From positions 6,281-70,280 of the forward strand of contig JACRIW010000047.1 in assembly GCA_016215625.1 (NCBI GenBank): a stretch of DNA of 64,000 bases. The letters run 5' to 3'. Numbering within the stretch: position 1 is the first letter of the stretch; each line of letters begins with the position of its first letter. Below, one piece after another: positions 1 through 64,000 of this stretch. The notes beneath the pieces are model-generated. The model saw only the letters and a program-made list of their open reading frames with translations. It searched no databases and had not been told where the DNA came from. Source of the DNA: Candidatus Eiseniibacteriota bacterium. GTDB lineage: Bacteria > Eisenbacteria > RBG-16-71-46. The position numbers and the translations under genes are program-made.

Positions 1-823
1 CGATCGCGCGCACGCGGCCGATGTAGCCGACGCGCTCCGACACCGAGATCGCGCCGCGCGCGTCGAGCAGGTTGAACATGTGCGAGCACTTGATGACGGC
101 GTCGTAGCCGGGCGCGACGAGCTTCAGGTCCAGCAGGCGCGACGCTTCGGCCTCCCAGATCTTGAACATCGTGAACAGCTCGGCCACCGGCGCGTGCTCG
201 AAGTTGTAGTGCGACCACTCCCACTCGTTGCGGACCCACAGGTCGCCCCACGTGACGCCGGGCGCCCACATCAGGTCCTGCACGCGGCTCGTCTTCTGCA
301 GCATCATGCCGATGCGGTCGAGGCCGTACGTGAGCTCGGCCGACACGACCGGCAGTTCGAGACCGCCGCACTGCTGGAAGTAGGTGAACTGCGAGATCTC
401 GGTGCCGTCCATCCACACCTGCCAGCCGAGGCCGGCGGCGCCGAGCGTCGGCGACTCCCAGTCGTCCTCGACCAGCCGCAGGTCGTGCTCGCGCGGATCG
501 ATGCCCATCGCGGCGAGCGACTGGAAGTACGCGTCCACCACGTCGGAGGGCGCGGGCTTCAGCAGCACCTGGTACTGGAAGAACTGCTGGAAGCGGTTCG
601 GGTTCTCGCCGTAGCGGCCGTCCTTCGGACGGCGCGAAGGCTCGACGTACGCGACGCGCCACGGCTCGGGTCCGAGCGAGCGCAGGAAGGTCGCCGGGTT
701 GAAGGTGCCGGCGCCGACTTCGGAGGGATACGGCTGCTGGATCACGCAGCCGCGCTCGGCCCAGAACTGCTCGAGCGCGAGGATCATCCCCTGCAGGGAT
801 TCGTTGGGCTTCAGGGTGCTCAT
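1..823 (-). CDS. glyQ: Glycine--tRNA ligase alpha subunit (5' part; C-terminus runs off window start)
   Basis: Reverse-strand translation from the ATG (complement of cat ~821-823) gives [23 protein letters not shown]...[21 protein letters not shown], the canonical GlyQ N-terminus. Not in the ORF track because no stop lies inside the window. Confidence 0.85.
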
Positions 824-874
824 GGGGGTCCACGGTGGTGGAAGGCCGCGAGGGACTCGTGTGAACGGCGCAGT

Positions 875-1411
875 CTAGACGAGCGGCCCCTCGCCCGTCA
901 CGGCGCCGAAGGCGCCGAGAGCGCCGCCGCGGGCGCGGCGGTGATGCTCGAGCAGCCGGGCCAGCGCCTCCGCGGACAGCCCGTACGTGTCCGGCAGCGC
1001 GCCCTGGTAGCCGCAGATCGCCGAGTTCAGCCCGAGCAGCCCGGCCGGCGTTCCCTCCGGGGCGCGGCCCTCGCGGAAGTTCATCCCCACGAACCGCGTC
1101 AGCCCGAACGGCGGCGTGGCGTACACGCCGAACTCGCACACGTCGCTCCAGGCGATGCGGAACGTGCGAAGGGGCGAGACGCACTCGATGCCCTCGGCGT
1201 CGAGCGTGAGGGCATTGCCCTCGGGCCCCATGAGGAAGAGCGCGACCAGTGCGCAGAGCCCGAAGAAGATCGTCACGAACCAGCCGGAGGGCTCGTGGTC
1301 GCGGATCATGAGCACGCCGCCGGAGCCGAGCACGGCCGAGATCGCGGTGACCGCCCACTTGCGCCAGGGGCGCGGGCGCAGCGTGACGGGGAGCGGAGTA
1401 CCGGTATCCAT
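875..1411 (-). CDS. Hypothetical membrane protein, two TM helices followed by a PH-like soluble domain
   Basis: Track ORF 875..1525; internal Met (MDTGTPLPV) chosen as start. Two hydrophobic helices (WAVTAISAVLGSGGVLMI, WFVTIFFGLCALVALFLM). Confidence 0.5.
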   Translation of the reverse strand: MDTGTPLPVTLRPRPWRKWAVTAISAVLGSGGVLMIRDHEPSGWFVTIFFGLCALVALFLMGPEGNALTLDAEGIECVSPLRTFRIAWSDVCEFGVYATPPFGLTRFVGMNFREGRAPEGTPAGLLGLNSAICGYQGALPDTYGLSAEALARLLEHHRRARGGALGAFGAVTGEGPLV

Positions 1412-1720
1412 GCGCGCAGGGTGTGCGAGGGCGGTGCGGTCGCGCAACCTCGCTGCCGGTGCCGCGACCGTTCCGTCGCGGCACCACGGACAGTGGGCAC
1501 CCGGCAGAGCTTCCCCCGAAGGCATCCACCGATGCTTCCCGTCCGTGGCGTCGCAACGTCCGGCGGACCTTCCCGGACCTGCTTCGTGCTATCGTGCGCG
1601 CCGCTTCCCCCGAAGCGCCCGTGCGAAATCCAGATATTCCTCTGTCCTGACACAGTAGGCATATCGCGTGGCGTCTCCCATACGTGAATCCACGTAGCGC
1701 TTTGGAGAGGGGGAGCCTTC

Positions 1721-2587
1721 GTGCCCTTGACCGACGACGACCTCGACGCCCTGCAGACCGCGCTGCTCGCCCTGCACGAGGAACGCGATCTCGAGAGCTT
1801 TCGCGCCCATGCCCCGGAGATCGTGTTGCGGGCGGTGCCCGGCGACTACTTCGTGTGGACCGAGAACGGTTTCACGAACACGTCCGACCCGATGCGCAAC
1901 CTCGTGCTCTGGGAGCACCCGGTGCGCCTGACGCCGAAGGACATGAGGCGGCTGCTGTCGCTCGTGGACCAGCACCCTTTCACCCTGCACGCGAAGGCCA
2001 CCGGCGACTGGGGGCCGGTGAAGCTGTCCGACTTCTGGACCGACGAGCAGCTGAAGGCGTCGGTGTTCTGGCGCGACATCTATCGCAAGCTCGGGACGGG
2101 GCGGCTCATCGCCTGCGCGGTGTTCCGCGGCAACCGGTTCGGCACGATCAACGTGAGCCGGCCGCTCGACGCGCCGGACTTCGACGAGCGCGACCGCGAC
2201 ATGATGCGGCTGCTCACGCCGCATTTCCTGCAGGCGCATCACGCCGCCGAGCGCGTCTCGGCGTTGCGCAGCGAGACCGCGATTCCCGCGTCGGCGCTGG
2301 GGCTCACCGCGCGCGAAGTCGAGGTCGGCACCTGGATCGCGCGTGGCCGGACGAATCCCGAGATCGCGAAGATCCTCGCGATGCAGCCGCGCACGGTCGA
2401 GAAGCACGTCGAGCGCATCCTGCTCAAGCTCGGGGTCGACAACCGCACGTCGGCGGCGATGCTGCTCGCCGGCCGTGTCCCGATGGGCTCGGGTTTCTCC
2501 TCTCCCACGCCGCCGGCGCTCGTTGCCGAAAAGCGATCTCGAGTACGGAAGCCTCCAAAGCCCGAGACCAAGCGGCGGAATAGCTGA
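1721..2587 (+). CDS. LuxR/GerE-family transcriptional regulator with an uncharacterised ~200-aa N-terminal domain
   Basis: GTG start preceded by GGAGAGGGGGAG RBS. C-terminal HTH LGLTAREVEVGTWIARGRTNPEIAKILAMQPRTVEKHVERILLKLGV is typical LuxR/GerE. Confidence 0.8.
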   Translation: MPLTDDDLDALQTALLALHEERDLESFRAHAPEIVLRAVPGDYFVWTENGFTNTSDPMRNLVLWEHPVRLTPKDMRRLLSLVDQHPFTLHAKATGDWGPVKLSDFWTDEQLKASVFWRDIYRKLGTGRLIACAVFRGNRFGTINVSRPLDAPDFDERDRDMMRLLTPHFLQAHHAAERVSALRSETAIPASALGLTAREVEVGTWIARGRTNPEIAKILAMQPRTVEKHVERILLKLGVDNRTSAAMLLAGRVPMGSGFSSPTPPALVAEKRSRVRKPPKPETKRRNS

Positions 2588-2753
2588 AAGCCTCGCGCTC
2601 GCCCCGGCGTGGTCGTGTTATTTTCGGCGCGCCTTTCCCCGACCATCCGCAGCACGCACCGCTCGCACCCGGCCGCGTTCCGCCCGGGCGCCTGCCGGTC
2701 GTGCCTGCCGAGGCCGCGGCGCAAACGGCCCGACGGTCGCCCGGGGAAAGACC

Positions 2754-3584
2754 ATGACATTGGACGCACGAGACCTCGAGATCCTGCAGCAGGCGATGCT
2801 CGAGCTGCACGAGGAGCGGGACACCGCCGCCTTTCGCGACGCGGTGCCGGCGATCCTCCGGCGCGCGATTCCCGCCGACTACTTCCTGTGGATGGAAGGT
2901 GGCGTTTCGCGCCTGACCCACGCGGACGACGGCACGCATGCCGCGCTCGACGTCGTGCGCTGGGAGAAACCCCGGCGATTCACCGCCGAGCGGACCGAGC
3001 GCCTCCTGTCGCTGCTCGACGAGCACCCGTTCACCGAGCACGCGAGGCGCACCGGAGACTGGGGACCGCTGCGGCTGTCCGACTTCTGGACCGACGCGCA
3101 GCTGAAGCGCTCGGCGCTCTGGCGGGACGTCTACCGCCACGTGGGCATCGGCCGCCTGCTCGCGGCCGCGGCGTTTCGCGGCGACCGCGTGGGCACGCTC
3201 AACTTCGGCCGCGCGCCCGGCGCGCGCGACTTCTCCGAACGTGACCGCACCATGATGAAACTGCTGCTGCCGCACTTCGTGCAGGGGCTCCAGGCCGCCG
3301 AGCGGGAATCGCGGCTCGCGTCCGGCCAGGCCGACTCGCTGCCCACGCTCGGTCTCACGAAGCGCGAAGTGCAGGTCGCCGCCCTGCTCGCACGGGGCAG
3401 GTCGAACGACGAGATCGGCCGCATCCTCGCCATGCAGCGCCGGACGGTCGAGAAGCACGTCGAGCGCATCCTCACGAAGCTCGGCGTCGAGAACCGCACG
3501 GCCGCCGCGGTCGTGGTCGGCGGCCGGCTCGGGCAGGACGGCCCGGTCACGCCACCGGCCTCAGTGCGGCGCGTCCGCCGGTGA
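2754..3584 (+). CDS. LuxR/GerE-family transcriptional regulator, tandem paralog of the preceding gene
   Basis: ATG at 2754 in frame with track ORF 2343..3584. Same architecture and clear sequence similarity to 1721..2587 (DLE.LQ.A.L.LHEERD...GDWGP..LSDFWTD.QLK.S..WRD.Y). HTH LGLTKREVQVAALLARGRSNDEIGRILAMQRRTVEKHVERI. Confidence 0.8.
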   Translation: MTLDARDLEILQQAMLELHEERDTAAFRDAVPAILRRAIPADYFLWMEGGVSRLTHADDGTHAALDVVRWEKPRRFTAERTERLLSLLDEHPFTEHARRTGDWGPLRLSDFWTDAQLKRSALWRDVYRHVGIGRLLAAAAFRGDRVGTLNFGRAPGARDFSERDRTMMKLLLPHFVQGLQAAERESRLASGQADSLPTLGLTKREVQVAALLARGRSNDEIGRILAMQRRTVEKHVERILTKLGVENRTAAAVVVGGRLGQDGPVTPPASVRRVRR

Positions 3585-4430
3585 CCACTTCACGTCGAGC
3601 ACTTCGAGCTCGGCGTAGTCGTACGCACCTTCCGGCGGGTGCCAGCGCGCCGTCCCTCTCGAGGGCAGCACTGGTCCGCCGAAGTGCCGGTAGTCGCGCA
3701 TCGGCGTGCTCCAACGCCAGCGCGCGAAGCGCCGGCCGTCGGGTGAGGCGGCGAGACGATCGTCGGAGACGAAGTCGGTCAGGCGTCCCGAGCGGTCGAA
3801 GACGATGCGTGCGCGCACGGTGTGCCCGGCGTTCGTGAACGTCGCCGCGGTGGTGTCGGACGACACGGCCTCCCACGTGATCGCCGGGTCGAGCAACGTC
3901 CCGGGGGCGAGGATCGCCATGTCGTTCAGGAGCGTCACCGTCTCGGAGACGTCCATCTCCGGGCCGCGGGCACGCATCACGGGAAACACCCCGGCGATCC
4001 GGATGTCCATGGTGGCGTGCGCTCCCACGTAGCGGTGCAGCCCGATCACGGGTAGCCCCATCATGGTCGCACGCAGGAAGAACAGCCGCGCCGGCGGATT
4101 CGTGAAGCTCACCTGCTCGACTTCGATCGGCATCCACGGCGCGTCCGGTCCGCCGCGGATGCGGCCACGAAACCGCGCGCGATACTCGTACGGGAATGCG
4201 CGGCCGACCGCGCCCGTGTACGCAACGTAGCGCCGCACGGGGGCCGGCAGGTGCGCCAGTTCGTCCTCGCGCACGAGGCGTGCGGACGGCATCACCGCAC
4301 GACCGGCGGCCACGTCGTGCTCGAACTGCCGCCGCAGTTCTCCGCCCGTGTACACCTGCCAGCCGAGTCCCGCGGCGGCGATCGCGAGTGCGGCCGACGC
4401 CGCGATCGCCGCGCGGCGGAGGGTGTTCAC
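3561..4430 (-). CDS. Hypothetical secreted/membrane-anchored protein
   Basis: 289-aa ORF. N-terminal hydrophobic segment AAIAASAALAIAAAGLG. 4-nt ATGA overlap with upstream DUF3224 gene. Confidence 0.6.
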   Translation of the reverse strand: MNTLRRAAIAASAALAIAAAGLGWQVYTGGELRRQFEHDVAAGRAVMPSARLVREDELAHLPAPVRRYVAYTGAVGRAFPYEYRARFRGRIRGGPDAPWMPIEVEQVSFTNPPARLFFLRATMMGLPVIGLHRYVGAHATMDIRIAGVFPVMRARGPEMDVSETVTLLNDMAILAPGTLLDPAITWEAVSSDTTAATFTNAGHTVRARIVFDRSGRLTDFVSDDRLAASPDGRRFARWRWSTPMRDYRHFGGPVLPSRGTARWHPPEGAYDYAELEVLDVKWSPADAPH

Positions 4431-4822
4431 GCGGGCAGGTCCCAGTTGAACACGTACGAATGCCGGCCGGCCTCGATCACGATCTCGAGCGTGCCCGTGA
4501 GTCCGGCGAGCGCGCCGGTGCCCGAATCGGGCACGACCGTGATGCGCAGCGACGGCGTGCCCCGCTCCATGACGCCGGTGTGCTGCAGCACGAACGAACC
4601 TTCGCGGCCCTCGAGCGTGCCGGTGACGCGCTCGATCGCGGAGTACGCCGCCGAGCCCTTCACGAGCGTCGTCGCCGAGATCATCGTGCCGATCGCGTCC
4701 GCCTCGAGCGCGCCGTGATAGCGCTTCTCGAGCGCGAGCCGCGCGAGCGTCACGCCGCCCTCGGCGGGGTCGCTCTCCTGCGGCGTCATCTTCACGTCGA
4801 ACGGTCCGGTGCTGCGGTTCAT
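4427..4822 (-). CDS. DUF3224-like small protein
   Basis: Start MNRSTGPFDVKM with GAGGAGG RBS. Stop overlaps next gene start (ATGA). Confidence 0.6.
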   Translation of the reverse strand: MNRSTGPFDVKMTPQESDPAEGGVTLARLALEKRYHGALEADAIGTMISATTLVKGSAAYSAIERVTGTLEGREGSFVLQHTGVMERGTPSLRITVVPDSGTGALAGLTGTLEIVIEAGRHSYVFNWDLPA

Positions 4823-4850
4823 CGAGCCTCCTCGTTGCGGAACGCGGCGT

Positions 4851-5648
4851 TCATTCGGCGTCCCGGGTGTCACGCACGGCGGGCGGCGCCGCGTTCTCGA
4901 GCGTGCGCAGCACTTCGAGCGAGCGCAGTCCCTGGAAGCGCTGGAAGTGCATCCGCAGGAAGTCGTCCACCACGCGGAACAGTTCGCCCGCTCGCGGCAG
5001 CTCGACGTACTCGCCGGCGTCCGCCACGGGCCGCGACAGGATGAGCGAGAACGAAGCGAGTGCGTCCGGCGACAGCACGATCACGCCGCCTTCACGCCCC
5101 GCGCAGCCGTCGCACAGCAGGCCGCCGCGTGCGGGCGAGAACACGCGCCGCGCGGAAACCGGCCGGCCGTCCACCGCGCACGCGTCGAGACGCGGCCGGT
5201 AGCCCAGCTCGCTCGCGAGCTGGAGCTGGAACGCGAGCGTGACGGCCGCGAGCGTGCCGACCGGCGCCTTCGCACAGCCGGCGAGCGTGGCGATGAGCAG
5301 CGCGTACAGTTCGCCGTGCGGCTCCTCACCCCAGACGAGCCGGTCCACCAGTTCGAGCGACGCCTGCGCGTGCGCCAGACGCGTGATGTCGGTGAGCCGA
5401 GAGCCGAGCGGATCGAGGACTTCCGCCTGGCTCAGCAGGTGCAGGTCTCGATCGGGCTTCTGGTAGAACACGAATCGCGATCGCGACAGCGGCTCGAGCG
5501 CGAACCCGAATCGCGAGGGAGTCTTGCGCGCGCCCTTGGCGACGAACCGCCGGAGCCCGTAATCCCGGGTGTACGCGGCGACGATGCGGCTCGTGTCGCC
5601 CAGCGCGTGCACCTTGAGGACGATGCCCTCGGTGGAAACGATCGCCAT
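4851..5648 (-). CDS. recO: DNA repair protein RecO
   Basis: MAIVSTEGIVLKVHALGDTSRIVAAYTRDYGLRRFVAKGARK..LLCDGCAG matches the RecO N-terminal OB fold and C-terminal Zn motif. The long upstream extension of the track ORF is non-coding/antisense. Confidence 0.85.
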   Translation of the reverse strand: MAIVSTEGIVLKVHALGDTSRIVAAYTRDYGLRRFVAKGARKTPSRFGFALEPLSRSRFVFYQKPDRDLHLLSQAEVLDPLGSRLTDITRLAHAQASLELVDRLVWGEEPHGELYALLIATLAGCAKAPVGTLAAVTLAFQLQLASELGYRPRLDACAVDGRPVSARRVFSPARGGLLCDGCAGREGGVIVLSPDALASFSLILSRPVADAGEYVELPRAGELFRVVDDFLRMHFQRFQGLRSLEVLRTLENAAPPAVRDTRDAE

Positions 5649-5653
5649 GCGGG

Positions 5654-6238
5654 TCAGCGCGCCCGCGCGGCGGGCTTCTTCTTCGCGGGTGCGGCCTTCT
5701 GCTTCGCCGCGGGCTTCTTCTTCGCGACGGCCTTCTGCTTCGCCGGCGCCTTCTTCGCGGCCGCGGCCTTCTTCTTCGCCGGCATCTTCTTGTTCCCGCC
5801 GAGGCGCGCTTCGTGCTGCGCGATCGCGTCCTCCACGGTCACGCTCGCGACGAGCCTCGCGACCGCGGGCTGCAGCAGCGCCTCGAGCGTCCGGAAGCGG
5901 ATGCACGAGCCGCCCATGTCGAGCTTCACGCCGGCGTCGCGGTACGCCTTCACGAACGCCTCCCGCACGCCGGGCTGCACGTACGCGCCCATGCTGTAGA
6001 GCGCGTAGTTGTGCTTCTGCGCCGCGAGCGCGAGCACCGCGTAGGGCTGGCCGTTGTACGTCACGGGCAGCCGGGCGGGCGGCACGATCCACGCGATCAT
6101 GCCGTACTGCATGACCTCGGCGAATCCCTTCGGCAGGTGCGCGTTCACGAGCTCGCGCACGGCCGAGAGTACGGCACGGCGATCGGCGGGCAGTTCCTTC
6201 AGGTATTGCGCGACGGACGTGGCCTTGCTGCTCACCAT
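5654..6238 (-). CDS. DUF1801 (YdhG-like) domain protein with C-terminal Lys/Ala-rich histone-H1-like tail
   Basis: N-terminal MVSSKATSVAQYLKELPADRRAVLSAVRELV... is typical DUF1801. C-terminus KKMPAKKKAAAAKKAPAKQKAVAKKKPAAKQKAAPAKKKPAARAR. Confidence 0.65.
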   Translation of the reverse strand: MVSSKATSVAQYLKELPADRRAVLSAVRELVNAHLPKGFAEVMQYGMIAWIVPPARLPVTYNGQPYAVLALAAQKHNYALYSMGAYVQPGVREAFVKAYRDAGVKLDMGGSCIRFRTLEALLQPAVARLVASVTVEDAIAQHEARLGGNKKMPAKKKAAAAKKAPAKQKAVAKKKPAAKQKAAPAKKKPAARAR

Positions 6239-6269
6239 GATGAGCCTCCGAGGAATCGAACGAGGTGCG

Positions 6270-6926
6270 TCAGGCGTCGGAGCTTTCGACCGGTACGGGA
6301 ACGCCGGGCTGCACGACGCCGCCCGAGACGACGACCTTGAGTCCCTCCTCGACGGACCAGTCGAGGTAGATGAGATCGGCCTTGGGCGCGTAGTGCACGA
6401 ATCCCGACGCGGGGTTCGGGGTGTGCGGAATGAACACGCACGCCACGTCCGCGCCGAGCCGTTTCTTGATGTCGTCGCTCACGTGCCCGGTCACGAATCC
6501 GATGCGCCACATGTTCGGCTGCGGCCACTGCACGAGCACGACCTTGCGGAAGGCCTGCTCCTCCTTCTGCGTGAGGAACGCCTCGCCGAGCGACTTGGTC
6601 GAGCCGTACACGAGCCCGACACCGGGAATGCGCGTGAGCGCCTTGTCCCACAGCCGTGCGATCGGCCCCTGCCCCGCGAGCGACGCGAGGAAGCCGACGA
6701 TCACGAGCAGCGTGAGCGTCGCGAGCAGCCCGAGCCCGGGAATGCGGTGGTAGTCGAGCGCCTCGAAGCGCAGGTAGCGCCCGAGCAGGTTGTCGACCCA
6801 GTTGAGCAGGCGATAGAAGACGAAAAGCGTCACCGCCGTCGGTGCGAGCACGAGCAGGCCGGTGAGCAGGTAGTTGCGAAGCCGGCCGAGCGGACCGACG
6901 GGACCCTTGGGGCGAGATGGCGTCAT
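6270..6926 (-). CDS. DUF502-family membrane protein
   Basis: Two N-terminal TM helices, then conserved FRKVVLVQWP...GFVTG...VFIPHTPNP motif block. Confidence 0.65.
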   Translation of the reverse strand: MTPSRPKGPVGPLGRLRNYLLTGLLVLAPTAVTLFVFYRLLNWVDNLLGRYLRFEALDYHRIPGLGLLATLTLLVIVGFLASLAGQGPIARLWDKALTRIPGVGLVYGSTKSLGEAFLTQKEEQAFRKVVLVQWPQPNMWRIGFVTGHVSDDIKKRLGADVACVFIPHTPNPASGFVHYAPKADLIYLDWSVEEGLKVVVSGGVVQPGVPVPVESSDA

Positions 6927-7023
6927 GGGGGAAGCGAGGCTCCGGGGTGCGTGCTTGGGATTCCGCGCGCACTCTATCGCGGCGCGCCCCGGCGTGCGAC
7001 CGCTCGGGCGAGGCGCCGGCCTA

Positions 7024-7629
7024 TCAGCGCCGCAGTCGTTCCGGCAAGGGCTGGATCGTCGCGTCGGGCTCGCGCAGTTTCCGCAGGCGGCGAGCGGCGT
7101 CCGGGTACGCGCTCATCCCGGAGGCGAGTACGGCACGGAGCGAATCGGCGCGCGTCGAGATGTCGAACGACGTTCCCGTACCGAGTCCCATGCCGGCCCA
7201 GCCGTCGAGCAGGTTCACGCGCCAGAAAGCCCTCACCTCGCCGTGCGAGAAGGTCGAGACGCGCACCACCCAGGGGTCGCGTCCGTCGGTGCGGTCGAGC
7301 ACGGGCTCGGGCGACATCCGCGCCTTCCACTGCCAGCCCTCCGGCAGCAGCGCGTCGGCGAAGCGGCGCACCCACGCGGCGCCGTTCGATCCGAAGGCGA
7401 GGATCTCCGCCGAGCCGAGCGAATGCCGGGTGCCGTCCGGGGCGACGTGCACGTCCTCGCTCGTCGCGACTTCGAGCATGACGGTGGCGCTGTCGCACGC
7501 GAGCAGCAGCGCGCGGGCGTCGGCCGCACTCCGGATCTCGAGCGGCGCACGCTCACCCGCGACGGCAGGCGCCGCGGGGACGAGCACGAACGAAGCGACG
7601 AGCACAACCACTCGAAGCAGACGGCGCAT
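7024..7629 (-). CDS. Hypothetical secreted protein
   Basis: Signal peptide MRRLLRVVVLVASFVLVPAAPAVA. No recognisable domain. Confidence 0.5.
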   Translation of the reverse strand: MRRLLRVVVLVASFVLVPAAPAVAGERAPLEIRSAADARALLLACDSATVMLEVATSEDVHVAPDGTRHSLGSAEILAFGSNGAAWVRRFADALLPEGWQWKARMSPEPVLDRTDGRDPWVVRVSTFSHGEVRAFWRVNLLDGWAGMGLGTGTSFDISTRADSLRAVLASGMSAYPDAARRLRKLREPDATIQPLPERLRR

Positions 7630-7683
7630 GCACGCCCTCCTCTCATGCTCCCGGTCGTTCGAGTCTCCCGGCCCGCCCGAACG

Positions 7684-8649
7684 CTATTTCAGCTTGAACT
7701 CCACCGGAACGGCGACCCACACGGCCACGGGCTTCTGCTCGCGCGTGGCGGGACGGAACTCCCACTGCCGCACGGCCACGAGCGCCGGCGCGTCGAGGCC
7801 GTTGACGCTCTTGTCGAGCTTCATGTCCTTGACCTTGCCGTCCTTGCCGACGAGCGCCTGCACGATCACGGTGCCCTCGAGTCCCGCGGCGCGCGCGGCC
7901 TCGGGATACGCGGGCGTCACCTTCTTGACGGGCACGGGCAGCGAATCCACGCGCACGTACTCGCCGAACTTCGGCAGCGGCTCGCCCCCGCCGGCGGCCA
8001 GCACCGCGGCGCGGCGCGCGGCGCGGAAGTTCGCGATCACCGTGTCGGCGGGCAGCGCCTCGCGCATCATGCCGAGCAGCGTGTCGGCCTTCTCGTCGAT
8101 CCAGAAGCCGCCGGGAATGCGGCCGCCGACACCGGCGAAGCCGCACCCTTCGAAGAAGTTCAGGTACGTCTGGCCCCGGCTCTTGCTCGAGAACCAGATC
8201 ACCGTGGTCATCCACGGCTGCGGTCCACCGTCCTGCTGCACGGGCGGCGGGCACAGCTGGTCCGACAGGTTGGTCGAAGTCGTCACGAGCGCGTTGGTGA
8301 AGCGCGTCATCCAGCTCTTGCCCACGCGCACCATGCCGAGCCGCTCGGTGTAGGGGAACTTCGTCTTCTCGCCCTTGGCGTCCACGGTGTCGCGCCAGAC
8401 CACCGCGACGCGGCCGACCTGGATCGAGTCCGCGGCCTGCATCGAGGCGAGCAGCGCCTCGACCGGCAGGTGACGAGGGGCGTCGGGCGGCACCGGCGCG
8501 CCGGGAGGCGGCCCCGACATGGGCGGCGTCGCGGACGAGGGGTTCTGCGGCTGGGCGGGTGCGGAACCGGCGGGCGGAAACGACAGCGCGGCGCTCGTGG
8601 CGAGCACGAGCAGCAGCGACGTGGTGGTGACGAGGACGGCGGGCTTCAT
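7684..8649 (-). CDS. TonB C-terminal-domain protein (energy transducer TonB family) with extra central domain
   Basis: N-terminal TM plus Pro-rich stretch. C-terminal YPEAARAAGLEGTVIVQALVGKDGKVKDMKL..NGLDAPALVAVRQWEFRPA matches TonB_C. Confidence 0.7.
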   Translation of the reverse strand: MKPAVLVTTTSLLLVLATSAALSFPPAGSAPAQPQNPSSATPPMSGPPPGAPVPPDAPRHLPVEALLASMQAADSIQVGRVAVVWRDTVDAKGEKTKFPYTERLGMVRVGKSWMTRFTNALVTTSTNLSDQLCPPPVQQDGGPQPWMTTVIWFSSKSRGQTYLNFFEGCGFAGVGGRIPGGFWIDEKADTLLGMMREALPADTVIANFRAARRAAVLAAGGGEPLPKFGEYVRVDSLPVPVKKVTPAYPEAARAAGLEGTVIVQALVGKDGKVKDMKLDKSVNGLDAPALVAVRQWEFRPATREQKPVAVWVAVPVEFKLK

Positions 8650-8735
8650 CGGAGCCTCCGGCGAATGGAAAGGAAGCGGGAAGTCACGACGAACCGTACG
8701 CCGTCATCCGTCGGGGGCACAACGGTCCGGACGGA

Positions 8736-9356
8736 TCAGTGCCCCTTCCGGGCGCGAGACTTGGCAACGACCGGACGCCGGGAGGGCGATTTCGCACGGC
8801 GGGCGGGTCCTGCGGGCTTCGCCGGGCGCGCGGGCCGGGTTGCGCGCGGCGCCGGCGTCGTGCGCGATGGCTTCGGCCACGCCTTCTCGAGCGCCGCGAT
8901 CGCCGCGGCGCCTTCGCTCATCGCGGCGTCCTCGTACGCGCGCATCACGCGCCGTTCGGCCGCCTTCATGTGATCGTGGCCGCACAGGTGGAGCGCGCCG
9001 TGAATCACCAGCCGAGCGAGTTCCTCGCCCTCGCTCACCTTCCAGCGCTTCGCCTGCACGCGCACGCGGTCCATCGAGACCACGAGGTCGCCTGTGACCG
9101 CCCGCGTGTCCGCGTCGGCCTCGTGCTCGTCGTACGCGAACGTGATCACGTCGGTCGCGTGATCCATGCCCCGCCAGTCGCGGTTGAGCGCACGCGTGGT
9201 CGCGTCGTCCGCGAGCACGACCGCGATCTCGCCGGTGCGGCGGCCGAGGCGCCGCAGGACGAGCGTCACGAGCGCGCGCAATGGCGCGCGCAGGCGCGCG
9301 GCGAGAGCGCGGCGCATGAAAAGTGGTGTCAAGACGATGGACATGGGCGGCATCAT
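8736..9356 (-). CDS. ybeY: rRNA maturation endoribonuclease YbeY with ~55-aa basic Pro/Ala/Arg-rich C-terminal tail
   Basis: Zinc motif HGALHLCGHDH and upstream DVITFAYDE. Tail PSRTTPAPRATRPARPAKPAGPARRAKSPSRRPVVAKSRARKGH. True start may be the internal Met (MRRALAARL). Confidence 0.8.
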   Translation of the reverse strand: MMPPMSIVLTPLFMRRALAARLRAPLRALVTLVLRRLGRRTGEIAVVLADDATTRALNRDWRGMDHATDVITFAYDEHEADADTRAVTGDLVVSMDRVRVQAKRWKVSEGEELARLVIHGALHLCGHDHMKAAERRVMRAYEDAAMSEGAAAIAALEKAWPKPSRTTPAPRATRPARPAKPAGPARRAKSPSRRPVVAKSRARKGH

Positions 9357-9397
9357 CGACGGAGGACGTCACTCACGCAATGCGACGGTGACGAACT

Positions 9398-11776
9398 TCA
9401 CCACGGATGACCGAGAAGCACGAAACTCGCCCAATAGACCGGATGCCGGTACGGTTGCCGGCCGTTCGAGTCGTGCCAATCGCGCACGGCGATGCGCGCT
9501 CGTTGCAGTGCTCGCACGGGCGTCGCCGCACGAACACCGGGTGCGAGCAACTCGGCGTAGAAGTGGTCAACCAGCAGTGCGGTCGCTCGGTCGTCCGCGT
9601 TCCAGAGACTCGCCACGACACAATGTGCGCCGGCATGCTGCATCGCGGTCGCGTGGCCGTTCAGCCCGTCGCCTCGCATGTCGCGCATGCCCATCGACTG
9701 GCAGGTCGCCAGAACGGCCAACCGGGCACTCAACCGCCATGACTCGAGTTCATCGATCGTCAGGCGACCGTCCGTGGAGTCGAAGCGAGCCGCCGCACGT
9801 TTGCTGACGGCGTTCGCCTCTGCCAGGACGATTGCCGCATCGCCCGAAAAGGCGAGGTCGTGCTTGTGGTGTGTCGCGAAGTGCACGAGGTCGAACTGTG
9901 CGAGCCGCCCGTCGCGAGCCAGCTCGCGCATACGGGCTTCACTCGCCGCCGCGCCGCGCAGCAGGAGCGCGCGCGGAAGCCGGGCGTGGAGCAAGCTCAG
10001 TTCGGTGCCAGCCTCGAGCAGCGGGATATCGCCGGGGGTCGGCCGCACCGGCCGGGGCGCGCCGACGAGCAGCGCGTTCGTCCCCCAGGCTCTGGCTCGC
10101 GGAGGGGAATCGAGATCGTGTGCGAGCAACAGCGCCGAGGGCACGTAGCCGATCGCGAACCGGTCAGAAAGCCAGCGCCCGTCCGGCCCCTTCGCGATTT
10201 CGAGCGGCAGCGCGTTGTTCACGGATGAAGACAGAACGAGCAGGTCGCGAACTCCCACCAGTTCAGGTTCGAACGGTGCGATGCGCAGTCGCCACAACAC
10301 GGTCGCCATCGAGTCGAGATCCGGAGTGGGCTCCACTCCGACGGGCCAGGCCGCCGATGCACGCAGCGAGTTGCGGAACTCGGACGTCCACAGATCGGCC
10401 CACTCGGGCGAATCCGGAGCGGGGTCGTCGAAGCGCACCCAGCGGACCGGCGCGCCACGACGGAGCACGAACCCGAAGAACGGATAGCGCAGATGGGAAG
10501 AAGGGCGGGATTCGAGCCAGCCGATGAGCGCGGTGGATTCTGGCAACGAGTTCCCCAGCCGACCGCCGAGTCCAGTCCACACCGAGTCACTCGCGAGGGC
10601 GGCAGGATCGAAGCGACGTTCCAGCGTGCCGCGTGCGACGGATCGCTGCAGGGTCTCGAAAGCACTCGTCGAATCGCCGAGTTGGAGCATCGCGAAAGCA
10701 CAATCCGCCCACGCCGCAATCGGAGCCACGAGCGATCGCCCCTGGTCCGGCCTCATCCTCGAATGACGCCTCTCCTGAACTTCTGCCGCGCGTCGCAGCA
10801 GGACGCGGGCTTCGACGAGTTGACCTCGCCTCGCGAGCAGGGTGCCGAGGGAGTGAAGCGCCATCGGAAGCGCAGGCCGCATCGTGTCGGCGGCGCCGTC
10901 CATGAGTCGAATCGCCTCCCGATAGTGAGCGATCGCCTCGTCGTCGTCGCCGAATCGAACGCAGGACACGCCCCAATCCGCCAGCACCTCGGCCGCCGTG
11001 AGGCTCGAATCGCCTTCCGCGCGGCGCGCGATCGCAAGCGCCTCGCGAAACAGGGCGTAGCACTTCTCCCGCTTGTTCATCTGCCGGTGGACATTCGCGA
11101 AGTCGAGCACCACCCGCCCCAGCTCCCGGGAGTTGGGGTCGCATACGCGCCTCGCGACGCGCTCGGCGCGTTCGAAATAGCCGAATGCGGTCTCGCGCGA
11201 ATATCCCGACAGCTTCCAGTCTCGTCCGAGCTGATCATTGCTTTCCGCGACCCAGGGCGAAACCTCGCCGAATGCGCGGCGGCGACATGCCAGGGCCAGT
11301 TCGTCCCACACGCGCGCTGCTGCGGCATCACCGAGCGCACATTCGACTCGCGCGAGCGCGGAACGCGTGGCTGCGACATCGGGGTGCTCCTCGCCGAGCA
11401 AGCGCGAGCGGGACGCCAACTGCGTGCGAAGCGCGGGCAACGTCCGGCCCCAGTTCTCTTCCGTGCGCACATCATCGGGCACCAGCGACTCGGCAAGCGC
11501 GAAAGCTCGTCGCACGCTCTCCGGTGCCGAAACGATACGCACGAGCGCGTCGCGATCGAACCGGGCTTCGGCGAGTTGCCAGCCCGCCGTGCGGGGGTCC
11601 TCGGCCAGCACTCGCTCGCGTGCACGCGCGAGGGCGAGTGCCGCTTGGAACTGCCCCGCCGCGCGGAGCCGCACGATCCGCTCCCGTGGCGGGTGCGCGG
11701 ACCGAGCCGGCATCCCGCACGCCGCCAGCGAGAGCGCGAGCGCGCAAAGAACGAGGTGCCGAGTGTCGCGCCTCAC
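9398..11776 (-). CDS. TPR-repeat plus CHAT-domain lipoprotein
   Basis: GTG start overlaps anti-sigma stop (GTGA). Lipoprotein signal VRRDTRHLVLCALALSLAACG. TPR-like helical repeats. C-terminal CHAT region (LVHFATHHKHD...LVLATCQS...ASLWNADD). Confidence 0.75.
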   Translation of the reverse strand: MRRDTRHLVLCALALSLAACGMPARSAHPPRERIVRLRAAGQFQAALALARARERVLAEDPRTAGWQLAEARFDRDALVRIVSAPESVRRAFALAESLVPDDVRTEENWGRTLPALRTQLASRSRLLGEEHPDVAATRSALARVECALGDAAAARVWDELALACRRRAFGEVSPWVAESNDQLGRDWKLSGYSRETAFGYFERAERVARRVCDPNSRELGRVVLDFANVHRQMNKREKCYALFREALAIARRAEGDSSLTAAEVLADWGVSCVRFGDDDEAIAHYREAIRLMDGAADTMRPALPMALHSLGTLLARRGQLVEARVLLRRAAEVQERRHSRMRPDQGRSLVAPIAAWADCAFAMLQLGDSTSAFETLQRSVARGTLERRFDPAALASDSVWTGLGGRLGNSLPESTALIGWLESRPSSHLRYPFFGFVLRRGAPVRWVRFDDPAPDSPEWADLWTSEFRNSLRASAAWPVGVEPTPDLDSMATVLWRLRIAPFEPELVGVRDLLVLSSSVNNALPLEIAKGPDGRWLSDRFAIGYVPSALLLAHDLDSPPRARAWGTNALLVGAPRPVRPTPGDIPLLEAGTELSLLHARLPRALLLRGAAASEARMRELARDGRLAQFDLVHFATHHKHDLAFSGDAAIVLAEANAVSKRAAARFDSTDGRLTIDELESWRLSARLAVLATCQSMGMRDMRGDGLNGHATAMQHAGAHCVVASLWNADDRATALLVDHFYAELLAPGVRAATPVRALQRARIAVRDWHDSNGRQPYRHPVYWASFVLLGHPW

Positions 11777-12537
11777 GGCATCGAACGCGCCTGTCTTAGT
11801 CGGCGCTTCGCGCGTTCGCCCACCGGTCCCACACGCAGCGACAGCTCTCCGAGCAGCGAGTCGGCCCGCGCCACCTCGCCCGTTCGCAGGCAGGCGACGT
11901 AGCGCGTCCACTCGTTTTCGCTTCGCCAGGGTTCCGGAAGCGTCGCGAAACGCACCGAACGAAGCGTCACGAGCGCCGAGTCCGGTTGATCCAGCCGAAG
12001 TTGCGCGCTCGCGAGGTAGACGCGACGCAGGATGTCGAACTCCTCGTCCGCGCTGGGCGCGGCGAGCAGATCGGCGGCACGCGCGAGCTCGCCGCGCTCG
12101 TACGCCTGCAGGCCATGAAGCACGACGCTGTCGGCACCGACCCCGGCACGAGTGGTGGCGAGATCCTCGAGGTGGATCGCGGGCAGAACGGTCGGCGGCG
12201 GTGCCTCCACCCTGCCGACCGGGCGTTCGAGCCGCGCCGCGAGCCAGGCGCCACCGAAGACTGCGAGAAAGGCCGCCGCGACGAGCACGATCCGCGGCGC
12301 GAAGAGCAGCCGGCCATCGAGCGATCGTGACCGGGCTCGCGCCGCCCCCACTGCTCCGGCGTACTCGGCCCGACCACGCTCATGCGAGCCGAACGTGGAG
12401 CGCAAGCGCTCCTCGCACTCGGCGCAGGTGCGAGCATGCTCGAACATCTCCCGGCATGCGGCGACGGGCAAGAGCCCCAAGACGAGATCGAGGCACTCGT
12501 CGTCGTCGAAGTGTCGTCTGCCCCGGTCAGGACTCAT
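11773..12537 (-). CDS. Membrane anti-sigma factor, zf-HC2 (ChrR/RsrA-like) type
   Basis: H-x3-C-x2-C motif (FEHARTCAECEERL), single TM (LLFAPRIVLVAAAFLAVFGGAWLAA). Start overlaps sigma gene end. Confidence 0.7.
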   Translation of the reverse strand: MSPDRGRRHFDDDECLDLVLGLLPVAACREMFEHARTCAECEERLRSTFGSHERGRAEYAGAVGAARARSRSLDGRLLFAPRIVLVAAAFLAVFGGAWLAARLERPVGRVEAPPPTVLPAIHLEDLATTRAGVGADSVVLHGLQAYERGELARAADLLAAPSADEEFDILRRVYLASAQLRLDQPDSALVTLRSVRFATLPEPWRSENEWTRYVACLRTGEVARADSLLGELSLRVGPVGERAKRRLRQARSMP

Positions 12538-13282
12538 GCGCCTTCCCCTCCTCCGGCGACAAGGGCTGCGCCGCGGACCAGCGTTCGAGCCCCGCCCACA
12601 ATGCCGCGAACGTCCCTGCGGGCAGGTCACGAGGCGTCAGGCCCTTTCGCCCGAGGCAGCCACGCACGGCATCCCGTGCGCGGTTCGCGACCACGTCGAC
12701 ATGAGCGGCGTTGATCGCGACCTCAGGGTGCGCCGCGATCTCACGGCTGGTCCACTCGAAAAAGGCTCGCAACAACCAGACACGACGGGCTCGAGGCGAC
12801 AGCTCGCCGACACAGTCTTCGAGCACGCTCACGAACTCCCGGGCTTCCGCCTCAGCTTCCGGTCGAGGCGAGGCCGAGACGAAATCGTGCTCCTGCAGGT
12901 TTTCCATGGATTCGATCGGTTCCGGGGACTCCCGCCGCCGAGCTCGCTGCTCGAGCAGCCGCCAGAGTCCGTTGCGCGCGACCGTCGAAAGGTATCCCGC
13001 GAGTTCGCCCGGCGCTCGCCCAGCGGTGTTCCACTCCCCGGATTCCGCGCGCAGAAGCAGTTCTAACGCCTTGCTCGACGCGAGGTCCTCGAGGTCTTCG
13101 ACCGAAACCCGCGGCGACCGGGACGCATGCAGGCGCAGATAGCGGGCGACGGCTCCCCGCAACAGGAGCCACGTCTGCGGACGCACGCCCGCTGCTCGCT
13201 CTCCGCCGGCACGCATGTCGGCAAGCAGGGCGAGCAACCGGGTCGGCCACAGAATCGTCGGAGAGAGATCGGCGGCGTTCAT
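12527..13282 (-). CDS. Sigma-70 family (ECF-like) RNA polymerase sigma factor
   Basis: Region-4-like segment RRVWLLRAFFEWTSREIAAHPEVAINAAHVDVVANRARDAVRGCL and region-2-like LSTVARNGLWRLL. First in a sigma/anti-sigma/CHAT operon. Confidence 0.6.
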   Translation of the reverse strand: MNAADLSPTILWPTRLLALLADMRAGGERAAGVRPQTWLLLRGAVARYLRLHASRSPRVSVEDLEDLASSKALELLLRAESGEWNTAGRAPGELAGYLSTVARNGLWRLLEQRARRRESPEPIESMENLQEHDFVSASPRPEAEAEAREFVSVLEDCVGELSPRARRVWLLRAFFEWTSREIAAHPEVAINAAHVDVVANRARDAVRGCLGRKGLTPRDLPAGTFAALWAGLERWSAAQPLSPEEGKAHES

Positions 13283-13464
13283 CCGGAAAAGTCTATACAG
13301 GGGCCGTCCTTCGGGAAAGCCAGCCGGCAGTTTCCCTCCGTTAGGTCGTGCCACACCGGCGGAATGAGATGTCACGAGGGCAGCGGTGCTCGCCACCTGG
13401 TTCGGGAGGTGGCGGCTGCCGGGCCGCCGATGAAACTTCCCACGTCCCGAACTCCGGAGCCTGC

Positions 13465-16400
13465 ATGCGCCCCATCCCGGCCGCCCGCCTGCTGTCCGTA
13501 CTCACAGCACTTCTCATCCTCGTACCGCGGCTCGCGAACGCGGTCGCGCTCGACTGGTGGGCGAACCGAACGTCGACTTCGTGCGTCTTCGAGTCCACCG
13601 CGCCCGGCACGATCCGGCTCGACAACTGCGCGAGCGGGTTCATCGAGGGCGACATCACGCTGCCCTCGAGCGGGAACTGGAAACTCTCGTTCGACGTGGA
13701 ACCCGACGAATCGACCGGGCGCAAGCCGAACGACTACGTCGACGTCTTCATCAACTCGGCCCGCATCGGGCGCTACTACAACACCCCCGCGGCCCCGGCA
13801 CTGCATCACGTCTCCGCGCTCGTGAACGGCTCGAGCGTGCACTACCGATTCGAGTTCCTGAGCACGGATCTCGCGACCCACATCCACATGGTCGTGCGCG
13901 CCGGACAGGCGGAACTCGAGCCTGCCTACCTCACGAACCCTTCGTTCGATGGTGGCACCTACGTCAATGCGACGCCCACGACCACAGGAGACTGGCAGGG
14001 CAATCTCGCCAGCTACGTGACCGCCGAGAACGGCGTCACTCCGTTCCAGGGCGGCCGCATGCTCAAGTTCCTGGGCACGGCCAACGGCGGCGCGAGCACG
14101 GGCGCCGGTTGTGAGGCCATCCAGTTGGTCAGCATGGCGCCCTACGCGAGCGCCGTGGCGGCCGGCATCTTCCGGCTCGAAGCGAGTGCCTACGTCAACC
14201 GCGTGGCGCTCGACTCACAGACGGACACGCAATTCGGCATCGAACTCGTAGCCTGCAGCGGCTCGATGAGCAGCTTCCCGCCGCCGGCCGCCAACCAGCT
14301 CGCGCGCGCGCGCACCCTGATCCGCACGGATGGTGACCCGGCGACATGGGAGCGCATTCCGGAGTGCCTGCTGCATGTTCCCTACGGAACGACCTACGTA
14401 GCCTACTACCTGTTCGCGGACGAAGACGTCATGAACGATGGCACCGCGCCCGAGTTCGATGGGCACTACGCCGACGGGGTCACGCTCCTGCGGGTCGCTC
14501 CGCCCGCCTGGAGCTGCGCCGATCTGGTCACGCCGGAAGGCAATGCGGGCGCCCATACGCTGACCGTGCCCGTGGCGCTCAGTGCGCCGATCTGGGCTCC
14601 CGCCTCCATCACCGCCTCGACCACCGACGGCACCGCGACCGCGGGGGACGGAGATTTCCTGCCGACGGCACAGACGCTCACGGTGAAGCCCACGCTGGCG
14701 TGGGCGCGCAAGTGGGGCTCGGTCGGTTCCGGCAACTCGCAGTTCGATCAACCCTCGGGTATCGCCGCCGATCGCTGGGGCAACATCTGGGTGGCGGACG
14801 GCAACAACCATCGGGTGGTGCGCTACACCCGCCGCAGCGATTACGCCGGCAAGTTCGGCACGAGCGGCAGCAGCCCCGGACAACTCGGCTTCGTCGTATC
14901 CGTCGCGGTCGATCCGATCTTCGGCCACGTGTATGTGGGTGGATCGGACTCACGCATTTCGGAGTTCACCGCCGACGGCACGTTCGTGCGCGAGTGGGGT
15001 TCGCCCGGCACGGGGCCGGGACAGTTCTCGACACTCAGTGGCATCGCCGTCGATTCGCAGGGCAACGTATACGCCGCCGATTGGGGCACCGGGCGTATCC
15101 AGAAGTTCTCGAGCACGGGGACCTTCCTGCTGCAGTGGGGATCGCTCGGCTCCGGGATCAGCCAACAGTCTCCCCGAGGCATCGCCATTGGCCGCCAGGA
15201 CGTCGTGTACGTGTCCGACACGTGGAACCCGCGGATCCAGCGGTAATCCTCGACGGGCGCGCCGCTCGGTCCGTTCGGCGGCTTCGGCTCCGGCCCCGGC
15301 CAGTTGAACCAACCCTGGGGCTTGTGCATCGATGCCGAGGGCAACGTGCTGGTCGCGGACCGCAGCAACAACCGCATCCAGATGTTCACGGCTTCGGGTA
15401 CCTGGCTCACGCAGTGGGGTTCGTCGGGCAGCGGCGACGGTCAGTTCAACGCTCCGATCGATGTGAGTTCGGCGCCGAACGGCGTCGTGTACGTCGTGGA
15501 GACCGGCGGGAATCGCGTGCAGTCGTTCGAACCGCGCGATCCCTCCACGAGCCTCGGACTCATCGTGTCCGGCGATGCGAGGCTCGAGAGCAACGAGAAC
15601 TTCGCGCTTTCGTTCGGCGCCCCAGCCGCGAGCGTGGCGCCCGCCGCGCCGGCGACGATCACGCTGACGAACGACGATGTCGGAGTCTTCTCCACTTCGG
15701 GTGCCTCCACCTCGCTGGTCGGTTCGGCAATGGTGAGTCCCATTGCGGATGGCCTGCGGCTGTCGAATCTGGGGCTGGCCGGAGCGGATGGGGCCGAAGT
15801 GACCGCGGGCGGCCTCAAGCTCTCGAGCACCCAGCCCGGGTCGATCGGCTTCGCCGCCGACTTCGCGAGCGCGGCCACGATTCCCGCCGGTGGCGCCAAC
15901 GTGGTCGCGCGCATGGTGGGCACCGTGGCCGGAGTCCCGCAGGCAACCATGGGCACGTACACCGTGAACCTGCTGCCGACCGGCGCCAACTCGGTCGGAG
16001 TCGACTTCTCGGGTGTCGGCGCGTCACAGTGGAACGTCGCCGTCTACAACGGCGCCACGCTCGTGCACCAGCGCACGGGACACAGTGGCGTTGGGGTGGG
16101 CTACCAGAGCTGCGGCCCCGAGCCGGGCATGCACGCGTCGGCCACCGGCGACCCGATCCCCGGCGTGGACGTCGAGATCGAGCAGGTACCGGGCGGCATC
16201 GCGGTCACGTCGCGGCCGGGCGGCTGCACCCACATCGATCTCGGTGACGGAACCGGCGTGCATGCGGGCGACCGCATCGTGTTCCGGTCGCCGTCGCCCG
16301 CCCTGCGGTCCGGCGACGGCCTCGCGGCCGTGCGGTTCACGTCGAGCCTGTCCTCGCTCGACGTGAAGAGCCTGGGCCTGCGCGTGCTGGGGGCGCTGCA

Positions 16401-17451
16401 CCGTTCGAGCGGTAACGCGCTGTTCGCGGCCAACTACAACAGCGCGAAGTCGAACACGGGGTGCATCATGAAGAACATCGGTCCGACCGGCGGTGATGGC
16501 GTGCGCATCGCCGTTCCAGAGGGCAAGAAGGCGGTGCACACCGAGTTCGGCAACACCGCGTTCCAGAGCTCGGACGCGGGCGCTTCGCTGACCGCGCGCG
16601 CGGTCGGCACCGCCAACGGCACACCGAACACGACGCTGTTCACGCTTTCGCAGACGGCCACGTCCACGGGCACCCAGCTGCGAGCGAACTTCACCGGCGC
16701 CTCGGTCGAGAGCGTGGTCGTGCTGAACGCGGGTGCGGTCGCCTATCGCGGCGAGGTGGCGAACAACGTCGTCGTGGGCGAAGAGGGCTTCCAGTCGCCC
16801 GCTCTGGGCGCGCACGAGGCGAACGGCCCGGCCCGCGTCGAAGCTGCGGGCGATCCGATTCCTGGTGTGGACATCGAGATCGAGCAAGTGCCGGGAGGCA
16901 TCTCGGCCGGTCGCTCCACGGTGCTCAACTACCGCAATCCCCGCACGTTCAACATCGGTGGCGTGCTGTACTCGGGTAACGTGATTTCATTCAAGCGCGC
17001 GTTCTCGCGCGGGTTGCACGCGCAGGTCGTGGACGACAGCACGGCGACCCTCGATGAGGTGCAGTGGATCGCCACCAACCCGGGCGCCACCACTCTCGAC
17101 AGCCTCGAGATCGTGGCCGAGACGATCGGCGCAGGCGGCACCGGGACGACGGGCGTCGGTGATTCCCCGGCACGAGTGCTGTCGGCGCTGCGAGCGTGGC
17201 CGAATCCCTCCGGGGGACGGACGGGGGTCGCGTTCACTCTCGGGTCCGCCAGCCGTGTGCGGGTCGTGATCTACGACGTCGCCGGGCGCGAGGTGCGTGA
17301 GTGGCACGCGCGGCGGTTCGAAGCGGGCGAGCATCATGTCGAATGGGACGGACTCGATGCGGGCGACCACCCGGTCGCAGCAGGCATCTACTTCGCCCGC
17401 GTCGAGGCAGGCGGAATGCGGCACGAGCTCAAGCTCGTGAGGCTTCACTGA
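13465..17451 (+). pseudogene. NHL-repeat secreted protein with T9SS-type C-terminal sorting domain, interrupted by one in-frame TAA (15244..15246)
   Basis: Track ORFs 13348..15246 and 15304..17451 are in the same frame. Signal peptide MRPIPAARLLSVLTALLILVPRLANA after a GGAG RBS. At least 5 NHL repeats span the stop (..NPRIQR*SSTGAPLGPFGGFGSGPGQLNQPWG..). C-terminus WPNPSGGRTGVAFTLGSASRVRVVIYDVAGREV...GIYFARVEAG is a Por_Secre_tail-like CTD. Confidence 0.7.
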
Positions 17452-17460
17452 GCCCCCATA

Positions 17461-17499
17461 CGAATGCGGCCGTCCCGTGCTTCGGGACGGCCGCATTCG
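17461..17499. terminator. Bidirectional intrinsic-terminator-like hairpin between convergent genes
   Basis: Perfect inverted repeat cgaatgcggccgtccc / gggacggccgcattcg around a 7-nt loop, between the NHL gene end (17451) and the HD-hydrolase gene end (17519). Confidence 0.6.
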
Positions 17500-17518
17500 T
17501 TCGCCGGAGAGGATCGGG

Positions 17519-19684
17519 CTAGGCGTCGCGTCGCGTGTCGCTCTCTCTCCCCGCGCGCTTCGGCGCGTCGGGATACGGCGCGCGCACGTGGAAGATCGCG
17601 GTGAGCACGGGAATGAACGACTCGCGGATGCGCGCCAGCTCCTGGAGCGTGAGCCCGCAGTCGTCGAGCTGCCCGTCGCGCACGCGTTCGTCGATGATGC
17701 GCTGCACGAGCCCGCGGATGCGGCTCGGCGTGGGCTCGGCGAGCGCGCGCGAGGCGCCCTCGACGCCGTCGGCCAGCATGAGGATCGCCGTCTCCTTCGA
17801 GCGCGGACGCGGACCCGGATAGCTGTAATCCTCGCGGCGCGCGCCCGGATCGGTCTCGAGCGCCTTGTGATAGAAGAACGCCATCACCATCGTGCCGTGG
17901 TGCTCGGGGATCGCGTCGAGCACGGCGCGCGGCAGGCGCTGCTTGCGCGCGAGTTCGAGGCCCTCGGTGATGTGCGACTTCACGACGAGCGCGCTCATGG
18001 ACGGCGTCAGTTTCTCGTGCCGCGAGCGCGACGAGGCCGGCTCGTTCTCGGCGTAGTACTCGGGCTTCGCGAGCTTGCCGATGTCGTGGTAGTAGGCCGC
18101 CACGCGCGCGAGCAGCGAGTTCGCGTTGATCGCCTCGGCGGCGGCTTCGGCGAGCGAGCCCACGACCATGCTGTGGTGGTACGTGCCGGGCGCCTCGAGC
18201 TGCAGGCGCCGCAGCAGCGGACGGTTCAGGTCCGACAGCTCGAGCAGCGTGATGTCGCTCGTGAGGCGGAACAGGCTCTCGACGAGCGGCAGGAACATGA
18301 ACGCCAGCATGGTCGAGAGGAAGGCGTTGAGCCCGCCCCACATGGCGTCGCGCAGCAGCACCTGGGTCGTCGCGGTCTGGGCGAGGTCCCACGCGAGGAT
18401 GGCGGCGAGGTTCGCGAGCATGATCGCGAAGAACGCGCGCACGAAGTGCCAGCGGTGGCGCAGGCGCGAGACCGAGTACGTGGCCGTGACGCCGCCCATC
18501 ATGGCGACGGGCACGAACGGCGCGCGCAGCTCGGCGACCGCGGTGACGAGCACGGCGACGACGAGCGTGAACACGAGCGCCGGTCGCTTCTCGAGCAGCG
18601 ACGCCACGACGAGCGGCGCGAGCGCGAGCGGCACCGTGAACTCCGAGAACCCGGCGACCGTCACGAGGCCGACCGCCGAGCCGAGCACGGCGAGGGTCAG
18701 CAGCGTGAACATCGCGAGCATGCCGTTGTCGCGGTAGACCGCGAGCAGCTCCATGCGCAGGTAGGTCGCGAACGCCGCGATGAACAGCAGCATGAGCAGC
18801 ATGCGCGCGACGGGCGGGTACAGGAACTCGCTCTGGTTGCTCTTCGCCAGCTCGAGGTTCCGCAGCGAGCGCAGCTTCTGCACGGCCTCGCGCGAGACGC
18901 GCTCGTTGGCGTCCACGATCAGCTCGTCCTTCTTCACCGTGCCGATCACGCCCGAGACGGCGCCCTGCGCCTGCACGCGGCGCCACTCGGTCTCGGCGCG
19001 GTCGTAGAGCACGGTCGACTGGACGAACGGCCCGGCGAGCCCCACGACGAGCTGCACGCCGCGCGGATCGTTCGGGAACAGCTCGCGCGCGCGCTGGGCG
19101 AGACGGTCGAGCGCCTCCTTGCGTTCGAGGAACCGGCTCGCCGGGGCGAGCGCCTCGGTCTCGCCTTCGCGCAGCGTGACGTTGCGGTACCCGAGGATGA
19201 AGCCGCCCTTCTTCTCGGCGACGATGCCCGACTGCACGAGTTCGGCGAGCCAGCCACCCATGGCGCCGAGCGCCTTGCGGGCACGGCCGGGCGCGGCGAG
19301 CGCGTCGGCGGCGTTCTCCTCGAGCGGCACGCCGAGCGCCTTCAGGCGCGCGACGCGCTCGGCGGGACTGACGCGGACGTCGGAGACGAGCGCGAGCGCG
19401 TGGTCCTGGAACGCGCTCCAGCGGTTCAGCACGTCGGCCTGCGCGCGCGTGTCCACGACGTAGACGGGCGGCACCGCCAGCCCGGCCTCTTCCTGCTCGC
19501 GCCGCAGCACCGGCTCGTCCTTCTGGACGCGGAAGTCGTACGGGGCGACCACGCGCTCGCGGGCGATGTCGCCCTCGCGGTAGCGCAGGCGGTCCCCGGC
19601 GCCGTGCCCCGTCGGCAGGAGCGCGGCGGCGGCCAGCAGCGTCACGACCATCAGCAGGCGCTGGGCGTAGTACCCCCAACGCAC
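17519..19684 (-). CDS. 7TM-receptor-coupled HD/HDIG phosphohydrolase (YqfF/PgpH-like)
   Basis: Seven central TM helices. HD motif YYHDIGKLAKP and ...LADGVEGASRAL. Classic partner of phoH and ybeY. Confidence 0.8.
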   Translation of the reverse strand: MRWGYYAQRLLMVVTLLAAAALLPTGHGAGDRLRYREGDIARERVVAPYDFRVQKDEPVLRREQEEAGLAVPPVYVVDTRAQADVLNRWSAFQDHALALVSDVRVSPAERVARLKALGVPLEENAADALAAPGRARKALGAMGGWLAELVQSGIVAEKKGGFILGYRNVTLREGETEALAPASRFLERKEALDRLAQRARELFPNDPRGVQLVVGLAGPFVQSTVLYDRAETEWRRVQAQGAVSGVIGTVKKDELIVDANERVSREAVQKLRSLRNLELAKSNQSEFLYPPVARMLLMLLFIAAFATYLRMELLAVYRDNGMLAMFTLLTLAVLGSAVGLVTVAGFSEFTVPLALAPLVVASLLEKRPALVFTLVVAVLVTAVAELRAPFVPVAMMGGVTATYSVSRLRHRWHFVRAFFAIMLANLAAILAWDLAQTATTQVLLRDAMWGGLNAFLSTMLAFMFLPLVESLFRLTSDITLLELSDLNRPLLRRLQLEAPGTYHHSMVVGSLAEAAAEAINANSLLARVAAYYHDIGKLAKPEYYAENEPASSRSRHEKLTPSMSALVVKSHITEGLELARKQRLPRAVLDAIPEHHGTMVMAFFYHKALETDPGARREDYSYPGPRPRSKETAILMLADGVEGASRALAEPTPSRIRGLVQRIIDERVRDGQLDDCGLTLQELARIRESFIPVLTAIFHVRAPYPDAPKRAGRESDTRRDA

Positions 19685-19804
19685 CGACCGGGCGCGGTCC
19701 GGCAGGGCCGGGACCGGCGACAGTTCCGAAGTACTCAGGCGGTCACTCCGTGGGTGAAGACAGGAGCCGGGGCGGGGCAGCCCCGGCTCACGACGGCGCG
19801 AACC

Positions 19805-20962
19805 TTACGCGAGAGGCCCGGCGGCGTCATCCGGGGACGCCGGAGCGCCCTCGGCGGCCGGGTCAGCGCCCTCTGCCGCAACGGCTTCGCCTTCGGCGCC
19901 TTCGGCGGCCGCGGCGGGCGGGACCTGGGCGAGCGGGTCGAGGCTCTCGCCCACGCCCTCTTCGGCCTTGCCCTCGGACTTCGCGTGATAGACGTCGAAC
20001 GCGTGGATGATCTCGCGCACCAGGCGGTGCCGGACCACGTCTTCGGGATGGAAGTACACGAACTCGATCCCGGGCACGTGGCCGAGGATGGACTGGATGC
20101 GCACGAGCCCCGACTGGTCGGCCGACTTGAGGTCGATCTGCGTCAGGTCGCCCGTGATCACCGCGCGCGAGTCCGTACCCATGCGCGTGAGGAACATCTT
20201 CATCTGGCGCACGGTCGTGTTCTGCGCCTCGTCGAGGATGATGAACGCGTTGTGGAGCGTGCGCCCGCGCATGAACGCGAGCGGCGCGATCTCGATGACG
20301 CCCATCTCGAGGAATCGGCGCATCTTGTCGTAGCTCATCAGGTCGGCCAGCGCGTCGTACATCGGGCGCAGGTACGGATCGACCTTCTCCTGCATGTCGC
20401 CGGGCAGGAAGCCGAGCGACTCGCCGGCCTCGACGGCCGGACGCACGAGGATGATGCGGTCCACTTTCTTCTGGCGCAGCGCCGCGACGGCGGCGGCGAC
20501 GGCCAGGTAGGTCTTGCCGGTGCCGGCCGGTCCGATGCCGAACACGACGTCGTGCTGCTCGAGCGCCTTGAGGTAGATCGCCTGCGTGGGCGTGCGGGCG
20601 CGCACCGACTTGCGGTCGAAGCTGTAGCCCGGAGCGCCGTCGTACGCCTCGACGAGCCGCGCACGTCCCTGTCCGTTGCCGTGGTTCGAGTCGTCCGAAT
20701 CGCCGTTCCGCCGCACCTGTCCCAACGCAGTGGCCACGTCCGCCTCCTCGATGGCTTTCCCACGCTCGGCGAGCTGCACGAGTTCGTTCAGCGCCGAAGA
20801 CGCGGGTCTCACGTCACCTTCTTCACCGGACACCGTCAGCGTTCCGTCGCGCAGCGTGATCCGCACCGGGATGGCGCGTTCGATCTGGCGAAGGTTCGCG
20901 TCGTTGTGCCCCAACAACGAGAGCTGGTCGAGATGATGAATGGGGAACTTCTTGGCGATCAC
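19805..20962 (-). CDS. phoH: PhoH-like ATPase (PhoH/YbeZ) with acidic Ala/Glu/Gly-rich C-terminal tail
   Basis: GTG start (VIAKKFPIHHLDQL). Walker A GIGPAGTGKTYLAVA, ...ILDEAQN. Tail AAAEGAEGEAVAAEGADPAAEGAPASPDDAAGPLA. Confidence 0.85.
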   Translation of the reverse strand: MIAKKFPIHHLDQLSLLGHNDANLRQIERAIPVRITLRDGTLTVSGEEGDVRPASSALNELVQLAERGKAIEEADVATALGQVRRNGDSDDSNHGNGQGRARLVEAYDGAPGYSFDRKSVRARTPTQAIYLKALEQHDVVFGIGPAGTGKTYLAVAAAVAALRQKKVDRIILVRPAVEAGESLGFLPGDMQEKVDPYLRPMYDALADLMSYDKMRRFLEMGVIEIAPLAFMRGRTLHNAFIILDEAQNTTVRQMKMFLTRMGTDSRAVITGDLTQIDLKSADQSGLVRIQSILGHVPGIEFVYFHPEDVVRHRLVREIIHAFDVYHAKSEGKAEEGVGESLDPLAQVPPAAAAEGAEGEAVAAEGADPAAEGAPASPDDAAGPLA

Positions 20963-21290
20963 GCGGTGCCTCTCGGTGCCGGGAAAACGCAAAACTCCCG
21001 ACCGGTCCCGCCCCGCTTCGGGGCGCCGATCAAGAGCTCGGGTGCAGCCGTTCCTGTGACGTCGGGGTGCGATGTCAATCGGGATGGCCCTGGAACTCTC
21101 CTCAAGGGGACGCCCGCCTTTCCTGGAGCCGGCGTCTCGTCGCCGCACGCGAAGGGCGGTGCGACGGCGGGACCATATCAGAAGCGATTCGCGGCGCCCT
21201 CACCGAAATACGCCCGGCGTCGCGCGGAACCCCTGCCTGCCCGCACGGTATCGGCAAGGCGGAGGGCCGGGGTTGAGGCGGGAATGCGGC

Positions 21291-21315
21291 GGGGGTGGCG
21301 GATTCCGCCACCCCC
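21291..21315 (-). terminator. GC-rich 11-bp stem hairpin downstream of the multicopper oxidase gene
   Basis: gggggtggcgg-att-ccgccaccccc. No clear U-tract. Confidence 0.4.
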
Positions 21316-21373
21316 TGCCACCGGACGAACCGATGCCCCCCGGCTCCGGCGATCGTCCTTCCCGCCGCCGCGC

Positions 21374-23731
21374 TCAGCGCACGACGACGAACTTCCGCAC
21401 CGCCTCGGCCCCACCGGCGCGCACGCGGCAGAAGTACGCACCCGCGCTCACGTCCCGGCCGTCGCGATCGCGCAGGTCCCACTCGAGCGACCACGCGCCG
21501 GCGTTCACGCGCGTGCGTTCGATCGAGCTCACGAGCCGGCCGTTCACGTCGAGCACGTCGAGCGACACCTCGCCCTCGCGGGCGAGCGTGAAGCGGAACG
21601 ACGCGTGCTCCCGCACCGGGTTCGGCGACACGGGCGCGAACTCGAGCGCCGGCCGGGTGGCGGCCACGCGCGAGTCCGTCGCGACCGCGGGGCGCATCGG
21701 CATGGGCGCGCTGCACACCTGCAGCGGGCGCATCATGTCGTTGTCCTCGTGATCGATGATGTGGCAGTGCCAGACGTAGCCCGGCCCGCCCGGATAGCCG
21801 AACGTGTCGGTCTCGCCGAGCGCCGCGCCGGGGTCGAACGAGAACAGGTTCACGCCCGGCTGCACCGAAACGCCCATGCGCGCGGCACGAGCCTCGGCGT
21901 CCTGCGGCGCGACGCGCACGAGCACGCGCGTCACCTCGCCCGGGTTCATCCGGAACGTGTCCTTCCAGCCGCGTTCGTTCGGATCCGGTGCGATCGGGAC
22001 GCCCTGCAGGAACGGCGTCACGTCGGGATTGCCGCCGAGCTTGAAGCCCGTCGCCGCGTCGCGCTGTCCGTAGGGGAACGGGCCACCCATGCCCGGCATG
22101 GGCATGCCGTACACGCCGAGGTAGCGTGAGGGAGAGAACGTCTGGCGCTCGAGCAGCTGGAACTGGAGCAGGTGCAGGTGCATCGGGTGCGTGTCCGCGG
22201 TGAGGTTGATGATCTCCCACACCTCGGTGTCGCCGACCTGCAGCTCTTCCGTGGGCATCATGTGGTAGTTCGTGTTGTTCACGAGGACCTGGAGCGGACC
22301 GAGCGGCCCCATGTCCTCGTTCAGCGTGAGGGCGCGACGCACCGGCACGCGCGCCGGGCGCTCGATCGGCGTGAGCCGCACGCGCGAGACGCGTGAAGGA
22401 TCGAGGCTCGCGTCCACGGGCGCGTTCGGCACCTTCGCCGCCACGCGGAACTGCATGACCTGGCCCGTCGTCTTCGGATCGGCCACCGCGCCCTTCGGGT
22501 ACGGCGAGCGTCCACTGTTCACGAGCGTGAACGTCCGGCCCGCGTACGCGGCGAAGTCGATGACGAGGTCCACGCGCTCACCGGGAGCGATGAGCAGGCG
22601 CTGGGGCGCCTTCACGGCGGGATTGTTGAGGAACACGGGCGCGTCGAGCAGGCCGCCGTCGCTGCCGATCTGCCAGAAGCCCGGCCCCGGCTTGTCCGTC
22701 GCGCGATCGAGGAGCCGCAGTTCGTAGAAGCGCGCGTTCGAGCCGTTCACGATGCGGAAGCGATAGCGCCGAGGCTCGACGTCGAGGTACGCCCACGCCT
22801 TGCCATTCACCATGACGACGTTGCCGAGGAACTCGGGAATCCAGAACGGGTGCACCGCAGGGTTCGTTCCGTTGCTCGGGAAATACAACTGGCCGTTCGT
22901 GTCGAACATGCGGTCCTGGATCGCCAGCCCGATCTCGTACGGCTTGCCGAAGCGGTCGAGCGCGGCGTCGGCCGGTCCGCCGGGCAGGTTGGCCGGCTCG
23001 AGCGACGGATCACGCAGCAGGTAGAAGCCCGCGAGCCCGGCGAACACGTTGATGCGCGTCATGCCGAGCGCATGGTCGTGATAGAACATCGCCGTGCCTT
23101 CCTGGTCGTTCGGGTAGGCGAACGTGTCGGTCACGTACGAAGGCCCGCGCTGCGCGAGGCCGGGCGTCCACCACGCGTCCGGACCGCCGTCGTACGCGGA
23201 CGGCACTTCGCCACCATGCAGGTGCACGGCCGCGGGCACCGGCCCCGTGTAGGGCGTGGTCGCGCCTTGCGTGCCGAGCGGATTCGCCCAGTGGAGCGTC
23301 TGGTCCACCGTGAGCGTGCCCTGCAGGTACAACGGCGAACCGTCGGCGTTGGCGAGCGCGTTCTCGTAGCGCACCCACGTGGGCGTGCCGCGGCGGGCGA
23401 CGATCGTCGGGCCGGGCGTGGAGCCGTTGTAGCCCCACACGAACGCGCCGTTCGACCACGGAGCCGGCAGCGTCGTGTAGAAAGACGCGGGAAGCAGCTT
23501 CTGCTGGAACTCGCTCATGCGGATCTGCAGCGGTGCACCCGCGCTGGTCGCGGCACCGTCGAGCGCGGAGGGCAGCGGAAGCGGGTCCACGTACTTCGGA
23601 ATGAGGGTCGGATCGAGCGGAACGGCCGCCTGGGCGAGCGCCCGGGCAGGAAGTGCGGCGCACAGGAATGCGAGGGCGAGCCCGAAGCGCACGAAGCACC
23701 GGAGCCGCGCGGAGAAGAACGCAGGGAACAT
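21374..23731 (-). CDS. CotA/bilirubin-oxidase-like multicopper oxidase with T9SS-type C-terminal sorting domain
   Basis: Signal peptide MFPAFFSARLRCFVRFGLALAFLCAALPARALA. Copper-site motifs HLHGGEV, HDHALGMTRINVFAGL, HPMHLHL, HCHIIDHEDNDMM. CTD PNPVREHASFRFTL...LDVLDVNGRLV...GAYFCRV. Confidence 0.85.
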   Translation of the reverse strand: MFPAFFSARLRCFVRFGLALAFLCAALPARALAQAAVPLDPTLIPKYVDPLPLPSALDGAATSAGAPLQIRMSEFQQKLLPASFYTTLPAPWSNGAFVWGYNGSTPGPTIVARRGTPTWVRYENALANADGSPLYLQGTLTVDQTLHWANPLGTQGATTPYTGPVPAAVHLHGGEVPSAYDGGPDAWWTPGLAQRGPSYVTDTFAYPNDQEGTAMFYHDHALGMTRINVFAGLAGFYLLRDPSLEPANLPGGPADAALDRFGKPYEIGLAIQDRMFDTNGQLYFPSNGTNPAVHPFWIPEFLGNVVMVNGKAWAYLDVEPRRYRFRIVNGSNARFYELRLLDRATDKPGPGFWQIGSDGGLLDAPVFLNNPAVKAPQRLLIAPGERVDLVIDFAAYAGRTFTLVNSGRSPYPKGAVADPKTTGQVMQFRVAAKVPNAPVDASLDPSRVSRVRLTPIERPARVPVRRALTLNEDMGPLGPLQVLVNNTNYHMMPTEELQVGDTEVWEIINLTADTHPMHLHLLQFQLLERQTFSPSRYLGVYGMPMPGMGGPFPYGQRDAATGFKLGGNPDVTPFLQGVPIAPDPNERGWKDTFRMNPGEVTRVLVRVAPQDAEARAARMGVSVQPGVNLFSFDPGAALGETDTFGYPGGPGYVWHCHIIDHEDNDMMRPLQVCSAPMPMRPAVATDSRVAATRPALEFAPVSPNPVREHASFRFTLAREGEVSLDVLDVNGRLVSSIERTRVNAGAWSLEWDLRDRDGRDVSAGAYFCRVRAGGAEAVRKFVVVR

Positions 23732-24330
23732 GAGAGACCACTCCACGACACCGCCCGGATCGGACGGCGCGCACCAAAGTCGCGCGTCGCGGGGAGGATG
23801 GATGCGGACGCGACTGCCGGCGGGTGCCGGCACAGGGGGGTTGGTGCGCACGAACTCGGACGTCTCTCGCGCGCCGCGGTGCAGGTGGCGGCGGGCGCGC
23901 AGAGGAGTTCAGGAGAGAGACATCGAGGACCCCGTGGCGCCGGGGCGGAGACAGGTGGGAGCCCGGGCAACTCCTCGCCGGACGGTTCCTCGACTTCATG
24001 CGCGAATCACTTGCGCGTGCCGGACGGCATGGGGCGGTCCGGGGGGTCTCACCTCCCTCGCGGCCAGCGCCCGCTGCGGTCCTCGCACGGAATGCGGGCG
24101 CGTCACCGGCATGTCTTACAGGAAACATGCCGCGGCTTCGGGAGCACTTTCGGCAAGCATGCGCGCGTTGCACCGCAACGACTCCGCAGGGGTGCTCGTG
24201 GAGTAACGAGAGCGCACTCGCGCGGGCGCGCGGGGGCGGACTGACCATTTGGCGGGTCGCGACACGAATGTGTCAGGGCGTGCAGCTCGACCGCGCCCCA
24301 CCACCTCGAAGCGCCGCGCCCGCGTTGCCG

Positions 24331-26559
24331 CTATCTGATCACCACCGCGCGTACCGTGCTCGCTTCGGGACCGCGGACGAGCCGCACGGCGTACACGCCC
24401 GGCGCGAGCGCGAGCCCCTCGCCGGCGCGCACGCGATGCACGCCGGCGCCGAGCGCCGTGACGTCGCGCGACCACACGCGCCGGCCCGTGACGTCGAACA
24501 CCTCGAGCCGCGCCGGCACGCCCGTCGACAGCGTGCACTCGACCTCGGGACCACGCGCCGAGGGCTGCGCGCCCGCCAGGCGCAGGGCGTCGCCGCGCCC
24601 GGGGCCGCGCCCGGCGACGCCGAGCGCCCCGGCACCGAAGTCCACCGCCCAGAGCCCGGCTTTGCCCGGACTCTGCGGCATCGCGCGCAACCCGATCAGC
24701 ATGCGGTCGTCGATCGCGTCGTACATCGCCACGGCTTCGACCGAAGTCGCCTGCGGTGCGTGCAGCGCGTTCCACGCCAACGACGGCCCGCCGAGCGCCG
24801 CCTCGAACACGCCGAGCGAGGCGTCGAGCCCGAGCAGCCGGTGACGCGCGGTGTCGAGCGCGATGGACTGCAGCATCGGGACGTCGCCCACGCGGCCGAG
24901 CACGGTCCACGTGTCCGTACCCGCGCCGGGCGCGAGCACGGCGACGTCGCCGTTCGAGTCGTGCACGAGCGTCACGTGCGCGGCGGGGTCGTACACCGCG
25001 CAGCGCACGTCGCCCGAGGGCGGCGTGCCCGTGGTGGCGAGCGCCGACCACGTCCACGTGGCGGGATCGAGCAGCCACGCGTCGTGCAGTGGCATACCGC
25101 TCGCGTTCTCGCCGCCGAGCAGCAGGAACTTCTGGCGCTGCGCGTCCCAGACGAGCGAGCCGTGCGTGCGGGCGGGCGGCTTCGTGCCCGTGACGGGCGA
25201 CGTCACCGCACCGCTCGCGAGCGAGACCACCGTCGTGGTGTTCAGCCACACCGGCGGGCTGCCCGGCGACGCGCTCTGCGAGCGCCCGCCGAAGTACACG
25301 ACCCGGTCGTGCAGCGCGTCCACGGCGACCGCCGCGTCCATGGCGTCGTGCGCGGTCGCGAAGGCGCCCCACAGCGTGTCGGGATCGTCGAACGCGGCGA
25401 TCGCGCCGCTGGTGGCGTAGTCGCCGTACGCGCTCAGCGCGCGCAGCCCGCCGTGCAGCAGGACGTGGCCCCGGCGTGGATCGAACGCGAAGTCGGAACC
25501 CTGCGCCGAGTTCGGCGAGCCGGTCGCCTGCACCGCCCACGCGAGCGCGGTCGGGCCGCCGAAGGGCATCGCGAGCACTTCGTTCCACGTCTCGGCCGCG
25601 ATGATGCCGCGCGAGGGCGAGAACCCGCCGAACGACAGCAGCCGGTCCGCGTCCGGGTCGAGCACCACGGCGCCGGACGTGCGGAAGTCGGGACGGAACG
25701 TGACGAGGTTCCACGCGGGCGAGGCCGCGACGGGATCGAGGCCGTACACCTGCGACGAGGCGCCCTCGTACCACTGCCCGTCGGCCTCGCAGAAGAAGCC
25801 GTAGCGCCCCCCCACCGCGAGCACGCGATGGCGCGCGCCGTCCCACAGGAACTGCATGTCGTACGCACCGGGCACGGACAGCGCGGGCAGCGCGGACCAC
25901 GTGAGCGTGGCGAGCGGCAGCTTCCAGCTCGCGTACGACGGCACGTAGGCCTGGCAGGCGCCTTCCCAGCGCGTGCCGCCGGTGATCACGAGCACGCCGT
26001 GCTCGGGGTCGAGCACCATCGCCTGGTCCCCGGCGATGCCGAGCGACGGGTTCACCACGGCGAGCGCCGACCACGTCGGCGGATCCGAGAGCGTCAGCTG
26101 CGAGAGCACGCCGTCCTCACCGAGCGCGATCAGGCGGTCGCCCGCTTCGTCGTACACGGCCGCCCCCAGATCGAGCGGGGCCCCCTGCGTGGACGGGAAC
26201 TCCCACGTCATGTTCGTGCGGATGGCGAGCACGCCGAGCTGGGTGAAGCCGGGAACCACGAGGCGCGAGCGCGCGCGATCGAGGAAGACGTTGCGCCCCG
26301 ATCCGTACTGGCCGAGCCCGGCGCCGAACGAGCCGATGCCGTGCCACTTCCAGTGCGTGATCGCCGCGGGGTCGTAGCTCCACACCCCTTCGGAGGACGC
26401 TTCGAACACCCAGCACTGGTGCCGGTCCGCGTCCCAGAGCGCGTGACCGGTGATGGGCGGGGCGAGCGGACGGCGCACGCCGGCCGGACCGGCCGACGCG
26501 GAGAGCGGAAACGAGAGCGCGGCGAGAAGCACCGCGGCGAGCACGTGAGAGTGCGGCAT
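24331..26559 (-). CDS. Kelch/galactose-oxidase-like beta-propeller secreted protein with T9SS-type C-terminal sorting domain
   Basis: Signal peptide MPHSHVLAAVLLAALSFPLSASA. Repeated W...D/GG-containing blades. CTD ...ARLEVFDVTGRRVW...GVYAVRLV. Confidence 0.7.
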   Translation of the reverse strand: MPHSHVLAAVLLAALSFPLSASAGPAGVRRPLAPPITGHALWDADRHQCWVFEASSEGVWSYDPAAITHWKWHGIGSFGAGLGQYGSGRNVFLDRARSRLVVPGFTQLGVLAIRTNMTWEFPSTQGAPLDLGAAVYDEAGDRLIALGEDGVLSQLTLSDPPTWSALAVVNPSLGIAGDQAMVLDPEHGVLVITGGTRWEGACQAYVPSYASWKLPLATLTWSALPALSVPGAYDMQFLWDGARHRVLAVGGRYGFFCEADGQWYEGASSQVYGLDPVAASPAWNLVTFRPDFRTSGAVVLDPDADRLLSFGGFSPSRGIIAAETWNEVLAMPFGGPTALAWAVQATGSPNSAQGSDFAFDPRRGHVLLHGGLRALSAYGDYATSGAIAAFDDPDTLWGAFATAHDAMDAAVAVDALHDRVVYFGGRSQSASPGSPPVWLNTTTVVSLASGAVTSPVTGTKPPARTHGSLVWDAQRQKFLLLGGENASGMPLHDAWLLDPATWTWSALATTGTPPSGDVRCAVYDPAAHVTLVHDSNGDVAVLAPGAGTDTWTVLGRVGDVPMLQSIALDTARHRLLGLDASLGVFEAALGGPSLAWNALHAPQATSVEAVAMYDAIDDRMLIGLRAMPQSPGKAGLWAVDFGAGALGVAGRGPGRGDALRLAGAQPSARGPEVECTLSTGVPARLEVFDVTGRRVWSRDVTALGAGVHRVRAGEGLALAPGVYAVRLVRGPEASTVRAVVIR

Positions 26560-26646
26560 GGCGGGAAACTCCGGATGCGACGAACGAACCGAGGCCGTGC
26601 GGGGGAGTGTCGGCAATGGTAGCCCGGCCGCGAGCACCGCCGGAGC

Positions 26647-26683
26647 GAAAACACGCGCGCCCGGCGGGGCTTTTCGGCCGGGC
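26647..26683 (-). terminator. Putative intrinsic terminator downstream of the acyl-CoA carboxylase genes
   Basis: On the minus strand: 7-bp GC stem (gcccggc/gccgggc) followed by GCGTGTTTTC. Confidence 0.4.
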
Positions 26684-26755
26684 CGGGCGAAGTGCAACCA
26701 AACCGTGTGTGGAGTTGCCGAACCCGTCAGGTCGCCCGCGGGCCGGAGGCCGGGC

Positions 26756-27238
26756 TCACTCCTCGAGTTCCGCCAGGACCGCGCCGCTCTGCACCATGGC
26801 GCCGGGCTGGGCGGAGACGCTCTTCACGCGCCCATCGCGCGGGGCGCGGATCAGGTGCTCCATCTTCATGGCCTCGAGCGCCACGAGCGGCTGGCCCTTC
26901 GTGACCTCGTCCCCCGCCTTCGCGAGTACGCGCGTCACGACGCCGGGCATCGGGGCGGTCATGCCGTGCGACTGCGCGCCGGCGCGGCCGCGGCTCGCGG
27001 CGTCACGCTCGACCACGAAGTCCGCCGTGCCGAGCCGCACGAAGCGGCGTGCGCCGGCGGCGGTGATCTCGGCGAGCGTCTCGACGCCGTCGCTGCGCAG
27101 GCGCAGCCGGCCCTCTTCGAGCGCCTCGGCCTCGACGACGAACTCGGCGTCGTCCACACGCACGCGGAACTTGCCGCCACCCAGGGCGTCGAGCTGCACG
27201 GAGCGCGAACGCTCGCCGTCCTTCCACGCGCTCTTCAC
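26756..27238 (-). CDS. BT-domain plus biotin-carboxyl-carrier (BCCP) segment of methylcrotonyl/propionyl-CoA carboxylase alpha; separate gene or frameshifted 3' part
   Basis: GTG at 27238 overlaps the upstream TGA (GTGA). Biotinyl motif LVALEAMKMEH in the C-terminal lipoyl-like domain. Confidence 0.6.
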   Translation of the reverse strand: MKSAWKDGERSRSVQLDALGGGKFRVRVDDAEFVVEAEALEEGRLRLRSDGVETLAEITAAGARRFVRLGTADFVVERDAASRGRAGAQSHGMTAPMPGVVTRVLAKAGDEVTKGQPLVALEAMKMEHLIRAPRDGRVKSVSAQPGAMVQSGAVLAELEE

Positions 27239-28746
27239 GAGTCCAACCCCGCCTGACGCCAGCGCCCGAGTGTCTCGAACGGCGTCTTGGTCTTCGCCAC
27301 GTGCTTCTCCGCGCCGTCCGGCCGCGCGGCGGTGAGCCCCATCGCCTCGGCGATCGCGACCGCGGCGAGCGCGAGGTCGGGCGCGGGCGCCTGCATGAGC
27401 GCTTCGAAGCCCGGCAGGAACTCGCGCTCGATCCATTCGGTGTCGAACTCCGCGCGCGCGACCTGCGGGGCGCGCGTGAGCGCGCGCAGGAACGGCAGGT
27501 TGGTCACCACGCCGTGCACGCGCGCGGTGTCGAGCGCCCCCGTCAGCCGTGCGAGCGCCGCGTCGCGTGTGGACCCGAACGCGATCACCTTCGCGAGCAT
27601 CGGGTCGTAATGCACCGACACGTCGTCGCCCGCCTCGATGCCGCGGTCCACGCGCACGAACGAGCCGTGCGGCCAGCGCACGCGGCTCGCGGTGCCGGCC
27701 TGCGGCAGGAAGCCGCGCGAAGCGTCTTCCGCGTAGAGCCGCGCTTCGATCGCGTGACCGCGGTGACGCACGGCGTCCTGCTCGAACGGCAGCGTGCCCG
27801 TGGCCGCGACGTGCAGCTGCGCGCGCACGAGATCGATGCCCGTGATGAACTCGGTCACCGGGTGCTCGACCTGGAGCCGCGTGTTCATCTCGAGGAAGTA
27901 GAACTCGCCGGAGGGCGCGAGCAGCATCTCGATCGTGCCGGCGCCGCGGTAGTCCACCGCCTCGGCGAGCCGCACGGCCGCCGACGTGATCGCGGCGCGC
28001 AGCTCCGGCGTGATCGCCGCCGATGGCGCTTCCTCGACCACCTTCTGGTGGCGCCGCTGCAGCGAGCACTCGCGCTCGAACAGGTGCACCGCGCGGCCGT
28101 GACCGTCGCCGACCACCTGCACTTCGATGTGGCGCGCTCGCGTGACGAGCTTTTCGAGGTACACGCTCGCGTCGCCGAACGCCGAGCGCGCGAGCCGCAT
28201 GGCGGACTCGACCGCTTCGCGCAGCGCGGCTTCGTCGTGCACCGCCTTCATGCCCTTGCCGCCGCCGCCGAGCGCGGCCTTCACCATGACGGGATAGCCG
28301 ATCTTCGCGGCGGCCTTCGCGAGCGCGTCCACGTCGGCGCCCTCGGCGCCGGGCACGATCGGCACGCCCGCCTTCTGCGCGATGTTGCGCGCGGCGCGCT
28401 TGTCGCCCATGTCGCGGATCTGCCTGCCCGTCGGACCGATGAACGTGAGCCCCGCGGCTTCGACCGCGTCGGCGAACGTTGCATTCTCGGCGAGGACGCC
28501 GAAGCCCGGATGCACGGCCTCGGCGCCCGAGGCGCGGGCGGCGTCGAGAATCGCCTCGACGTTCAGGTACGACTCGCGCGCCTCGGCCGGGCCCACGCGC
28601 CACGCTTCGTCGCACAGACGGGTGTGCAGCGCGCCGCGATCGGCGTCGGAGAAGACCGCGACCGAGCGGATGCCCATCTCGTGGAGCGTGGCGGCGATGC
28701 GGCAGGCGATCTCACCGCGATTGGCGATCAGGACTTTGCGGAACAT
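27235..28746 (-). CDS. Biotin carboxylase domain of methylcrotonyl-CoA (acyl-CoA) carboxylase alpha subunit
   Basis: MFRKVLIANRGEIACRIAATLHEMGIRSVAVFSD...ATP-grasp...GGGGKGMK...EMNTRLQVEHPVTE, a full BC domain. Ends ~55 aa past the BC domain at a TGA. Confidence 0.85.
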   Translation of the reverse strand: MFRKVLIANRGEIACRIAATLHEMGIRSVAVFSDADRGALHTRLCDEAWRVGPAEARESYLNVEAILDAARASGAEAVHPGFGVLAENATFADAVEAAGLTFIGPTGRQIRDMGDKRAARNIAQKAGVPIVPGAEGADVDALAKAAAKIGYPVMVKAALGGGGKGMKAVHDEAALREAVESAMRLARSAFGDASVYLEKLVTRARHIEVQVVGDGHGRAVHLFERECSLQRRHQKVVEEAPSAAITPELRAAITSAAVRLAEAVDYRGAGTIEMLLAPSGEFYFLEMNTRLQVEHPVTEFITGIDLVRAQLHVAATGTLPFEQDAVRHRGHAIEARLYAEDASRGFLPQAGTASRVRWPHGSFVRVDRGIEAGDDVSVHYDPMLAKVIAFGSTRDAALARLTGALDTARVHGVVTNLPFLRALTRAPQVARAEFDTEWIEREFLPGFEALMQAPAPDLALAAVAIAEAMGLTAARPDGAEKHVAKTKTPFETLGRWRQAGLDS

Positions 28747-28759
28747 GGGAGCGCGCAGG

Positions 28760-29536
28760 TTACTCCATCCAGCGGGGCTTGCGCTTCTCGAAGAAGGCGG
28801 CGAGCGCGTCCTTCGCCTCCTCGCCGCCGCGCACCTCGGCGAGCGTCTTCGGGAGCGATGCGCGGTACTCGTCCCACGGCGTGTTCCCCCACTCCACCAG
28901 CAGCGCCTTGATCCGCTTCTGCGCGTGGGGGCCGCCCTTCAGCAGCTCGCCCGCGCGCTCGGCCACCTTGGCGTCCAGTTCGGCCGCCGGCACCACGTGG
29001 TGCACGAGCCCCACGCGCAGCGCGGTCGCGGCGTCGAAGCGTTCACCCGTGAGCATGAGTTCACGCGCCTGGCGGTCGCCGAGGCGGCGCAGCACGTAGG
29101 GCGAGATCAGCCCCGGCAGGATGCCGAGCCGCACTTCGGTGAGCCCGAACTTGGCGTCGTCGCTCGCGACCGTGATGTCGCACGCGCTCGCGAAGCCCAC
29201 GCCGCCGCCGTACACACCGCCGTGCACGCGACCGACGACCGGCTTCGGGAAGTCGGCCAGCGCCGCGAACACCGCGCCGAGCCGCGTGGCCTCGGCGACG
29301 TTGTCGTCGAACGAGGCCGACGCGCTCGCCTTCATGGCGCCGATGTCGGCGCCCGCGCAGAACGACGGCCCGCGCCCGCCGAGGATCACGCAGCGGCACG
29401 AGTCGTCGGCCGCGAGCGCGTCGAGCGCCTCGAGCAGCGCCGCGCCGAGTTCGGCGTTGAGCGCGTTGTGCACTTCGGGACGGTTGAACCAGACGCGGGC
29501 GAGTGCGCCTTCGCGTTCGACTTCGACGAGCGCCAT
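28760..29536 (-). CDS. Enoyl-CoA hydratase/isomerase family protein (methylglutaconyl-CoA hydratase LiuC-like)
   Basis: Crotonase motifs VILGGRGPSFCAGADI...GGGVGFASACDI. Adjacent to MCC alpha. Confidence 0.75.
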   Translation of the reverse strand: MALVEVEREGALARVWFNRPEVHNALNAELGAALLEALDALAADDSCRCVILGGRGPSFCAGADIGAMKASASASFDDNVAEATRLGAVFAALADFPKPVVGRVHGGVYGGGVGFASACDITVASDDAKFGLTEVRLGILPGLISPYVLRRLGDRQARELMLTGERFDAATALRVGLVHHVVPAAELDAKVAERAGELLKGGPHAQKRIKALLVEWGNTPWDEYRASLPKTLAEVRGGEEAKDALAAFFEKRKPRWME

Positions 29537-29624
29537 GCAGGTCTCCGGCGGCGATGGGGACGATGCGTCACGAGCGCGCGCATCTTACCCCTCGCCGGGC
29601 CGGAGTCGAGCGACGGACGCTCGC

Positions 29625-32600
29625 TCAGTCCCCCAGCGGCACGAATCCCGACCACGCCGCGGGCGGGGTCGGCAACTTCGCCGCACGCAACACGGCGAGC
29701 CGCCGCAGCTGCGCGGCGCGGACGCTCGCCGCGACACCGAGGCCACGCTCGAGCCGGGCGCCGTAGTACGCGCTCATCCAGTCGTGCGTCGCGCGGTCGT
29801 TCACGGGCCACAGGCTCATCACGAGCGCATGCGCGCCCGCGAGGCGGAATGCGCGCTGGAGCCCCAGCACGCCCTCCCCGGCGGCGATGTCGCCGAGACC
29901 GGTGTCGCACGCGGAAAGCACGACTTCGTGCACGCCGGAGAGGTCCATCGTCGAGATCTCTTCCGCGGTCAGGATGCCGTCGTCCCCGCCGGTCGCGGCA
30001 GCACGGCGGTTCGCGCCCGCGAGCGCGAGCCCGGAGAGCCGCAGCGTCTGGCGTCCGCTCGGCGCGCTCGCGCTGCCGGAGCTCGCGGCGGGCGCCGTGC
30101 CGCCGATGCCTCGCGCCCCACCGGCGGGCGTGGCGCATTCGCCTCCCACGAAGAAGCCGTGCGTGGCGATGTGCAGCGTCGCGGCGCGCGAGGCCGTGCG
30201 GCGCAGCTCGACTTCGTTGGCCTGCGCGCCCGTCAGCATGACGACTTCACGCCCGGCGGCGCGCCATCGTTCCGCCAGCTCGCCGACTTCGTCGGACGTC
30301 GAGGGCAGCGCGCCGAAACGCACGTCACGGAAGCGGTCGCAGGCGACGGGCACGTTGCGCAGGTTCGCGGCGATCACGTCGGTCGCCGCGTGGGGAGCCG
30401 TGGCGCCGTCGAAATCGGCGCCTCCCAGGGCGACCAACGTGCCGATCGGCGCGTCGGAGGAGCGCACGAGGGCGAGGTCGCGCTCGGCCCCGAGCCGCAG
30501 GAGCAACGGCGCGCGCTCGGCGACGTAGCCGCCGCGCGCGTCCGGCAGCGCGGCGAAGTCCACCAGGTGCAGCGCACCGTCCGGCACGATCACGAGGCGC
30601 GACGCCGACGCGAGTCGCGACGCGATCGGGTCCCACACTCGCGCGCGCAGGCGCGCGCCGCTGGCTCGCGAGCGGCGCTCGGCGTCGGGGCCGGTGCGCG
30701 AGACGTCCTCGCGCCAGTTTGCGGCGAGCGCGTCGAGCTCGGCCGCGCGGCCGAGCGCCACGACTTCGGGGGCCGCGCCGGAACGCGCCACGAACGCGAG
30801 CATGCGCCGTTCGGTGCGCGAACCTCCCGCGGGCGCCGCGTATTCGAGGAACGAGACGAGCACGTCGCCCTCTCCCAGCGCGTCGAGCGGATGCGCGCCG
30901 CCGGGGACGTCCTGCGGCAGGCCGAGATCGGCGAGCCGGCGCTCGAATCGTTCGGCACGCGAGCGCGCGTCGCGCTGCAGCGAGTCCAGCGCGTGGTTGC
31001 TTTCGGCACGCACGAGCCAGCGCGCGAGCACGCCGCGCGCCTGCGCGAGCGAATCGAGCAGCGCGTTCGCGCGCGGATCGTCGCCGCGATGCGCCGCCTT
31101 CAACCGGCTGCCGACTTCGTCGAGCACCAGCGACCGCGCCTCGACGACCCGATCGAACGCGATGCGGCGTTGCGCGTCGTCGAGCTTTCCGGAAGCCGCG
31201 AGTGCGAGCAACGGATCGAGTCCGAGTCCCGACCCCCGTGCGTACACGAGCGCCTGCCGGTCGGGGAACCCGCGCGCGGCCGTGCGCAACAGCGAGGCCT
31301 GCATCGCGGCCAGCTCGCGCGAGACCTCGAACGCACGCGCGTCGCCCATCTGCACGAGCGCACGGGCGCGCTCGGCGACCAGCTTCGCGTGCAGCGGTCC
31401 GCCGGAGCCCAGTTCGGTGATCGCTCGAGCGATCGCGGGCTCGAGCCTGGCCGCCGCCTCCGCGGGCCGGCCGGCGTCGGTCAGGCACTGCGCCCAGAGC
31501 AGCGCGCCTTCGTAGAAGCCCGGCGCGCGGTCGCCTTCGCGTTCGGCGATCCGCGACGCGAGCTCGATCCCGTGCATCGCCGCGGCGCTGTCGCCGGCGA
31601 CGCGAAGAGCGGTGGCGCGCTCGAACAGGATCGGCAGCGCCGAGAGACTGTCCTGCCGCGCCGCCTGGTACGCCGCGGCGCTGTCGAAGCACGCGACGGC
31701 CTCACGACCACGCCCCAGCCCGAGCAACGCACGGCCGCGCTGGTGCAGGTACTCGTAGTGCGACGGATCGTCCGGACGGAACGCGCGCAGGCTCAGGTGG
31801 CGTGCGCGCTCCTGGACCGCGAACGCCTCCTCGAAGTCGCCGAGGTCGTTCAGGCACTCGACCAGCGCGTCGGCGCTGTTCGCGACGCGCAGCGTGTCCA
31901 TGCGGGGACGCGCCAGCTCCCACTCGATGCCGCGCTCGAAGAGCCCGCGCGCGCGCACGAGATCGCCCACGCGCATCGACAGGATCGCGATGTTGTATCG
32001 CGTGAGCTGCGTGTCCGGATGATCGGGACCGAGCTGGATCTCGAGCAGGTGCGCCACGTGCTCCATCATCTCGAGCGCGCCGACCTCGTCACCGGCCATG
32101 TTGAGCTGTCCGGCGAGTGCGCTGTAGGTCGCCATGAGCCGGATGTCGTCCCGGCCGAAGTGCGACTCCATGATCCGCACCGCGCGCCTGCCTTCCTCGA
32201 CCGCGTCGGTGCGCGCGGCGTTCGTCGCGATGAGCGCGACCTGCCGCAGCGACGACGCGACCTCGAGGTCGTCCCCGGGCAGCGCACGTTCGTACATCGC
32301 GAGCGCGCGCCGCGCGTCGCGCACGGCGGGTTCGAACTCGCGCCGGCGGCGGTGCACTTCGGAGGAGGCGCGGATCGCGCGTGCGAGCGTGAGCGAATCC
32401 GGCCCCGGGTGCTTCGAGAAGATCGCGAGCGTGCGCTGGAGCTGTTCGAGGAGCAGCCCTTCGCGGCCGCGGCCGGCGAGCGCGCCGATCTCGACGACGT
32501 CGAGCAAGGCCACGCCGACCTTGAACGAGTCCGGCTCCTGGCGCGCCACGAGCTGCGAATAGGCCGCGGTCGCGAGGGTGTCCATGCGCGGGAATGCGCG

Positions 32601-32744
32601 GGCCTTGGCGAGTTCGGTCCATTGCGGGCGGTAGCCGATCGAACGCCAAGAGAGCGTGTCGAGCGGCGCGGCGGATCGGCCGCGAGCGGCGGCCGCGGGT
32701 CCGGCGAGGAGAGCGAGCAGGCAGAGAGCGAGCAGGGTGCGCAT
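29625..32744 (-). CDS. Large TPR-repeat plus CHAT-domain secreted protein (second CHAT protein in window)
   Basis: Signal peptide MRTLLALCLLALLAGPAAAA. ~600 aa of TPR-like repeats. C-terminal CHAT region (LHIATHGFF...VVLSACDTGLG...SLWPVND). Confidence 0.75.
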   Translation of the reverse strand: MRTLLALCLLALLAGPAAAARGRSAAPLDTLSWRSIGYRPQWTELAKARAFPRMDTLATAAYSQLVARQEPDSFKVGVALLDVVEIGALAGRGREGLLLEQLQRTLAIFSKHPGPDSLTLARAIRASSEVHRRRREFEPAVRDARRALAMYERALPGDDLEVASSLRQVALIATNAARTDAVEEGRRAVRIMESHFGRDDIRLMATYSALAGQLNMAGDEVGALEMMEHVAHLLEIQLGPDHPDTQLTRYNIAILSMRVGDLVRARGLFERGIEWELARPRMDTLRVANSADALVECLNDLGDFEEAFAVQERARHLSLRAFRPDDPSHYEYLHQRGRALLGLGRGREAVACFDSAAAYQAARQDSLSALPILFERATALRVAGDSAAAMHGIELASRIAEREGDRAPGFYEGALLWAQCLTDAGRPAEAAARLEPAIARAITELGSGGPLHAKLVAERARALVQMGDARAFEVSRELAAMQASLLRTAARGFPDRQALVYARGSGLGLDPLLALAASGKLDDAQRRIAFDRVVEARSLVLDEVGSRLKAAHRGDDPRANALLDSLAQARGVLARWLVRAESNHALDSLQRDARSRAERFERRLADLGLPQDVPGGAHPLDALGEGDVLVSFLEYAAPAGGSRTERRMLAFVARSGAAPEVVALGRAAELDALAANWREDVSRTGPDAERRSRASGARLRARVWDPIASRLASASRLVIVPDGALHLVDFAALPDARGGYVAERAPLLLRLGAERDLALVRSSDAPIGTLVALGGADFDGATAPHAATDVIAANLRNVPVACDRFRDVRFGALPSTSDEVGELAERWRAAGREVVMLTGAQANEVELRRTASRAATLHIATHGFFVGGECATPAGGARGIGGTAPAASSGSASAPSGRQTLRLSGLALAGANRRAAATGGDDGILTAEEISTMDLSGVHEVVLSACDTGLGDIAAGEGVLGLQRAFRLAGAHALVMSLWPVNDRATHDWMSAYYGARLERGLGVAASVRAAQLRRLAVLRAAKLPTPPAAWSGFVPLGD

Positions 32745-32990
32745 GTCGGGAATGTATCGGCCCGGGAGTCCCGCGAAGAAGGCGGATTTTTCGGGAGTTC
32801 CGTGCGTGCGGTTCGAGTGCGCCCCGGCGTTGTCCAGTCACGGCGGGTGACTTCGGGGGAAGTGGCGCGCCGGTTCACGGGCGGGATCCGATGGACAGGC
32901 CGGGTCCCGCCTTTCGCGTCCTGGCGGAAGATGCGTGCGATTTCCCATCTGGACGGCGTTCTGGGGTCGGACCCCTAAGGAGATGACGCC

Positions 32991-34649
32991 ATGAACGCCA
33001 TGAAGCGCTCGCTGCTCGCCCTTTCGGCCGTGTTGACCCTGCTCGCCCCCACCGCGGCGCACGCCCAGTGGGTGACGGCGCTCAACGCGAACAACATCGT
33101 GAGCAACGCCGCGAACCACCAAAAGGACCCGCAGACGTTCAGCGACGGCGCGGGCGGGTTCGTGACCGTCTGGACCGACCTCCGCACGTCCGGACACCAG
33201 GACCTCTACGCGCAGTCCTACGACGCGAACGGCTTCGCGCGCTGGACCGCGAATGGTGTCGTGGTGGATTCGACCGTGGGCACTCTTGCCGCGGCCGACG
33301 CCTGCCCCGACGATTCGGGCGGCGTCATCGTGACCTGGTACCGGACCAACGGCGCGGCGCCCAACCGTGTCTTCGCGCAGCGGCTCGACGCGAACGGCCA
33401 GCGCCGCTGGGGCGCCGGCGGCACGCGAGTCGGAACGGTCGAAGTGACGCAGACGCTGCCGCGCATCGCCGAGGACGGCGAGGGCGGCGCGATCGTGGTG
33501 TGGGCGAACTGGCTGGCGAGTTTCACGGCGAACGTCTTCGGGCAGCGGCTCGACCGCAACGGCAACCGGCTCTGGTCGGCGACGGGTGACTCGCTCGTCG
33601 CGCGCGGCGAAGTGCGCAGCCTCACGGCCACGCGGCGCCCGGGAGGCGGCGCGTTCGTCGGCTACTGGTACACGTTCGGCCCGCTCGCCATGGTCGCGGT
33701 GGACAACGCGCGCGTGCGGCTCATGTCGGACACGATCACGACCGCCGCTTCGCAGACGTCGCCTCCGGCGCTCTTCAGCGCCACCGCAGGCGACGGCGCG
33801 TACCTCATGATGGCGGGCGGCAACAACATGAACATCCGCCGGTTCGGTGCGGACGGCAGCCGTTGGCCGGCGTCGGTGCGTGTCGTGGCCGGAGCGCACT
33901 CGCAGGCGCATCCGATGCTCGCCGGCGGCGGTGCGGACGGCAGCGCGCTGCTCGCCTGGCGCGACGGACGCGCCGGCGCCGGCGGCATCTATGCGCAGAA
34001 GCTGCGTACCGACGGGCTCCCGATGTGGGGCACCGACGGGCTCTTCATTTCGAACAACGTGACCTCGAACGGTGGCGGGCACACGATCGCGGCGGACGAC
34101 CTGAACGGCGCGTGGATCGCGTGGAGTGCGAACGTGGATCGCATCGCGCAGCACGTCATGTCCGGCGGCGGCTTCTGGCTGCCTCCCGCGGGCGTCACGT
34201 TCTCGAACGCGAACAGCAGCAACTTCACCTACGACGCCGCGACCATCGTGCCCGGGCTGCAGAGTTCGGCGATCGTCGTCTGGGCGACGACGCAGAGCGC
34301 CGGCACGTTCAACGACGTGCACGCGAAGCGGCTGTTCGGCGACGGCTCGCTGACGACGGCGGGCGTGGGCGACGGCTTCGCGACGGACGCGGGGCTGGCG
34401 CTCGCCGCAGGACCGTCGCCGGCGCGTACGAACGTCACGCTGCGGTTCGCGCTTACGCGCGCCGGGCGGGCGACGCTCGAGCTGTTCGGCGTGCGTGGCG
34501 AGCGCGTGGCAACGCTCGCGGACGGCGACTTCGCCGCGGGCACGCACTTCCGCACGATGGACACGTCGGCGCTCGCGCCGGGCGTGTATCTCGCACGGCT
34601 GACGACGAGCGACGGGGTGGTGAGCGCGAAGGTCGTGCGGGTGAGGTAG
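32991..34649 (+). CDS. Secreted degenerate-repeat protein with T9SS-type C-terminal sorting domain
   Basis: TAAGGAGATG RBS. Signal peptide MNAMKRSLLALSAVLTLLAPTAAHA. ~6 degenerate repeats (..YAQ.LD.NG...W..GG...). CTD PSPARTNVTLRFAL...LELFGVRGERV...GVYLARLT. Confidence 0.75.
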   Translation: MNAMKRSLLALSAVLTLLAPTAAHAQWVTALNANNIVSNAANHQKDPQTFSDGAGGFVTVWTDLRTSGHQDLYAQSYDANGFARWTANGVVVDSTVGTLAAADACPDDSGGVIVTWYRTNGAAPNRVFAQRLDANGQRRWGAGGTRVGTVEVTQTLPRIAEDGEGGAIVVWANWLASFTANVFGQRLDRNGNRLWSATGDSLVARGEVRSLTATRRPGGGAFVGYWYTFGPLAMVAVDNARVRLMSDTITTAASQTSPPALFSATAGDGAYLMMAGGNNMNIRRFGADGSRWPASVRVVAGAHSQAHPMLAGGGADGSALLAWRDGRAGAGGIYAQKLRTDGLPMWGTDGLFISNNVTSNGGGHTIAADDLNGAWIAWSANVDRIAQHVMSGGGFWLPPAGVTFSNANSSNFTYDAATIVPGLQSSAIVVWATTQSAGTFNDVHAKRLFGDGSLTTAGVGDGFATDAGLALAAGPSPARTNVTLRFALTRAGRATLELFGVRGERVATLADGDFAAGTHFRTMDTSALAPGVYLARLTTSDGVVSAKVVRVR

Positions 34650-34681
34650 AGCTCCGGCGTCGTGCCTGAGGGCGAACGCGC

Positions 34682-36052
34682 TCATGCGGCCGCGCTCGCC
34701 GGCTTCGCCTGCGGTTTCGAAAAGTCCTGCTTCGTCGCGAGCCGCGCGGTCAGCACTTTCAACGCCGCCCGCACTCTCGGCTCGAGCGGGCCGTCCGCGA
34801 GGTCTTTCGTCGCTTCCGCCGCGCGCGCCGATTGCTCCGGCGTGAACTGGAGCGACTTCAGCGCGCTCAGCAGATCGGCGTCGCGCTCCTGGATCGCGGC
34901 CCTCTCGGCGGCGAGTCGCGCCTTCTCTTCCGCGGCCCGTGCCTTCTCTTCACGCGCCACCGCACGAGCGGCTTCTCTCGCCTTCGCTTCACTGTGGCGT
35001 GCGCGCTCGCGTTCGGCGCGTTCGCGGGCGCGCGCGACGCGGTCTTCGCCCAGCACGCGCTCGGCTTCGAACAGGTTGTGCGCCCGGCAGAGCAGCCGGA
35101 CGTTCGCGAGTGTGCTCTCGCCGCCGAGCGCGACGGGCGTGCGGTGATCGAACTGCAGCCAGCGACGCTCGCCGCAGCGATGACCGTCCGCGCTCACGAA
35201 CGAGCAGCACCCGCCGTCGCGCTGCCAGACGGCGTGGCGCACGGCTTTCGGAATACGCCGGCCGTTGCCGACGGTCTCTTCGGTCTGTTCGCTCTTCTTC
35301 GCGCCGAGCTTGTCTCTCAAGAGTCGCTCTTCGAGCAGCTCGATTGCCTTGGCGTAGATCGCCGCCGGGTCCTGCGCCCAGTCGATGTTGCTCAGGAGGT
35401 CCTGCACGCGGCGAAGAGAGTCACGCTCCTGCTGCGTGAGCGTGAGACGCACTTCATGTTCGCCCGGCGCGCCGAGCGAGATGACGCCGCGCTTCTTCGG
35501 AGGAAGCGGCGCCGCCGACTCCTGCGCGAACGCGATGAACGCGAGCGCTTCAGGACCGGCTGATTCTTGGCCACTTACATGCCATGTGGCATGTGATGGT
35601 GACGTTTCTTTGACAGGCGGAGTCTCGCACTCGCTCTTCTGAACGACGGGCCGCATTCGCGCCGCGACCAGCTGCGCAATCTCGGCGCACGACTTGTTCG
35701 CCGCCGCCGCGAGCAGCTCCTCCGAGTTCTCGACCTTCAGATGCGGCGCGAGCGCGACGACCGCACCGAGCGTCAGGCGCCCGTCAGACAGGTAATCGAA
35801 GATCGTCGTGAATCGCGCCGCGGTCCGCGCCGCCTGGAGTCGCTTCGACGCACGGTCTGGCGTCATGCGCAGGTGCTGCTCGCAGTACGTCTTCATGCAG
35901 GAGTAGCCGGCGGCGCGGAAGTCGCGGCGCGAGTCGATCAGCGCGAGAAGGGCGAGACCCTCCGCGACGCGATGGTGTTCTTCGCGGTAGATCAGATCGA
36001 GGCGCGCGCGAGCTTCTTCCGGCGAGAGGTGCGTCGGCAGGCGAAAGCGCAT
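34682..36052 (-). CDS. DUF222-type HNH endonuclease with long C-terminal Ala/Arg/Glu coiled-coil tail
   Basis: HNH core AVRHAVWQRDGGCCSF....HRCGERRWLQFDHRTPVALGGESTLANVRLLCRAHN. N-terminal DUF222-like helical region. C-terminal ERERARHSEAKAREAARAVAREEKARAAEEKARLAAERAAIQERD. Confidence 0.75.
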   Translation of the reverse strand: MRFRLPTHLSPEEARARLDLIYREEHHRVAEGLALLALIDSRRDFRAAGYSCMKTYCEQHLRMTPDRASKRLQAARTAARFTTIFDYLSDGRLTLGAVVALAPHLKVENSEELLAAAANKSCAEIAQLVAARMRPVVQKSECETPPVKETSPSHATWHVSGQESAGPEALAFIAFAQESAAPLPPKKRGVISLGAPGEHEVRLTLTQQERDSLRRVQDLLSNIDWAQDPAAIYAKAIELLEERLLRDKLGAKKSEQTEETVGNGRRIPKAVRHAVWQRDGGCCSFVSADGHRCGERRWLQFDHRTPVALGGESTLANVRLLCRAHNLFEAERVLGEDRVARARERAERERARHSEAKAREAARAVAREEKARAAEEKARLAAERAAIQERDADLLSALKSLQFTPEQSARAAEATKDLADGPLEPRVRAALKVLTARLATKQDFSKPQAKPASAAA

Positions 36053-36508
36053 GGCACAGGTACCGCGGGGGCGCGTTCACTTCACGCGGGGGCGACGCGC
36101 TCTTTGTATCACGCGCATTTTCGCGCGCCGCATTCGAGCGCACGCGCAAGAACGCCAATCGCGACAGCAACTCGCGAACGCAACCGCGCCGGGCGCGAAC
36201 ACGCGCGAACCTCGCGCGATTGCGTTCGAGCGGCGCGAACGCCACGGCTGCGCGACAAGGTCGCCCTCCGAACCCGTCAAACGAATTCGCGAACAACCGC
36301 CGCGCGAGCCACGCCCACGAGTCGTCGACTGCGGTCGAGCCGCGCCCGGAGCGGCAAGGGGCCTGCAGCGGGACTCAGCGACCCGCGGAGCCAGGACGGC
36401 GGGAGCGGGTCGATGCGTCAGCGAGGCCCGGCTGGAGCCGGGCTGAGCGGCCGCGAAAGGCCCCTTGCTGCGCAGGGTGAGGCGACGCCCAACGCAGGAC
36501 GTTCGCCG
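36053..36508. repeat. 456-nt GC-rich noncoding tract with reiterated GCGCGAAC / TCGCGAAC motifs and several hairpins
   Basis: No ORF with coding character. At least 5 copies of (g/t)cgcgaac within ~200 nt. Inverted repeat gaacgcaa...ttgcgttc. Hairpins cccggctggagccggg and ggccgcgaaaggcc. Confidence 0.45.
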
Positions 36509-36853
36509 CTAAGAACGCTCCCGCCTCTTCCTCGTATACACCTGCACGTAGTCCAAATGCACGACCAGCTTGCAATCCGTGCAGTCGTCCTCGAGTTGCT
36601 CAGGCGTCACGGCATCCGCGACGACCTCGAAACCGCCCGATTCGTACAGCGCGACCAGATCCGGAACACGAGCACGCTCGATCACGAAGCGGCGCTTCCA
36701 GCCGTCCGCGAGACGCGCCGGGTCCGGCGTGATGCGCTCGAGCGCCGCGTCCCGCATCGCCTCGGCGCGAACCAGCGAGGTGAGCGAACGCTTGGCGCGC
36801 TCGCCCACCTCTTCCGCGGTGCGGCCCGCGTCGGGATCCTTCTCGTCGCTCAC
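36509..36853 (-). CDS. Small hypothetical protein (114 aa, single CxxC) at 3' end of the reductase operon
   Basis: ORF with 4-nt gap to upstream ATPase gene. Motif DDCTDCKL. Confidence 0.5.
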   Translation of the reverse strand: MSDEKDPDAGRTAEEVGERAKRSLTSLVRAEAMRDAALERITPDPARLADGWKRRFVIERARVPDLVALYESGGFEVVADAVTPEQLEDDCTDCKLVVHLDYVQVYTRKRRERS

Positions 36854-36857
36854 GAGG

Positions 36858-37679
36858 TCAGGCCGTGGCTTTCGCGGCGCCGCTCGAACCCAGCACGTCC
36901 AGCCGCCGCTGCGCCAACAGGCCCGCGCCGTAGGCCGAGACGTACTGCACGAGATCGCCCTCGGGCACGTTCACGTCTGCCTTGAGCGCCTCGCGCACCA
37001 CGCGGCCCATCGCCTCGAACCGCAGGATGCCGCCGATGAGCGTGAACTCGGGCTCGAGCTTCACGCGCTTCATCAGCTGCACCGACCGCCCGACCAGCGA
37101 CACGATCGCGCCGTGCATGATGTCCGCGGGCGCGACGCCCTGCGACAGGTGGTTGATCACTTCGGACTCGGCGAACACCGCGCACACGCCCGAGATGCTC
37201 GTGCTGCCCTTCGACGTGTCCACGAGCGGCCCGATCTCCTCGGTCGAGTAGCCCATGTAGCGCGCGGTCTTCTCGAGGAACGCGCCGGTGCCGGCCGCGC
37301 ACTTGTCGTTGAGACGGAACGAGTGAACCCTCGCGTCCGGCGTGAGGCGCGTCGCCTTCATCGTCTGGCCGCCCACGTCGAGAATCGTGCGCGTGTTCGG
37401 GAAGAGCTTCGTCACGCCACGCGCCGCGGCGGTCAGGTCCGTCACCTGGATGTCGGCGAACGACGCCTGGTGCCGTCCGCTGCCGGTCGCGACGACGTAC
37501 GCCACGTCGTTCGCGGTGCGCCCGGTCTCGCCGAGCGCGGCCGCGAGCGTGGCGGTCGCCACTTCGGTGAGGCGGAAGCCGGTCGGCGCGATCGCGCGGC
37601 CGATCATCGCGCCGTACTCGTCCACGATGACGGCTTTCGTGTAGGTCGAACCGACGTCGAGACCTGCGGTGATCCTCAC
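36858..37679 (-). CDS. BadF/BadG/BcrA/BcrD-family ATPase (activase/ATP-binding subunit), second copy
   Basis: GTG start overlaps upstream stop (GTGA). [17 protein letters not shown]-terminus, NDKCAAGTG [4Fe-4S]-bridging Cys pair region. Confidence 0.8.
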
Positions 37680-38494
37680 GCCGTCACCCCCCTCGTCGCA
37701 GCCGGCGTGCGGCTCGCGAAGATGTGGTCGAGCGCGAACAGCGCCGCGCCGAGCGCGCCCATGTAGTGCGAGTCGTCGCTCACATTGACTTTCATGCCCA
37801 TCGCCTTCTCGAGCGACTCGATCATCGCGATGTTCTTCGCGACACCGCCCGTGAACGTGACCTCGGGCTCGATGCCCACGCGCCACGCGAGACCGGTTGA
37901 GCGTCCCGCGATCGACTGGTGCACGCCGAGCAGGATGTCCTCGATCTTCTTGCCCTTGCCGAGCCAGCTGAGCACCTCGGACTCGGCGAACACCGTGCAC
38001 GTCGTGCTGATCTTCACCGGCCGCTCGCCGCGCAGCGCGGTGTGCCCGAGCTGGTCGAGCGGGATCTCGAGCGCGGACGACGCCGCGCCGAGGAAGCGCC
38101 CGGTGCCGGCGGCGCACTTGTCGTTCATGCAGAAGTCCACGATCTCGCCGCGCGCGGACACGCGGATGGCCTTCGTGTCCTGCCCGCCCATGTCCACCAC
38201 GGTGCGCGTGTTCGGGAACATGTGCACGGCGCCGCGGCCGTGGCAGCTGATCTCGGTCACCTGCGTGTTGCCGAACGTCACCTTGTAGCGGCCGTAGCCG
38301 GTGCCGACGACGTACTCGACCTCTTCCTCGCGCACGTCACCGTCGGCGAGCGCGATCGCGAACGCCTCCTCGGCGGCGCGCGTCACGTTCGCGCCGGTCA
38401 TCGTGAGCGCGCGCCCGACGATCCTGCCCTGCTCGTCGATCACGACCGCCTTCGTCTGGGTGGACCCGACGTCCACTCCCGCTGCGTATGCCAT
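37676..38494 (-). CDS. BadF/BadG/BcrA/BcrD-family ATPase (activase/ATP-binding subunit), first copy
   Basis: [21 protein letters not shown]...[13 protein letters not shown] is typical HgdC/BcrD. Distinct sequence from the downstream copy. Confidence 0.8.
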
Positions 38495-38512
38495 GTGTGG
38501 GATCTCCCTCGC

Positions 38513-39814
38513 TCAGGCGATGCCGGCGGCGGCCTGGTTGCGGCGCGACTCGAGGCCCTCGAAGAACGCGTCGATGCGGTTCTTGAGCTGGGCCTCGGAC
38601 ACGACGCGGCGGTCCATCATGTCGGACTCGATGAACAGGCTGTTCACGTCGCGCGCGGCCATGAGCGCGCGGCGGCTGTCGGCCTGTCCGGTGGACGTGG
38701 TGCGGCAGCTCTTGACGGGGTGGTACACGACGCCGTCCACGGCGAAGTCGTCCACCATCTTCACGAGCGCGTTCGTCTGGAAGAACATGCTGTCCATCGC
38801 GTCGCTCACGCCGGTGAGCAGGCCCTCGGCGAGCGACTCGAGCGGATCGGCGAGCTCGTATTCGAAACCGAGATTCGTGCCGCCCGAGGCGAACCACAGG
38901 TACGTCGAGTTCACGAACGTGCCGCCGTGCTCGCTGAACAGTTCGGTGAAGCGGCGGAAGATCGGGTAGCACGGCACACCCACGAACAGGAGCCGGTGCT
39001 TCTCGTCCACCAGCGTGCCGATGCCGTTCGCGCGCTTGTACTCCATCTCCTCGACGAGCTCGTCGAAGTACTTCGCGCCCGCCTCGTGCCCGCGGAAGCC
39101 GTTGCACACGCCCAGGTAGATCGTGCCGTCCGAGAGCGCGTTGAACAGCGACGGCCGGCTCTGGTTGAGCTCGAGCACGCGCTTCCAGCCGCGGCTCATC
39201 GTGTTCGCGTGCTTCATGGTTTCGCGCAGGCGGTCGACGTCGAACTTCTTCCCCGTCACCTGCTCGAGCACGGCGATCAGTTCGCGCAGCTGCGCGGCGA
39301 CGTACTTGCGGTCGCGCTCGAAGCCCGGCGTGTGGCGGTTCACCGGGTGCCCGTCCTGGCGCGACGCGGGAATGTCGAGCACGTACGCCGGCATCTTGTA
39401 CATGCGCTCCCAGATCTCGGCCCACTTGATGTACGTGTTGCACGCGTTCGTGAGCACGGCGATCGACGGCTTCGGGATGCGGCCCATGGGCAGCATGCCG
39501 CCGCGGCGCTGCGTCGCGACGTCGGCCTTCACGTAGCCGCAGATGTCGGGCGAGTAGCCGACGTCCTCCGCCTCGTTGAGGTAGTCGTGCGCCTGGTGGC
39601 GCACGGCGGTCTGCAGGGAGTTGATCTCGGGAAACACGAGCGGCAGGTCGAACGTGCTCAGGAGTTCACCGAGGCTGCCCATGACGAACACGTAGGCGCC
39701 GCCGCGGTTCTCCTCCGCGGCCTGGCCCAGTCCGTCGAACCACTGGCGGAACAGTCGCGCGCCTTCGCGATTGCCCCGTCCGACGATGCTTTCCGCTCCG
39801 GCGGTCTCGCTCAC
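38513..39814 (-). CDS. 2-hydroxyacyl-CoA dehydratase / benzoyl-CoA reductase family subunit (HgdB/BcrC/BadD-like)
   Basis: 433 aa. Family-typical conserved Cys positions (GVPCYPIF, CRTTSTG) and length. Confidence 0.7.
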   Translation of the reverse strand: MSETAGAESIVGRGNREGARLFRQWFDGLGQAAEENRGGAYVFVMGSLGELLSTFDLPLVFPEINSLQTAVRHQAHDYLNEAEDVGYSPDICGYVKADVATQRRGGMLPMGRIPKPSIAVLTNACNTYIKWAEIWERMYKMPAYVLDIPASRQDGHPVNRHTPGFERDRKYVAAQLRELIAVLEQVTGKKFDVDRLRETMKHANTMSRGWKRVLELNQSRPSLFNALSDGTIYLGVCNGFRGHEAGAKYFDELVEEMEYKRANGIGTLVDEKHRLLFVGVPCYPIFRRFTELFSEHGGTFVNSTYLWFASGGTNLGFEYELADPLESLAEGLLTGVSDAMDSMFFQTNALVKMVDDFAVDGVVYHPVKSCRTTSTGQADSRRALMAARDVNSLFIESDMMDRRVVSEAQLKNRIDAFFEGLESRRNQAAAGIA

Positions 39815-39824
39815 GGCGTCCTCC

Positions 39825-41006
39825 TCAGACGAACAGCAGGTTTTCGACGAAGGTCTCGAGCTGGATCTCGAGCGTGTCGTAGCTGGTCATGTTCTCTTCG
39901 AACTCGGTGACGAAGTACGGCAGCTTCGCTTCGTCGAGCGCGTGCACGTACGCCACCTGCTCCTCGAGTCCGGGCTCGCACATCTTGGCGGCGGCGAGGA
40001 TCACCGCCGACGCGTTCGACTCGCGCACGCGCTTCAGCAGCATGTCCTCCTTCTGCTTGCGCGGGTCGTGCTGCACGGGGCTGTAGCTCGAGCGCTCGAG
40101 GTAGCCCCACGCGAGCGCGTCGAGCGGATCGCCGGTCACCGGCAGGTCCTCGAGGATCCAGCGCAGTCCGATGAGCAGGTCGTCGTCGACGACGTAGCAG
40201 GAGCGGCCGATCGCGCGGATCAGCTCGAACGGCGGCTGCTCGCAGAAGCCGCCCTCGAACACGACGCGGACGCGGTCGTGCTTCTTGCGTTCTCGCGTCT
40301 CGAGCAGCGGCAGCACGGCTTCGAGCAGCTCGTTGTGCTCCTCGCGCGGCATGAGCCCGCCGACGGCGACGAGCGCGTAGGCCTCGTGCATCGCGACCTG
40401 CCACGGCGTCTCGCGCTTGATCGCGTAGAGCTTGCGCAGCAGCTCGCGGTTCCGGTTGAAGACGGCGATCGAGTTCCGCAGCGCCTCGTCGGTGACCGTG
40501 ACGCCGGCGATCTCGCCGCACAGGTCGCGCACGCGTGCGTACTCGCCGGCGAGGTACGTGCGCGCCGCGGGCGACGTCGCGTTCTGCGGCAGGTAGAGGA
40601 TCTGGCAGGGGTACGGGAAGTTGCGCCCGAACACCGCCGCGAGGTTGCGGGCCGCGTCGCAGATCGGATGCGTCACGAACAGCTCGAGCTCGACGCGCTT
40701 GCTCACGACCAGCTCGAGCGACGTCTTGAGGATCGAGCAGAGGTACGAGCCGAAGTGCGAGTCCGCGTGCTTGGGCTCGATCGGCGCGCCGCGCATCTTG
40801 AACGGCAGCATGCCGGCCGCGTGCGCGATCTCCTCGGGGAAGTAGACCTGGAAGTGCCCGACCACCTTGCCGCCGGCTTCGCGCCAGCGCTTCACGGTCG
40901 GGAACTCGGTGTCGTCGAGGAGTTCGACGACGGCGTGCAGCATGCCGTCGAGGTCCTTGCCCCGCCATTCGGGGAACACGCGGATCGCGCTCAACGGTGC
41001 CTCCAC
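39825..41006 (-). CDS. 2-hydroxyacyl-CoA dehydratase / benzoyl-CoA reductase family subunit (HgdA/BcrB/BadE-like); start uncertain
   Basis: Coding portion begins around VEAPLSAIRVFPEWRGKDLDGMLHAVVELL. Conserved HPICDAARN, MCEPG segments. The first ~110 codons of the track ORF are Arg-rich non-coding. Confidence 0.6.
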   Translation of the reverse strand: MEAPLSAIRVFPEWRGKDLDGMLHAVVELLDDTEFPTVKRWREAGGKVVGHFQVYFPEEIAHAAGMLPFKMRGAPIEPKHADSHFGSYLCSILKTSLELVVSKRVELELFVTHPICDAARNLAAVFGRNFPYPCQILYLPQNATSPAARTYLAGEYARVRDLCGEIAGVTVTDEALRNSIAVFNRNRELLRKLYAIKRETPWQVAMHEAYALVAVGGLMPREEHNELLEAVLPLLETRERKKHDRVRVVFEGGFCEQPPFELIRAIGRSCYVVDDDLLIGLRWILEDLPVTGDPLDALAWGYLERSSYSPVQHDPRKQKEDMLLKRVRESNASAVILAAAKMCEPGLEEQVAYVHALDEAKLPYFVTEFEENMTSYDTLEIQLETFVENLLFV

Positions 41007-41749
41007 TGTGCCGGACGCTTCTCGAGAAAGGCGTTGAGCCCCTCGAGCGCGTCCTCGGTCTTCATGAGCTTCGTGACGTAGTCGTCGCTCGCGGCGCGCA
41101 GCGCCTCGCCGAGCGGCTTCACGGCGGAGTCGAGCAGCGTCGCCTTGGTCGCGCGCAGCGCGGCCGCGCTGTGGCGCGCGATGCGGCGCGCGATCGCGAG
41201 CGCCTCGTCCTCGACCGTCTCGTCGGGCACGACGTGCTGCACGACGCCGGCGGCGCGCGCGCGCGTGGACGACACGGCGTCGCCCGCGAACAGCAGTTCG
41301 GCCGCGAAGCCGTGCTGCGAGAGCCGCGGCAGGATCACGCACGCGACCGGCGCCGTGACGCCGAGCACGATCTCGGGCTGGCCGAACGTGGCGCCCTCGC
41401 CCGCGACGATCACGTCGGCGGCCATCGCCAGCTCGAACCCGCCGCCGAGGCAGCGTCCGCGCACGGCGGCGATCACCGGCAGCGGTAAGCGCGCGAGGCG
41501 CTCGATCGTGTCGCAGAACTCCGGGATCAGCTCCTCGTACTGCGGCGGCAGGTGCTCGCCGACGTCGGCGCCGGCCGAGAAGTGCCTGCCCGCGGCCGTG
41601 AGGCGCACGGCGCGCAGCTCGGGCGTCGCCTCGAGCGTCGCGAGCACCGTGCGCAGCTCCGCGAGCACGGCGCGCGTGAGGATGTTGAGCGGCGGGGCGT
41701 CGAGCGTGAGCGTCGCGACGCCCTGTTCGACGTGGGTCTTCCAGCTCAT
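40991..41749 (-). CDS. Enoyl-CoA hydratase (crotonase family; dienoyl-CoA hydratase candidate)
   Basis: MSWKTHVEQGVATLTLDAPPLNIL...AAGRHFSAGADVGE...GGGFELAMAADV. AAGGGAG RBS. ATGA overlap with upstream gene. Confidence 0.8.
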   Translation of the reverse strand: MSWKTHVEQGVATLTLDAPPLNILTRAVLAELRTVLATLEATPELRAVRLTAAGRHFSAGADVGEHLPPQYEELIPEFCDTIERLARLPLPVIAAVRGRCLGGGFELAMAADVIVAGEGATFGQPEIVLGVTAPVACVILPRLSQHGFAAELLFAGDAVSSTRARAAGVVQHVVPDETVEDEALAIARRIARHSAAALRATKATLLDSAVKPLGEALRAASDDYVTKLMKTEDALEGLNAFLEKRPAQWRHR

Positions 41750-42180
41750 GCCGTGGCTCCCTTCGGGGATTCGAGCGTGTAGTCCACGCGGATGTCCTCG
41801 ACGTCTTCGTGCAGCCGCGGCGTCACCTGCAGCGGCATGCCGATCGCGAGGCTCGACTCCGGCACCGACGCGCCGATCCAGGCGAGCGCGCGGCCTCCTT
41901 CTTCCAGATCCACCAGTCCCAGCGTGTAGGGCGCGACGTCCTCGAACCCGCGCGGCGCCGCCGTGATGCGCGTCCAGGTGTGCAGTGTGCCGCGGCCGCT
42001 CACCGGGACGAACGTGAACGCGCCGTGCAGGCACGCTTCGCAGTCCGCACGCGGCGGGAACGACACGTGCCCGCACGCCTCGCAGCGCGACGCCATGAGC
42101 CGGCCCTCGCGCAGGTGCTGCGCGAACTCGGCGACCTTCGTGTGCGGCGCGTGATTGACCCTGCCGAACCACTTGAACAT
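41746..42180 (-). CDS. DUF35 Zn-ribbon/OB-fold protein (thiolase partner; BbsA/ChsH-like)
   Basis: CEACGHVSFPPRADCEAC zinc ribbon followed by OB-fold. Stop/start overlaps on both sides. Confidence 0.75.
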   Translation of the reverse strand: MFKWFGRVNHAPHTKVAEFAQHLREGRLMASRCEACGHVSFPPRADCEACLHGAFTFVPVSGRGTLHTWTRITAAPRGFEDVAPYTLGLVDLEEGGRALAWIGASVPESSLAIGMPLQVTPRLHEDVEDIRVDYTLESPKGATA

Positions 42181-43340
42181 CACTCGTCCCTCGTGAGGAC
42201 CTGCACGAAGCAGTACTGGCCGATGCCGCCGACGTTGTGCGTGAGACCGACGTCGGCGTCCGGCACCTGCCGTTCGCCCGCGTCGCCGCGCAGCTGCTTC
42301 ACGATCTCCGTGGTCATGGACACGCCGGTCGCGCCGATGGGGTGCCCCTTCGCCTTGAGCCCGCCGTCCACGTTCACCGGCGTGCTGCCGCCGATGTAAG
42401 AGCGGTTCTCCGCGATGAACGCGCCGCCTTCGCCCTTCGCGCAGAACCCGAGGTCCTCGTACGCGAGCACTTCGGCGATCGTGAAGCAGTCGTGCACGTC
42501 GGCGACGCGCACGCGCTTCGCGTCCACGCCCGCCATCGCGTACGCCTGCGCGGCCGCGGCCTGCGCGCTGCCCAGCCCCGTGAGCGACGGACGGCGCAGC
42601 ACCGACATCGTGTCGCTCGCACAGCCCATGCCCGACAGCCACACGGGCGGCTTTCGCAACCCGCGCGCGCGCGGCTCGGCGGCGAGGATCACGCACGCGG
42701 CGCCGTCGGCGTTCGCGCAGCAGTCGAACACGTGGAACGGCGTCGCGACGTCCTCCGACGCGTTCGCCTTCTCCGCGGTGATCTCCTTGCGGAACATCGC
42801 GAGCGGGTTCCTCGCGCCGTAGAAATGGTTCTTGATCGCGACCGCCGTGAGCTGCTCGCGCGTCGTGCCGTACTCGTGCATGTGGCGCCGAGCGAACATC
42901 GCGTAGTAGCCCGGGAACGTGCTGCCGAAGCTCGACTCCCACTGCACCTCGCCCACGCGCCCCATGAGCGCGAGGATCTCGGCCGTCTCGAGCTCGGTCA
43001 TCTTCTGGCAGCCGATCACGGCCACCACGTCGTGCACGCCGGCCTTGATGCTCATCCACGCGGTGCGGATGGCGGCGCTGCCCGACGCGCACGCGGCCTC
43101 GGTGAGCCACGTCGGCTTCGGCGTGAGCCCGAGGTACTCCTGCACGACACCCGGCAGCGAACGCTGCTTGTGGTACTCGGGCACCGAGCCCACGACGACC
43201 GCGTCCATGTGGCCGCGATCGAGCCCCGAGTCGGCGAGCGCGGCGCGGAACGCCTCCGCCGCGAGCTCCTGCACGGTCGCGTCGCTTCGGCGCCCGAAAG
43301 GCGTGTGCCCGATGCCGACGATGCCGACGCGGCCGCTCAC
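42180..43340 (-). CDS. Thiolase-like protein (SCP-x / BbsB-type, non-canonical thiolase)
   Basis: GTG start overlapping SDR stop (GTGA). RVGIVGIGHTPFGRR...TEAACASGSAAI...GGIGQYC. Paired with DUF35 protein. Confidence 0.75.
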   Translation of the reverse strand: MSGRVGIVGIGHTPFGRRSDATVQELAAEAFRAALADSGLDRGHMDAVVVGSVPEYHKQRSLPGVVQEYLGLTPKPTWLTEAACASGSAAIRTAWMSIKAGVHDVVAVIGCQKMTELETAEILALMGRVGEVQWESSFGSTFPGYYAMFARRHMHEYGTTREQLTAVAIKNHFYGARNPLAMFRKEITAEKANASEDVATPFHVFDCCANADGAACVILAAEPRARGLRKPPVWLSGMGCASDTMSVLRRPSLTGLGSAQAAAAQAYAMAGVDAKRVRVADVHDCFTIAEVLAYEDLGFCAKGEGGAFIAENRSYIGGSTPVNVDGGLKAKGHPIGATGVSMTTEIVKQLRGDAGERQVPDADVGLTHNVGGIGQYCFVQVLTRDE

Positions 43341-44086
43341 AGGTACTGCCCTCCGTCCACCTGCACGACCTGGCCGGTCACGTGGCGCGCGGCGTCCGAG
43401 CACAGGAACGCGACGACCGCGGCGCAGTCGCGCGGCTCGGCGAGGCGCCCGAGCGTCGTCTCGTCCACGGCCTTCTCGATCACTTCGGGCGGCAGCACCG
43501 CGGCCATCTCGGTGCGCACCATGCCCGGCGCGACCACGTTCACGGTGACGCCGAACTTGCCCAGTTCGCGCGCGAGCGTCTTGGACAGCGCGACCATGCC
43601 GCCCTTGGACGCCGCGTAGTTCGCCTGCCCGAACTTGCCGCGCAGGCCGTTGATGCTCGCGATGTTCACGATGCGGCCCGCGCGCGCGTCCTTCATGAGC
43701 GCGCCCGCGGCGCGGCAGTAGGCGAAGCAGCCTTTCAGGTTCACGTCGAGCACGCGGTCCCACTGCGCCTCGGTCATCTTCCACGAGAGCGCGTCGTCCG
43801 TGACGCCGGCACAGCAGACGAGCACGTCGAGGCGTCCCGCGGCCGCGGCCACCTCGCGCACCGTCCGCTCCGCCAGCGAAAAGTCGCGGACGTCCGCCGT
43901 GTGGAACGTCGCGCGCACGCCCGCGGCGGCGATCGCGGCGAGCGAGGCTTCCGCCTTCTCGTCGCGGCGCACGTCCACGATCGCCACGTCGCATCCTTCG
44001 CGCGCCAGCTCGAGCGCGATCGCGGCGCCGATGCCCGCCGCGCCGCCCGTCACCAGCGCCGTACGACCCTTGAGTCCGAGGTCCAC
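43337..44086 (-). CDS. Short-chain dehydrogenase/reductase (FabG-like 3-oxoacyl/3-hydroxyacyl-CoA dehydrogenase)
   Basis: TGGAAGIGAAIA Rossmann motif, catalytic YAASKGG. Confidence 0.8.
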   Translation of the reverse strand: MDLGLKGRTALVTGGAAGIGAAIALELAREGCDVAIVDVRRDEKAEASLAAIAAAGVRATFHTADVRDFSLAERTVREVAAAAGRLDVLVCCAGVTDDALSWKMTEAQWDRVLDVNLKGCFAYCRAAGALMKDARAGRIVNIASINGLRGKFGQANYAASKGGMVALSKTLARELGKFGVTVNVVAPGMVRTEMAAVLPPEVIEKAVDETTLGRLAEPRDCAAVVAFLCSDAARHVTGQVVQVDGGQYL

Positions 44087-44111
44087 GCGTGCTCCGTTCG
44101 CGGACGCGCCG

Positions 44112-45212
44112 TCAGCGCGCCGCGGTCTCCGCCGTGCCGGCCGGCGCGATCGCGCGCATGAGGTCCTCGTTCCACGGGTGACCGGCGGCGAGCAGCTGGC
44201 GGAGCTTGATGAAGTCCACCTCGCGCTGCTCCTTGGGCCCTTCGTTGAACGCGCGGAAACCCGCGCGACCCTCGGTCATCATGTTGAGCGCGAGCCACTC
44301 GCGGTTCGTGATGCTGTTGACGTCCCAGTGCCCCTGTTTGTGCTTGCGCACGCTGTTCACGGTCTTGCTCACGCAGTCGGGCATGAGCATGAGCAGCTTC
44401 GTGCACATGCGCTCGACCGCCTCGTCGAGCGCCGACAGGTCGCTCGTGCACTGCGCGAAGAGCGCCTTGCCTTCGGCGGCCGCGGCGCCGGTCTTGAAGT
44501 CGCCGTACACGATCTTGCCCCACTCGTCGGCGACCTTGTCCGTCACGACGAGCGGATTGGGCACCCACTGCCCGTCCTTCTTGAGCACGGGCACGACTTC
44601 GTTGATCAGCCCGAGCCACGACGCCTTGTGCGCGCTCCACGCCTCGCACAGCACCGCGCTCTCCATCGCGTGACCGAAGCCCACGTAGAGCGGCAGGAAA
44701 TCCGTGCTGCCGCCGTCGGGCGCCGAGCCGTGCTTCGGGCCCGCCTGGCCGAACCGCGCGGTGTCGATCGCGACCGAGAAGTCGCACGCCATGCCGATCT
44801 CCTGCCCGCCGCCGATGCGCATGCCGTTCACGCGGTTGATGACGGGTTTGTCGCAGCGCAGGATCGAATCGATCATGTCGTTGAAGATGCGCATGTACTG
44901 CTTGTACTCCTGCGGATTGCCCGCGTAGTACTCGGCGTACTCCTTCGTGTTGCCGCCGGTGCAGAACGCGCGGTCGCCCACGGCCGTGAACACGACGCAC
45001 ACGACGCTGCGGTCCATGCTCGCCTGCCGGAACGCGAGCACGATCTCGCGCGCGGCTTCGGTCGTGTAGCTGTTCAGCTGGCCGGGGTTGTCGATGATGA
45101 TCCAGGCGTGGAACAGGCCTTCGACCTTCGCGCCCTTCGGGTCGCGCGCGGGGCGCAGTTCGTAACCGATGTGCTCGAACTTGTAGCCGTCGACGAGAAC
45201 GTGGCTCTTCAT
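44112..45212 (-). CDS. Crotonase-superfamily enzyme with ~110-aa C-terminal extension, reminiscent of 6-oxocyclohex-1-ene-1-carbonyl-CoA hydrolase (Oah/BamA)
   Basis: Start MKSHVLVDGYKFEH with GGAG RBS. Crotonase core VVFTAVGDRAFCTGGN...GGGQEIGMACDF. 366 aa is unusually long for a plain hydratase. Confidence 0.55.
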   Translation of the reverse strand: MKSHVLVDGYKFEHIGYELRPARDPKGAKVEGLFHAWIIIDNPGQLNSYTTEAAREIVLAFRQASMDRSVVCVVFTAVGDRAFCTGGNTKEYAEYYAGNPQEYKQYMRIFNDMIDSILRCDKPVINRVNGMRIGGGQEIGMACDFSVAIDTARFGQAGPKHGSAPDGGSTDFLPLYVGFGHAMESAVLCEAWSAHKASWLGLINEVVPVLKKDGQWVPNPLVVTDKVADEWGKIVYGDFKTGAAAAEGKALFAQCTSDLSALDEAVERMCTKLLMLMPDCVSKTVNSVRKHKQGHWDVNSITNREWLALNMMTEGRAGFRAFNEGPKEQREVDFIKLRQLLAAGHPWNEDLMRAIAPAGTAETAAR

Positions 45213-45238
45213 GGAAGCGACTCCGTCGTGCATGGGGG

Positions 45239-46291
45239 TCAGCGGGACGCCGGCTCGAGGATCGCGCGGCGGTGGATTTCGTGGTCGGCCACCCGGCGGA
45301 CGACTTCCGGTCCGTCGTTCAGCGGGTGGCGTTCGATGAACGGCTTCAGCGTGACGCGCCCGCTCGTGACCATCGCGAGCGCGTCCGGGTACAGCTCCGG
45401 CCGGCACCCCCACGTGCCCTGCACGGTGGCGTCGAACGCCATCAGGTTCGACAGCCGCACTTCGATCTTGCCCAACGTGAAGCCCACGACCATGAGCGTG
45501 CCCGCGTGGCCGAGCAGGCCGTACGCGGTCTCCTGACCCGGCGTGGAACCCGAGCACTCGAACACCTTGGCGCCGTGCGAAGGACAGCCCCACTCCTTCG
45601 CCTTCGCGCCGATTTCCTTCTTGAGCGTCTTGAAGTCGGTCGCGCGGCTGTTGAAAGTGGCGTGTGCGCCGTGCTGCGCGATGAGGGCGAGCTTCGCGTC
45701 GTCCACGTCGATCGCCACCACCTTCGCGCCCATCGCGCTCGCGATCTGCACGGCGTAGCCGCCCACGCCGCCGACGCCGATCACGATCGCGAGCTCACCC
45801 GCGGCGAGCCCGCTGCGCACGACCGCCTGATAAGGCGTCGTCACGGCGTCGGCGACCACGGAGAGTTCGGAGAGCGCGTACCCGCCGCGATCGCGCACGT
45901 GGCACAGCCCGCGCGCGGGCACCACGATGAAGTCCGCGAAGCCGCCGTCCATGTCGTTTCCCGGCATGAGCTGCGCGCGGCACGCGTTGCCGCGGCCTTC
46001 CCTGCACAGGTCGCACGCGCCGCACGAGATCACGGCGGGCACGATCACTTCGCGACCGAGCCACTCCGCCGCACCCTCGCCCGCGGCGTCCACGGTGCCG
46101 CTCACTTCGTGCCCGAGGGTCAACGGCAGCGGCCGGCGCGTCGGCACGCCGTCGCGCCAGAAGCCGATGTCGGTGTGGCAGACGCCGCAGCCCGCGACGC
46201 GCACGCGCACTTCGCCGGGACCGGGGACGGGATCGGGCAGGTCTTCGAGCGTGAGCGGCGAACCCACGGCGTTCAGTCGGACGGCTTTCAT
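45239..46291 (-). CDS. Zn-dependent alcohol dehydrogenase family protein (6-hydroxycyclohexenecarbonyl-CoA dehydrogenase-like candidate)
   Basis: MKAVRLNAVGSPLTLEDLPDP...GCGVCHTDIGF...GHEVSGTV...CGACDLC...GVGGVGGYAVQ. ATGA overlap with TetR gene stop. Confidence 0.8.
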   Translation of the reverse strand: MKAVRLNAVGSPLTLEDLPDPVPGPGEVRVRVAGCGVCHTDIGFWRDGVPTRRPLPLTLGHEVSGTVDAAGEGAAEWLGREVIVPAVISCGACDLCREGRGNACRAQLMPGNDMDGGFADFIVVPARGLCHVRDRGGYALSELSVVADAVTTPYQAVVRSGLAAGELAIVIGVGGVGGYAVQIASAMGAKVVAIDVDDAKLALIAQHGAHATFNSRATDFKTLKKEIGAKAKEWGCPSHGAKVFECSGSTPGQETAYGLLGHAGTLMVVGFTLGKIEVRLSNLMAFDATVQGTWGCRPELYPDALAMVTSGRVTLKPFIERHPLNDGPEVVRRVADHEIHRRAILEPASR

Positions 46292-46974
46292 GAAGTGGCC
46301 TTGCTCCGGGTGCGAGGCCGCGCGGCGCGCGGCTTCGGGCTGCGCACGAGGCGCGGACGCGGCAGGGGCCCCAACCCGCCCACCAGGTGATCCGAAAACT
46401 GCCGGCCGAGCTCGGCCGTCGAGAGCGCGCCACCCGGCCGCCACCAGCGGGCGATCCAGTTGATGGCGCCGAGAATCGCGAACACCGCGACCTTCGCGTC
46501 GGTGTCGCGGAACACGCCCGCGCGCACGCCGCGCTCGATGATGCGGCGCAGCTCGCGCTCGTAGCGGTCGCGGCCGGCGACGACCTCGCGCTGGCGCTCG
46601 CCCGAGAGCGACGGGACCTCGAACGCGAGCGGCGAGCCGTCGAGCGTCTCGGTCATGACGCGCACGTGCGCCTCGATGACGTGGCGCAACTGGTCCGCGG
46701 GCGACTTCAGCCGGCGCGCCTCGGCGAGGTTGCGCTCGAGTTCGCCGAGCGCCTCGCGATGGCATTCGAAGAGGATCGCGTCCTTGTCCGGGAAGTAGTG
46801 GTAGAGCGCCGTCTTCCGCACGCCGAGCTGCTCGGCGATGTGGTCGAGCGTGGTCGCGTGGTAGCCGCGCTCACGGAACGCGCGCAGCGCCGCGTGCTGG
46901 ATCTCGGACTTGCGGCGTTCGCGTTTCTCGTGGACGTGCGGCGAGGACTTCTTCGCCGCGGCGGCGCGGACCAT
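46288..46974 (-). CDS. TetR/AcrR-family transcriptional regulator, first gene of the operon
   Basis: N-terminal HTH IQHAALRAFRERGYHATTLDHIAEQLGVRKTALYHYFPDKDAI. Confidence 0.8.
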   Translation of the reverse strand: MVRAAAAKKSSPHVHEKRERRKSEIQHAALRAFRERGYHATTLDHIAEQLGVRKTALYHYFPDKDAILFECHREALGELERNLAEARRLKSPADQLRHVIEAHVRVMTETLDGSPLAFEVPSLSGERQREVVAGRDRYERELRRIIERGVRAGVFRDTDAKVAVFAILGAINWIARWWRPGGALSTAELGRQFSDHLVGGLGPLPRPRLVRSPKPRAARPRTRSKATS

Positions 46975-47116
46975 GACCGGACTCCCTCGGAACGGGGAAC
47001 GGATGGATTACCGAACGGACGGAAGAACTTTGAACAGTCGTTCAGTTTTCCACAATGGTCCGAAAGTCCCGGTCGGGGCGCTTCGGGCGGCGCCGGGGAG
47101 GCGCCGGCGGCGGGAG

Positions 47117-47623
47117 CTACAACTCCCGCCAGTAGTGCGCGCGCGTGAGGTGGCCGTCCTCGAGGGCGAACGACTTCGGCTCCGTGCCCCAGCGGACGAA
47201 GCCGCAGGACTCGTAGAGCTTCAGGGCCGGGTCGTTGCCCTCGATGGCCGAGAGCTGGATCACCGTCAGGCCGGGCCGCGCCCGGGCGGCGTCGAGCGCG
47301 GCCTCGACGAGCACGCGTCCCGTTCCCGTGCCGCGCGCGGCCGGGCTCACGAACATCCCGAACAGCGTGCAGCGGTGGCGCGTGCGCACGCGCTGCTCGA
47401 ACTGCAGCCCGGCGGCGCCCACGAGCCGTTCGCCCTCGAACGCGCCGACGACCAGCTGCGCGCTGCCGTCGCCCTCGGCCACGCGTCCTTCCCACCAGGA
47501 CATCGGGTAGCGCTCGGCTTCGGCCGGGCTCGTGCCGAACGTCACGGGCACGGTCGCGTACGCCTCGAGCATGAGCGCGCGATAGGCGGCCGCGTCGGCG
47601 GGCGCGAGGCGGCGGATGATCAC
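47117..47623 (-). CDS. GNAT-family N-acetyltransferase
   Basis: VIIRRLAPADAAAYRALM...QRVRTRHRCTLFGMFVSPAARGTGTGRVLVEAAL is acetyl-CoA-binding motif A. GTG start overlaps protease stop (GTGA). Confidence 0.7.
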   Translation of the reverse strand: MIIRRLAPADAAAYRALMLEAYATVPVTFGTSPAEAERYPMSWWEGRVAEGDGSAQLVVGAFEGERLVGAAGLQFEQRVRTRHRCTLFGMFVSPAARGTGTGRVLVEAALDAARARPGLTVIQLSAIEGNDPALKLYESCGFVRWGTEPKSFALEDGHLTRAHYWREL

Positions 47624-50217
47624 GGCCGCGGCATCCGCGGCGCGTTCTCGCACTCGTCCATCGCGCCGAAGTCCCCGATCGGCGGCCCCGGCGGGATCTC
47701 GGGCGCGACGCCGGCCGAAGCCGAGGTGCTCGTTCCGCCGGAGGTGCGCGCGAGCCAGCGCGTCACGTCGCCCGCGAGCGTCGCGCGCAGCGCACGGTCG
47801 GCCGGGTCGAGCCGGCCGCCGCCGGATGCGAGCGTCGCGGCCAGCGCACGCAACCGCGCTTCGAGCGCCGCACGCACGGCGGGCGTCTGTCCGGGCTCCG
47901 CCGCGGCGGAGAGCAGCCGGTGCGCGGTCACGGCCTGCACCGTGCGGCGGATCTCCGCCAGACGCGGCGGCAAGGGCGCTTGGCCACCGAACACGCGTCC
48001 CACGATCGCGTTCAGCACTTCGTCGAGCGACGGCAGCGACTCGTCCCGGCGATGGAAGTCCACGAGACGCGCGAGCCGCTCGTTCGGCAGCAGCGTCGCG
48101 AGCGCCGCGTCGGCCGCGGTCGCCGCCGCGCCGAGCGCGTCGAACGCCGGCGCGGTGCGCGAGCCGAAGAACTCGCGGTGCGCGGGATAGTCGAGCGCGG
48201 GCGGCACGAGCTTGCCGAGCAGCGGCTCGGGCAGGTCGAGCTCCGCGGGATCGAGCGCCACCAGCACCGCGGCGAGCGCCGCGCGCTGCTTCGCCGCCGC
48301 GACCGGCGTCGCAGGCGCCGAGCCGTCGCCGAGCACGGCGTACGAATAGTCGAGTCCGCCGATCGACTTGGCGGCGGCCTCGAGCGCGTAGCGGTGATGG
48401 AAGTAGAGCGGCACGAGCGTCTCGATGAGTGTGCCCTGCGCCGTGCCGGGCACGAGCGCGCGATCGCCGAAGCGCGCGAGCGCGATGCGCCGCACGGCCA
48501 TCTCGTGGGTCAGTTCCGCGGCCGGATCGTCGCCGTTGTCCCACATGGCGGCCAGGGGGTGCGCCGCGCCCGCCGGACGCGTGTCGTCGTCGCTCAGGTA
48601 GAGGTGACGCTTCTCGGCGTTCTCGCGCAGGATCGCCGCGAGCCCTTCGCGCTCGGCGGAGGCGTTCGCGTACTGCGAGTACGCGTAGCGCGTCATCTGC
48701 ACGTCCCACACGCCGACACCCACGCCGTAGGCGTTCGACAGGTCGAGCGTGCCGTCCGGACGGATGCCCACGAGCGGGGCGGGATAGTCCATCACCGACG
48801 CACGGCCGCCGTACGTGCTCGCGGCGAAGTTGTGGTTGAAGCCGAGCGTGTGCCCGACCTCGTGCGCGGCGAGCTGGCGGATGCGTGCGAGCGCGAGCAC
48901 GACCGGATCGTCCGTGCCGCCGCTGCCCGTGCGCTCCGCGCCCGCGAGCCCTTCGAAGATCATCCGGTCCTGCCGGATCCGCAGCGAGCCGAGCGTGACC
49001 TGGCCCTTCACGATCTCGCCCGTGCGCGGGTCCACGATGCTGTTGCCGTACGACCAGCCGCGCGTCGCACGGTGCACCCACTGGATCACGTTGTAGCGCA
49101 CGTCGAGCGGGTCGGCGTCCGGAGGCAGCAGCTTCACCTCGAACGCGTCGATGAAGCCCGCGGCCTCGAACGCACGGGCCCACCACGACGCGCCTTCGAC
49201 GAGCGCGCTGCGAATGGGTTCCGGTGCGCCGGAGTCCACCCAGTAGACGATCGGCTTCTTCACGCGCGAGCGAGCGGCCGTGGGCTCGAGCTTCTCGAGC
49301 CGGTGCCGCGCGAGCCAGCGCGTGTCGATGTCGCCGCTCACGGGCTGCGCATAGTCGGCGAACAGGATGCCGGCCGAGCCGCTGCGCGGGTCCCACGCGC
49401 GCGGGGTGTAGCCGCCGTCGGGCAGCCGCACGAGCGACTGGTGCTGGACGATCGTGACGGCCTGCGGCGTGGGCGCGGTCGCGCGCACCTCTCCGCCGGG
49501 CTCGTCGCTCGCGAACGTGAGCGTGGACTCGAACTCGAGGTTGTCCGGGAAGCTGCGGCACTCGCCCGGCTCGAGCACGCTGCGCGCGGGATCGAGCGCG
49601 AACGCGCCCTGCCCGGCGCTGCGAAGCGTCGACGCGACGCCGTGCGCGTCGCGCACGACGAACGGCGTGAAGTCCACGAGCAGCCGGCCGTCGGCCGCTT
49701 CGGCGACGACGTCGCCCGCCCACAGCACCGACGACGCGAACGACTCGCGCACGGCGCGGACTTCGTTGCTGTCGTTCGAGAGCGCGCGGTAGCGCAGGTT
49801 CGGCTGTTCGAGCAGCACGCGCGTGCCCGCGCGGCGGAAGCGCACGACGCGCGCCTCGCCCGCCTGCCCGCGATCGAGCCCGACGGGGTTCGAGCCGAGG
49901 CCGGTGCGGATGCCCTCGAGGAACAGGAACTCGCCGCACTCGCCGCGCGGCCCCGACGGCCGCGGCAGTTCGATCAGCACGCGCCCGGCACGAGCGTCGG
50001 TCCACGTGCGCAGCAGGCCGTCGTGGCGGACGAGCGAGTCGGTGGCCGCGGCGAACGCGTCGGGCCGGAGCGTTCGCGTCCGGGCGGCGGACGTGGCCGG
50101 TGCGGCGAGGGCGAACGGCGGGGGCGCGCACGACAGCGCGAGGGCGGCGAGGAGAACGAGACGACACGGGAGCGGGCGTGCGGCCGGGGTCATGAGCACT
50201 CGCGGGATTCGAGGCAC
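47620..50217 (-). CDS. Secreted zinc-dependent metalloprotease (zincin, HExxH...; DUF5117/DUF4953-like)
   Basis: Signal peptide. HEVGHTLGFNHNF zinc-binding motif. ~860 aa. Confidence 0.75.
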   Translation of the reverse strand: MPRIPRVLMTPAARPLPCRLVLLAALALSCAPPPFALAAPATSAARTRTLRPDAFAAATDSLVRHDGLLRTWTDARAGRVLIELPRPSGPRGECGEFLFLEGIRTGLGSNPVGLDRGQAGEARVVRFRRAGTRVLLEQPNLRYRALSNDSNEVRAVRESFASSVLWAGDVVAEAADGRLLVDFTPFVVRDAHGVASTLRSAGQGAFALDPARSVLEPGECRSFPDNLEFESTLTFASDEPGGEVRATAPTPQAVTIVQHQSLVRLPDGGYTPRAWDPRSGSAGILFADYAQPVSGDIDTRWLARHRLEKLEPTAARSRVKKPIVYWVDSGAPEPIRSALVEGASWWARAFEAAGFIDAFEVKLLPPDADPLDVRYNVIQWVHRATRGWSYGNSIVDPRTGEIVKGQVTLGSLRIRQDRMIFEGLAGAERTGSGGTDDPVVLALARIRQLAAHEVGHTLGFNHNFAASTYGGRASVMDYPAPLVGIRPDGTLDLSNAYGVGVGVWDVQMTRYAYSQYANASAEREGLAAILRENAEKRHLYLSDDDTRPAGAAHPLAAMWDNGDDPAAELTHEMAVRRIALARFGDRALVPGTAQGTLIETLVPLYFHHRYALEAAAKSIGGLDYSYAVLGDGSAPATPVAAAKQRAALAAVLVALDPAELDLPEPLLGKLVPPALDYPAHREFFGSRTAPAFDALGAAATAADAALATLLPNERLARLVDFHRRDESLPSLDEVLNAIVGRVFGGQAPLPPRLAEIRRTVQAVTAHRLLSAAAEPGQTPAVRAALEARLRALAATLASGGGRLDPADRALRATLAGDVTRWLARTSGGTSTSASAGVAPEIPPGPPIGDFGAMDECENAPRMPRP

Positions 50218-50300
50218 TGCGCAAGCGGCGGATGGAGCGCGCAGGATAGGCGGCCCGCTTCGGCGCGGTCCAGACTCGAATGCGCCGCCATGCGGCGCCC

Positions 50301-51176
50301 CTACCCCACCGCCAGCGCGATCACGCCCGCGGCGAACGCGCCGGCCGCGACGAGCCGGCGGCGGCGCTGCCCTTCGCCGAGCACGCGGCCGCCGAGGTAC
50401 GCGCCGATCAGGATGCCGACCTCGCGCGCCGGTGCGATGCGGCTCACCGCCCCCGTGCGCATCGCGAGCAGCACGAGGATGTAGCTGAGCGGCGACAGCA
50501 GCGCGATGCCGAGCACGCGCGCGCGCTGCTCACGCCACAGCCGGGCGATCTCGTCGCGCTGCCCCATCGCGGCGGGCGTGAAGAGCGCGACGCGCGTGAG
50601 CTCCCCACCCCAGTAGAAGAGCAGCGGTGGCACCGCGGCGACCTTCACCGCCCAGCCGTCCCAGAGCGTGTACGTCGCGATGAGCAGCCCGGTGAGCAGT
50701 CCGTACCTCAGGCCCGGACCGATGCGCGTGCGGTCGGCGACCGGTGCGCCGGCCGTGAGCACGAGCACTCCGCCCGCGATGAGCAGCGTTCCTGCGAGCG
50801 CGAACGGCGAGAGCTTCTCCGAGAACAGCAACAGCGCGCCACCGAACGCGAGCACGGGGCCGGTGCCGCGCGCGACCGGGTAGACCAGCGACAGGTCGCC
50901 CACGCGGTAACCGCGCAGCAACGACAGGAAGTACACGATGTGAATGGCGCCGCTCGCCGCCGTGACGCCGAACGCGAGGGGCGACGGCCGCCACGCGCCG
51001 TGCGCGTAGAGCCACAGCGCGATCGGTGCGTAGCACGCGGACGAGATGCCCGTGAGCATCCACATCAGCGCGGCCTGCCGCGAGGAAGGCCCGACCTGCT
51101 TGGCCCAGAGGTTCCAGGTCGCGTGCACGACGGCCGACGCGAGCACGAGCGCGAGCGTGAGGAGGGTCATGTCCAC
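50301..51176 (-). CDS. DMT/EamA-family transporter
   Basis: 10 predicted TM helices, two EamA-like halves. Confidence 0.7.
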   Translation of the reverse strand: MDMTLLTLALVLASAVVHATWNLWAKQVGPSSRQAALMWMLTGISSACYAPIALWLYAHGAWRPSPLAFGVTAASGAIHIVYFLSLLRGYRVGDLSLVYPVARGTGPVLAFGGALLLFSEKLSPFALAGTLLIAGGVLVLTAGAPVADRTRIGPGLRYGLLTGLLIATYTLWDGWAVKVAAVPPLLFYWGGELTRVALFTPAAMGQRDEIARLWREQRARVLGIALLSPLSYILVLLAMRTGAVSRIAPAREVGILIGAYLGGRVLGEGQRRRRLVAAGAFAAGVIALAVG

Positions 51177-51190
51177 CGCACCGTAGCGCA

Positions 51191-51227
51191 GGAAAACGCG
51201 AAGCGCCCGGCCCGAAGGCCGGACGCT
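51191..51227 (-). terminator. Intrinsic terminator downstream of DUF4114 gene
   Basis: Minus strand: gcgtccggccttcgggccgggcgc hairpin followed by TTCGCGTTTTCC. Confidence 0.55.
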
Positions 51228-51254
51228 CGCGGGGGAAGCCTGGGCCGTCGAAGC

Positions 51255-52022
51255 TCAGCGACCGCCCGCCTTCACCGAGCCGAAAGAAGGCTTCAAGGCC
51301 GGTGTCGCGCCGTCCGCGTTGATCTGGAAGACGAAATCGTTGAAATCGTTGTCCGTGCCCGTGCAGCAGTCACCGATCAGCGCGCCGGAGTCGCGATCCT
51401 CGAAACAGACGAGCCAGGTGTTGCGGCCCTTCCACTTGGAGACGTCGAACACGAGCGCCTGCACGTCGCCGTCGAACGGGGCGTGCGTCGCGCCGAGGCC
51501 GGACGGACCGAGGTCGTTGTAGAAGCGGTTCGTGAAGAAGAGCTGGGCTTCCTCGCCCGCCGGCAGCTGGATCATCGTGTGCGTGTCGAGGTAGAAGCCG
51601 AAGTGCGTCAGCCCCGAGGGGAACGTGACGACCGCGCTGGCGCCGGCACCCTGGTCGCCGGTGAACACGACACCGTCCTGCACGCCGTCGATGAAGGGAT
51701 GCGAATAGTTCTCGGCATACCATCCGAGGCCGTTCGTGTTCGCATTGGAGGCGATCTCGGTGATCATCAGCATCGGGAAGCTGCTGCCGACCCAGAACCA
51801 GCCGTCGAGGTCACCCGCAGTGGCGCCGACGTAGTCGGTCTGGACGTTGATCAGGCCGGGCGCGCCGAGGTACGCGTCCACGACCGACTGGAGCTCCTGG
51901 CCCGGACCGTCCCACGTCGTTCCGAACGTCACGGGAACCGGCGAGGCGGCATGGGCCGCGGGAGCGGCGAACGAGGAAACCGAAACGAGGACGGCGACGG
52001 CGGCAGGAAGTATCCACTTCAT
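51255..52022 (-). CDS. Secreted DUF4114-like protein
   Basis: Signal peptide MKWILPAAVAVLVSVSSFAAPAAHA. C-terminal CCTGTDNDFNDFVFQI motif. Confidence 0.6.
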   Translation of the reverse strand: MKWILPAAVAVLVSVSSFAAPAAHAASPVPVTFGTTWDGPGQELQSVVDAYLGAPGLINVQTDYVGATAGDLDGWFWVGSSFPMLMITEIASNANTNGLGWYAENYSHPFIDGVQDGVVFTGDQGAGASAVVTFPSGLTHFGFYLDTHTMIQLPAGEEAQLFFTNRFYNDLGPSGLGATHAPFDGDVQALVFDVSKWKGRNTWLVCFEDRDSGALIGDCCTGTDNDFNDFVFQINADGATPALKPSFGSVKAGGR

Positions 52023-52280
52023 GGTCGGGACTCCTTGGCGTATGGGGGACAGGGCGCGTTTCTGCGCAGGCCGTACGTCACCCGCGCGAAACGCCGTTCC
52101 ACCGGGTCACCCGCAAGGACGGGTCCACGCCCGGGCCGCGCCGGCCCTCCCCGTAAGTGCCGCATTCGCACGGGCGGCGTTCGTCCGCCCCACCCACGAG
52201 GCCTCCTCGCGGGAAGGCCCTTTGTAGAAATGGGTGCCCTCTCCCACGGGCGACACGGCCGTCCGGACGGTGAAACGCGA

Positions 52281-52304
52281 GCGGCCACCCCGAAGGGTGG
52301 CCGC
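52281..52304 (-). terminator. Intrinsic terminator downstream of the Calx-beta giant gene
   Basis: gcggccaccc-cgaa-gggtggccgc 10-bp stem. On the minus strand it is followed by TCGCGTTTCACC. Confidence 0.5.
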
Positions 52305-52338
52305 TGCGATGTCCCGCTCGTGCGACGTCCGGCGCCGA

Positions 52339-55300
52339 TCAGCGCACGATCGCGAACCGGCGGCTGAACACCTTGCCGCCCGCCTCGAAGCGCACGAAAT
52401 AAAGGCCGCGCGCGACCGTCGAGCCGGTCTGGACCGCGGACCAGTTCGCGAGGTGACGGCCGGCGGGCTGGACGCCGCTCGCCAGGACGGCCACCTCACG
52501 GCCCTGCACGTCGAGGATGCTCACGCGCACGCGCGACTCCCGCGGAAGCGCGTACTCGAACTGCACCGCACCGCGCGAGGGATTCGGCATCACGGCGCCG
52601 AGCGCGAACTCGGAAGCCGCGCCACCACCGACTCCCGTCGTGGCGTCCTTGATCTGGAACACCGCGTCGCTCGTGTCGGAGACCGAGTTGCAGTTGCCGT
52701 CCGTCGCCGTGACGCGCAGGAGCGCGGTCGTGCTCGTCGGGCCGGTCACCGTCCAGGCGTACGAACCCGTGTTGGCGAGGCCCGAGGCGAGGTTCGTCCA
52801 GTTCGCGCCACCGTCGCGCGACAGGTCGATCGAGACGGCGCTCACCGACACGTCGTCGCCCGCCGTCCACTGCAGCGAGGCGCTCGTGCCGATGTCGAGG
52901 CCTTCACCACCGTTCGGCGACGTGACCGCGGCCGTCGGCGCCGTCGTGTTGTCGTCGTTCTGGATCGTGCCGGTGACCGGGCTGGCCGCGATGGTCGCGT
53001 TCACGGCGTTCGAGAGCACGACGTCCACCGTCTCGTCGGCCTCACCGCACACGTCGCCGTTCACCGTCACGGTGATCGAGCCGCTCGTGGACTTCGCGGG
53101 AATCGTGAGCGTGCCGCTCCCGGCCACGTAGTCCGTGCCCGCCGTCGCGCTGCCGCCCGACGTCTGCCAGTCCACGGAGACGGCCTGCGAGGTGCCGTTC
53201 GTGAGCGTCACGAGGAACGTGAGCGTCGAAGTGCCCGCGTCCCCTTCGGCGACGGACGCCGGCGACACCGACAGCACCGGACCCGTGTCGTCGTTCACGA
53301 TCGTGCCCACGCCCTGCGGCACGCCGATGCGACAGGCGACCGGGTTCGAGAGCTTCATGAGGAAGTATTCGTTCGGCTCCTGGATGTCGTCGCCGTAGAC
53401 GAGCGCGTTGACCGGCTTGCTCGTCTCACCGGCCGCGAACGTCATCGTGCTGCCGCCCGAGGCGTAGTCGCCGTGCACGACGGTCGCGGTGCTGTCCGCC
53501 GTCGCGATGTCCACGCTCAGCGGCAGGCCGCTGGCGGCGCTCAGCGAGACGACGAACGTCATCACCGCGCTGCCCGTGTTGCCTTCGGTCTGCGCGACGC
53601 TGTTGATGCTGACGATCGGGCTGAGGTCGTCGTTGTTGATGGTGCCGTCGGCGAACGACTGGAAGCCGAGCGTGGCGCCGGAGGGCGACGAGAGGATCAG
53701 CGAGAACGCCTCGTTCGCCTCGTACTTCGTGTCGCCGCGGACGACCACGTTCACCGTGCCGCTCGTCTGGCCGGCGGTCAGCGTGAGCGTGCCCGTGAGC
53801 GCGTCGTAGTCGCCGTCCGCCGTGGTGGCGGTGCCGTCGGAGGTCGAGTAGCCGACGCTCACCGGCAGCCCGGACGCCGCGGAGAGCGAGACCGTGAAGC
53901 CCACGTTCACGGTGCCCGAGTTGCCTTCGGTCACCGCCACCGGGCTCACCGACACCGAGGGCTGCGCGTCGTCGTTGTTGATCGTGCCGGTACCGGTGCC
54001 CGTGCCGATCGTGCAGCCGACCGGGCTCGACAGCGTGACCGAGAACGTTTCGTTGGCTTCGTACTTCGTGTCGCCGTTCACCGTCACGGTGAACGTGCCG
54101 GAAGCGGTGTTCGCCGGGATCGTCAGCGTGCCGCTCGCGGCGGCGTAGTCGCCGTCCGCCGTGGTCGCGGTGCCGTTCGACGCGGCGTAGTTGACCGAAA
54201 CCGCCGAGGCCGACGTCTGCGAGAGCGCGACCGTGAACGTGAAGTTCGTGGTGCCCGAGTTGCCCTCGGACGCCGTCACGCTGTTCACGCTCGCCGAAGG
54301 CGTGCCGCCGATCACGCGCACGATCGCGGCCGACGAAGTCTGGCCGTCCGGGTTCGTGATCGTGAGCGTGTACTTCTCGGCGCCGATGTTCGCGGTCGCG
54401 CTCGAGGTGTTGAGCACGAGGTTCACCGTCGTCGGGTTCACGTACGTGGCCGACACGACCGTCGGCGGCGTACCCGTGGCGGAGCCGTTCGTGATGGAGG
54501 CCGAAAGGTGGTTGAAGGCCGGGACGCCCGGCAGGTTCGCACCCGGATCGAAGAAGCCCGAGCCCGACACCGACGCGCCGGTCAGCACGACGTTCACCGT
54601 CGCCTGCCCCGCGTTCACGTCGGCCAGCGTGGTGGGCGTCGCCGGAGGCGGCGCGATGAGCTTGGTGACGCGCACGCCGTAGGAGTTCGCCGCGTTCGTG
54701 AACTGCGTGACCGACCACATGGTCATGTCGTCGAGCGGGTCCACGCTCGTGTACGAGTAATCACCCCAGCGGCGGCCGACGCCGGCCGACCCGGGGTCGC
54801 TCGGCGGGTTGTACGCGGATGCGGCGGCGGTGATGAGCGCCGGCGTCTGCATGGTGCCCACGGCGTCGCCCGCGAGGCGGCCGACGGTCGCGGCGTTCGC
54901 GTATTCGGCCGAGCCGGCCGTGTTCATGGTCATCGCGACGTGGCCCTGGCCCGACACGTTCACCGACGGCACCCAGTAGCTGCGCTGGTCGGTCAGGTTC
55001 GTGGCGGAGGCGGCGTACACGGTGCCCGACTGCGACAGCGTCGGCGTGCCGCCGACGGGCACGTTGACGTCGTACCAGCGCGAACCGTTGCGCGTGAGCG
55101 TGCCCGAGGAGACGCCGGTGTTGTTCACGCCGACGTTGTGCGCCGTCCAGAGATGCGTGCCGCGCAGCTGCGCCGCGAACAGGCGGTCGTCGAGCGAGCT
55201 GAGGCGGCCGTTGTTGCCGCCGGTGTTGCCGAGGTGCGGCACGAGCACGGGCGATCCGGTCGCCGGCACGGTGATGCCGATGTTGGCCGAGATCGTCGGC

Positions 55301-56388
55301 GTGCCGCCGGGATTCGAGACACGGCGCATCTGGAGCAGCCCCCAGCTCGCGTTGTCCACGCCGATGAAGTAGCCCTCGGTCGCGGCCGGGTCGAAGTTGT
55401 CCACGCCCTGCGGGGTGTAGGGACCGGCGGCGGCCGAGCTGGCGACGAGGCCGTTGAACGCGGTCACCACGATCGGGCCGGCGCCCATGATGGACGTCTT
55501 GCGGACGACGAAGCCGCTCGTGCCCGTGTAGTTCTGGGTCGGCGAGCCGCAGAAGTTGTTCGTGCCGATGTACAGCGCGTTCGCATCGAGGCCGAGCGTC
55601 GGATAGTCCGCGAGGCAGGTCGCCGCGAGACCGAGCGTCGAGATGTCGAAGTAGAAGTACGTCCACACCGTCGAGCCCGAGATCACGCCGGCGCTCGCCG
55701 CGTCGGACACCGCGAAGAGCACGCGGTTCGGCGTCGAGACGTTGATGATGATCATGAACCAGCGGCCGGTCAGGCGGTCGTAGCGGATGCGCGGGTCGCT
55801 CGTGGAGGAGCCGTTCACGACGCTCGCGAAGAACACGTCCGGATCCACGTTGAGCACGCCGTCGGCGATGCCCGTCGTCTTGTTGAACGACACGAGGCGG
55901 CCGTTCACGAACACGACCATCTGCGCCGGGCCGACCGCGCCCATGTTGTCGGGCGGGAACGACAGCGTCGGGTTGGTGCCCGAGAGGGTCGCGGCGGTGA
56001 AGCTGGTGCCGATGGTCTGCGGCGCGAGCGGCTGCGTGATGCGCCCGAGCGGCGCGAGGTCGCGCAGGCTGCCGTCGGCGGCGGACACGAAGGGCGCCGC
56101 GGGATTCTGCGGCAGCGACCGGCGGTCGCGCTTCTGGACGCGCTCTTCCTTCTCCTCGTTGTTGCGCGGCGCGCGGCGGCCGAGCACGTCGGCCTTCGCC
56201 TGGCGTGAGGCGACGTCGGACATCCGTTCGCGGATGCCGACGGCCCCGGTGTGGGACACGCCCCGGATCTCGCCGGAAGCGGCGGGCTGGGCAGCCGTCT
56301 CGGCCTGCTGCGCGTGGACGGTGGGCACGGCGAACAGCATCGCCAGTGCGAGCGAGACGGCGGCGAACGGCGGACGCTTCTGCAGCAT
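52339..56388 (-). CDS. Giant secreted protein (~1350 aa) with 5-6 Calx-beta domains and T9SS-type C-terminal sorting domain
   Basis: Start MLQKRPPFAAVSLALAMLFAVPTVHA after a GGGGAG RBS. Repeated ...GDTKYEANE.F...LS.P.G...G...GTI.NDD Calx-beta motifs. CTD MPNPSRGAVQFEYALPRESRVRVSILDVQGREV...GLYFVRFEAGG. Confidence 0.8.
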   Translation of the reverse strand: MLQKRPPFAAVSLALAMLFAVPTVHAQQAETAAQPAASGEIRGVSHTGAVGIRERMSDVASRQAKADVLGRRAPRNNEEKEERVQKRDRRSLPQNPAAPFVSAADGSLRDLAPLGRITQPLAPQTIGTSFTAATLSGTNPTLSFPPDNMGAVGPAQMVVFVNGRLVSFNKTTGIADGVLNVDPDVFFASVVNGSSTSDPRIRYDRLTGRWFMIIINVSTPNRVLFAVSDAASAGVISGSTVWTYFYFDISTLGLAATCLADYPTLGLDANALYIGTNNFCGSPTQNYTGTSGFVVRKTSIMGAGPIVVTAFNGLVASSAAAGPYTPQGVDNFDPAATEGYFIGVDNASWGLLQMRRVSNPGGTPTISANIGITVPATGSPVLVPHLGNTGGNNGRLSSLDDRLFAAQLRGTHLWTAHNVGVNNTGVSSGTLTRNGSRWYDVNVPVGGTPTLSQSGTVYAASATNLTDQRSYWVPSVNVSGQGHVAMTMNTAGSAEYANAATVGRLAGDAVGTMQTPALITAAASAYNPPSDPGSAGVGRRWGDYSYTSVDPLDDMTMWSVTQFTNAANSYGVRVTKLIAPPPATPTTLADVNAGQATVNVVLTGASVSGSGFFDPGANLPGVPAFNHLSASITNGSATGTPPTVVSATYVNPTTVNLVLNTSSATANIGAEKYTLTITNPDGQTSSAAIVRVIGGTPSASVNSVTASEGNSGTTNFTFTVALSQTSASAVSVNYAASNGTATTADGDYAAASGTLTIPANTASGTFTVTVNGDTKYEANETFSVTLSSPVGCTIGTGTGTGTINNDDAQPSVSVSPVAVTEGNSGTVNVGFTVSLSAASGLPVSVGYSTSDGTATTADGDYDALTGTLTLTAGQTSGTVNVVVRGDTKYEANEAFSLILSSPSGATLGFQSFADGTINNDDLSPIVSINSVAQTEGNTGSAVMTFVVSLSAASGLPLSVDIATADSTATVVHGDYASGGSTMTFAAGETSKPVNALVYGDDIQEPNEYFLMKLSNPVACRIGVPQGVGTIVNDDTGPVLSVSPASVAEGDAGTSTLTFLVTLTNGTSQAVSVDWQTSGGSATAGTDYVAGSGTLTIPAKSTSGSITVTVNGDVCGEADETVDVVLSNAVNATIAASPVTGTIQNDDNTTAPTAAVTSPNGGEGLDIGTSASLQWTAGDDVSVSAVSIDLSRDGGANWTNLASGLANTGSYAWTVTGPTSTTALLRVTATDGNCNSVSDTSDAVFQIKDATTGVGGGAASEFALGAVMPNPSRGAVQFEYALPRESRVRVSILDVQGREVAVLASGVQPAGRHLANWSAVQTGSTVARGLYFVRFEAGGKVFSRRFAIVR

Positions 56389-56590
56389 GAGGACTCCCCG
56401 GAGAGGTGGAGTGGGAGGCAAGGATGTCAGGGGGCACCCGGGGCGGCACGCCGTGGACGGCGCACGGAGGGGCGGAATGCGTGTCCCTGCGGTTCAGTGG
56501 GCGAAAAGTATAACCCGGTCGCAACCTCATCGGTCGCGCGGACCGCGAGATTTTGCACATTTTCGCGGCCGGGTTCGGTCCTGCGGTCCG

Positions 56591-58219
56591 TCAGGGGGCC
56601 AGGCCGGCCTCGGATCGGCGGGCCAGAAGCCCCGGATGGAGCGCTTCGGCCTCGGCCAGGTGCGCCCTCGCCGCGTCCGCCATGCCCGACTGGGCCCAGA
56701 GTTTCGCCACCTGGAGGTGCGCCTCGGCGCCCTTGCCGCACGCGAGCAGCCGTCCGTCCGCGTTCGCGACGAACACGAGCGCCACGCTGTCGGCCGGCTC
56801 GACGGTGGTCGCCAGCCGTACGGACTTCAGCTGTGGGAACAGCGCGCGCAGCCCGCGCCCCTGGTCGAGCACGGCGTCGAGCAGCTTCTGGCGCACCGCG
56901 GCCCGGGTCGTATCACCCACCAGCCCGCCCTCGCGCACGCTGAGCACGAAGCGCGACTCGGGCGTGTCGTAGATGACGATCGCGGTTTCCTCGCGCGGCA
57001 GCTGGCGCTCGAGCGTGACCGCCGCGTTGCGCACGACCTCGAGCCGGCGCTGGAACCCGTCGCGGGGCAGGTTCACGCGCTCGATGCGCGCGCCCTCGGC
57101 CGCGGCGAGGAACATGCCGGCCGTGGCGAAGTGCAGGAAGACGAGTACGCCCGCCCCCGCGACGGCGAGCTTCGCGCGCGCGGGCGAACCCGCGGCGCCG
57201 CGCAGCGCCCGGTCGAGCACCACGGCGAGCATCACCGAGCCGCCGATCCCGGGCACGTAGAGGTAGTGGTCGTACACGGCGTTGCGCAGCGGCAACACGG
57301 GCAGCAGCGCGAGCGCCCACAGCCACAGCCCCGCGCGCGCCGCGCGCTCGCCCGAGCGCCAGGCGAGCAGCACCGAGAGCGCGAGGAGCGCCGCGCCCGC
57401 AGCGCCCCAGCCCGGCGTGAGCGGCGACGCCACACCGCCGAACAGGTGCAGCAGGTCGCACGACCAGATCGTGTACGTGAGCAGGTGGTCGAGCACGTGC
57501 GGACCCACGCCCACGGCGTACGCCTCACCGCCGAGCGATCCCGTCGAGCCGCGCGTCGCGAGCACGTACGCCCACACCGCGAGACCGAGCGCGAGCGGCA
57601 CCACCGGCAGCCGCCGCTTCTCACCCGCGGGCGGCGCGAGCCAGGCGACCATCGGCGCGAGCGCGGTGGTCTCCTTGCAGAAGAGCCCGAGGCCCTGCGA
57701 AACGGACGCGACCACGTCGCCGCGGCGCGTGCGGCGCTCGAGCGCGATCAGCGCCACGAGCAGCAGCGCCGCCGAGAGCAGCTCGCCCACGCCCGAGACC
57801 GGCCACACCGCCGTGCGCAGGCGCGCGTTCGTGCCGAACAGCGCGGCCGCGGTGAACGCGGCGAGCGGCGTCGCGCCGAGGCGGCGCGCCCACACCGCGG
57901 TGAGCGCCGTCACCGCGGCGTGCAGCGCGAGGTTCCACGCGTGCCAGCCGAACGGGGCAGTCCCCAGGATAGGCATGAGCCCTTCGAACCACAGCCGCCC
58001 GGGAATCACGCGCCAGAGCGTCGCGGGATGCGGCGCGACACCCTGCACGCGCTCGAACAGGATGAGGTCGTCCGTCGTGAAGAACACGTTGAGCGCGCCG
58101 CGGTGCAGCCACGCGGCGAGCAGCGCCGCGGCGACCGGCGCGATCGCGCCCCACGGCAGCGCCGCGCCGGCGCCCGGGCCCGGACGCGCGGCGGGATGCT
58201 TCGGACGGACCTTGCTCAC
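56591..58219 (-). CDS. Polytopic membrane protein, putative PMT/ArnT-like glycosyltransferase with C-terminal soluble domain
   Basis: GTG start overlaps MCC-beta stop (GTGA). ~11 predicted TM helices. Function inferred only from topology. Confidence 0.45.
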
Positions 58220-59823
58220 ATCCGGAACACGCCGAACTTGGCCGGCGGGATCGGGGCGTTCAGGCACGAACTGAGCGCGAGGCCGAGCACGTCGCGCGTG
58301 GACGCCGGATCGATCACGCCGTCGTCCCACAGCCGCGCGGTCGAGTAGTACGGATTGCCCTCTTCCTCGTACTTCGCGAGCACCGGCTCGCGGATCGCGC
58401 GCTCTTCCGCCTCGGAGAGCGTCTTGCCCGCGGCCTCGAGCTGCTGGCGCTTGACCGTCGTGAGCACGCTCGCGGCCTGCTCGCCGCCCATGACCGAGAT
58501 GCGGCTGTTCGGCCACATGAACAGGTAGCGCGGCTGGTACGCGCGACCGCACATGCCGTAGTTGCCGGCGCCGAAGCTGCCGCCGACGATCACGGTGATG
58601 CGCGGCACGGGCGCGTTCGCGACGGCATTCACCATCTTGGCGCCGTCCTTCGCGATGCCGCCGTGCTCGTACTGCTTGCCGACCATGAAGCCGGTGATGT
58701 TCTGCAGGAACAGCAGCGGCGTGCCGCGCTGCGAAGCGAGCTGCACGAAGTGCGCGGCCTTCTGCGCGGACTCGCTGAACAGGATGCCCTGGTTCGCGAG
58801 GATCGCGACCGGCATGCCGTGGATGTGCGCGAAGCCCGTGACGAGCGTCGTGCCGTAGCGCGCCTTGAACTCGTGGAAGCGCGAGCCGTCCACGACGCGC
58901 GCGATCAACTCGTGCGCGTCGTACGGCGTGCGCGCGTCGGCGGGAATGACGCCGTACAGTTCGGCCGGGTCGTACGCGGGCGGCTCGCTCGGGCGCAGGT
59001 CGAGCGCCGCGCGCTTCGCCGCGCCGGCGTGCGCGACGATGCTGCGCGCGATCTCGAGTGCGTGCGCGTCGTCGTCGGCGAGGTGATCGGCCACGCCGGA
59101 GATGCGCGTGTGCACGTCGCCGCCGCCGAGTTCCTCCGCGGTCACTTCCTCGCCCGTCGCGGCCTTCACGAGCGGCGGGCCGCCGAGGAAGATCGTGCCC
59201 TGGTTCTTCACGATCACCGTCTCGTCGCTCATCGCGGGCACGTACGCGCCGCCCGCGGTGCACGAACCCATCACGACGGCGATCTGCGAGATGCCCTGCG
59301 CCGACATGCGCGCCTGGTTGTAGAAGATGCGCCCGAAGTGATCGCGGTCGGGGAACACGTCGGCCTGCAGCGGCAGGAAGGCGCCACCGGAGTCCACGAG
59401 GTAGACGCACGGCAGGTGGTTCTCGAGCGCGATCTCCTGCGCACGGACGTGCTTCTTGACCGTCATGGGCAGGTAGCTGCCGCCCTTCACCGTGGCGTCG
59501 TTGGCGACAACCATCACCTGGCGGCCGTGCACCACGCCGACGCCGGTCACGACGCCGGCCGAGGGCGCTTCGCCGCCGTAGAGCCCGTTCGCGGCGAGCG
59601 GCGAGAGCTCGAGGAACGGCGTGCCCGGATCGAGCAGGCGTTCGATGCGTTCGCGCACGAACAGCTTGCCGCGCGACGTGTGGCGCGCGACCGCCTCGGC
59701 GCCGCCGCCCTGGGCGACGGCCGCGAGGCGCTGCGAAAGGTCGTTGGCGAGGGCGCGATGGTGCGCCGCGTTGGCCTGAAACTCCGGGCTGGCCGGATCG
59801 AGATGGGATTCGAGGCGTTCCAT
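58216..59823 (-). CDS. Methylcrotonyl-CoA carboxylase beta subunit (carboxyltransferase)
   Basis: [29 protein letters not shown]...[27 protein letters not shown]... carboxyltransferase signature. ~535 aa. Confidence 0.85.
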
Positions 59824-60044
59824 GGCGGCGGAAACTAGCGCAAAACGCATGGGGTCGCATCGCGGGATGCGCGGTCCGCGAGGGGCCCCGCGGGGGCCGC
59901 CCCCGCAAAGCCCGGAAAGCACGTCGGCGAACGCCGCGATACGCGTGGCACATGCGATGCGATGCAAGGGGTCACCCTCGGAGTCCCTGGACGGTCCCTT
60001 TCCCCCCGGCCCGTCCGCGTCAGCGTCCCTGCCGGAGATCCGCC

Positions 60045-60908
60045 ATGTCCGCTTCGAGGCAACCCGCACGACTTCTCGCCGCCGCGCTGCTGGCCGCGAT
60101 TTCCCTGACCGCCACGATGGCGTCTGCGGACGCCGGCGGCCCCGAGCAGGCGGGAGTGCGGACGGCACTCTCCGACGCCGGGCTGCTGAACGATCCGCTC
60201 GCCCTCGCCGGCGCCGTGACCACGCTGGGCGACGTGCGCATCACGCACCACCTGCGCACGAGCGAGCCGCAGATCGACGTCACCTGGGATGCGCAGGACG
60301 CCGCCGGGCGGCCGGTGCTCGCCACCGTTCGTGTCGCCCGGCGGATCACGGGAAAGCTCGACATCGAGCGCGCCGACGCGGAAGGTCTCGCCCGCTTCGC
60401 GCGCAAGGACGTCGACGACGACGCCGTGCGCCAGGTGACGCTGCGCCGTGAAGGCGACCGCTGGCGCGTGAGCGCGATGAGCGCCGAGGTGCTCGCCTCG
60501 CGCGGCGGCCGCACGCAGCTGCCGCTCGTGGACTTGAACACGCACGCCGTGAGCAGCGGCCACCTGAGCGTGCTGTCCGATCTCGACGAGCTCGCCGTGC
60601 TGCCGCAGACGTGCGCGGTGACGCAGGCCGGCGACGTCGTGCGCGTGTTCGTGAGCGGCGTCGCGAAGGACGCGGTCGTCACCGTGTTCGCGAACGGCCG
60701 TTCGTACGCCGCGAAGTCCGACGGCGAAGCCCACTTCGAGGCGGCGGTGTCGCTCCCGGGCGATGCCCGCCTGCAGTCCATCGGCGTGACGGTGTACTCG
60801 CGCGCCAGCGTCTTCGACCCGTCGGCTCCGGCGGACTCGCGCACGTGGATCCTCCCGATCCTCGTGGGCGCGCCACCGGCGCTCGGGGAGCAGTACTTCG
60901 GCTCGTAG
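60045..60908 (+). CDS. Hypothetical secreted protein
   Basis: Start [28 protein letters not shown] (signal peptide). No recognised domain. Confidence 0.5.
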
Positions 60909-60955
60909 AGCCGGCAGCGGTTGCGTCACACCGGAGGGGTCCGGTGGAAAGCGGA

Positions 60956-60989
60956 GCGGGCGCCCGGGAGAGAGAGACCGGGCGCCCGC
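60956..60989. terminator. Bidirectional terminator hairpin between convergent genes
   Basis: gcgggcgcccgg-gagagagaga-ccgggcgcccgc 12-bp stem. T-rich flanks on both strands (CGCTTTCC / CCGTTCGTG). Confidence 0.55.
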
Positions 60990-61013
60990 CTCCGTTCGTG
61001 CCGCCTGGCCGCG

Positions 61014-61532
61014 TCAGCCCTTCGCGCGCGCCGCCATCATCGCCTGCGTCTCTTCGCGGTTCGGGCCGTACAGGCCCGGCGGCGTGCCACCCGCCATGCG
61101 GCACATGAGCACGAGCTCGCCGCGGTGGTGGATGTTGTGATGGAGCAGGTAGCTCCACAGCACGTCGCCCTTGCGGATCGGCTGGCCGTCGAAGCCCGGC
61201 ATCTTCTCGTCGAGCGCCTCGGGCTTCATCGCCCGCACCTTGGCGATCGCGTCGGCATGCACGCGTTCGTACGCGGGCGCGAGCTCGGCGATCGTGCGCG
61301 GCCGCTCGAGCCCCGGCAGCTTTGTGCCGAAGTCGAAGGCGCCCGTGGCCACGGCCGCGGCCATGTAGCCGTCGCCCTCGGCCAGATGCCACGCGAGCTC
61401 GCCGATCGAACGCCACTCGGGCTGCGGGCGGTAGTCGTACTGCTTTTCGGGCAGCGCCCGCATCAGCTGCGCGTTGCGCTGCGCTTCGAAGCTCCAGGTG
61501 GCGAGGAACGTCTCGAGTTCGCGGCTGGCCAT
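61014..61532 (-). CDS. DinB/YfiT-family metal-dependent protein
   Basis: MASRELETFLATWSFEAQRN...HLAEGDGYM...LLHHNIHHRGEL; the His triad is typical of DinB_2. Confidence 0.7.
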   Translation of the reverse strand: MASRELETFLATWSFEAQRNAQLMRALPEKQYDYRPQPEWRSIGELAWHLAEGDGYMAAAVATGAFDFGTKLPGLERPRTIAELAPAYERVHADAIAKVRAMKPEALDEKMPGFDGQPIRKGDVLWSYLLHHNIHHRGELVLMCRMAGGTPPGLYGPNREETQAMMAARAKG

Positions 61533-61612
61533 GCGTACCTCCGAGGATGGATGGGAGAACCGGGCACCGCGGGGCAGTGTCCGCACCGCCCGGGACTCGC
61601 GCAACGGCCAAA

Positions 61613-62842
61613 TCACCGGCGCGGCCGCACCTCGAGCCGCGCGACCTCGGCACGCCGCGGATAGCTTTCCGGAAGCCGGTGGAAATCCGCGTTCGCGTCG
61701 CTGATGCGCTCGTTCACCGCAGTGGCGGCGAGCGTCCACGCCCCGCGCGGCGCCGACCGCACGCGCAGCGTGAGCACGCGCTCCCCGCCCGGCGCGAGCC
61801 GCTCGTCGGCGAGCTTCCTCGGCGCGGGCCACCACTCCCACTTCTGGCCGATGCGCACCTGCTCGCGCGCGAGCGTGTCGCCGCGCTCGCCGATCGCCGC
61901 GAGCGTCACGATCACCGCGCGTTCGGGATCGCCCGTCGGCAGCATGTGGCCGGCGTTCACGTTCACGACGCGCACGCGCCACGCGAGCGGCGCGCCGGGC
62001 ACGGCGCGCACGAGCGTGTCCGCGCGCAGTTCGACGCCGGGCGGACGGCGGGCGGCGAGCGAGTCCCAGAGCGCGGGCAGCGTCTCGTGGCCCTTCTTCA
62101 GGTGGCTGCCGATCCAGCCGTGCATGCCCACCCGGCGCACCGGCCCGCCCGCGACGAGGGGGCGCTCGACGGGCGGCATGTGGCAGTCCTGGCACACCGT
62201 GCCCGCGGCGGCGAAGGGGCCCGCCTTCCACTCGGCGCCCGTGTCGAACGTGCACACGAACGTCTTGCCCGGATAGGCCTGCACCGCCTGGTGGCAGCGC
62301 AGGCAGAAATCGGCGCTGCGCAGGGCCGGATCGAGCCGCGTCGCATGCGGCGCGTTCGTGCCGCCGAACGGCCCGACGACCGCGCCGTCGCGCACGTGGC
62401 AGGCCGCGCACGTGATCGCCTCGTCGCGCAGAGCGGCGCCGGCCCAGCGCGGGTTCGCGCGCTTCACGGGACGCTCGACGTCGCCGCCTTCGAGGCGCAC
62501 GACGAGCGAGTCGAGCTGGTTCACGAGCGGCGTGTGGCAGTTGATGCACAGCCAGCTCACGCCGGGCTGCTTGGCGAGCTCGGCGCGGAACTGCGGATCC
62601 ACCCACGCCTGCGCGTGCACGGACTGCTTCCACTCGCGATAGATCGCGACGTGGCACGAGCCGCACTCCTCCGCCGAGAGCGACTTCAATCCCTTCGGCA
62701 CGCGCTGCCCGGCGAACGGCTGCTCGAACCGGGGGCGCGAGGCGTAGAACGCCGGCAGCCCGTCGCGCGAGGGTGCGCAGCCGGCGAGCCACGGCATGGC
62801 GCACGCGAGCAAGGCCGCGGCGAGGGGCGCGACGCGCCTCAT
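61613..62842 (-). CDS. Multiheme c-type cytochrome lipoprotein (5 CxxCH)
   Basis: Lipobox LAGC. Haem sites CGSCH, CINCH, CAACH, CLRCH, CQDCH. Confidence 0.8.
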   Translation of the reverse strand: MRRVAPLAAALLACAMPWLAGCAPSRDGLPAFYASRPRFEQPFAGQRVPKGLKSLSAEECGSCHVAIYREWKQSVHAQAWVDPQFRAELAKQPGVSWLCINCHTPLVNQLDSLVVRLEGGDVERPVKRANPRWAGAALRDEAITCAACHVRDGAVVGPFGGTNAPHATRLDPALRSADFCLRCHQAVQAYPGKTFVCTFDTGAEWKAGPFAAAGTVCQDCHMPPVERPLVAGGPVRRVGMHGWIGSHLKKGHETLPALWDSLAARRPPGVELRADTLVRAVPGAPLAWRVRVVNVNAGHMLPTGDPERAVIVTLAAIGERGDTLAREQVRIGQKWEWWPAPRKLADERLAPGGERVLTLRVRSAPRGAWTLAATAVNERISDANADFHRLPESYPRRAEVARLEVRPRR

Positions 62843-62846
62843 GCGC

Positions 62847-63317
62847 TCAGAACCGGCGGACGACTTCGTACTTCTTCGGATCGTCCACGAACGCGGCCTT
62901 GGTGGAGTCGCTCGAGAAGAAGTACGGGCCGCCGACCCAGTAGGCCGCGGGCGTTCGCGACGACGGCAGGAAGCGCCGGCCGTTCACCGGATCGCGCACG
63001 AGCCCGCAGTAGAGCGCGGGCGCGTTCACGAAGCGCCGCATGTTGCGCTCGTCCGCGAACCGGTAGACCTCGCCGTTCACGCGGTAGTGCAGCGAGTCGG
63101 CCAGCGACCCCACGCGCGCCGGGTCCACCGGGTCCCACAGCGCGCGCTGCAGGTGGAAGAGCGCGAACTCCGAATCCACGACCGGTCCCGACGGGACCGC
63201 GTCCGGCACTCAGGTGAAGCGCGACGACTGCGCGCACGATTCGCGCGGCGGCGCCGCGAGCACGGCCAGCGCCGCCAGCGAGGCGGCGACGGCGAGCGTG
63301 CGGAAGACGTGTCGCAT
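62847..63317 (-). pseudogene. Secreted YHS-domain protein with in-frame TGA (63210..63212) between signal peptide and mature domain
   Basis: ATG at ~63317 gives MRHVFRTLAVAASLAALAVLAAPPRESCAQSSRFT-TGA-VPDAVPSGPVVDSEF.. in one frame. Downstream region carries a YHS-like motif (PVNGRRF...YFFSS...FVDDPKKY). 2-nt gap to the cytochrome gene. Confidence 0.55.
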
Positions 63318-63527
63318 GCGGGAAGGACTCCGGGACGGAGGGCGGAGGTGTCGGCGGCGGCGATGCTAGCACGGCGCCGCGCGATCCCGCGGTCACGCCG
63401 CGGCAAAGACCCCGCGGGGCGCGTGCCGGAAGCGCGCGAGCCCGGCGCTCCGAAGAGTGCCGGGCCCGGCGCCACCTGTTCCGGGGTTCGCGGGTCCGGA
63501 TCAGGAGGTGCAACGCATGGGACGTTG

Positions 63528-64000
63528 CTACTGCGAGCGGCGCACCTGGATCGAACCGTTCACGGTGTTCGCGCTCACGCGCGCGCCGCCGCTTCCGATC
63601 GTGCCGTCGAACGACTTCGGACCCCACTTGCCTTCGACCGTGATGGGATAGTCGGTGTGGATCGAACCGTTGACCGTTCCGCCGGACAGCCGCGCGCCGA
63701 CGCCCTCGGGCATGAGCAGCGTGATGTTGCCGTTCACGGTCTCGAACTTGAGACGGTCGTCGGCCTTCATGCGGCCGAGCACCGCGCGCACGCCGCCGTT
63801 GACCGTGCTCGCCTCGCCGCTCTGCGACGTCTCGATGTCGCACGTGCCGTTCACCGTGTGCGCCGTGACGCGCCCGGAGAGCGCGTGTGCCGTGATGCCG
63901 CCGTTCACCGTGTTCGCCGAGAACTCGAGCCCCGCGGGCACGCGGATCGTGAAGTCCACCTGCACGTCGGAGTTGTTGCGGCCCAGGTTCCAGCGCCGGT
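63528..64000 (-). CDS. DUF4097-like TVNG-repeat beta-helix (adhesin-like) protein; 3' part, N-terminus beyond window end
   Basis: Repeated TVNG motifs. Reading frame stays open upstream of the track's first GTG (..GRNNSDVQVDF..) to the window edge. Confidence 0.55.
   Translation of the reverse strand, partial: RRWNLGRNNSDVQVDFTIRVPAGLEFSANTVNGGITAHALSGRVTAHTVNGTCDIETSQSGEASTVNGGVRAVLGRMKADDRLKFETVNGNITLLMPEGVGARLSGGTVNGSIHTDYPITVEGKWGPKSFDGTIGSGGARVSANTVNGSIQVRRSQ

Follow-up and report, generated by a model that had tools for sequence, protein, structure and literature searches.

An uncultured soil bacterium of the Candidatus Eisenbacteria carries three adjoining genes on the minus strand that encode, in this order, an ECF-type sigma factor, a single-pass anti-sigma factor and a lipoprotein that joins TPR repeats to a CHAT domain, and the trio is a conserved module whose arrangement recurs far beyond chance. 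The reading that we favour, with a probability of roughly 0.45, is that these proteins constitute a self-contained module leading from the envelope to transcription, i.e., an unfused counterpart of the DdvS/DdvA pair of M. xanthus, in which the CHAT protein would clip the anti-sigma factor in trans.

The limits of the genes in the window, as the whole 64-kb stretch of DNA analysed is called here, were obtained by reading the minus strand directly together with an ORF listing (Table 1), and they agree with the first-pass annotation of the locus: the sigma and anti-sigma genes overlap by 11 nt (12527-12537, ATGAGTCCTGA), the anti-sigma stop and the GTG start of the CHAT gene share the 4 nt GTGA, and ybeY begins 41 nt downstream. 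Sigma/anti-sigma start/stop overlaps of 4-20 nt occur in 21 of 22 other loci. The sigma operon is preceded by a putative promoter, whose geometry relative to the ATG suggests a leaderless or near-leaderless mRNA. The relaxed pattern corresponding to this site matched once in the whole window, for a chance expectation of 2-4, and a sigma-70 promoter scan made no call there; in 15 of 18 sequences (17 loci and the window), the sigma start codon has a TAnnCT/TAnnnT hexamer 6-12 nt 5' of it, and the hexamer is also seen in loci L019 and L021.

Table 1. Coordinates of the trio, its domains and its adjoining features in the window
Feature	Position	Strand	Remarks
Promoter-like site, sigma operon (putative)	13290..13318	-	TTTCCC 13318-13313, 17-nt spacer, TAGACT 13295-13290, 7 nt to ATG
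ECF-type sigma factor	12527..13282	-	ATG at 13282, TGA ending 12527; 251 aa
Single-pass anti-sigma factor	11773..12537	-	ATG at 12537, TGA stop 11775-11773; 254 aa
Anti-sigma cytoplasmic zinc-motif (ZAS-type) domain	12322..12537	-	aa 1-72
Anti-sigma transmembrane helix	12229..12294	-	aa 82-103
Anti-sigma periplasmic 3-TPR domain	11782..12129	-	aa 137-252
TPR-CHAT lipoprotein	9398..11776	-	GTG start 11776-11774, end 9398; 792 aa
Signal peptide and lipobox of the TPR-CHAT protein	11717..11776	-	aa 1-20; lipidated position predicted Cys20
CHAT domain	9410..10306	-	aa 491-789
His636 codon, predicted catalytic	9869..9871	-	second His of invariant H632-x3-H636, motif VHFATHH
Cys692 codon, predicted catalytic	9701..9703	-	motif LATCQS
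ybeY	ATG at 9356		Pfam YbeY 4e-29

The conservation of the trio was approached from both of its ends. Through homologues of the sigma factor, it was found complete at all 12 informative genome loci and in all five metagenome contigs carrying the most divergent homologues (17/17 on the sigma side); from the side of the CHAT domain, it was present at 35 of 39 informative metagenome loci, with four negative, i.e., the sigma pair is absent from about 10% of them. This amounts to 52 independent loci in four orientations (convergent, co-directional, divergent and CHAT-first), which have only the three genes in common, while the flanks vary and hold housekeeping or secreted-protein genes; a gene for a DegP/HtrA-like protease adjoins the trio at a single locus, L020. 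In the window and at 10 genome loci the CHAT gene is the last of the sigma operon, and in metagenomes it lies most often (27/35) on the opposite strand, convergent with the sigma pair. Because adjacency is kept in convergent and divergent orders, it persists even without co-transcription, and the convergent CHAT gene of most metagenome loci means that operon coupling is not essential to the module. The description of the trio as hard-wired and translationally coupled holds for the genome loci of Eisenbacteria but not for the convergent loci that prevail in metagenomes. In every locus examined, the anti-sigma factor and the TPR-CHAT protein are encoded by separate genes.

The sigma factor, identical in length and sequence to NCBI protein P0001, is, to judge from its profile matches, a very divergent member of the ECF (group 4) sigma-70 family. 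Its aa 44-207 align to positions 17-162 of the 165 of the NCBIfam superfamily model TIGR02937 (sigma70-ECF), and the score of 46.4 bits exceeds the cutoff of 42.9, whereas the subfamily and equivalog models of NCBIfam all stay out of reach (best TIGR02943, 47.5 bits versus 162.2). In Pfam, Sigma70_r4_2 scores 22.9-23.2 bits, under its cutoff of 25.7, and Sigma70_r2 gives no match even at E<=10. Among PDB sequences, the family profile retrieves solved ECF sigma factors, 7qh5 first (1.9e-5), followed by SigD, SigH, SigE, CnrH, RpoE and SigW up to 0.027. The protein begins with an N-terminal extension that bears a WPxRL motif, continues with sigma-2-like and sigma-4 regions and closes with a short conserved tail, PAGxFxxLW; two of its cysteines, C157 and C209, are invariant. 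All 85 homologues come from MAGs or metagenomes.

The second protein is assigned as an anti-sigma factor because of its gene position and of an invariant zinc motif, H9-x24-H34-x3-C38-x2-C41, which does not vary in 12 aligned sequences and whose four ligands are kept at 98-100% among 153 diverse representatives. The first-pass annotation had named it a zf-HC2 protein; the zinc motif stands, but Pfam zf-HC2 (PF13490) has no match, and at E<=10 a single spurious match (0.21) to any family was returned. The profile aligns at this motif to M. tuberculosis RslA (3hug), although the match is not significant (E 0.34). Binding of the sigma factor by this domain is predicted. In the AF2 model, helices 12-19, 25-37 and 39-72 (pLDDT ~87-96) precede the helix 82-103, and the periplasmic TPR domain is modelled with high confidence; fold searches with this model gave only TPR matches, for the ectodomain. 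That domain bears an invariant LPEPW motif and is joined to the membrane by a conserved juxtamembrane linker with a WLP motif at aa 117-119. The 150 best-scoring relatives have about 230-325 aa each and none is fused to TPR-CHAT; the family comprises at least 369 clusters at 50% identity, from Eisenbacteria and their relatives in soil and sediment.

The N-terminus of the third protein, M(V)RRDTRHLVLCALALSLAAC, consists of a signal peptide and a lipobox, L17-A18-A19-C20, and a lipobox or signal peptide recurs consistently in its orthologues. A TPR region spans approximately aa 73-345 (Pfam TPR_12 6e-22, TPR_10 8e-15), and the CHAT domain is recognised by Pfam PF12770 over nearly the whole model (positions 4-288 of 289; 152.6 bits versus a cutoff of 24, 2e-44). 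Alignment, the check proposed when the locus was first annotated, finds the Cys/His dyad intact: H632, H636 and C692 are invariant in 17 of 17 orthologues, and a second CHAT paralogue in the window has HIATHG and LSACDTG at the sites of H636 and C692, respectively. By analogy with the (S/T)HG motif of caspases and CHAT proteins, we take H636 to be the catalytic histidine. The dyad was mapped by motif, with the cysteine 48-56 residues after the histidine, similar to the 45 residues between H862 and C907 of DdvA (PMC11506125). The structure model of the protein had a pLDDT of 41 and could not serve for fold searching, and from its sequence we regard it as a predicted caspase-fold cysteine protease with an intact dyad. 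Elsewhere in the same genome an exported TPR-CHAT protein occurs without a sigma pair (29625-32744), and a relative of the CHAT protein stands alone on a Gemmatirosa plasmid.

Taken together, these features allow a mechanism to be proposed. At the inner membrane, the anti-sigma factor would use its cytoplasmic zinc-motif domain to keep the sigma factor inactive, and it would display its small 3-TPR domain in the periplasm at the end of the conserved linker that follows the transmembrane helix. There it would meet the third component, the lipid-anchored TPR-CHAT protein, most likely a signal-sensing site-1 protease that, upon an envelope cue, would cut the periplasmic part of the anti-sigma factor in trans. 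This cut would open the anti-sigma factor to an RseP-type intramembrane protease and to cytoplasmic degradation, and the freed sigma factor would then redirect RNA polymerase.

Classical cascades of regulated intramembrane proteolysis (RIP) that act on ECF sigma factors include sigmaE-RseA-DegS-RseP, sigmaW-RsiW-PrsW-RasP and AlgU-MucA-AlgW. As in these, a single-pass anti-sigma factor would hold the sigma factor of the trio, and cleavage at site 1, in the periplasm, is presumed to be what admits the site-2 protease. However, the site-1 enzyme of the classical cascades is a serine or metalloprotease encoded elsewhere in the genome, whereas the candidate in the trio is a predicted caspase-fold cysteine protease encoded beside the sigma pair.

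The closest known system is DdvS/DdvA, in which a ZAS domain, a transmembrane helix and a periplasmic TPR-CHAT region with a His/Cys dyad are found in one chain (PMC11506125). DdvA deprived of TPR-CHAT becomes a substrate of RseP, and the authors proposed, still as a hypothesis, that CHAT is the site-1 protease; mutants of the dyad have no phenotype in the absence of signal (PMC11506125). Both systems present an ECF sigma gene followed by one for an anti-sigma factor with an N-terminal H-x3-C-x2-C and one transmembrane helix, both place a TPR-CHAT region with the canonical dyad on the periplasmic side, with a TPR-like region separating the protease from the membrane, and RIP logic would suit both. 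They differ in that the trio has a separate lipoprotein and an anti-sigma factor with only a 3-TPR ectodomain, while DdvA is a single chain of ~990 aa that dimerises; in that the sigma family of the trio is very divergent; and in their distribution, Eisenbacteria and relatives for the trio, Myxococcota and one Comamonas for the DdvA type. Among PDB sequences, the CHAT, anti-sigma and sigma family profiles returned no entry identifiable as DdvA or DdvS, and those of CHAT and the anti-sigma factor detected no solved CHAT protein; for this reason the kinship to DdvA is one of architecture rather than of demonstrated homology. By this analogy the trio resembles a sensor hitherto known only from Myxococcus, where it is one fused protein, but divided here between two proteins. 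With this precedent, the association across rearrangements, the invariant dyad, the export signals of the CHAT protein and the periplasmic TPR domain of the anti-sigma factor reinforce the first-pass view of a dedicated sigma/anti-sigma pair and an exported TPR-CHAT protein as an envelope-signalling or regulated-proteolysis module. Neither of the two findings named at first annotation as speaking against it, a missing catalytic dyad and a lack of conserved co-occurrence with sigma pairs in other genomes, was obtained.

Two further systems connect CHAT proteins with ECF sigma factors. In the type III-E craspase, the TPR-CHAT protease Csx29 cleaves Csx30, the holder of an ECF sigma factor (PMC10028731), and a TPR-CHAT protease is thus functionally coupled to sigma release from an inhibitor, as predicted for the trio. 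Craspase works in the cytoplasm, guided by RNA and in complex with Cas7-11, whereas the CHAT protein of the trio is exported, has no cas genes among the neighbours scanned, and the predicted inhibitor is a membrane ZAS protein. ECF54 sigma factors have genes for CHAT proteins, subtilases and carboxypeptidases in their context; regulation by proteolysis was proposed for them, and they are described as lacking an anti-sigma factor (PMC8999054). The trio shares with ECF54 the conserved neighbourhood of an ECF sigma factor and a CHAT-domain protein, and is set apart from that description by its ever-present ZAS anti-sigma factor.

The position of the CHAT gene at the end of the sigma operon, in the window and at 10 genome loci, may also be taken to mean that the protein, instead of triggering the regulon, is one of its outputs or partners, as this is the usual place for effectors controlled by ECF sigma factors. 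The TPR-CHAT protein would then be a sigma-controlled envelope protease, or a scaffold, with other substrates in the periplasm or outer membrane, and the anti-sigma factor would be inactivated otherwise, e.g., by a DegS/Prc-type protease or because its ZAS motif is oxidised or loses its zinc. Redox sensing is known from some ZAS proteins, and the full conservation of the motif fits this possibility, as does the separate convergent unit of most metagenome loci, which would need its own, possibly sigma-dependent, promoter. However, a superficial look 5' of the CHAT genes did not find a shared sigma-type promoter, and the HtrA-like neighbour that would fit the same explanation is confined to its one locus. 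Since it also gives no reason for the strong conservation of the linker motif and the periplasmic TPR domain of the anti-sigma factor, no other conserved periplasmic partner being encoded nearby, we consider it rather unlikely.

TPR interaction modules on two proteins of the same compartment would likewise suit a periplasmic co-sensor or co-anti-sigma factor like RseB, which would bind the TPR ectodomain and protect or expose the anti-sigma factor, the dyad serving for self-processing or for cutting a signal protein instead of the anti-sigma factor. In DdvA the bulk of TPR-CHAT sterically blocks RseP, and CHAT proteases of the separase and craspase types are kept firmly inactive until there is a change in a partner (PMC11506125). 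Yet the invariance of the dyad points to selection for catalysis, and the module has no second conserved gene with it that could encode a substrate, which makes this role quite improbable.

The remaining alternatives concern what surrounds the trio. DdvA/DdvS controls a CBASS/CRISPR island (PMC11506125), and CHAT proteases work in type III-E and III-B CRISPR signalling, so the trio might be an anti-phage or conflict sensor in which a phage-derived periplasmic protein would turn on defence genes elsewhere. This would bear on the signal and the regulon and is compatible with the cleavage mechanism proposed above, but we regard it as very unlikely: even the fused DdvA-like pairs lie near defence systems only in a subset (PMC11506125), no CBASS or CRISPR was found next to the trio, its variable flanks are of a non-defence nature, PADLOC gave no match, cas-like or other, for the trio and six neighbouring genes, and Pfam found no cas domains among the window genes scanned. 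The link to conflict systems hinted at in the first-pass annotation thus gains no support from the neighbourhood. Its suggestion that the module may feed into ybeY fares no better, as 18 genome loci searched with the ybeY of the window, and five metagenome contigs inspected by gene table, showed no ybeY beside the trio. In the window, the trio and an NHL-repeat gene lie between pgpH-like/phoH and ybeY, which suggests that the adjacency is incidental; no terminator was found after the CHAT gene there, and read-through into ybeY may take place in this one genome. Finally, a fortuitous adjacency, with the CHAT gene an unrelated neighbour and the overlaps mere compact packing, could appeal to the lone CHAT genes mentioned above but is effectively refuted by the synteny survey, in which the trio stays together in every orientation while all other neighbours change.

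We return to the CHAT lipoprotein as the candidate that would clip the anti-sigma factor. That a ZAS anti-sigma factor has in it a dedicated site-1 protease, encoded by a gene of its own and acting in trans, and that the module represents a large, so far unannotated signalling family, is a proposal we advance a shade more tentatively than the reading of the trio itself. If true, it would provide a two-component version of the site-1 step that has only been hypothesised for the fused DdvA.

The ECF-type sigma factor, the anti-sigma factor and the TPR-CHAT lipoprotein encoded side by side in the window very probably form one signalling module (we put the probability at about 0.9), and a survey of related genomes, recommended by the first-pass annotation, found this triad conserved from both sides. 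Scanning with the sigma factor, with each species represented by a single genome, gave 18 loci (L001-L018), mostly from Eisenbacteria, with one from Krumholzibacteriia and one from a MAG labelled Gemmatimonadota. In 10 of them, sigma, anti-sigma and TPR-CHAT genes lie on one strand in identical order; at L010 a TPR-repeat lipoprotein follows the anti-sigma gene before the contig ends, at L011 the CHAT gene lies upstream and divergent, and six contigs end too soon to be informative. The trio is also present in all five metagenome contigs (L019-L023) picked by their sigma homologues, two of which are the most distant of full length (36-37% identity), with the CHAT gene convergent in L019 and L020, co-directional in L021, and divergent in L022 and L023.

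From the other side, a metagenome scan with the C-terminus of the CHAT protein gave 62 loci, whose neighbours were tested with an HMM for each of the two partner families. A sigma and/or an anti-sigma gene adjoins the CHAT gene in 35 of these loci; four have neither, although each side offers 1.8 kb or more, and a further 22 are uninformative. At nearly all loci the sigma and anti-sigma genes overlap by 4-20 nt, and the three genes are the only ones shared between loci. The coupled operon described by the first-pass annotation holds for the window, with its overlaps, and agrees with the gene order of the 10 genome loci, but it is not the commonest form among the 35 metagenome loci: the CHAT gene is convergent in 27, the order is sigma-anti-sigma-CHAT in 4 and CHAT-sigma-anti-sigma in 2, and the arrangement is divergent in 2. 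The tight operon seen in the window is a variant and not the norm. The three-way association outlasts both inversion and the loss of co-transcription, and this argues strongly that the genes are linked in function.

Direct reading of the minus strand of the window (G+C about 70%), along with a list of its ORFs, bore out the coordinates, the overlaps, the lipoprotein signal and the ybeY spacing previously assigned to the triad. The CHAT protein starts with MRRDTRHLVLCALALSLAAC, a lipoprotein signal with the lipobox LAAC, and Pfam places in it a full-length CHAT domain (aa 491-789, 2e-44) and TPR_12/TPR_10 repeats; the GTG start of its gene is supported by orthologues, which have their signal peptide or lipobox in the corresponding place.

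Coordinates of the triad and of other features of the window
Feature	Coordinates	Strand	Remarks
LuxR/GerE-type regulator	1721-2587	plus	GerE 4e-15
ybeY	8736-9356 (start 9356)	minus	downstream of triad, 41 nt from CHAT gene; Pfam 4e-29
CHAT gene	GTG 11776 to 9398	minus	792 aa; GTGA overlap with anti-sigma stop
Anti-sigma gene	ATG 12537 to TGA 11775-11773	minus	11 nt common to sigma gene
Anti-sigma linker, aa 117-130	~12148-12189	minus	candidate docking or cleavage site
Sigma gene	ATG 13282 to TGA 12527	minus	251 aa
Promoter-like region of sigma gene	13283-13318	minus	
NHL-repeat ORF, first	13348-15246	plus	TAA at 15244-15246
NHL-repeat ORF, second	15304-17451	plus	same frame as first
7TM-HD (PgpH-like) gene	17519-19684	minus	upstream of triad
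phoH	19805-21148	minus	upstream of triad
Second TPR-CHAT gene	29625-32744	minus	1,039 aa; CHAT 7e-56

The sigma factor is unusually divergent: its sole Pfam match is Sigma70_r4_2, under the cutoff, and a single-sequence search with the window protein matched no solved sigma factor. An NCBI entry from a Candidatus Eisenbacteria MAG (86-kb contig) has exactly the sequence of the window protein. A profile of 32 family members matches the solved ECF sigmas 7qh5, SigD, SigH, SigE, CnrH, RpoE and SigW (1.9e-5 to 0.027). The family comprises 85 clusters, every one from MAGs or metagenomes; the sigma factor has no match in a plasmid collection. The family alignment is marked by a WPxRL extension at the N-terminus, two cysteines that never vary and, at the C-terminus, a short tail that is conserved. 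The cysteines, C157 and C209, flank the sigma-4 region and are found in 32 of 32 aligned homologues, as is the tail, PAGxFxxLW; they could serve in redox, metal binding or contact with the anti-sigma. Ahead of the sigma start codon, by 6-12 nt, a -10-like element TAnnCT/TAnnnT is conserved (in 15 of the 18 sequences made up of the window and L002-L018, and in L019 and L021). In many cases TTTC(C/G)G precedes it by 17 nt, and the pattern has a single match within the 64-kb window. This arrangement suggests a leaderless sigma mRNA made from a housekeeping-type promoter (-10 TAnnnT).

The anti-sigma factor matched no Pfam family and, by sequence, no solved structure. Its motif H9-x24-H34-x3-C38-x2-C41, whose spacing we take to be that of classical zinc-binding anti-sigma (ZAS) domains of the ChrR and RslA type, has all four residues invariant in 12 homologues and 98-100% conserved among 153 mutually distant representatives; the alignment to RslA is consistent with a ZAS motif but not significant. 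In an AF2 model (pLDDT 83.7), the protein has an N-terminal helical domain, a single membrane helix (aa 82-103), a linker of low confidence and a helical ectodomain of high confidence. An LPEPW motif is nearly invariant in the ectodomain and a WLP motif is conserved in the linker. A profile search against 1.84 billion representatives yielded 369 clusters at E<=1e-30, and the 150 best-scoring of these are all about 230-325 aa long, none being fused to a CHAT domain. Within the linker, L118 and P119 are kept in 90% and 92% of the 153 relatives, and an Arg stands about 9 residues past the WLP motif in 92% of them (in the window protein this column holds Thr, and an Arg follows two residues later), while the rest of this low-pLDDT stretch is variable. 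In the public annotation the protein is HZA61_06975, a "hypothetical protein" of 232 aa, with a start 22 codons too late, which cuts off His9, the first of the zinc ligands, and leaves no overlap between this gene and that of the sigma factor.

For the CHAT protein, alignment of 17 orthologues answers the question of whether the Cys/His dyad is kept, since H632, H636 and C692 are invariant. The two dyad motifs, hHhAtH and L(A/S)xC, match the positions of HIATHG and LSAC in the canonical CHAT paralogue of the window, and correspond to the caspase-fold motifs (S/T)HG and xAC; by this invariance and this correspondence we read the dyad, H636/C692, as intact. PDB sequence searches with the full CHAT protein, a full-length profile, a CHAT-only profile and the canonical paralogue returned TPR proteins or nothing, and no solved CHAT structure; an AF2 model built from the CHAT protein sequence alone is poor (pLDDT 41). 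The paralogue is a second exported TPR-CHAT protein, with signal peptide MRTLLALCLLALLAGPAAAA and dyad motifs HIATHG/LSACDTG, which is distant from the triad protein (35% identity across the 144 C-terminal residues) and has no sigma or anti-sigma gene nearby. Likewise, a CHAT relative on a Gemmatirosa plasmid has neither in the 5 kb upstream of it nor in the 8 kb downstream.

A system with these same components and this topology is known, namely the ECF sigma factor DdvS of M. xanthus and its partner DdvA, a transmembrane ZAS anti-sigma whose periplasmic part of ~900 residues is a TPR-CHAT region with the canonical His/Cys dyad (PMC11506125). Without its TPR-CHAT, DdvA becomes an RseP substrate; its authors propose, without proof, that CHAT is the site-1 protease acting in trans within a dimer, and report fused DdvA-like proteins only from Myxococcota and one Comamonas (PMC11506125). 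Other CHAT/ECF sigma links are the cytoplasmic craspase axis Csx29-Csx30-sigma (PMC10028731) and the ECF54 group, whose genomic context has CHAT proteins and no anti-sigma (PMC8999054). A literature search for this sigma/anti-sigma/CHAT family, or for Eisenbacteria sigma factors, found no paper. Whereas anti-sigma and TPR-CHAT are fused in DdvA, they are two separate proteins in the present module, whose profiles moreover detected no sequence homology to DdvS/DdvA; for these reasons we file it as working like DdvA and not as a member of the DdvA family. The module is a split DdvA-like ECF/ZAS/TPR-CHAT system, widespread among uncultured bacteria of soils and sediments.

The analysis shows how the module is built, which localisation signals it has, that its catalytic and zinc residues are conserved, and that its three genes stay associated. 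The core of the earlier reading, a sigma/anti-sigma pair tied to an exported caspase-like protein in envelope signalling or regulated proteolysis, is upheld by the three-way association, the intact dyad and the localisation signals. In the best-supported model, whose biochemical steps, signal and regulon we infer, the ZAS domain would sequester the sigma factor, and the lipid-anchored periplasmic TPR-CHAT protein would sense a cue through its own TPR array or through the TPR ectodomain of the anti-sigma. It would then cut the anti-sigma, possibly within the conserved juxtamembrane linker, and this cut would license intramembrane cleavage and release of the sigma factor. We hold this specific mechanism tentatively, at somewhat less than even odds. 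The CHAT protein might instead be an output of the pathway; in a comparison of the regions upstream of sigma and CHAT genes, no convincing shared sigma-type promoter emerged. It might also be a co-sensor that does not cleave, a role to be weighed against the invariant His and Cys. A phage-sensing role would be in keeping with the earlier hint at conflict systems, an idea left without support here, as PADLOC gave no match for the triad and six neighbouring genes and no cas or CBASS-like domains occur among the window genes scanned. Chance adjacency fares worst, given the association retained at inverted loci.

As to the neighbourhood, an NHL-repeat gene on the opposite strand lies upstream of the triad, followed by the 7TM-HD gene and phoH. 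In bacteria phoH, pgpH and ybeY are usually contiguous (phoH-yqfF-yqfG in B. subtilis, ybeZ-ybeY in E. coli), and in the window this cluster (8736-21148, minus) appears split by ~8 kb carrying the NHL gene and the triad. Third-codon-position GC is also lower in the triad genes than in their neighbours (0.77-0.79 vs 0.85-0.95), a difference that may stem from low expression or from recent acquisition; several related loci (L001, L016 and L018) show the dip in milder form. Together, the usual contiguity and the lower GC suggest that the triad and the NHL gene were inserted into the cluster, in which case the closeness to ybeY would be incidental. The proposal that the triad feeds into ybeY gains no support from the survey, as none of the 18 genome loci was found to have ybeY or the downstream TonB-like gene close to its triad; in the window genome, read-through may occur, since no terminator or stable hairpin was found in the CHAT-ybeY spacer (RNA folding z = -0.7). 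An Rfam search of the whole window, a terminator/promoter consensus scan and a repeat search gave nothing beyond chance.

The two NHL-repeat ORFs are split only by one TAA inside an NHL repeat (…NPRIQR*SSTG…); joined, they would encode an NHL protein of ~1,370 aa that is secreted and has FlgD_ig/Por-tail at its C-terminus, and the stop codon marks either a pseudogene or an assembly/sequencing error. Secreted proteins with such C-termini, found beside triads in the window, L011 and L021-L023, were considered as a possible regulon and rejected as evidence, since at least three such genes lie within the 64-kb window and chance alone would be expected to place some of them beside a triad. At the distant triad of L020, a DegP/HtrA-type protease gene (Trypsin_2 + PDZ; 4670-5818, minus) stands divergent beside the sigma gene, and was seen at no other locus. 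The LuxR/GerE-type regulator of the window has a weak PADLOC "CARF3" match (5.6e-6) in its C-terminal region, probably to a helix-turn-helix and not to a CARF domain.

Even for DdvA, the one studied case, in which protease and substrate are one chain, the start of ECF sigma release by a periplasmic CHAT protease is a proposal; a natural two-protein version, with the protease apart from the anti-sigma, makes the key cleavage step directly testable. Nor is the design a peculiarity of myxobacteria: it is a widespread, unannotated module, whose anti-sigma factor is at present "hypothetical", outside Pfam and mis-called at its start, and one subfamily of the very common and poorly understood bacterial TPR-CHAT proteins thereby gains a functional context. 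The module brings no new principle, and offers instead a cleaner system in which to test caspase-like CHAT proteases as initiators of sigma-factor release.

Follow-up and report, generated by a model that had tools for sequence, protein, structure and literature searches.

An in-frame TAA within the NHL propeller of a predicted secreted Candidatus Eisenbacteria protein differs by one base (C to A) from the TAC of a public assembly that matches at all other positions

The 64,000-nucleotide stretch of a Candidatus Eisenbacteria MAG analysed here (the window) contains a gene for a predicted secreted NHL-propeller protein of 1,328 residues, the reading frame of which is broken at codon 594 by a single TAA. 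This TAA is an ordinary strain variant or a consensus error, as it comes down to a single C-to-A change relative to an independent public assembly that is otherwise identical. The assembly in question is Logan contig L123 (10,543 bp, run SRR12113407), which corresponds to window positions 7225-17767: at base 15246 the window has A versus C in L123, so that the L123 codon is TAC (Tyr594), and the remaining 10,542 bases are the same. L123 thus encodes an intact protein of 1,328 residues, P0177, with Y at residue 594, and the single-base change from TAC or TAT to TAA that had been proposed from the letters of the window is seen directly at that codon.

As the original prediction also stated, the two open reading frames of the interrupted gene (13348/13465-15246 and the open frame 15247-17451) share the same frame, frame 1, with the TAA at 15244-15246 as the sole stop between them. 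Neither a further stop nor a frameshift was found across the 1,328 codons. The ATG at 13465 has a GGAG 5 nt upstream, composition is of the coding type in both halves (GC3 of 0.85 upstream and 0.87 downstream of the TAA) and the tyrosine codons of the gene are TAC in 27 cases and TAT in two. The gene and its surroundings show the following features.

13465-17451, plus strand: gene for the secreted NHL-propeller protein, 1,328 residues with a single TAA at codon 594
13465-13542, plus strand: putative Sec-type signal peptide MRPIPAARLLSVLTALLILVPRLANA, read by eye from the sequence
13930-14496, plus strand: N-terminal domain common to P0001, P0009 and P0012
14713-15534, plus strand: six-blade NHL beta-propeller (PF01436, TRIM71 match, blade alignment)
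14713-14856, 14857-14997 and 14998-15138, plus strand: NHL blades 1-3, from the blade alignment
15139-15276, 15277-15417 and 15418-15534, plus strand: NHL blades 4-6, from the blade alignment
15244-15246, plus strand: in-frame TAA, residue 594, in blade 4
16147-16204, plus strand: 58-nt internal repeat, first copy, which shares 84% identity with 16849-16906
17173-17448, plus strand: FlgD-Ig-like / T9SS type A sorting-type domain (PF13860, TIGR04183)
17461-17499, no strand assigned: perfect 17-bp inverted repeat, cgaatgcggccgtcccg/cgggacggccgcattcg, read from the sequence

The N-terminus of the protein reads as a typical succession of n-, h- and c-regions that ends in ANA. The N-terminal domain that follows carries the motifs 'ENGVTPFQG...MLKFL' and 'PEFDGHY' and is matched by no Pfam model. 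In the C-terminal half the 58-nt repeat, translated as GDPIPGVD(V/I)EIEQVPGGI, marks two modules of ~234 residues each. Calx-beta-like stretches can be made out in the protein by eye and in the alignment with P0001 only, without a Pfam match. The inverted repeat, located between the convergent stops of the NHL gene and pgpH, is likely a bidirectional terminator hairpin, albeit one without a clear U-tract; a consensus scan did not call it.

The TAA falls within a single folded domain. PF01436 scores 113.5 bits in four stretches (gathering cutoff 20), and the NHL domain of TRIM71 (8j72_A, 281 aa) matches the whole propeller (E=6.8e-65) in an alignment that crosses the TAA, as do two single profile matches (SGL from Pfam, residues 578-651, and ScyF-NHL from NCBIfam, residues 569-689). 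An aromatic position of an NHL blade had been named as the site of the stop, and the alignment bears this out: it lies in blade 4, and the column of residue 594 holds Y, F, F, F and F in blades 1, 2, 3, 5 and 6. Of 345 blades from 40 homologues, 322 have a residue in this column, and in 315 of these it is hydrophobic (F 136, V 81, I 48, L 20, W 19, Y 9, M 2). A check of orthologues for Tyr or Phe at the stop had been suggested: the homologue P0001, which aligns gap-free through the TAA (42% identity over 585 aa, E=7e-147), has F there, and the near-identical P0177 has Y. The architecture resembles that of the NHL domains of TRIM71, TRIM2/3 and Brat and of the PknD sensor domain, which likewise have six blades of ~47 residues each and a conserved hydrophobic or aromatic residue after the 'R-(I/V)-x-x' motif. 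Unlike in TRIM71, Brat or PknD, the propeller described here is part of a large secreted bacterial multidomain protein, in which it is accompanied by an N-terminal domain without characterisation and by a sorting-type C-terminal domain.

This C-terminal domain maps 3' of the TAA by Pfam, NCBIfam and alignment, in agreement with the proposal that the upstream fragment loses it. The description of the protein as T9SS cargo is tentative: PF13860 (FlgD_ig, 41.2 bits, cutoff 27) and TIGR04183 (29.8 bits, cutoff 23, residues 1245-1325) are passed, whereas PF18962 (Por_Secre_tail) reaches 18.8 bits, below its gathering cutoff of 27. Three further proteins of the window end in a similar domain, and every residue that is invariant in an alignment of six sequences (the four window proteins, P0009 and P0012) is kept here. 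Like cargo of the Bacteroidota T9SS (TIGR04183/Por_Secre_tail, e.g. P. gingivalis RgpB), the protein has a putative signal peptide at its N-terminus and, at its C-terminus, an Ig-like domain of ~80-90 residues with a score in excess of the TIGR04183 cutoff. It differs from such cargo in its host, Candidatus Eisenbacteria, and in that FlgD_ig scores better and the Pfam cutoff for Por_Secre_tail is not reached. A Pfam scan of the window ORFs detected no T9SS machinery (PorK/L/M/N, Sov/SprA, PorU/V). The T9SS is limited to Bacteroidetes according to a review (PMC11611037), and we found no literature on Eisenbacteria and T9SS, nor any that mentions the run or the accession numbers.

The intact allele surfaced through an exact look-up of the 90% cluster of which P0177 is a member, and not in the first homologue search, whose best match was merely 42% identical. 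Beyond P0177, searches of 5.8 billion proteins, GTDB genomes and JGI metagenomes yielded no close copy: protein-guided scans of the latter two recovered no orthologue, just distant NHL propellers with identities of 49% or less, and a degenerate DNA pattern across the TAA had 0 matches in JGI metagenome contigs. In L047, a single ORF contains both NHL and C-terminal domain, but the region between them is unrelated. For other proteins of the window, no exact copies were found in Logan, the nearest members differing by 4-6 residues. A second contig of SRR12113407, L124, overlaps window positions 3444-7241 and differs at three sites, all in recO, of which two are synonymous (CGC to CGA and CGC to CGT) and one is A184G, and two of the three are 4 bp apart. 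The MAG has A at 5094, C at 5098 and T at 5448, sites ~10 kb away from 15246. Because of the synonymous sites and this close spacing, the recO differences point to co-existing haplotypes rather than independent errors, an argument built on few sites, since the independent sequence that overlaps the window amounts to only 14.3 kb with 4 differences in total.

The gene resides on an island that the closest relatives are without. The island, which also holds the NHL gene on the plus strand and is flanked by pgpH and ybeY, comprises the following.

9279-17557, no strand assigned: island of ~8.2 kb, absent from the closest relatives and present in the same form in L123
within 9398-11911, minus strand: CHAT-TPR gene
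11773-12630, minus strand: zf-HC2-like anti-sigma gene
12527-13396, minus strand: sigma-70 region-4-like gene

In the island-free relatives (L038, L039 and L041), whose flanking phoH-pgpH genes show ~92% nucleotide identity, pgpH and ybeY are adjacent or overlapping. With the island absent from these relatives and no other close copy at hand, the NHL gene is, judged by sequence comparison, accessory. An ARAGORN call of tRNA-Ala at 11539-11615 was treated as a false positive, since Rfam did not support it even with the threshold relaxed to E<=1; no Rfam family was detected within 9000-18000.

We lean towards the view that the TAA is a segregating nonsense allele that was captured by the MAG consensus, and that the variant is real in that population. 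A C-to-A change at 15246 would have turned TAC for Tyr594 into TAA in an otherwise intact accessory gene, with the deposited consensus representing the nonsense allele and the independent assembly, evidently from the same population, the TAC allele. Translation of the TAA allele would stop at codon 594 and yield a Sec-exported fragment of ~567 residues with ~3.7 of the six blades and without the sorting-type domain. As such a fragment should neither close the propeller nor reach the surface, the TAA allele is predicted to be a loss-of-function allele. The nearest parallel is that of nonsense SNVs frozen into a MAG consensus and annotated as split ORFs, and nothing sets the present case apart from them: it shares with them the single base change, the alternative allele in another assembly of the same population and the annotation of the gene as two CDS.

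Less probably, TAC is the sole allele of the organism, and the deposited MAG sequence acquired its A at 15246 as a consensus, assembly or sequencing artefact, through a miscall at low coverage, reads with oxidative damage or curation of the scaffold. This would fit with the C at 15246 in an independent assembly that agrees at each of the 10,542 remaining bases and with the fact that the truncated proteins are recorded solely from the NCBI MAG; moreover, C-to-A transversions are the classic class of oxidative-damage (8-oxoG) sequencing artefacts. On the other hand, short-read assemblies seldom have substitution errors in their consensus, and the two assemblies also disagree at the three recO sites that resemble real haplotype differences. 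In addition, DNA identity between blades is at most 74%, so that repeat collapse and repeat-induced chimeras are unlikely as a source of the stop.

A more specific version of the segregating allele, in which the nonsense variant is real and held at appreciable frequency because loss of the NHL surface or secreted protein is advantageous, strikes us as doubtful. Possible reasons for such an advantage would be resistance to a phage or predator for which the protein serves as receptor, or cheating on a secreted public good.

The original prediction had listed a fresh pseudogene, population heterogeneity or assembly-consensus error, and stop-codon read-through as explanations, of which heterogeneity and consensus error stand; a pseudogene fixed in the lineage is contradicted by the TAC in L123, and read-through is neither needed nor supported. 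That the lineage has lost the gene for good, with the TAA as the first of several lesions in a fixed, decaying pseudogene, is very improbable: the gene is accessory, on an island that relatives are without, and the TAA disrupts the propeller fold and cuts off the C-terminal domain, but the DNA of the intact allele is otherwise 100% identical, a second lesion is absent from the 1,328 codons and coding-type composition is kept on both sides of the TAA. The only near-identical copy does not end at the stop but is continuous through it.

We give almost no credence to programmed read-through or reassignment of TAA, by which a full-length protein would be made from the TAA allele, even though the frame past the TAA is open and coding-like. 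Against read-through, the near-identical copy has TAC, so that the stop lacks conservation, the predicted fold of the 103 nt around and after the TAA is not better than that of shuffled sequence (z = -0.96), and no Rfam family matches there. In E. coli, TAA terminates strongly when U comes next. Against reassignment, TAA ends the ECH gene (28760-29536) at the point where the Pfam profile and 258-residue homologues end, it also closes the PhoH ORF, and the 13 other confident genes that were tallied are free of internal stops. A second in-frame stop in the window, in the pair at 37676-39886, was set aside as it separates two normal genes, for a dehydratase and its activase, the second of which has a proper ATG downstream of that stop.

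The source MAG has the locus tag prefix HZA61, and the contig is 86,346 bp long. In its NCBI annotation, the two halves are separate CDS, MBI5169216.1 and MBI5169217.1, the second of which is located as follows.

15322-17451, plus strand: downstream CDS MBI5169217.1, 709 aa, TTG start, 'MCIDAEGN...'

There are 25 open sense codons between the TAA and this TTG, a small correction to the earlier account. As the TTG has no Shine-Dalgarno match, lies inside blade 5 and gives a product without signal peptide, MBI5169217.1 is most plausibly an artefact of annotation around the TAA and not a gene. That the two CDS are genuine adjacent genes, one for a hypothetical protein of 593 residues and one for a T9SS-sorting-domain protein of 709 residues, can in practice be dismissed: the separate NCBI entries speak for it, and against it the split point falls within blade 4 of a single six-blade propeller, homologues are continuous across the TAA, the second CDS would lack the export signal that its C-terminal domain implies, and the intact 1,328-residue allele exists.

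Should the loss be adaptive after all, the locus would be a natural example of the ongoing loss of an accessory CTD-cargo gene from a recently gained island. The comparison with L123 illustrates how, even without access to the reads, an independent assembly of the same population can settle the status of a putative nonsense mutation in a MAG. The main value of the case is that of a note on data quality and annotation, and it opens no new biological question: MBI5169216.1 and MBI5169217.1 are the halves of a single 1,328-residue protein whose intact form is present in public reads, and the two should be merged when secreted or CTD-bearing proteins or pseudogenes are counted in Eisenbacteria MAGs.

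Translation of the NHL gene (13465-17451, plus strand) bore out the claim that it consists of two same-frame ORFs parted only by a TAA at 15244-15246. The upstream ORF starts at ATG 13465, with GGAG 5 nt 5' of the ATG, and terminates at this TAA (CAG CGG TAA TCC, 15238-15249), past which the same frame is open as far as TGA 17449-17451, no further stop being present between the ATG and this TGA. GC3 is 0.85 and 0.87 in the two halves, GC1 exceeds GC2 and, with a genome GC of ~70%, both halves show the composition typical of true coding frames. At NCBI the halves are entered as separate CDS:

MBI5169216.1 (HZA61_06985), 593 aa: upstream half, named hypothetical protein
MBI5169217.1, start TTG 15322, 709 aa: named T9SS type A sorting domain-containing protein

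The TTG of MBI5169217.1 falls within blade 5 and has no Shine-Dalgarno match, and its product lacks a signal peptide. The product of the adjoining pgpH is 100% identical to MBI5169218.1, a protein of a Candidatus Eisenbacteria metagenome-assembled genome.

With the TAA read as sense, the gene encodes a product of 1,328 residues with the following parts:

Residues 1-26: signal peptide, Sec-type in appearance
After the signal peptide: N-terminal domain common to the homologues P0001, P0009 and P0012, without a Pfam model
After the N-terminal domain: Calx-beta-like stretch, recognized by eye and by alignment with P0001, without a Pfam match
Residues 417-690: six-blade NHL propeller (PF01436, 113.5 bits)
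C-terminal half: two modules, each marked by the motif GDPIPGVD[V/I]EIEQVPGGI
C-terminal end: FlgD-Ig-like domain (PF13860, 41.2 bits, cutoff 27)

The motif is encoded by a 58-nt direct repeat (16147-16204 and 16849-16906, 84% identity), which marks the C-terminal half as containing, in duplicate, a module of ~234 residues and unknown fold. The TAA is codon 594 and lies in blade 4, in the column after R-[IV]-x-x, where the five other blades carry Y, F, F, F and F, in agreement with the proposal that the stop occupies an aromatic position of an NHL blade. Among 345 blades taken from 40 homologues, 322 have a residue in this column, which is hydrophobic in 315 of them, and the residue facing codon 594 is F in P0001 and Y in the intact allele P0177, as anticipated for homologues. 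Since single database matches (SGL 578-651, ScyF-NHL 569-689, TRIM71 NHL with E=7e-65) and the P0001 alignment (E=7e-147, ungapped across the stop) pass through codon 594, the split cuts one folding unit, and to judge from the sequence neither half would be able to close the propeller.

P0177 has 1,328 residues, belongs to the same 90% protein cluster as the NCBI halves and agrees with the repaired window protein at the places compared by eye. It is encoded on L123, a 10,543-bp Logan contig from run SRR12113407 with gene content and order as in the window. Aligned with window 7225-17767, L123 shows exactly one mismatch, A in the window versus C in Logan at 15246, and the ancestral codon was therefore TAC, confirming the implied single-base change; TAC is also predicted by codon usage (27 TAC and 2 TAT among the Tyr codons of the gene). 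The stop is a single-base variant private to the deposited consensus, the gene being intact in all other respects, and the phenomenon is ordinary. The intact allele is carried by what evidently is the same population. The observation and reasoning of the original prediction were correct.

We consider it probable that the A at 15246 marks a nonsense allele that really segregates in the population. Compared with window 3444-7241, the contig L124 (3,798 bp), which also comes from run SRR12113407, has three differences, each of them within recO:

5094, 5098 and 5448, recO (4851-5648, minus strand): differences between the metagenome-assembled genome (MAG) and the Logan SRR12113407 assembly

Two change a third codon position without altering the amino acid (CGC to CGA and CGC to CGT, the MAG having CGA or CGT and Logan CGC) and one is A184G; the distance between two of the sites is 4 bp. 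This pattern resembles a haplotype difference more than scattered errors and suggests that the two assemblies tracked different haplotypes of a slightly heterogeneous population. That a consensus artefact produced the A is a less probable alternative: C to A is a classic oxidative-damage artefact, into which class the change at 15246 also fits, and the MAG-Logan comparison spans only 14.3 kb. Repeat-induced chimerism is unlikely because no two NHL blades share more than 74% DNA identity. Recoding of the TAA is unsupported, as the stop is not conserved and the near-identical copy on L123 has TAC.

Elsewhere in the window TAA closes the PhoH ORF and, at 28760, an enoyl-CoA hydratase gene exactly where the Pfam profile and 258-residue homologues end, and a tally of 13 further confident genes contains no internal stop. 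An adjacent same-frame ORF pair at 37676-39886, considered as a second interrupted gene, proved on translation to be two normal genes, and in the remaining same-frame pairs no Pfam domain, where one was found, is cut by the intervening stop. RNA around and 3' of the TAA is not more stably folded than its shuffled counterparts (z = -0.96), and no Rfam family matched within 9000-18000. The region 37676-46000 (minus strand) is a 2-hydroxyacyl-CoA dehydratase-type cluster (two HGD-D-like subunits and an activase, with enoyl-CoA hydratases, thiolase, short-chain dehydrogenase/FabG, zinc alcohol dehydrogenase and a TetR regulator) whose gene content resembles that of an anaerobic locus for acyl-CoA or amino-acid degradation. 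The gene at 61613-62842 (minus strand) encodes a multihaem cytochrome c whose MtrC/MtrF-like and paired-CXXCH matches are weak.

The C-terminal domain (CTD) of the NHL protein exceeds the cutoff of NCBIfam TIGR04183, T9SS type A sorting domain (29.8 versus 23 bits), and falls below that of Pfam Por_Secre_tail (18.8 versus 27 bits). It resembles the CTDs of three other window proteins:

21374-23851, minus strand: multicopper-oxidase-like protein with FlgD-Ig CTD
32991-34649, plus strand: 552-residue protein with CTD-like end, T9SS type A sorting domain protein at NCBI
52339-56421, minus strand: 1,360-residue Calx-beta protein with four Calx-beta matches, its CTD-like end scoring under both Pfam cutoffs

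The NHL CTD retains every invariant residue of a six-sequence alignment of these four proteins with P0009 and P0012. T9SS machinery genes were not found among the scanned window ORFs, and a review limits T9SS to Bacteroidetes (PMC11611037); from domain similarity we infer that the NHL protein may be a T9SS export substrate. Another CHAT-TPR gene, at 29625-32744 on the minus strand, lies divergently beside 32991-34649, the same layout of CHAT next to CTD cargo as in the 8.2-kb island holding the NHL gene. The segment 21283-24596, with the multicopper-oxidase-like gene, is absent from the close relative L038, in which a 1,022-residue gene missing from the window is present. It seems that variable slots between conserved genes are where CTD-type proteins are placed.

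Three sets of Eisenbacteria relatives (L038, L039/L040 and L041/L042) have phoH, pgpH and ybeY contiguous, L038 having ~92% nucleotide identity in phoH-pgpH, whereas the window has an insert of ~8.2 kb (9279-17557) separating pgpH from ybeY:

Minus strand: CHAT-TPR, zf-HC2-like anti-sigma and sigma-70 region-4-like genes
Plus strand: NHL gene, divergent from the others

The last residues of PgpH are altered at the insert junction, a perfect 17-bp inverted repeat (17461-17499) lies between convergent gene ends, and the insert showed no integrase, no tRNA and no flanking repeat. A tRNA-Ala(GGC) called by ARAGORN at 11539-11615 (minus strand), within the N-terminal part of the CHAT-TPR ORF, had no Rfam tRNA match even at E<=1 and is probably a spurious hit to GC-rich coding sequence. 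Searches of 5.8 billion proteins, GTDB representative genomes and JGI metagenomes yielded no close copy of the NHL gene other than that on L123. Because the relatives lack the insert and L123 holds the only close copy, the NHL gene is accessory and lineage-specific, and as such is of a type that tolerates loss-of-function alleles.

Follow-up and report, generated by a model that had tools for sequence, protein, structure and literature searches.

T9SS Type A-like Tails on Five Unrelated, Predicted Exported Proteins of Candidatus Eisenbacteria

Results

Five Tail-Bearing Genes in an Eisenbacteria Contig

The 64-kb stretch of DNA analyzed here (hereafter, the window) lies on an 86-kb contig from an uncultured bacterium of Candidatus Eisenbacteria (GenBank proteins MBI5169216-MBI5169242), whose genome has a G+C content of 70%. 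The original prediction, made from the sequence of the window, had pointed to a Gemmatimonadota/FCB-like secretion-sorting system. The host does not belong to Gemmatimonadota: the PgpH protein shares 97% identity with that of an Eisenbacteria MAG, and the GenBank records carry the name Candidatus Eisenbacteria. After Eisenbacteria, the next-nearest PgpH relatives were found in Latescibacterota and Krumholzibacteriia, and the NCBI taxonomy files Eisenbacteria under "Bacteria candidate phyla", outside the FCB group.

Two profile HMMs of the tail, one based on four of its copies and a later one on 95 homologues, were searched against the six-frame translation of the window. Both HMMs detected exactly five copies of about 90 residues, and each copy reached the final residue before the stop codon of a large ORF. 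The prediction of five large proteins with a common C-terminal module was thereby confirmed. The passengers had also been named correctly, as seen from the Pfam matches to NHL, Kelch, and four Calx-beta domains, from the match of the oxidase to CotA (1GSK), and from the degenerate repeats of a fourth protein, ORF4. Sec-type N-terminal signal peptides were recognized by eye in all five proteins (MRPIPAARLLSVLTALLILVPRLANA; MFPAFFSARLRCFVRFGLALAFLCAALPARALA; MPHSHVLAAVLLAALSFPLSASA; MKRSLLALSAVLTLLAPTAAHA; MLQKRPPFAAVSLALAMLFAVPTVHA).

The NHL-propeller gene (13465..17451, + strand) encodes a signal peptide, an unknown N-terminal domain, a six-blade propeller matched by Pfam NHL, a long Ig-like or unknown region, and the C-terminal domain (CTD; 17179..17448, +; WPNP ... 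YDVAGREV ... GIYFARV ... KLVRLH). In this assembly, the gene is interrupted by an in-frame TAA at 15244-15246, a feature absent from the original prediction, and the tail-bearing ORF spans 15247..17451 (+). The TAA falls on a conserved F/Y position of NHL blade 4. The Logan assembly of SRR12113407 (contig L077) was identical over 10,543 bp save for C in place of A at window position 15246; there the codon reads TAC (Tyr), giving an intact NHL ORF of 1328 aa. Gene calls on L077 and Pfam searches placed genes for an ECF-like sigma factor (12527-13282, −), a zf-HC2-like anti-sigma factor (11773-12537, −), and a CHAT-TPR protein (9398-11674, −) next to it. These three genes (9398..13282) and the NHL gene make up an insertion of about 8 kb that separates ybeY from pgpH and is missing in the closest relatives.

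The second gene (21374..23731, −; 785 aa, 100% match to MBI5169220.1) encodes a CotA-like three-domain multicopper oxidase. Its best solved relative was Bacillus subtilis CotA (1GSK, E 1.4e-93, residues 45-539 aligned), it matched PF07731 and PF07732, and all four copper motifs were present (HLHG, HDH, HPMHLH, and HCHIIDHEDNDM), which assigns it to the CotA-like multicopper oxidases. In its three domains and four copper-ligand motifs, it resembles laccases and bilirubin-oxidase-type enzymes of the CotA kind, but differs from them in carrying a Sec signal peptide without a twin-arginine motif and a T9SS-type tail (21377..21646, −; SPNP ... LDVNGRLV ... GAYFCRV ... KFVVVR). Such a tail is also present in at least 60 oxidase homologues (52-80% identity). 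In metagenomes, the combination occurs frequently (at least 60 clusters). In the literature that we searched, a multicopper oxidase with a T9SS tail was essentially undescribed, and a single paper mentioned T9SS and multicopper oxidase together.

The Kelch-type beta-propeller protein (24331..26562, −; Pfam Kelch families) consists of a signal peptide, the propeller, and a degenerate CTD that lacks the PNP start (24334..24603, −; FDVTGRRV ... GVYAVRL ... RAVVIR). Of the five genes, this one alone has kept its position in the closest relatives, where orthologues that are 74% and 59% identical (loci L001 and L002, respectively) lie between BC and PhoH. ORF4 (32991..34649, +; 552 aa, MBI5169224.1) has a signal peptide, a degenerate unit of about 55 aa that is repeated at least five times (type "..VVW....(Y/F)(A/G)Q(R/K)LD.NG...W"), and a CTD (34377..34646, +; GPSP ... 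FGVRGERV ... GVYLARL ... KVVRVR). The CTD was its sole family match and no PDB sequence relative was found; the repeats probably form a propeller. A second CHAT-TPR gene (29625..32744, −; Pfam CHAT, 190 bits) lies head-to-head with ORF4. The fifth protein (52339..56388, −; 1349 aa, MBI5169242.1) comprises a signal peptide, an unknown N-terminal region of about 700 aa with no PDB sequence relative, four Calx-beta domains (Pfam Calx-beta, 165.8 bits), and the CTD (52342..52611, −). GenBank (PGAP) already labels three of the five proteins, including ORF4 and the Calx-beta protein, as "T9SS type A sorting domain-containing protein", and the same label is found in NCBI on other Eisenbacteria proteins.

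Family Assignment of the Tail

The NCBIfam model TIGR04183 (T9SS type A; 72 positions, cut-off 23 bits) matched four of the five tails above its cut-off (NHL 32.0, oxidase 27.9, ORF4 25.7, and Calx-beta 35.4 bits), with alignments running from positions 1-3 to positions 70-71 and including the last strand. The Kelch tail scored 16.3 bits, below the cut-off, and was too diverged for either public model, although it reached 64 bits with the lineage profile. The original prediction had also referred the tails to Por_Secre_tail (PF18962), which stayed below its gathering score of 27 in all four tails that it matched (21-24 bits). It was outscored in the window tails by FlgD_ig (PF13860), which gave 42.6, 31.1 (oxidase), and 23.4 bits and exceeded its gathering score in two tails. 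Neither TIGR04131 nor PF13585 (CHU_C), the models for type B CTDs, matched any of the five proteins. Identification as the FlgD hook-cap protein was rejected, as only the Ig part matched, without the FlgD N-terminal domain; the equivalog FlgD models scored far under their cut-offs.

Pairwise identity among the five tails was 28-46%; judged by sequence, they belong to the same family and are not copies of one another. The signature originally proposed for them held as a shared family pattern but not in its PNP start, which occurs in three tails only and is replaced by PSP in ORF4 and AQP in the Kelch protein. All five tails have the glycine of the DxxG(R) loop, and the last strands end in KLVRLH, KFVVVR, RAVVIR, KVVRVR, and RFAIVR, with a conserved basic residue. 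In Porphyromonas gingivalis, both this beta3-beta4 loop glycine and the last strand have been shown to matter for secretion (PMC11285876).

The AlphaFold2 model of the Calx-beta CTD (pLDDT 94.7) is a beta-sandwich with six DSSP strands of at least three residues and short N-terminal bridges. This Ig-like fold resembles the solved CTDs, but generic Ig and macroglobulin domains match it equally well and dominated the fold search. By sequence, the family profile aligned to the PorU CTD (E 9.5e-9, PNP start included) and to the solved CTDs of RgpB, PorZ, and mirolase, while its top PDB match was FlgD (E 5e-11). The tails are intermediate in sequence between FlgD_ig and Por_Secre_tail.

Terminal Tails and Internal FlgD_ig Repeats

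A total of 549,853 proteins matched the tail profile. Most of the best 150 matches were large proteins in which 4-25 copies lie internally, in tandem. In related Eisenbacteria loci (1.11 Mb), we found 27 further tails, all of them terminal. Taken together with those of the window, all 32 Eisenbacteria tails were single copies ending no more than 6 residues from the stop codon of otherwise unrelated proteins. An HMM of terminal copies outscored one of internal copies by 13-31 bits in every one of the 32 tails (28.6 versus 6.5 bits for the Kelch tail). The Eisenbacteria tails extend to the end of the profile and close with a strand of the form [KR]hhhh[RKH], which is missing from internal copies. 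On these grounds, we rejected internal tandem repeats of the FlgD_ig or Big type as an identification of the tails. The consensus of the internal Ig repeats also passes the TIGR04183 cut-off, but does so only over positions 1-60, so coverage of the last strand carries more weight than the score. For annotation, this means that the TIGR04183 cut-off is not enough by itself to tell sorting tails and internal FlgD_ig repeats apart, whereas terminal position combined with last-strand coverage is.

Genomic Context and T9SS Core Genes

Conserved housekeeping genes form the backbone of the window (CT-ECH-BC ... PhoH-PgpH-YbeY-TonB), and about 20 genomes are colinear along it. The five tail genes lie on both strands in at least four separate, lineage-variable slots of this backbone, with genes of acyl-CoA metabolism, phoH-pgpH, and other housekeeping genes between them, and therefore do not form a locus. 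The closest relatives, with PgpH identities of 97% and 92%, carry only the Kelch gene of the five.

As to the high density of cargo genes noted in the original prediction, five tails in 64 kb are about three times the frequency in the related loci (27 in 1.11 Mb, or about 24 per Mb). Statistically, the excess is weak (Poisson p ~0.02 per window), so that a genome of 4-5 Mb would be expected to hold about one window this dense by chance.

A secretion-sorting system had been proposed along with the tails. The search for its core genes covered the window and related loci: no porU, porV, sprA, or porK-N gene was present within the 64-kb window, and a P. gingivalis Sov query found no homologue in the window and 77 related loci (1.2 Mb). 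The window contains neither a secretion system nor a gene cluster.

Discussion

Terminal position, motifs, and model coverage together support, at the level of sequence, the identification of the tail as a T9SS type A-like CTD. As in the CTDs of RgpB, PorU, and PorZ of P. gingivalis and of mirolase of Tannerella forsythia, it is a single terminal domain of about 80-90 aa on unrelated passengers that are predicted to be Sec-exported. It also shares with them the PNP-type start (in three of five), the DxxG(R/K) beta3-beta4 loop with its invariant glycine, the GxY(F)xR(L/V) motif, the basic/hydrophobic last strand, and the Ig-like sandwich. The Eisenbacteria tails differ from these CTDs in having a FlgD-like "AG.H...WD..D..G" middle, in belonging to a phylum with no described T9SS, and in using Arg for Lys throughout, as expected in a genome of 70% G+C. 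We consider it probable that the five are unrelated exported proteins, each with a Sec signal and a terminal tail of the T9SS type A family, and that they represent ordinary accessory cargo and not a secretion locus. Sec would move each protein to the periplasm, and the folded tail would be recognized by a T9SS-like outer-membrane translocon through the beta3-beta4 loop (DxxG[R]) and the last strand ([KR]-h-h-h-h-[RH]). The passenger, which would be the laccase-like oxidase, one of three propellers, or the adhesin-like Calx-beta protein, may then be freed or tethered at the cell surface.

Two other readings of the tail have to be weighed. It could be a generic Ig module of the FlgD_ig type that stands last by chance and has a structural, spacer, or binding role and no sorting function, in an organism without a T9SS. 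The homology to the Ig-like domain of FlgD (PF13860) and of the internal Ig arrays of large surface proteins is clear, and the higher Pfam scores of FlgD_ig, the best PDB sequence match, the mainly generic Ig and macroglobulin hits of the fold search, the internal tandem copies in most of the best 150 of 549,853 matches, and the lack of core genes in the window and of Sov homologues in the related loci would all agree with such a module. Chance placement nevertheless fits poorly with 32 of 32 copies being single and terminal across unrelated passengers. The tails also differ from the internal arrays in an additional last strand with a terminal basic residue, are consistently preferred by the terminal-copy model, and in four of five cases cover TIGR04183 as a whole, whereas the internal consensus reaches no further than position 60 of its 72 positions. 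We therefore regard a generic Ig domain as unlikely. The same positional and motif evidence would equally suit a true sorting signal that is read by non-canonical machinery, either a diverged or reduced T9SS or an undescribed system. The intermediate sequence of the tails is consistent with this, as is the standing of Eisenbacteria in the literature, since the phylum is absent from the lists of T9SS-bearing phyla in published reviews and our literature search found no paper linking it to T9SS. Nothing positive points to another machine, however, and both recognition elements known from P. gingivalis (PMC11285876) are conserved, with detectable homology to the tails of PorU and PorZ, which are themselves parts of the T9SS. 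We give this possibility only a slim chance. Its more specific form, in which Eisenbacteria lack a canonical T9SS and the FlgD_ig/Por_Secre_tail-intermediate tail is read by an undescribed outer-membrane export or anchoring machinery, likewise appears improbable to us.

The arrangement of the genes bears on a different proposal, namely that the five constitute one co-inherited or co-regulated locus of secretion cargo, which would explain their density. Five tails within 43 kb, at about three times the background of the related loci, might suggest so, and CHAT-TPR genes stand head-to-head with two of the tail genes, in one case together with the sigma/anti-sigma pair. Against this, the genes occupy both strands and at least four variable slots of a colinear backbone, are separated by housekeeping genes, and are represented in the closest relatives by the Kelch gene only. 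The identity among the tails (28-46%) is at the family baseline and argues against recent duplication, and about one window of this density per genome would arise by chance. A common locus is accordingly very hard to credit. The five genes are best read as accessory cargo in a lineage whose tails number about 24 per Mb across the related loci that we sampled.

The T9SS label of three of the five proteins is already in GenBank. Should the tails function as predicted, a candidate phylum missing from the published T9SS lists would be added to the range of T9SS-type export; if undescribed machinery reads them instead, the tails, including the widespread combination of laccase and tail, would mark a new sorting route. 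With tails that work as predicted, these bacteria of soil, groundwater, and wastewater would place CotA-like laccases, propellers, and adhesin-like proteins on or outside the cell, which would have a bearing on how phenolics, humics, or Mn are oxidized where they live.

A shared C-terminal tail in five cargo proteins

Because the window has a G+C content of 70%, genes were called from codon-position G+C together with Pfam and NCBIfam matches. An HMM built from four of the C-terminal tails was searched against the six-frame translation of the window and returned five matches, with nothing else above noise. A second HMM, built from 95 homologues, recovered the same five only (64 to 113 bits), and every match stopped at the residue before the stop codon. 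The tail-bearing cargo proteins were an NHL-propeller protein (13465..17451, + strand), a multicopper oxidase (21374..23731, − strand), a Kelch protein (24331..26562, − strand), ORF4, a 552-aa repeat protein (32991..34649, + strand), and Calx, a 1349-aa protein with four Calx-beta domains (52339..56388, − strand). The oxidase is CotA-like, carries all four copper motifs, and has 1GSK as its nearest solved relative (E 1.4e-93). ORF4 contains at least five degenerate repeats of ~55 residues each, and no relative of known structure was found for it. These HMM matches and passenger identities therefore confirmed the original prediction of five such proteins with a common tail. Pairwise identity among the tails was 28-46%, and the PNP motif was present in three of the five.

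The tails had already been recognized in part, as three of the five cargo proteins bear the name "T9SS type A sorting domain-containing protein" in GenBank, a name also given to other Eisenbacteria proteins. The oxidase-plus-tail architecture was common in metagenomes (at least 60 clusters, 52-80% identity) and, in our literature search, barely mentioned in papers.

A single-base difference in the NHL gene

The NHL gene is interrupted in frame by a TAA at 15244-15246, and because of this stop it is represented in GenBank by two proteins (MBI5169216.1 and MBI5169217.1). The stop falls at a conserved F/Y position in blade 4 of the six-blade propeller. An independent Logan assembly of SRR12113407 agreed with window positions 7225-17767 (10.5 kb) at all bases but one: at 15246 it has C where the window has A, giving TAC (Tyr) and a single NHL ORF of 1328 aa. 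The stop thus reflects either an assembly error or a minor allele. A real gene split was rejected in favor of this single-base difference, as was stop-codon readthrough or recoding, since the ORF is intact in the Logan assembly. In two long-read ENA assemblies, tail-only mini-ORFs (L075, 10001-10390; L076, 10001-10333) share a 4-nt overlap with the large ORF that precedes them; frameshifts have split the cargo genes at these sites. Fragmentation of this kind probably also accounts for many of the 105 short database proteins that consist of a tail only.

Host lineage and genomic setting

Two Candidatus Eisenbacteria MAGs encode PgpH proteins with 97% and 92% identity to the one in the window, and ~60 further matches were also from Eisenbacteria; the next-nearest relatives, at 35-37%, belonged to Latescibacterota and Krumholzibacteriia. 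The original prediction of a Gemmatimonadota/FCB-like system was thus wrong at the phylum level for Gemmatimonadota, whereas the FCB-like guess was reasonable. NCBI taxonomy lists Eisenbacteria among the unplaced candidate phyla.

When window positions 8736-60168 were compared with related loci (L001-L065), a housekeeping backbone was colinear in ~20 Eisenbacteria loci, in the order carboxyltransferase (CT), enoyl-CoA hydratase (ECH), biotin carboxylase, a variable gap, PhoH, PgpH, YbeY, and TonB. All five cargo genes lie in variable slots of this backbone, on both strands, and are separated by housekeeping genes that include those of acyl-CoA metabolism. Between PgpH and YbeY there is an insertion of ~8 kb, absent from the two closest relatives, made up of the NHL gene and a sigma/anti-sigma/CHAT-TPR operon. 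The oxidase gene was missing in all related loci compared, and the Kelch gene was the only cargo gene to keep its position. A variable stretch of ~28.7 kb between ECH (28760) and CT (58216), two genes that are adjacent in many relatives, contains ORF4 and the Calx gene. This stretch also carries a catabolic cluster with a BcrAD/HgdAB-type dehydratase, a thiolase, and TetR.

Tail density, described as high in the original prediction, amounted to five tails in the 64 kb of the window, against 27 in 1.11 Mb of related loci. This ~3-fold excess was modest in significance (Poisson p ~0.02), with about one such window per genome expected by chance. Among oxidase orthologues, the tails were 34-67% identical and the catalytic parts 60-86%, meaning that tails diverge rapidly together with their cargo. 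The window tails showed no sign of recent exchange.

Two CHAT-TPR genes are arranged head-to-head with cargo genes. One of them, facing the NHL gene, shares an operon (9398-13282, − strand) with genes for an ECF-like sigma factor and a zf-HC2-type anti-sigma factor (HARTCAECEERL); the other (29625-32744, − strand) faces ORF4. A regulatory link between these CHAT/sigma modules and the cargo genes is possible, although the related loci gave no sign of one. An ARAGORN call of tRNA-Ala (GGC) at 11539-11615 (− strand) was considered as an island integration site and rejected: it lies inside the CHAT-TPR ORF and is a false positive, because no Rfam tRNA match was obtained even at E ≤10.

Several other genes were observed in the surroundings. 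Next to ORF4, at the border of a variable stretch, a 456-aa ORF (34682-36052, − strand) has a C-terminal motif resembling HNH nucleases, with a weak IscB/HNH match, and may be a mobile-element remnant. Directly upstream of the Calx gene and on the same strand lies a gene with strong coding signal for a polytopic membrane protein of ~530 aa (56591-58200, − strand), which had no Pfam match. Close to it are genes for an unknown secreted protein (59952-60908, + strand) and a DinB-like protein (61014-61650, − strand). We also observed a large Met-zincin (DUF4953/DUF5117) protein lacking the tail (47620-50217, − strand).

Probable terminal sorting domains distinguished from internal Ig repeats

The original prediction had read the tail as a type IX sorting signature. 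Among public models for such domains, TIGR04183 (T9SS type A sorting domain; cut-off 23 bits) was passed over its full length by four of the five tails (32.0, 27.9, 25.7, and 35.4 bits), while Pfam Por_Secre_tail remained slightly below its gathering score (21-24 versus 27). Two tails also exceeded the gathering score of Pfam FlgD_ig. The Kelch tail has diverged beyond the reach of both TIGR04183 (16.3 bits) and FlgD_ig (14.8 bits).

Among 1.84 billion representative proteins, the tail profile matched 549,853, and its best 150 matches (P0285-P0434) were mostly large proteins in which a FlgD_ig-like Ig domain is repeated internally, in 4-25 tandem copies. In this set, internal copies ended ~11 profile positions early, and terminal copies ran to the profile end, closing in [RK][RK]hhhh[KR]. 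We built separate HMMs from terminal and internal copies, with the window sequences in neither; the terminal HMM outscored the internal HMM by 13-31 bits for each of the five tails in the window and of the 27 in related loci. A fold search was rejected as a discriminator, since generic Ig domains scored as high as T9SS C-terminal domains.

Raised along with the original prediction was the alternative that the tails match only generic Ig/FlgD folds and that T9SS core genes are lacking. Its first part is at odds with the 13-31 bit advantage of the terminal HMM, and the tails also resemble the C-terminal domains of P. gingivalis in two elements, the loop Gly and the last strand, that are experimentally required for secretion there (PMC11285876). 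The window tails thus appear, at the sequence level, to be more than generic Ig folds. As for the second part, the searches covered only the window and sampled related loci: no T9SS core genes were found among all ORFs of the 64-kb window, unknowns included (Pfam and NCBIfam), or, by random sampling, near tail genes on two long contigs. Nine large ORFs with tails from related loci gave no PorU or PorZ match with NCBIfam, and P. gingivalis Sov (query from the supplement of PMC7323717) had no match in the window and 77 loci (1.2 Mb). The Kelch protein was rejected as a PorZ analogue; the PorZ model gave no match. Our literature search found no paper joining Eisenbacteria with T9SS, type IX secretion, or gliding. 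A reader of the tail other than T9SS would be truly new; we regard it as improbable, and it received no positive support.

With the T9SS type A-like reading preferred, the two consensus sequences indicate how such tails may be told from internal repeats. The terminal consensus (..QNYPNPFNP..T.I.Y.L......V.L.IYDVAGRLV......L.AG.....WDG.D..G..V.SGVYF.RL.AG....TRKLVLLK) matched TIGR04183 along its whole length at 49.5 bits and Por_Secre_tail at 36 bits, the latter above the gathering score. The internal consensus also passed TIGR04183 (28.6 bits), but over positions 1-60 of 72 only, which argues that the real discriminator is position at the terminus together with coverage of the last strand. The window tails have both. 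Because an internal-repeat consensus can pass TIGR04183 over such a shortened span, a "T9SS type A" annotation based on score alone can be a false positive.

What the first reader, a model, noticed from the sequence alone, without database searches (positions are those of the whole stretch)
36509..46974. TetR-linked 11-gene operon: BCR/HAD-family ATP-dependent radical enzyme plus a ring-degradation-like beta-oxidation module
Eleven co-directional, tightly coupled genes run from 46974 down to 36509 with several ATGA/GTGA overlaps. In order: TetR, Zn-ADH, a long crotonase reminiscent of the ring-cleaving hydrolase Oah/BamA, SDR, SCP-x-type thiolase, its DUF35 partner (BbsAB-like), an enoyl-CoA hydratase, two HgdA/HgdB(BcrB/BcrC)-like subunits, TWO different BadF/BadG/BcrA/BcrD ATPases, and a small CxxC protein. 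Two distinct ATPases beside a dehydratase/reductase AB core is the class I benzoyl-CoA-reductase (BcrCBAD/BadDEFG) layout, not the single-activator HgdC layout. Hydratase, dehydrogenase and an Oah-sized crotonase would supply the downstream dienoyl-CoA steps. Finding this in a high-GC, apparently non-fermentative genome suggests an undescribed ATP-dependent dearomatising or dehydrating pathway for an aromatic or alicyclic CoA ester. No ferredoxin gene sits in the operon.
Basis: partly seen in the sequence, partly recalled or inferred. Interest (0 to 1): 0.85.

Follow-up and report, generated by a model that had tools for sequence, protein, structure and literature searches.

The report
MBR-type benzoyl-CoA reductase pathway operon
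This is a real 12-gene operon for oxygen-free breakdown of benzoate-like rings, built around a known ATP-driven ring reductase type whose structure is solved, so it is a new member of a known system in an uncultured phylum (Candidatus Eisenbacteria).

Summary
There are 12, not 11, co-directional and tightly coupled minus-strand genes at 36509-46974.

Its four subunits match one-to-one the solved 3-methylbenzoyl-CoA reductase MbdN/O/Q/P (PDB 9g87/9gai): 514, 507, 412 and 278 bits. BzdNO and HadBC score 93-117 bits.

The Zn-ADH and the 366-aa crotonase pass NCBIfam's equivalog cut-offs for Had and Oah. The second crotonase is best read as Dch. The SDR and the thiolase/DUF35 pair would take 3-hydroxypimelyl-CoA on to glutaryl-CoA.

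The window comes from a Candidatus Eisenbacteria MAG. The same cluster, in the same order, recurs in MAGs labelled Gemmatimonadota, Acidobacteriota, Chloroflexota and others, at 71-97% identity for the O subunit.

Two modest new points:
- The small CxxC protein is a conserved, uncharacterised fifth gene of MBR-type reductase modules, with no Pfam, PDB or fold match.
- A conserved TGAAC-N4-GTTCA operator precedes the TetR gene.

No ferredoxin, ferredoxin-reducing system or CoA ligase is encoded in the window. Verdict: new member of a known kind, modest interest.

The parts
47031..47044 (.). Putative TetR operator, a perfect palindrome TGAAC-N4-GTTCA, 57 bp upstream of the TetR start codon.
   Evidence: It is the only perfect match in the 64-kb window. 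GAAC-N4-GTTC, mostly TTGAAC-N4-GTTCAA, lies at a similar position upstream of the TetR orthologue in 19 of the 38 sequences examined, the window among them.
46288..46974 (-). g1: TetR-family regulator (228 aa) and first gene of the operon. Probably an acyl-CoA-responsive autorepressor.
   Evidence: Pfam TetR_N plus TetR_C_24. The best solved relative is 3vpr (121 bits); MbdR (4uds) scores only 41 bits. Orthologue present in 34 of 45 related loci with at least 7 kb of sequence upstream of the N-subunit gene.
45239..46291 (-). g2: 6-hydroxycyclohex-1-ene-1-carbonyl-CoA dehydrogenase (Had), Zn-ADH family, 350 aa.
   Evidence: NCBIfam equivalog TIGR03201, 467.7 bits against a cut-off of 338.65. 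Pfam ADH_N plus ADH_zinc_N. ATGA overlap with g1.
44112..45212 (-). g3: 6-oxocyclohex-1-ene-1-carbonyl-CoA hydrolase (Oah/BamA type), the ring-cleaving crotonase, 366 aa. An alternative start at 45233 would give 373 aa.
   Evidence: NCBIfam equivalog TIGR03200, 559.1 bits against a cut-off of 464.45. No solved Oah exists; the nearest solved structures are MenB at about 103 bits.
43337..44086 (-). g4: SDR (249 aa), inferred to be the 3-hydroxypimelyl-CoA dehydrogenase.
   Evidence: Pfam adh_short_C2, 208 bits. It is FabG/acetoacetyl-CoA-reductase-like; one generic FabG subfamily model is passed, but no model specific to this step matches. The role is inferred from its position and from its presence in 33 of 45 loci.
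42180..43340 (-). g5: SCP-x/archaeal-type thiolase (386 aa), inferred to be the 3-oxopimelyl-CoA thiolase.
   Evidence: Thiolase_C_1 plus Thiolase_N. NF004720, 475 bits against a cut-off of 420; BbsB scores only 186 against 750. Present in only 15 of 45 related loci.
41746..42183 (-). g6: DUF35 / ChsH2-type zinc-ribbon plus OB-fold partner of the thiolase (145 aa).
   Evidence: Pfam zf-ChsH2 plus OB_ChsH2_C. Four Cys at positions 34, 37, 48 and 51. Start overlaps the g5 stop.
40991..41749 (-). g7: crotonase (252 aa), inferred to be the cyclohexa-1,5-diene-1-carbonyl-CoA hydratase (Dch).
   Evidence: The best NCBIfam hit is TIGR03189 (Dch), but at 176.7 bits it is below the cut-off of 292.5 and only just ahead of generic hydratases. 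The assignment rests on context. Present in 32 of 45 loci.
39825..40994 (-). g8: reductase gamma subunit, MbdN orthologue (389 aa, TTG start), the electron-transfer Fe-S subunit.
   Evidence: 514.5 bits to 9g87_B MbdN, against 117 to HadC and 95 to BzdN. 58% identity to MbdN. Cys86/112/339 align with the HadC and MbdN cysteines. Two of BzdN's cysteines align to non-Cys residues here.
38513..39814 (-). g9: reductase beta subunit, MbdO orthologue (433 aa), the substrate-binding catalytic subunit.
   Evidence: 507 bits to 9g87_A MbdO, against 116 to HadB and 93 to BzdO. 54% identity. Cys92/125/370 align with the BzdO cluster ligands Cys95/128/380, and Tyr94 with BzdO Tyr97 (ligand roles from PMC11971306).
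37676..38494 (-). g10: reductase alpha subunit, MbdQ orthologue (272 aa), ATPase.
   Evidence: 411.7 bits to 9gai_D MbdQ, against 161 to MbdP. Pfam BcrAD_BadFG, 217 bits. Has Cys127 and Cys166.
36858..37679 (-). g11: reductase delta subunit, MbdP orthologue (273 aa), the second and distinct ATPase.
   Evidence: 278.5 bits to 9gai_C MbdP, against 177.5 to MbdQ. 41% identical to g10, with the same Cys127 and Cys166. GTGA overlap with g10.
36509..36853 (-). g12: small conserved protein (up to 114 aa, about 85-aa conserved core) with the motif DPxRxAxGWxRRF...LYxxxGxEV...CxxC...YTR. An uncharacterised fifth gene of MBR-type reductase modules.

Best explanation
This is a self-contained, TetR-controlled operon for the central anaerobic benzoyl-CoA pathway (the Dch-Had-Oah route). 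It sits in a Candidatus Eisenbacteria genome and is built around an MBR-type class I benzoyl-CoA reductase.

Proposed sequence of events:
1. The TetR protein (g1) sits on the TGAAC-N4-GTTCA operator. It is probably released by an aromatic acyl-CoA. This step is inferred.
2. The Q/P ATPase heterodimer (g10/g11) holds a bridging [4Fe-4S] cluster on Cys127/Cys166 of each subunit. It takes electrons from a reduced ferredoxin that is encoded elsewhere.
3. ATP hydrolysis pushes those electrons to a very low potential. They pass through the N subunit (g8) to the [4Fe-4S] active site of the O subunit (g9, Cys92/125/370).
4. There benzoyl-CoA, or a methyl- or halo-substituted analogue, is reduced to the cyclohexa-1,5-diene-1-carbonyl-CoA.
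5. g7 (Dch) hydrates it, g2 (Had) oxidises it, and g3 (Oah) hydrolytically opens the ring to 3-hydroxypimelyl-CoA.
6. g4 (SDR) and g5/g6 (thiolase with its DUF35 partner) convert that to glutaryl-CoA plus acetyl-CoA.
7. g12 is a conserved accessory protein of unknown role.

Shown by sequence: the orthology of the subunits, the conserved cluster ligands, the Had and Oah family membership, the conserved synteny and the conserved operator.

Inferred: the substrate, the electron donor, the roles of g4-g7, the inducer and the role of g12.
For: - One-to-one best matches of g8, g9, g10 and g11 to the solved MbdN, MbdO, MbdQ and MbdP: 514, 507, 412 and 278 bits. That is 4-5 times the scores to HadBC or BzdNO.
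- Identities to MBR-cluster proteins are 52-70%.
- The reference MbdO scores the same sub-threshold 222 bits against NCBIfam BcrB as g9 does (215 bits). The sub-cut-off scores are therefore a property of the MBR type and not a sign of divergence.
- The active-site Cys ligands and Tyr94 are conserved.
- Each ATPase has two Cys, and the two ATPases are 41% identical.
- Had and Oah pass the curated equivalog cut-offs.
- The whole gene order recurs in the best-matching genome loci from several phyla.
- A related cluster, L086, links N-O-Q-P-small directly to Had- and Oah-like genes behind a regulator with the HTH_3 plus SKI domain pair.
- The operator is conserved in 19 of the 38 sequences examined.
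Against: - No ferredoxin, ferredoxin-reducing enzyme, aromatic acid-CoA ligase or glutaryl-CoA dehydrogenase lies in the 64-kb window. The operon cannot work alone.
- g7 is below the Dch equivalog cut-off (177 against 292 bits).
- Gene order N-O differs from the canonical mbdO-N order.
- BzdO His131, a residue next to the catalytic water, is Tyr128 here and Phe in MbdO. Details of proton delivery may therefore differ from the BZD-type model.
- There is no biochemical or expression data.
Confidence: 0.85

Rival explanations
1. Same enzyme class, but specialised. The reductase serves substituted benzoyl-CoAs (methyl-, chloro- or similar) rather than benzoyl-CoA itself. The SCP-x-type thiolase/DUF35 pair would then handle the resulting branched 3-oxo-pimelyl-CoA derivatives, and plain benzoyl-CoA would be handled by another reductase elsewhere in the genome.
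For: - The closest characterised enzyme is named a 3-methylbenzoyl-CoA reductase.
- In four Gemmatimonadota genomes (L023, L026, L041, L052) a second reductase-like gene set lies immediately upstream of the MBR-like set in the same cluster. In L026 it was scored and is a bona fide BZD-type reductase: BzdN 490 against a cut-off of 454, BzdO 681 against 449, BzdQ 426 against 380. This suggests the two reductases have complementary roles.
- From my own knowledge, not tested here: Aromatoleum sp. CIB carries bzd and mbd clusters side by side, and SCP-x/BbsAB-type thiolases typically take branched substrates.
Against: - In the window the MBR-like set is the only reductase in the operon.
- It is coupled to Had and Oah proteins that pass cut-offs for the families NCBI names for the unsubstituted benzoyl-CoA-pathway intermediates.
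- Thiolase and DUF35 are absent from about two thirds of related clusters.
- From my own knowledge, not tested here: the MBR of Thauera chlorobenzoica also reduces benzoyl-CoA.
- The L086 relative sits behind a regulator with the HTH_3 plus SKI domain pair. I read that pair, from my own knowledge, as the BzdR/BoxR type that senses benzoyl-CoA.
Confidence: 0.3
2. It is a 2-hydroxyacyl-CoA dehydratase with activators, as NCBI annotates the protein, feeding a beta-oxidation-like module.
For: - NCBI names the identical protein '2-hydroxyacyl-CoA dehydratase'.
- The only Pfam family hit is HGD-D.
- All four subunits are below the NCBIfam Bcr and Bzd equivalog cut-offs.
Against: - HadB and HadC score 116-117 bits, against 507-514 bits for MbdO and MbdN.
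- There are two distinct ATPases, orthologous to MbdQ and MbdP, rather than a single activator gene as in the single-activator HgdC layout.
- The reference MBR subunits are just as far below the cut-offs.
- Had and Oah, which are specific to ring cleavage, are co-encoded.
Confidence: 0.03
3. It is a BCR-like reductase for a non-benzoyl substrate, for example a partly reduced bicyclic or alicyclic CoA ester such as the tetrahydronaphthoyl-CoA reductases. The Had- and Oah-like enzymes would then act on that product.
For: - From my own knowledge, not tested here: class I BCR-like enzymes for other CoA esters exist.
- The window clade is only about 53% identical to the characterised MBR.
Against: - Had and Oah score well above the equivalog cut-offs for the monocyclic C7 intermediates.
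- There are no genes for a second ring or for other peripheral chemistry in the operon.
Confidence: 0.05

Closest known systems
MBR-type class I benzoyl-CoA reductase MbdONQP (3-methylbenzoyl-CoA reductase; PDB 9g87, 9gai, 9gal, 9gba; the MBR of Thauera chlorobenzoica 3CB-1) and the mbd cluster of Aromatoleum (Azoarcus) sp. CIB
   Same: - Four subunits in one-to-one correspondence, at 278-514 bits and 52-70% identity.
- The same Cys ligand positions.
- The same short ATPases of about 270 aa, with no BcrA-type extension.
- A g12-like small ORF follows mbdP in an mbd-type cluster (L083).
- A TetR-family regulator controls the cluster (PMC4424350).
   Different: - Gene order is N-O-Q-P here, in 74 of 74 related loci, against O-N-Q-P in L083 and L087.
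- The TetR is not an MbdR orthologue: 41 bits to 4uds, against 121 bits to 3vpr. Its operator is TGAAC-N4-GTTCA, not ATAC-N10-GTAT.
- There is no ferredoxin (MbdM), CoA ligase or transporter nearby.
- The host is an uncultured FCB-group bacterium, not a denitrifying betaproteobacterium.
BCR-type class I reductase BcrCBAD (Thauera aromatica) / BadDEFG (Rhodopseudomonas palustris)
   Same: - Same enzyme class and same gamma-beta-alpha-delta gene order (C-B-A-D corresponds to N-O-Q-P).
- The Bcr models are the best NCBIfam equivalog-model hits for all four subunits; the two ATPases score higher still against the generic activase domain model TIGR00241.
- According to PMC11971306, both types form permanent heterotetramers.
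   Different: - All scores are far below the cut-offs: 258 against 421, 215 against 486, 212 against 578 and 122 against 313.
- g10 covers only the C-terminal half of the BcrA model, positions 228-432, so it lacks the BcrA extension.
BZD-type class I reductase BzdNOPQ (Aromatoleum sp. CIB; PDB 8s02)
   Same: - Same superfamily and same chemistry.
- The three Cys ligands of the catalytic [4Fe-4S] are conserved (PMC11971306).
   Different: - Only 93-95 bits.
- The N subunit lacks at least two of the six Cys of the BzdN [8Fe-9S] double cubane.
- BzdO His131 is Tyr here.
2-hydroxyacyl-CoA dehydratases (HadBC/HadI, HgdAB/HgdC)
   Same: - The BCR/HAD radical enzyme family.
- The same Pfam domains HGD-D and BcrAD_BadFG.
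- From my own knowledge, not tested here: the ATPase Cys127/Cys166 positions match those of HgdC.
   Different: - 116-117 bits only.
- Two different ATPase subunits.
- The operon carries ring-cleavage genes rather than amino-acid fermentation genes.

Membership tests
Class I benzoyl-CoA reductase, MBR type (MbdONQP) | Two paralogous HGD-D subunits plus two non-identical BcrAD_BadFG ATPase subunits, encoded together. | tested here: met
   Pfam. g10 and g11 are 41% identical. The four genes are adjacent at 36858-40994.
Class I benzoyl-CoA reductase, MBR type (MbdONQP) | Each subunit is most similar to its MbdN, MbdO, MbdQ or MbdP counterpart, well above the BZD-type and HAD proteins. | tested here: met
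   514, 507, 412 and 278 bits, against 93-117 bits for BzdNO and HadBC. The cross-matches (g10 to MbdP, g11 to MbdQ) are lower, at 161 and 177 bits. In a rough NJ tree g9 falls in the broad radiation that is sister to the canonical MbdO clade, within an MBR-like group rooted on HadB. That tree has no BcrB, BadE or BzdO sequence.
Class I benzoyl-CoA reductase, MBR type (MbdONQP) | Three Cys ligands for the catalytic [4Fe-4S] in the substrate-binding subunit, and a conserved Glu near the cluster. | tested here: met
   Cys92/125/370 align with BzdO Cys95/128/380 and are invariant in the 8-sequence alignment that includes MbdO. Glu63 of the FPEINSLQTA motif is invariant. Its equivalence to BzdO Glu65 is inferred, not aligned.
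Class I benzoyl-CoA reductase, MBR type (MbdONQP) | Two Cys per ATPase subunit for the bridging [4Fe-4S]. | tested here: met
   Cys127 and Cys166 occur in both g10 and g11, aligned to each other.
Class I benzoyl-CoA reductase, MBR type (MbdONQP) | ATP-dependent two-electron reduction of (methyl)benzoyl-CoA to the 1,5-dienoyl-CoA. | not testable with these tools
   Needs an anoxic enzyme assay.
Class I benzoyl-CoA reductase, BCR type (BcrCBAD/BadDEFG) | Passes the NCBIfam equivalog cut-offs TIGR02263, TIGR02260, TIGR02259 and TIGR02261. | tested here: not met
   258 against 421, 215 against 486, 212 against 578, 122 against 313.
Class I benzoyl-CoA reductase, BZD type (BzdNOPQ) | Passes TIGR03190, TIGR03191 and TIGR03192; six-Cys double-cubane site in the N subunit. 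| tested here: not met
   97 against 454, 98 against 449, 185 against 380. Two BzdN Cys positions align to non-Cys residues.
2-hydroxyacyl-CoA dehydratase (HAD) | Closest relatives are HadBC/HgdAB, with a single activator gene (the single-activator HgdC layout). | tested here: not met
   HadB and HadC score 116-117 bits, against 507-514 bits for MbdO and MbdN. There are two distinct ATPases.
Benzoyl-CoA pathway ring-processing enzymes (Dch-Had-Oah) | Had: passes equivalog TIGR03201. | tested here: met
   467.7 against 338.65.
Benzoyl-CoA pathway ring-processing enzymes (Dch-Had-Oah) | Oah: passes equivalog TIGR03200; long crotonase of about 360 aa. | tested here: met
   559.1 against 464.45, aligned over model positions 14-358 of 360.
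Benzoyl-CoA pathway ring-processing enzymes (Dch-Had-Oah) | Dch: passes equivalog TIGR03189. | tested here: inconclusive
   It is the best hit, but at 176.7 bits it is below the cut-off of 292.5, and EchA19 scores nearly as high at 172.
MbdR-type TetR regulator | Orthology to MbdR (PDB 4uds) and the ATAC-N10-GTAT operator. | tested here: not met
   41 bits to 4uds, against 121 bits to 3vpr. The operator here is TGAAC-N4-GTTCA. The MbdR operator is taken from PMC4424350.

The most novel reading that the evidence does not exclude
Two linked readings remain open.

1. The N-O-Q-P-g12 clade, found across MAGs labelled Eisenbacteria, Gemmatimonadota, Acidobacteriota and Chloroflexota, could be a functionally distinct fourth lineage of ATP-dependent ring reductases, with its own substrate range or electron-donor solution.

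2. The conserved small CxxC protein g12 could be a so-far overlooked, dedicated partner of MBR-type reductases. It might act as a dimeric metal or Fe-S electron-entry adaptor, or as a redox or assembly factor for the oxygen-sensitive ATPase module.
Probability: 0.25. Interest if true: 0.5.

Novelty: new member of a known kind. Interest (0 to 1): 0.3.

Why it matters
- It puts a complete, well-supported anaerobic aromatic-ring degradation module into Candidatus Eisenbacteria, a phylum with almost no known physiology.
- The same module is common in uncultured Gemmatimonadota and Acidobacteriota from soils, sediments and wastewater. At least 517 stretches in the species-representative genome collection encode a relative of the O subunit.
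- NCBI labels these proteins '2-hydroxyacyl-CoA dehydratase', so surveys based on that annotation would miss this ATP-dependent dearomatisation capacity.
- It flags a conserved unknown fifth gene and a conserved operator. Both are cheap to test.
- It does not reveal new chemistry.

Tried and rejected
- **Structure paper.** A literature search for the PDB codes 9GAI, 9G87 and 9GBA, and for 'mbdONQP', did not find the MBR structure paper in the library. Active-site residues specific to MBR could therefore not be taken from a paper. Only BzdO positions were mapped, and only where the phmmer alignment covered them.
- **Plasmids.** The plasmid collection holds no close relative; identities were at most 27%.
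- **Reference loci.** Four loci fetched as mbd references (L081, L082, L084, L085) carry only a solitary MbdO-like gene and were useless for synteny.
- **RNA and signals.** Rfam found nothing in the window. The sigma-70 promoter scan found nothing, and terminator-like hits were at chance level.
- **Ferredoxin.** A motif scan found none in the window. The IorAB-like genes about 4 kb downstream in some Gemmatimonadota loci are separated from the cluster by unrelated genes. I do not count them as part of the system.
- **A technical error, corrected.** My first g12 HMM was contaminated by upstream out-of-frame sequence. I rebuilt it on the core only.

Full report
**1. Observation**

The window is about 70% G+C, so raw ORF lists are crowded with spurious frames. 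A third-position GC frame plot and inspection of start codons and ribosome-binding sites resolve 12 minus-strand genes. They exactly fill 36509-46974.

Start and stop codons overlap or abut at g1/g2, g4/g5, g5/g6, g6/g7, g7/g8 and g10/g11. The remaining gaps are 4-26 bp. The count is 12, not 11.

The flanks are unrelated:
- Upstream lie a Met-zincin and a GNAT.
- Downstream lie an HNH-domain protein and a secreted protein with a Por_Secre_tail sorting domain.

**2. What the reductase is**

Against all PDB sequences, each of the four subunits has one clear best match:

| Window gene | Best PDB match | Bits |
|---|---|---|
| g8 | MbdN | 514.5 |
| g9 | MbdO | 507 |
| g10 | MbdQ | 412 |
| g11 | MbdP | 278.5 |

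All four belong to the 3-methylbenzoyl-CoA reductase entries 9g87, 9gai, 9gal and 9gba. For g8 and g9, HadBC scores 116-117 bits and BzdNO 93-95 bits. For the two ATPases the next-best matches are the HadI and HgdC activators, at 133-212 bits. Identity is 54% to MbdO and 58% to MbdN. Against a close mbd-type relative (L083) it is 70% for Q and 52% for P.

PMC11971306 recognises three types of class I benzoyl-CoA reductase: BCR, MBR and BZD. It states that the BCR and MBR types form permanent heterotetramers.

The NCBIfam equivalog models cover only the BCR and BZD types. The window proteins fall below all of them. The reference MbdO and an mbd-type N, Q and P do too, with almost the same scores: MbdO scores 222 bits and g9 scores 215 bits against TIGR02260. 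The sub-threshold scores are therefore what an MBR-type enzyme should give. They also explain why NCBI names the identical protein '2-hydroxyacyl-CoA dehydratase', while JGI names several close relatives (69-91% identical) 'benzoyl-CoA reductase subunit B'.

Functional residues are in place:
- g9 Cys92, Cys125 and Cys370 align with the three ligands of the catalytic [4Fe-4S]-OH2 cluster of BzdO, which are Cys95, Cys128 and Cys380.
- g9 Tyr94 aligns with the thioester-binding Tyr97 (roles from PMC11971306).
- BzdO His131 is Tyr128 here and Phe in MbdO.
- g8 keeps the three HadC/MbdN-type cysteines but lacks at least two of BzdN's six double-cubane cysteines.
- g10 and g11 are 41% identical, and each has Cys127 and Cys166.

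**3. The rest of the operon**

- g2 passes the curated cut-off for Had (468 against 339 bits).
- g3 passes the cut-off for Oah (559 against 464 bits).
- g7's best hit is Dch, but below cut-off (177 against 292 bits). Its role is contextual.
- g4 (SDR) and g5/g6 (SCP-x-type thiolase plus DUF35 partner) fit the next two steps, 3-hydroxypimelyl-CoA to 3-oxopimelyl-CoA to glutaryl-CoA plus acetyl-CoA. This is inference from position.

Taken together, the operon would carry an aromatic CoA ester through to glutaryl-CoA.

What is missing from the 64 kb is a ferredoxin, a ferredoxin-reducing enzyme, a CoA ligase and a glutaryl-CoA dehydrogenase.

**4. Source and distribution**

The O subunit is 100% identical to a protein of a Candidatus Eisenbacteria MAG. 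This fits the Por_Secre_tail proteins in the window.

A scan of one genome per species found at least 517 stretches that encode relatives. The 80 best loci are 71-97% identical and all come from MAGs. They are labelled mainly Gemmatimonadota and Eisenbacteria, and also Acidobacteriota, Chloroflexota, Verrucomicrobiia and Bacteroidota.

Synteny is strong:
- N precedes O in 74 of 74 loci.
- Among the 45 loci with at least 7 kb of sequence upstream of the N-subunit gene, TetR is present in 34, Had in 30, Oah in 30, the SDR in 33 and Dch in 32.
- Thiolase is present in only 15 of those 45 and DUF35 in 18, so that pair is an optional add-on.

A rough NJ tree rooted on HadB was built from identity distances, with no BcrB in it. 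It shows the canonical MbdO clade as one branch, with a broad radiation as its sister group. The window's tight clade sits within that radiation. Identities run continuously from 53% to 100%.

**5. Two small new points**

*(a) g12 is a real, conserved gene.*
- It follows the P subunit in 66 of 68 loci that have room for it.
- Its core motif is DPxRxAxGWxRRF...LYxxxGxEV...CxxC...YTR.
- Homologues also follow the second ATPase in a proteobacterial-type O-N-Q-P cluster (L083), a Rhodospirillales MAG (L087) and an N-O-Q-P-small-Had-Oah cluster in a 9.3-Mb genome (L086). HMM E-values are 1.4e-14, 1e-19 and 6.6e-24.
- A full HMMER scan finds 723 representatives at 50% clustering. The 150 best listed are all small proteins of 71-155 aa.
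- It has no Pfam or NCBIfam match and no PDB sequence match.
- A confident AF2 model (pLDDT 83.6) shows a long N-terminal helix plus a small alpha/beta domain. That model has no meaningful fold match.
- The PDB searches matched only MbdN, O, Q and P chains in the MBR entries, and g12 matched none. It is therefore probably an accessory factor and not a stable subunit. Its function is open.

*(b) A conserved operator.* A perfect palindrome TGAAC-N4-GTTCA lies 57 bp upstream of the TetR start and is unique in the window. The GAAC-N4-GTTC core recurs upstream of the TetR orthologue in 19 of the 38 sequences examined, the window among them. The regulator is not an MbdR orthologue (41 bits to 4uds, against 121 bits to 3vpr). 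Its site differs from MbdR's ATAC-N10-GTAT (PMC4424350).

**6. Substrate**

The substrate cannot be settled here. Pointing to a role on substituted benzoyl-CoAs:
- The nearest characterised enzyme is named for 3-methylbenzoyl-CoA.
- Four Gemmatimonadota genomes carry a second reductase-like set directly upstream of the MBR-like set. In L026, the one scored, it is a bona fide BZD-type reductase with an Fe-S/flavin NAD(P)H oxidoreductase.

Pointing to benzoyl-CoA itself:
- In the window this is the only reductase in the operon.
- Had and Oah fit the unsubstituted-ring families.
- One relative (L086) sits behind a regulator with HTH_3 and SKI domains. I read that, from my own knowledge, as BzdR/BoxR-like.

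**7. Verdict**

The feature is real and correctly read as a class I benzoyl-CoA reductase operon. It belongs to the described MBR type, and the downstream route is the standard one. It is a new member of a known kind in a poorly known phylum. It adds a conserved unknown fifth gene, a swapped N/O gene order, a different TetR/operator pair and no co-encoded electron donor. Interest is modest.

Noticed in passing
L026:1549-8640 (same layout in L023, L041, L052): In four Gemmatimonadota genomes a second reductase-like gene set sits directly upstream of the MBR-like N-O-Q-P-g12 set, in one cluster. In L026, the only one scored, BzdN, BzdO and BzdQ pass the NCBIfam equivalog cut-offs, and an 855-aa Fe-S/flavin NAD(P)H oxidoreductase follows them. 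So two types of ATP-dependent ring reductase lie in tandem.
   Followed up: partly
L081:10001-11344, L084:10001-11314, L085:7265-8608: Solitary MbdO-like HGD-D genes, 59-78% identical to MbdO, have no N, Q or P partner beside them. Their neighbours include TRAP transporter genes and a MazE-type antitoxin gene, a Mo-hydroxylase, and a TetR plus CoA ligase. These may be decayed clusters, assembly artefacts or a different use of the subunit.
   Followed up: no
L036:17244-19571, L033:16547-18445: Several Gemmatimonadota loci have an open reading frame with a ferredoxin-type Cys motif a few kb downstream of the cluster. The two I checked with Pfam (L036, L033) are IorA-like, and L036 also has the IorB-like partner. 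In those two loci unrelated genes (isocitrate-dehydrogenase-family, and in L036 HMGL-like) lie in between. This 2-oxoacid:ferredoxin oxidoreductase is a possible but unproven source of reduced ferredoxin.
   Followed up: partly
window 36100-36310: The 455-nt gap between g12 and the HNH-domain gene (34682-36052, minus strand) holds many copies of GTTCGCG/CGCGAAC-like words and GC-rich inverted repeats. There is a hairpin at 36415-36454 just after the g12 stop, with no T-tract. No Rfam match.
   Followed up: partly
window 32991-34649 (+), 52339-56493 (-), 47620-50217 (-): There are large secreted or surface proteins: two with weak, sub-threshold Por_Secre_tail (T9SS sorting domain) matches, one of them also carrying Calx-beta domains, and a DUF4953/DUF5117 Met-zincin. 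These fit an FCB-group organism and agree with the Eisenbacteria assignment.
   Followed up: partly
window 61613-62983 (-) and 21374-23908 (-): A multihaem c-type cytochrome (weak, sub-threshold MtrC/MtrF-like and cytochrome c7-like Pfam hits) and a multicopper-oxidase-domain protein. Both hint at respiratory versatility, which is relevant to where reduced ferredoxin and an anaerobic lifestyle might come from.
   Followed up: no
window 27235-29584 (-) and 58216-60240 (-): A biotin carboxylase and a crotonase lie next to each other, with a carboxyltransferase 30 kb away. This is an acyl-CoA carboxylase system, of the methylcrotonyl-, propionyl- or glutaconyl-CoA type. It is not linked to the operon.
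   Followed up: no
window 38513-39814 (protein P0001): Public annotation is inconsistent. NCBI calls this protein and its relatives '2-hydroxyacyl-CoA dehydratase (family protein)', while JGI calls several close relatives 'benzoyl-CoA reductase subunit B'. The NCBIfam equivalogs do not cover the MBR type. Even the crystallised MbdO scores 222 bits against a cut-off of 486.
   Followed up: yes
window 29625-32837 (-): A 1070-aa CHAT-domain protein with TPR repeats, a caspase-like protease scaffold, lies a few kb from the operon. It is unrelated to the finding.
   Followed up: no
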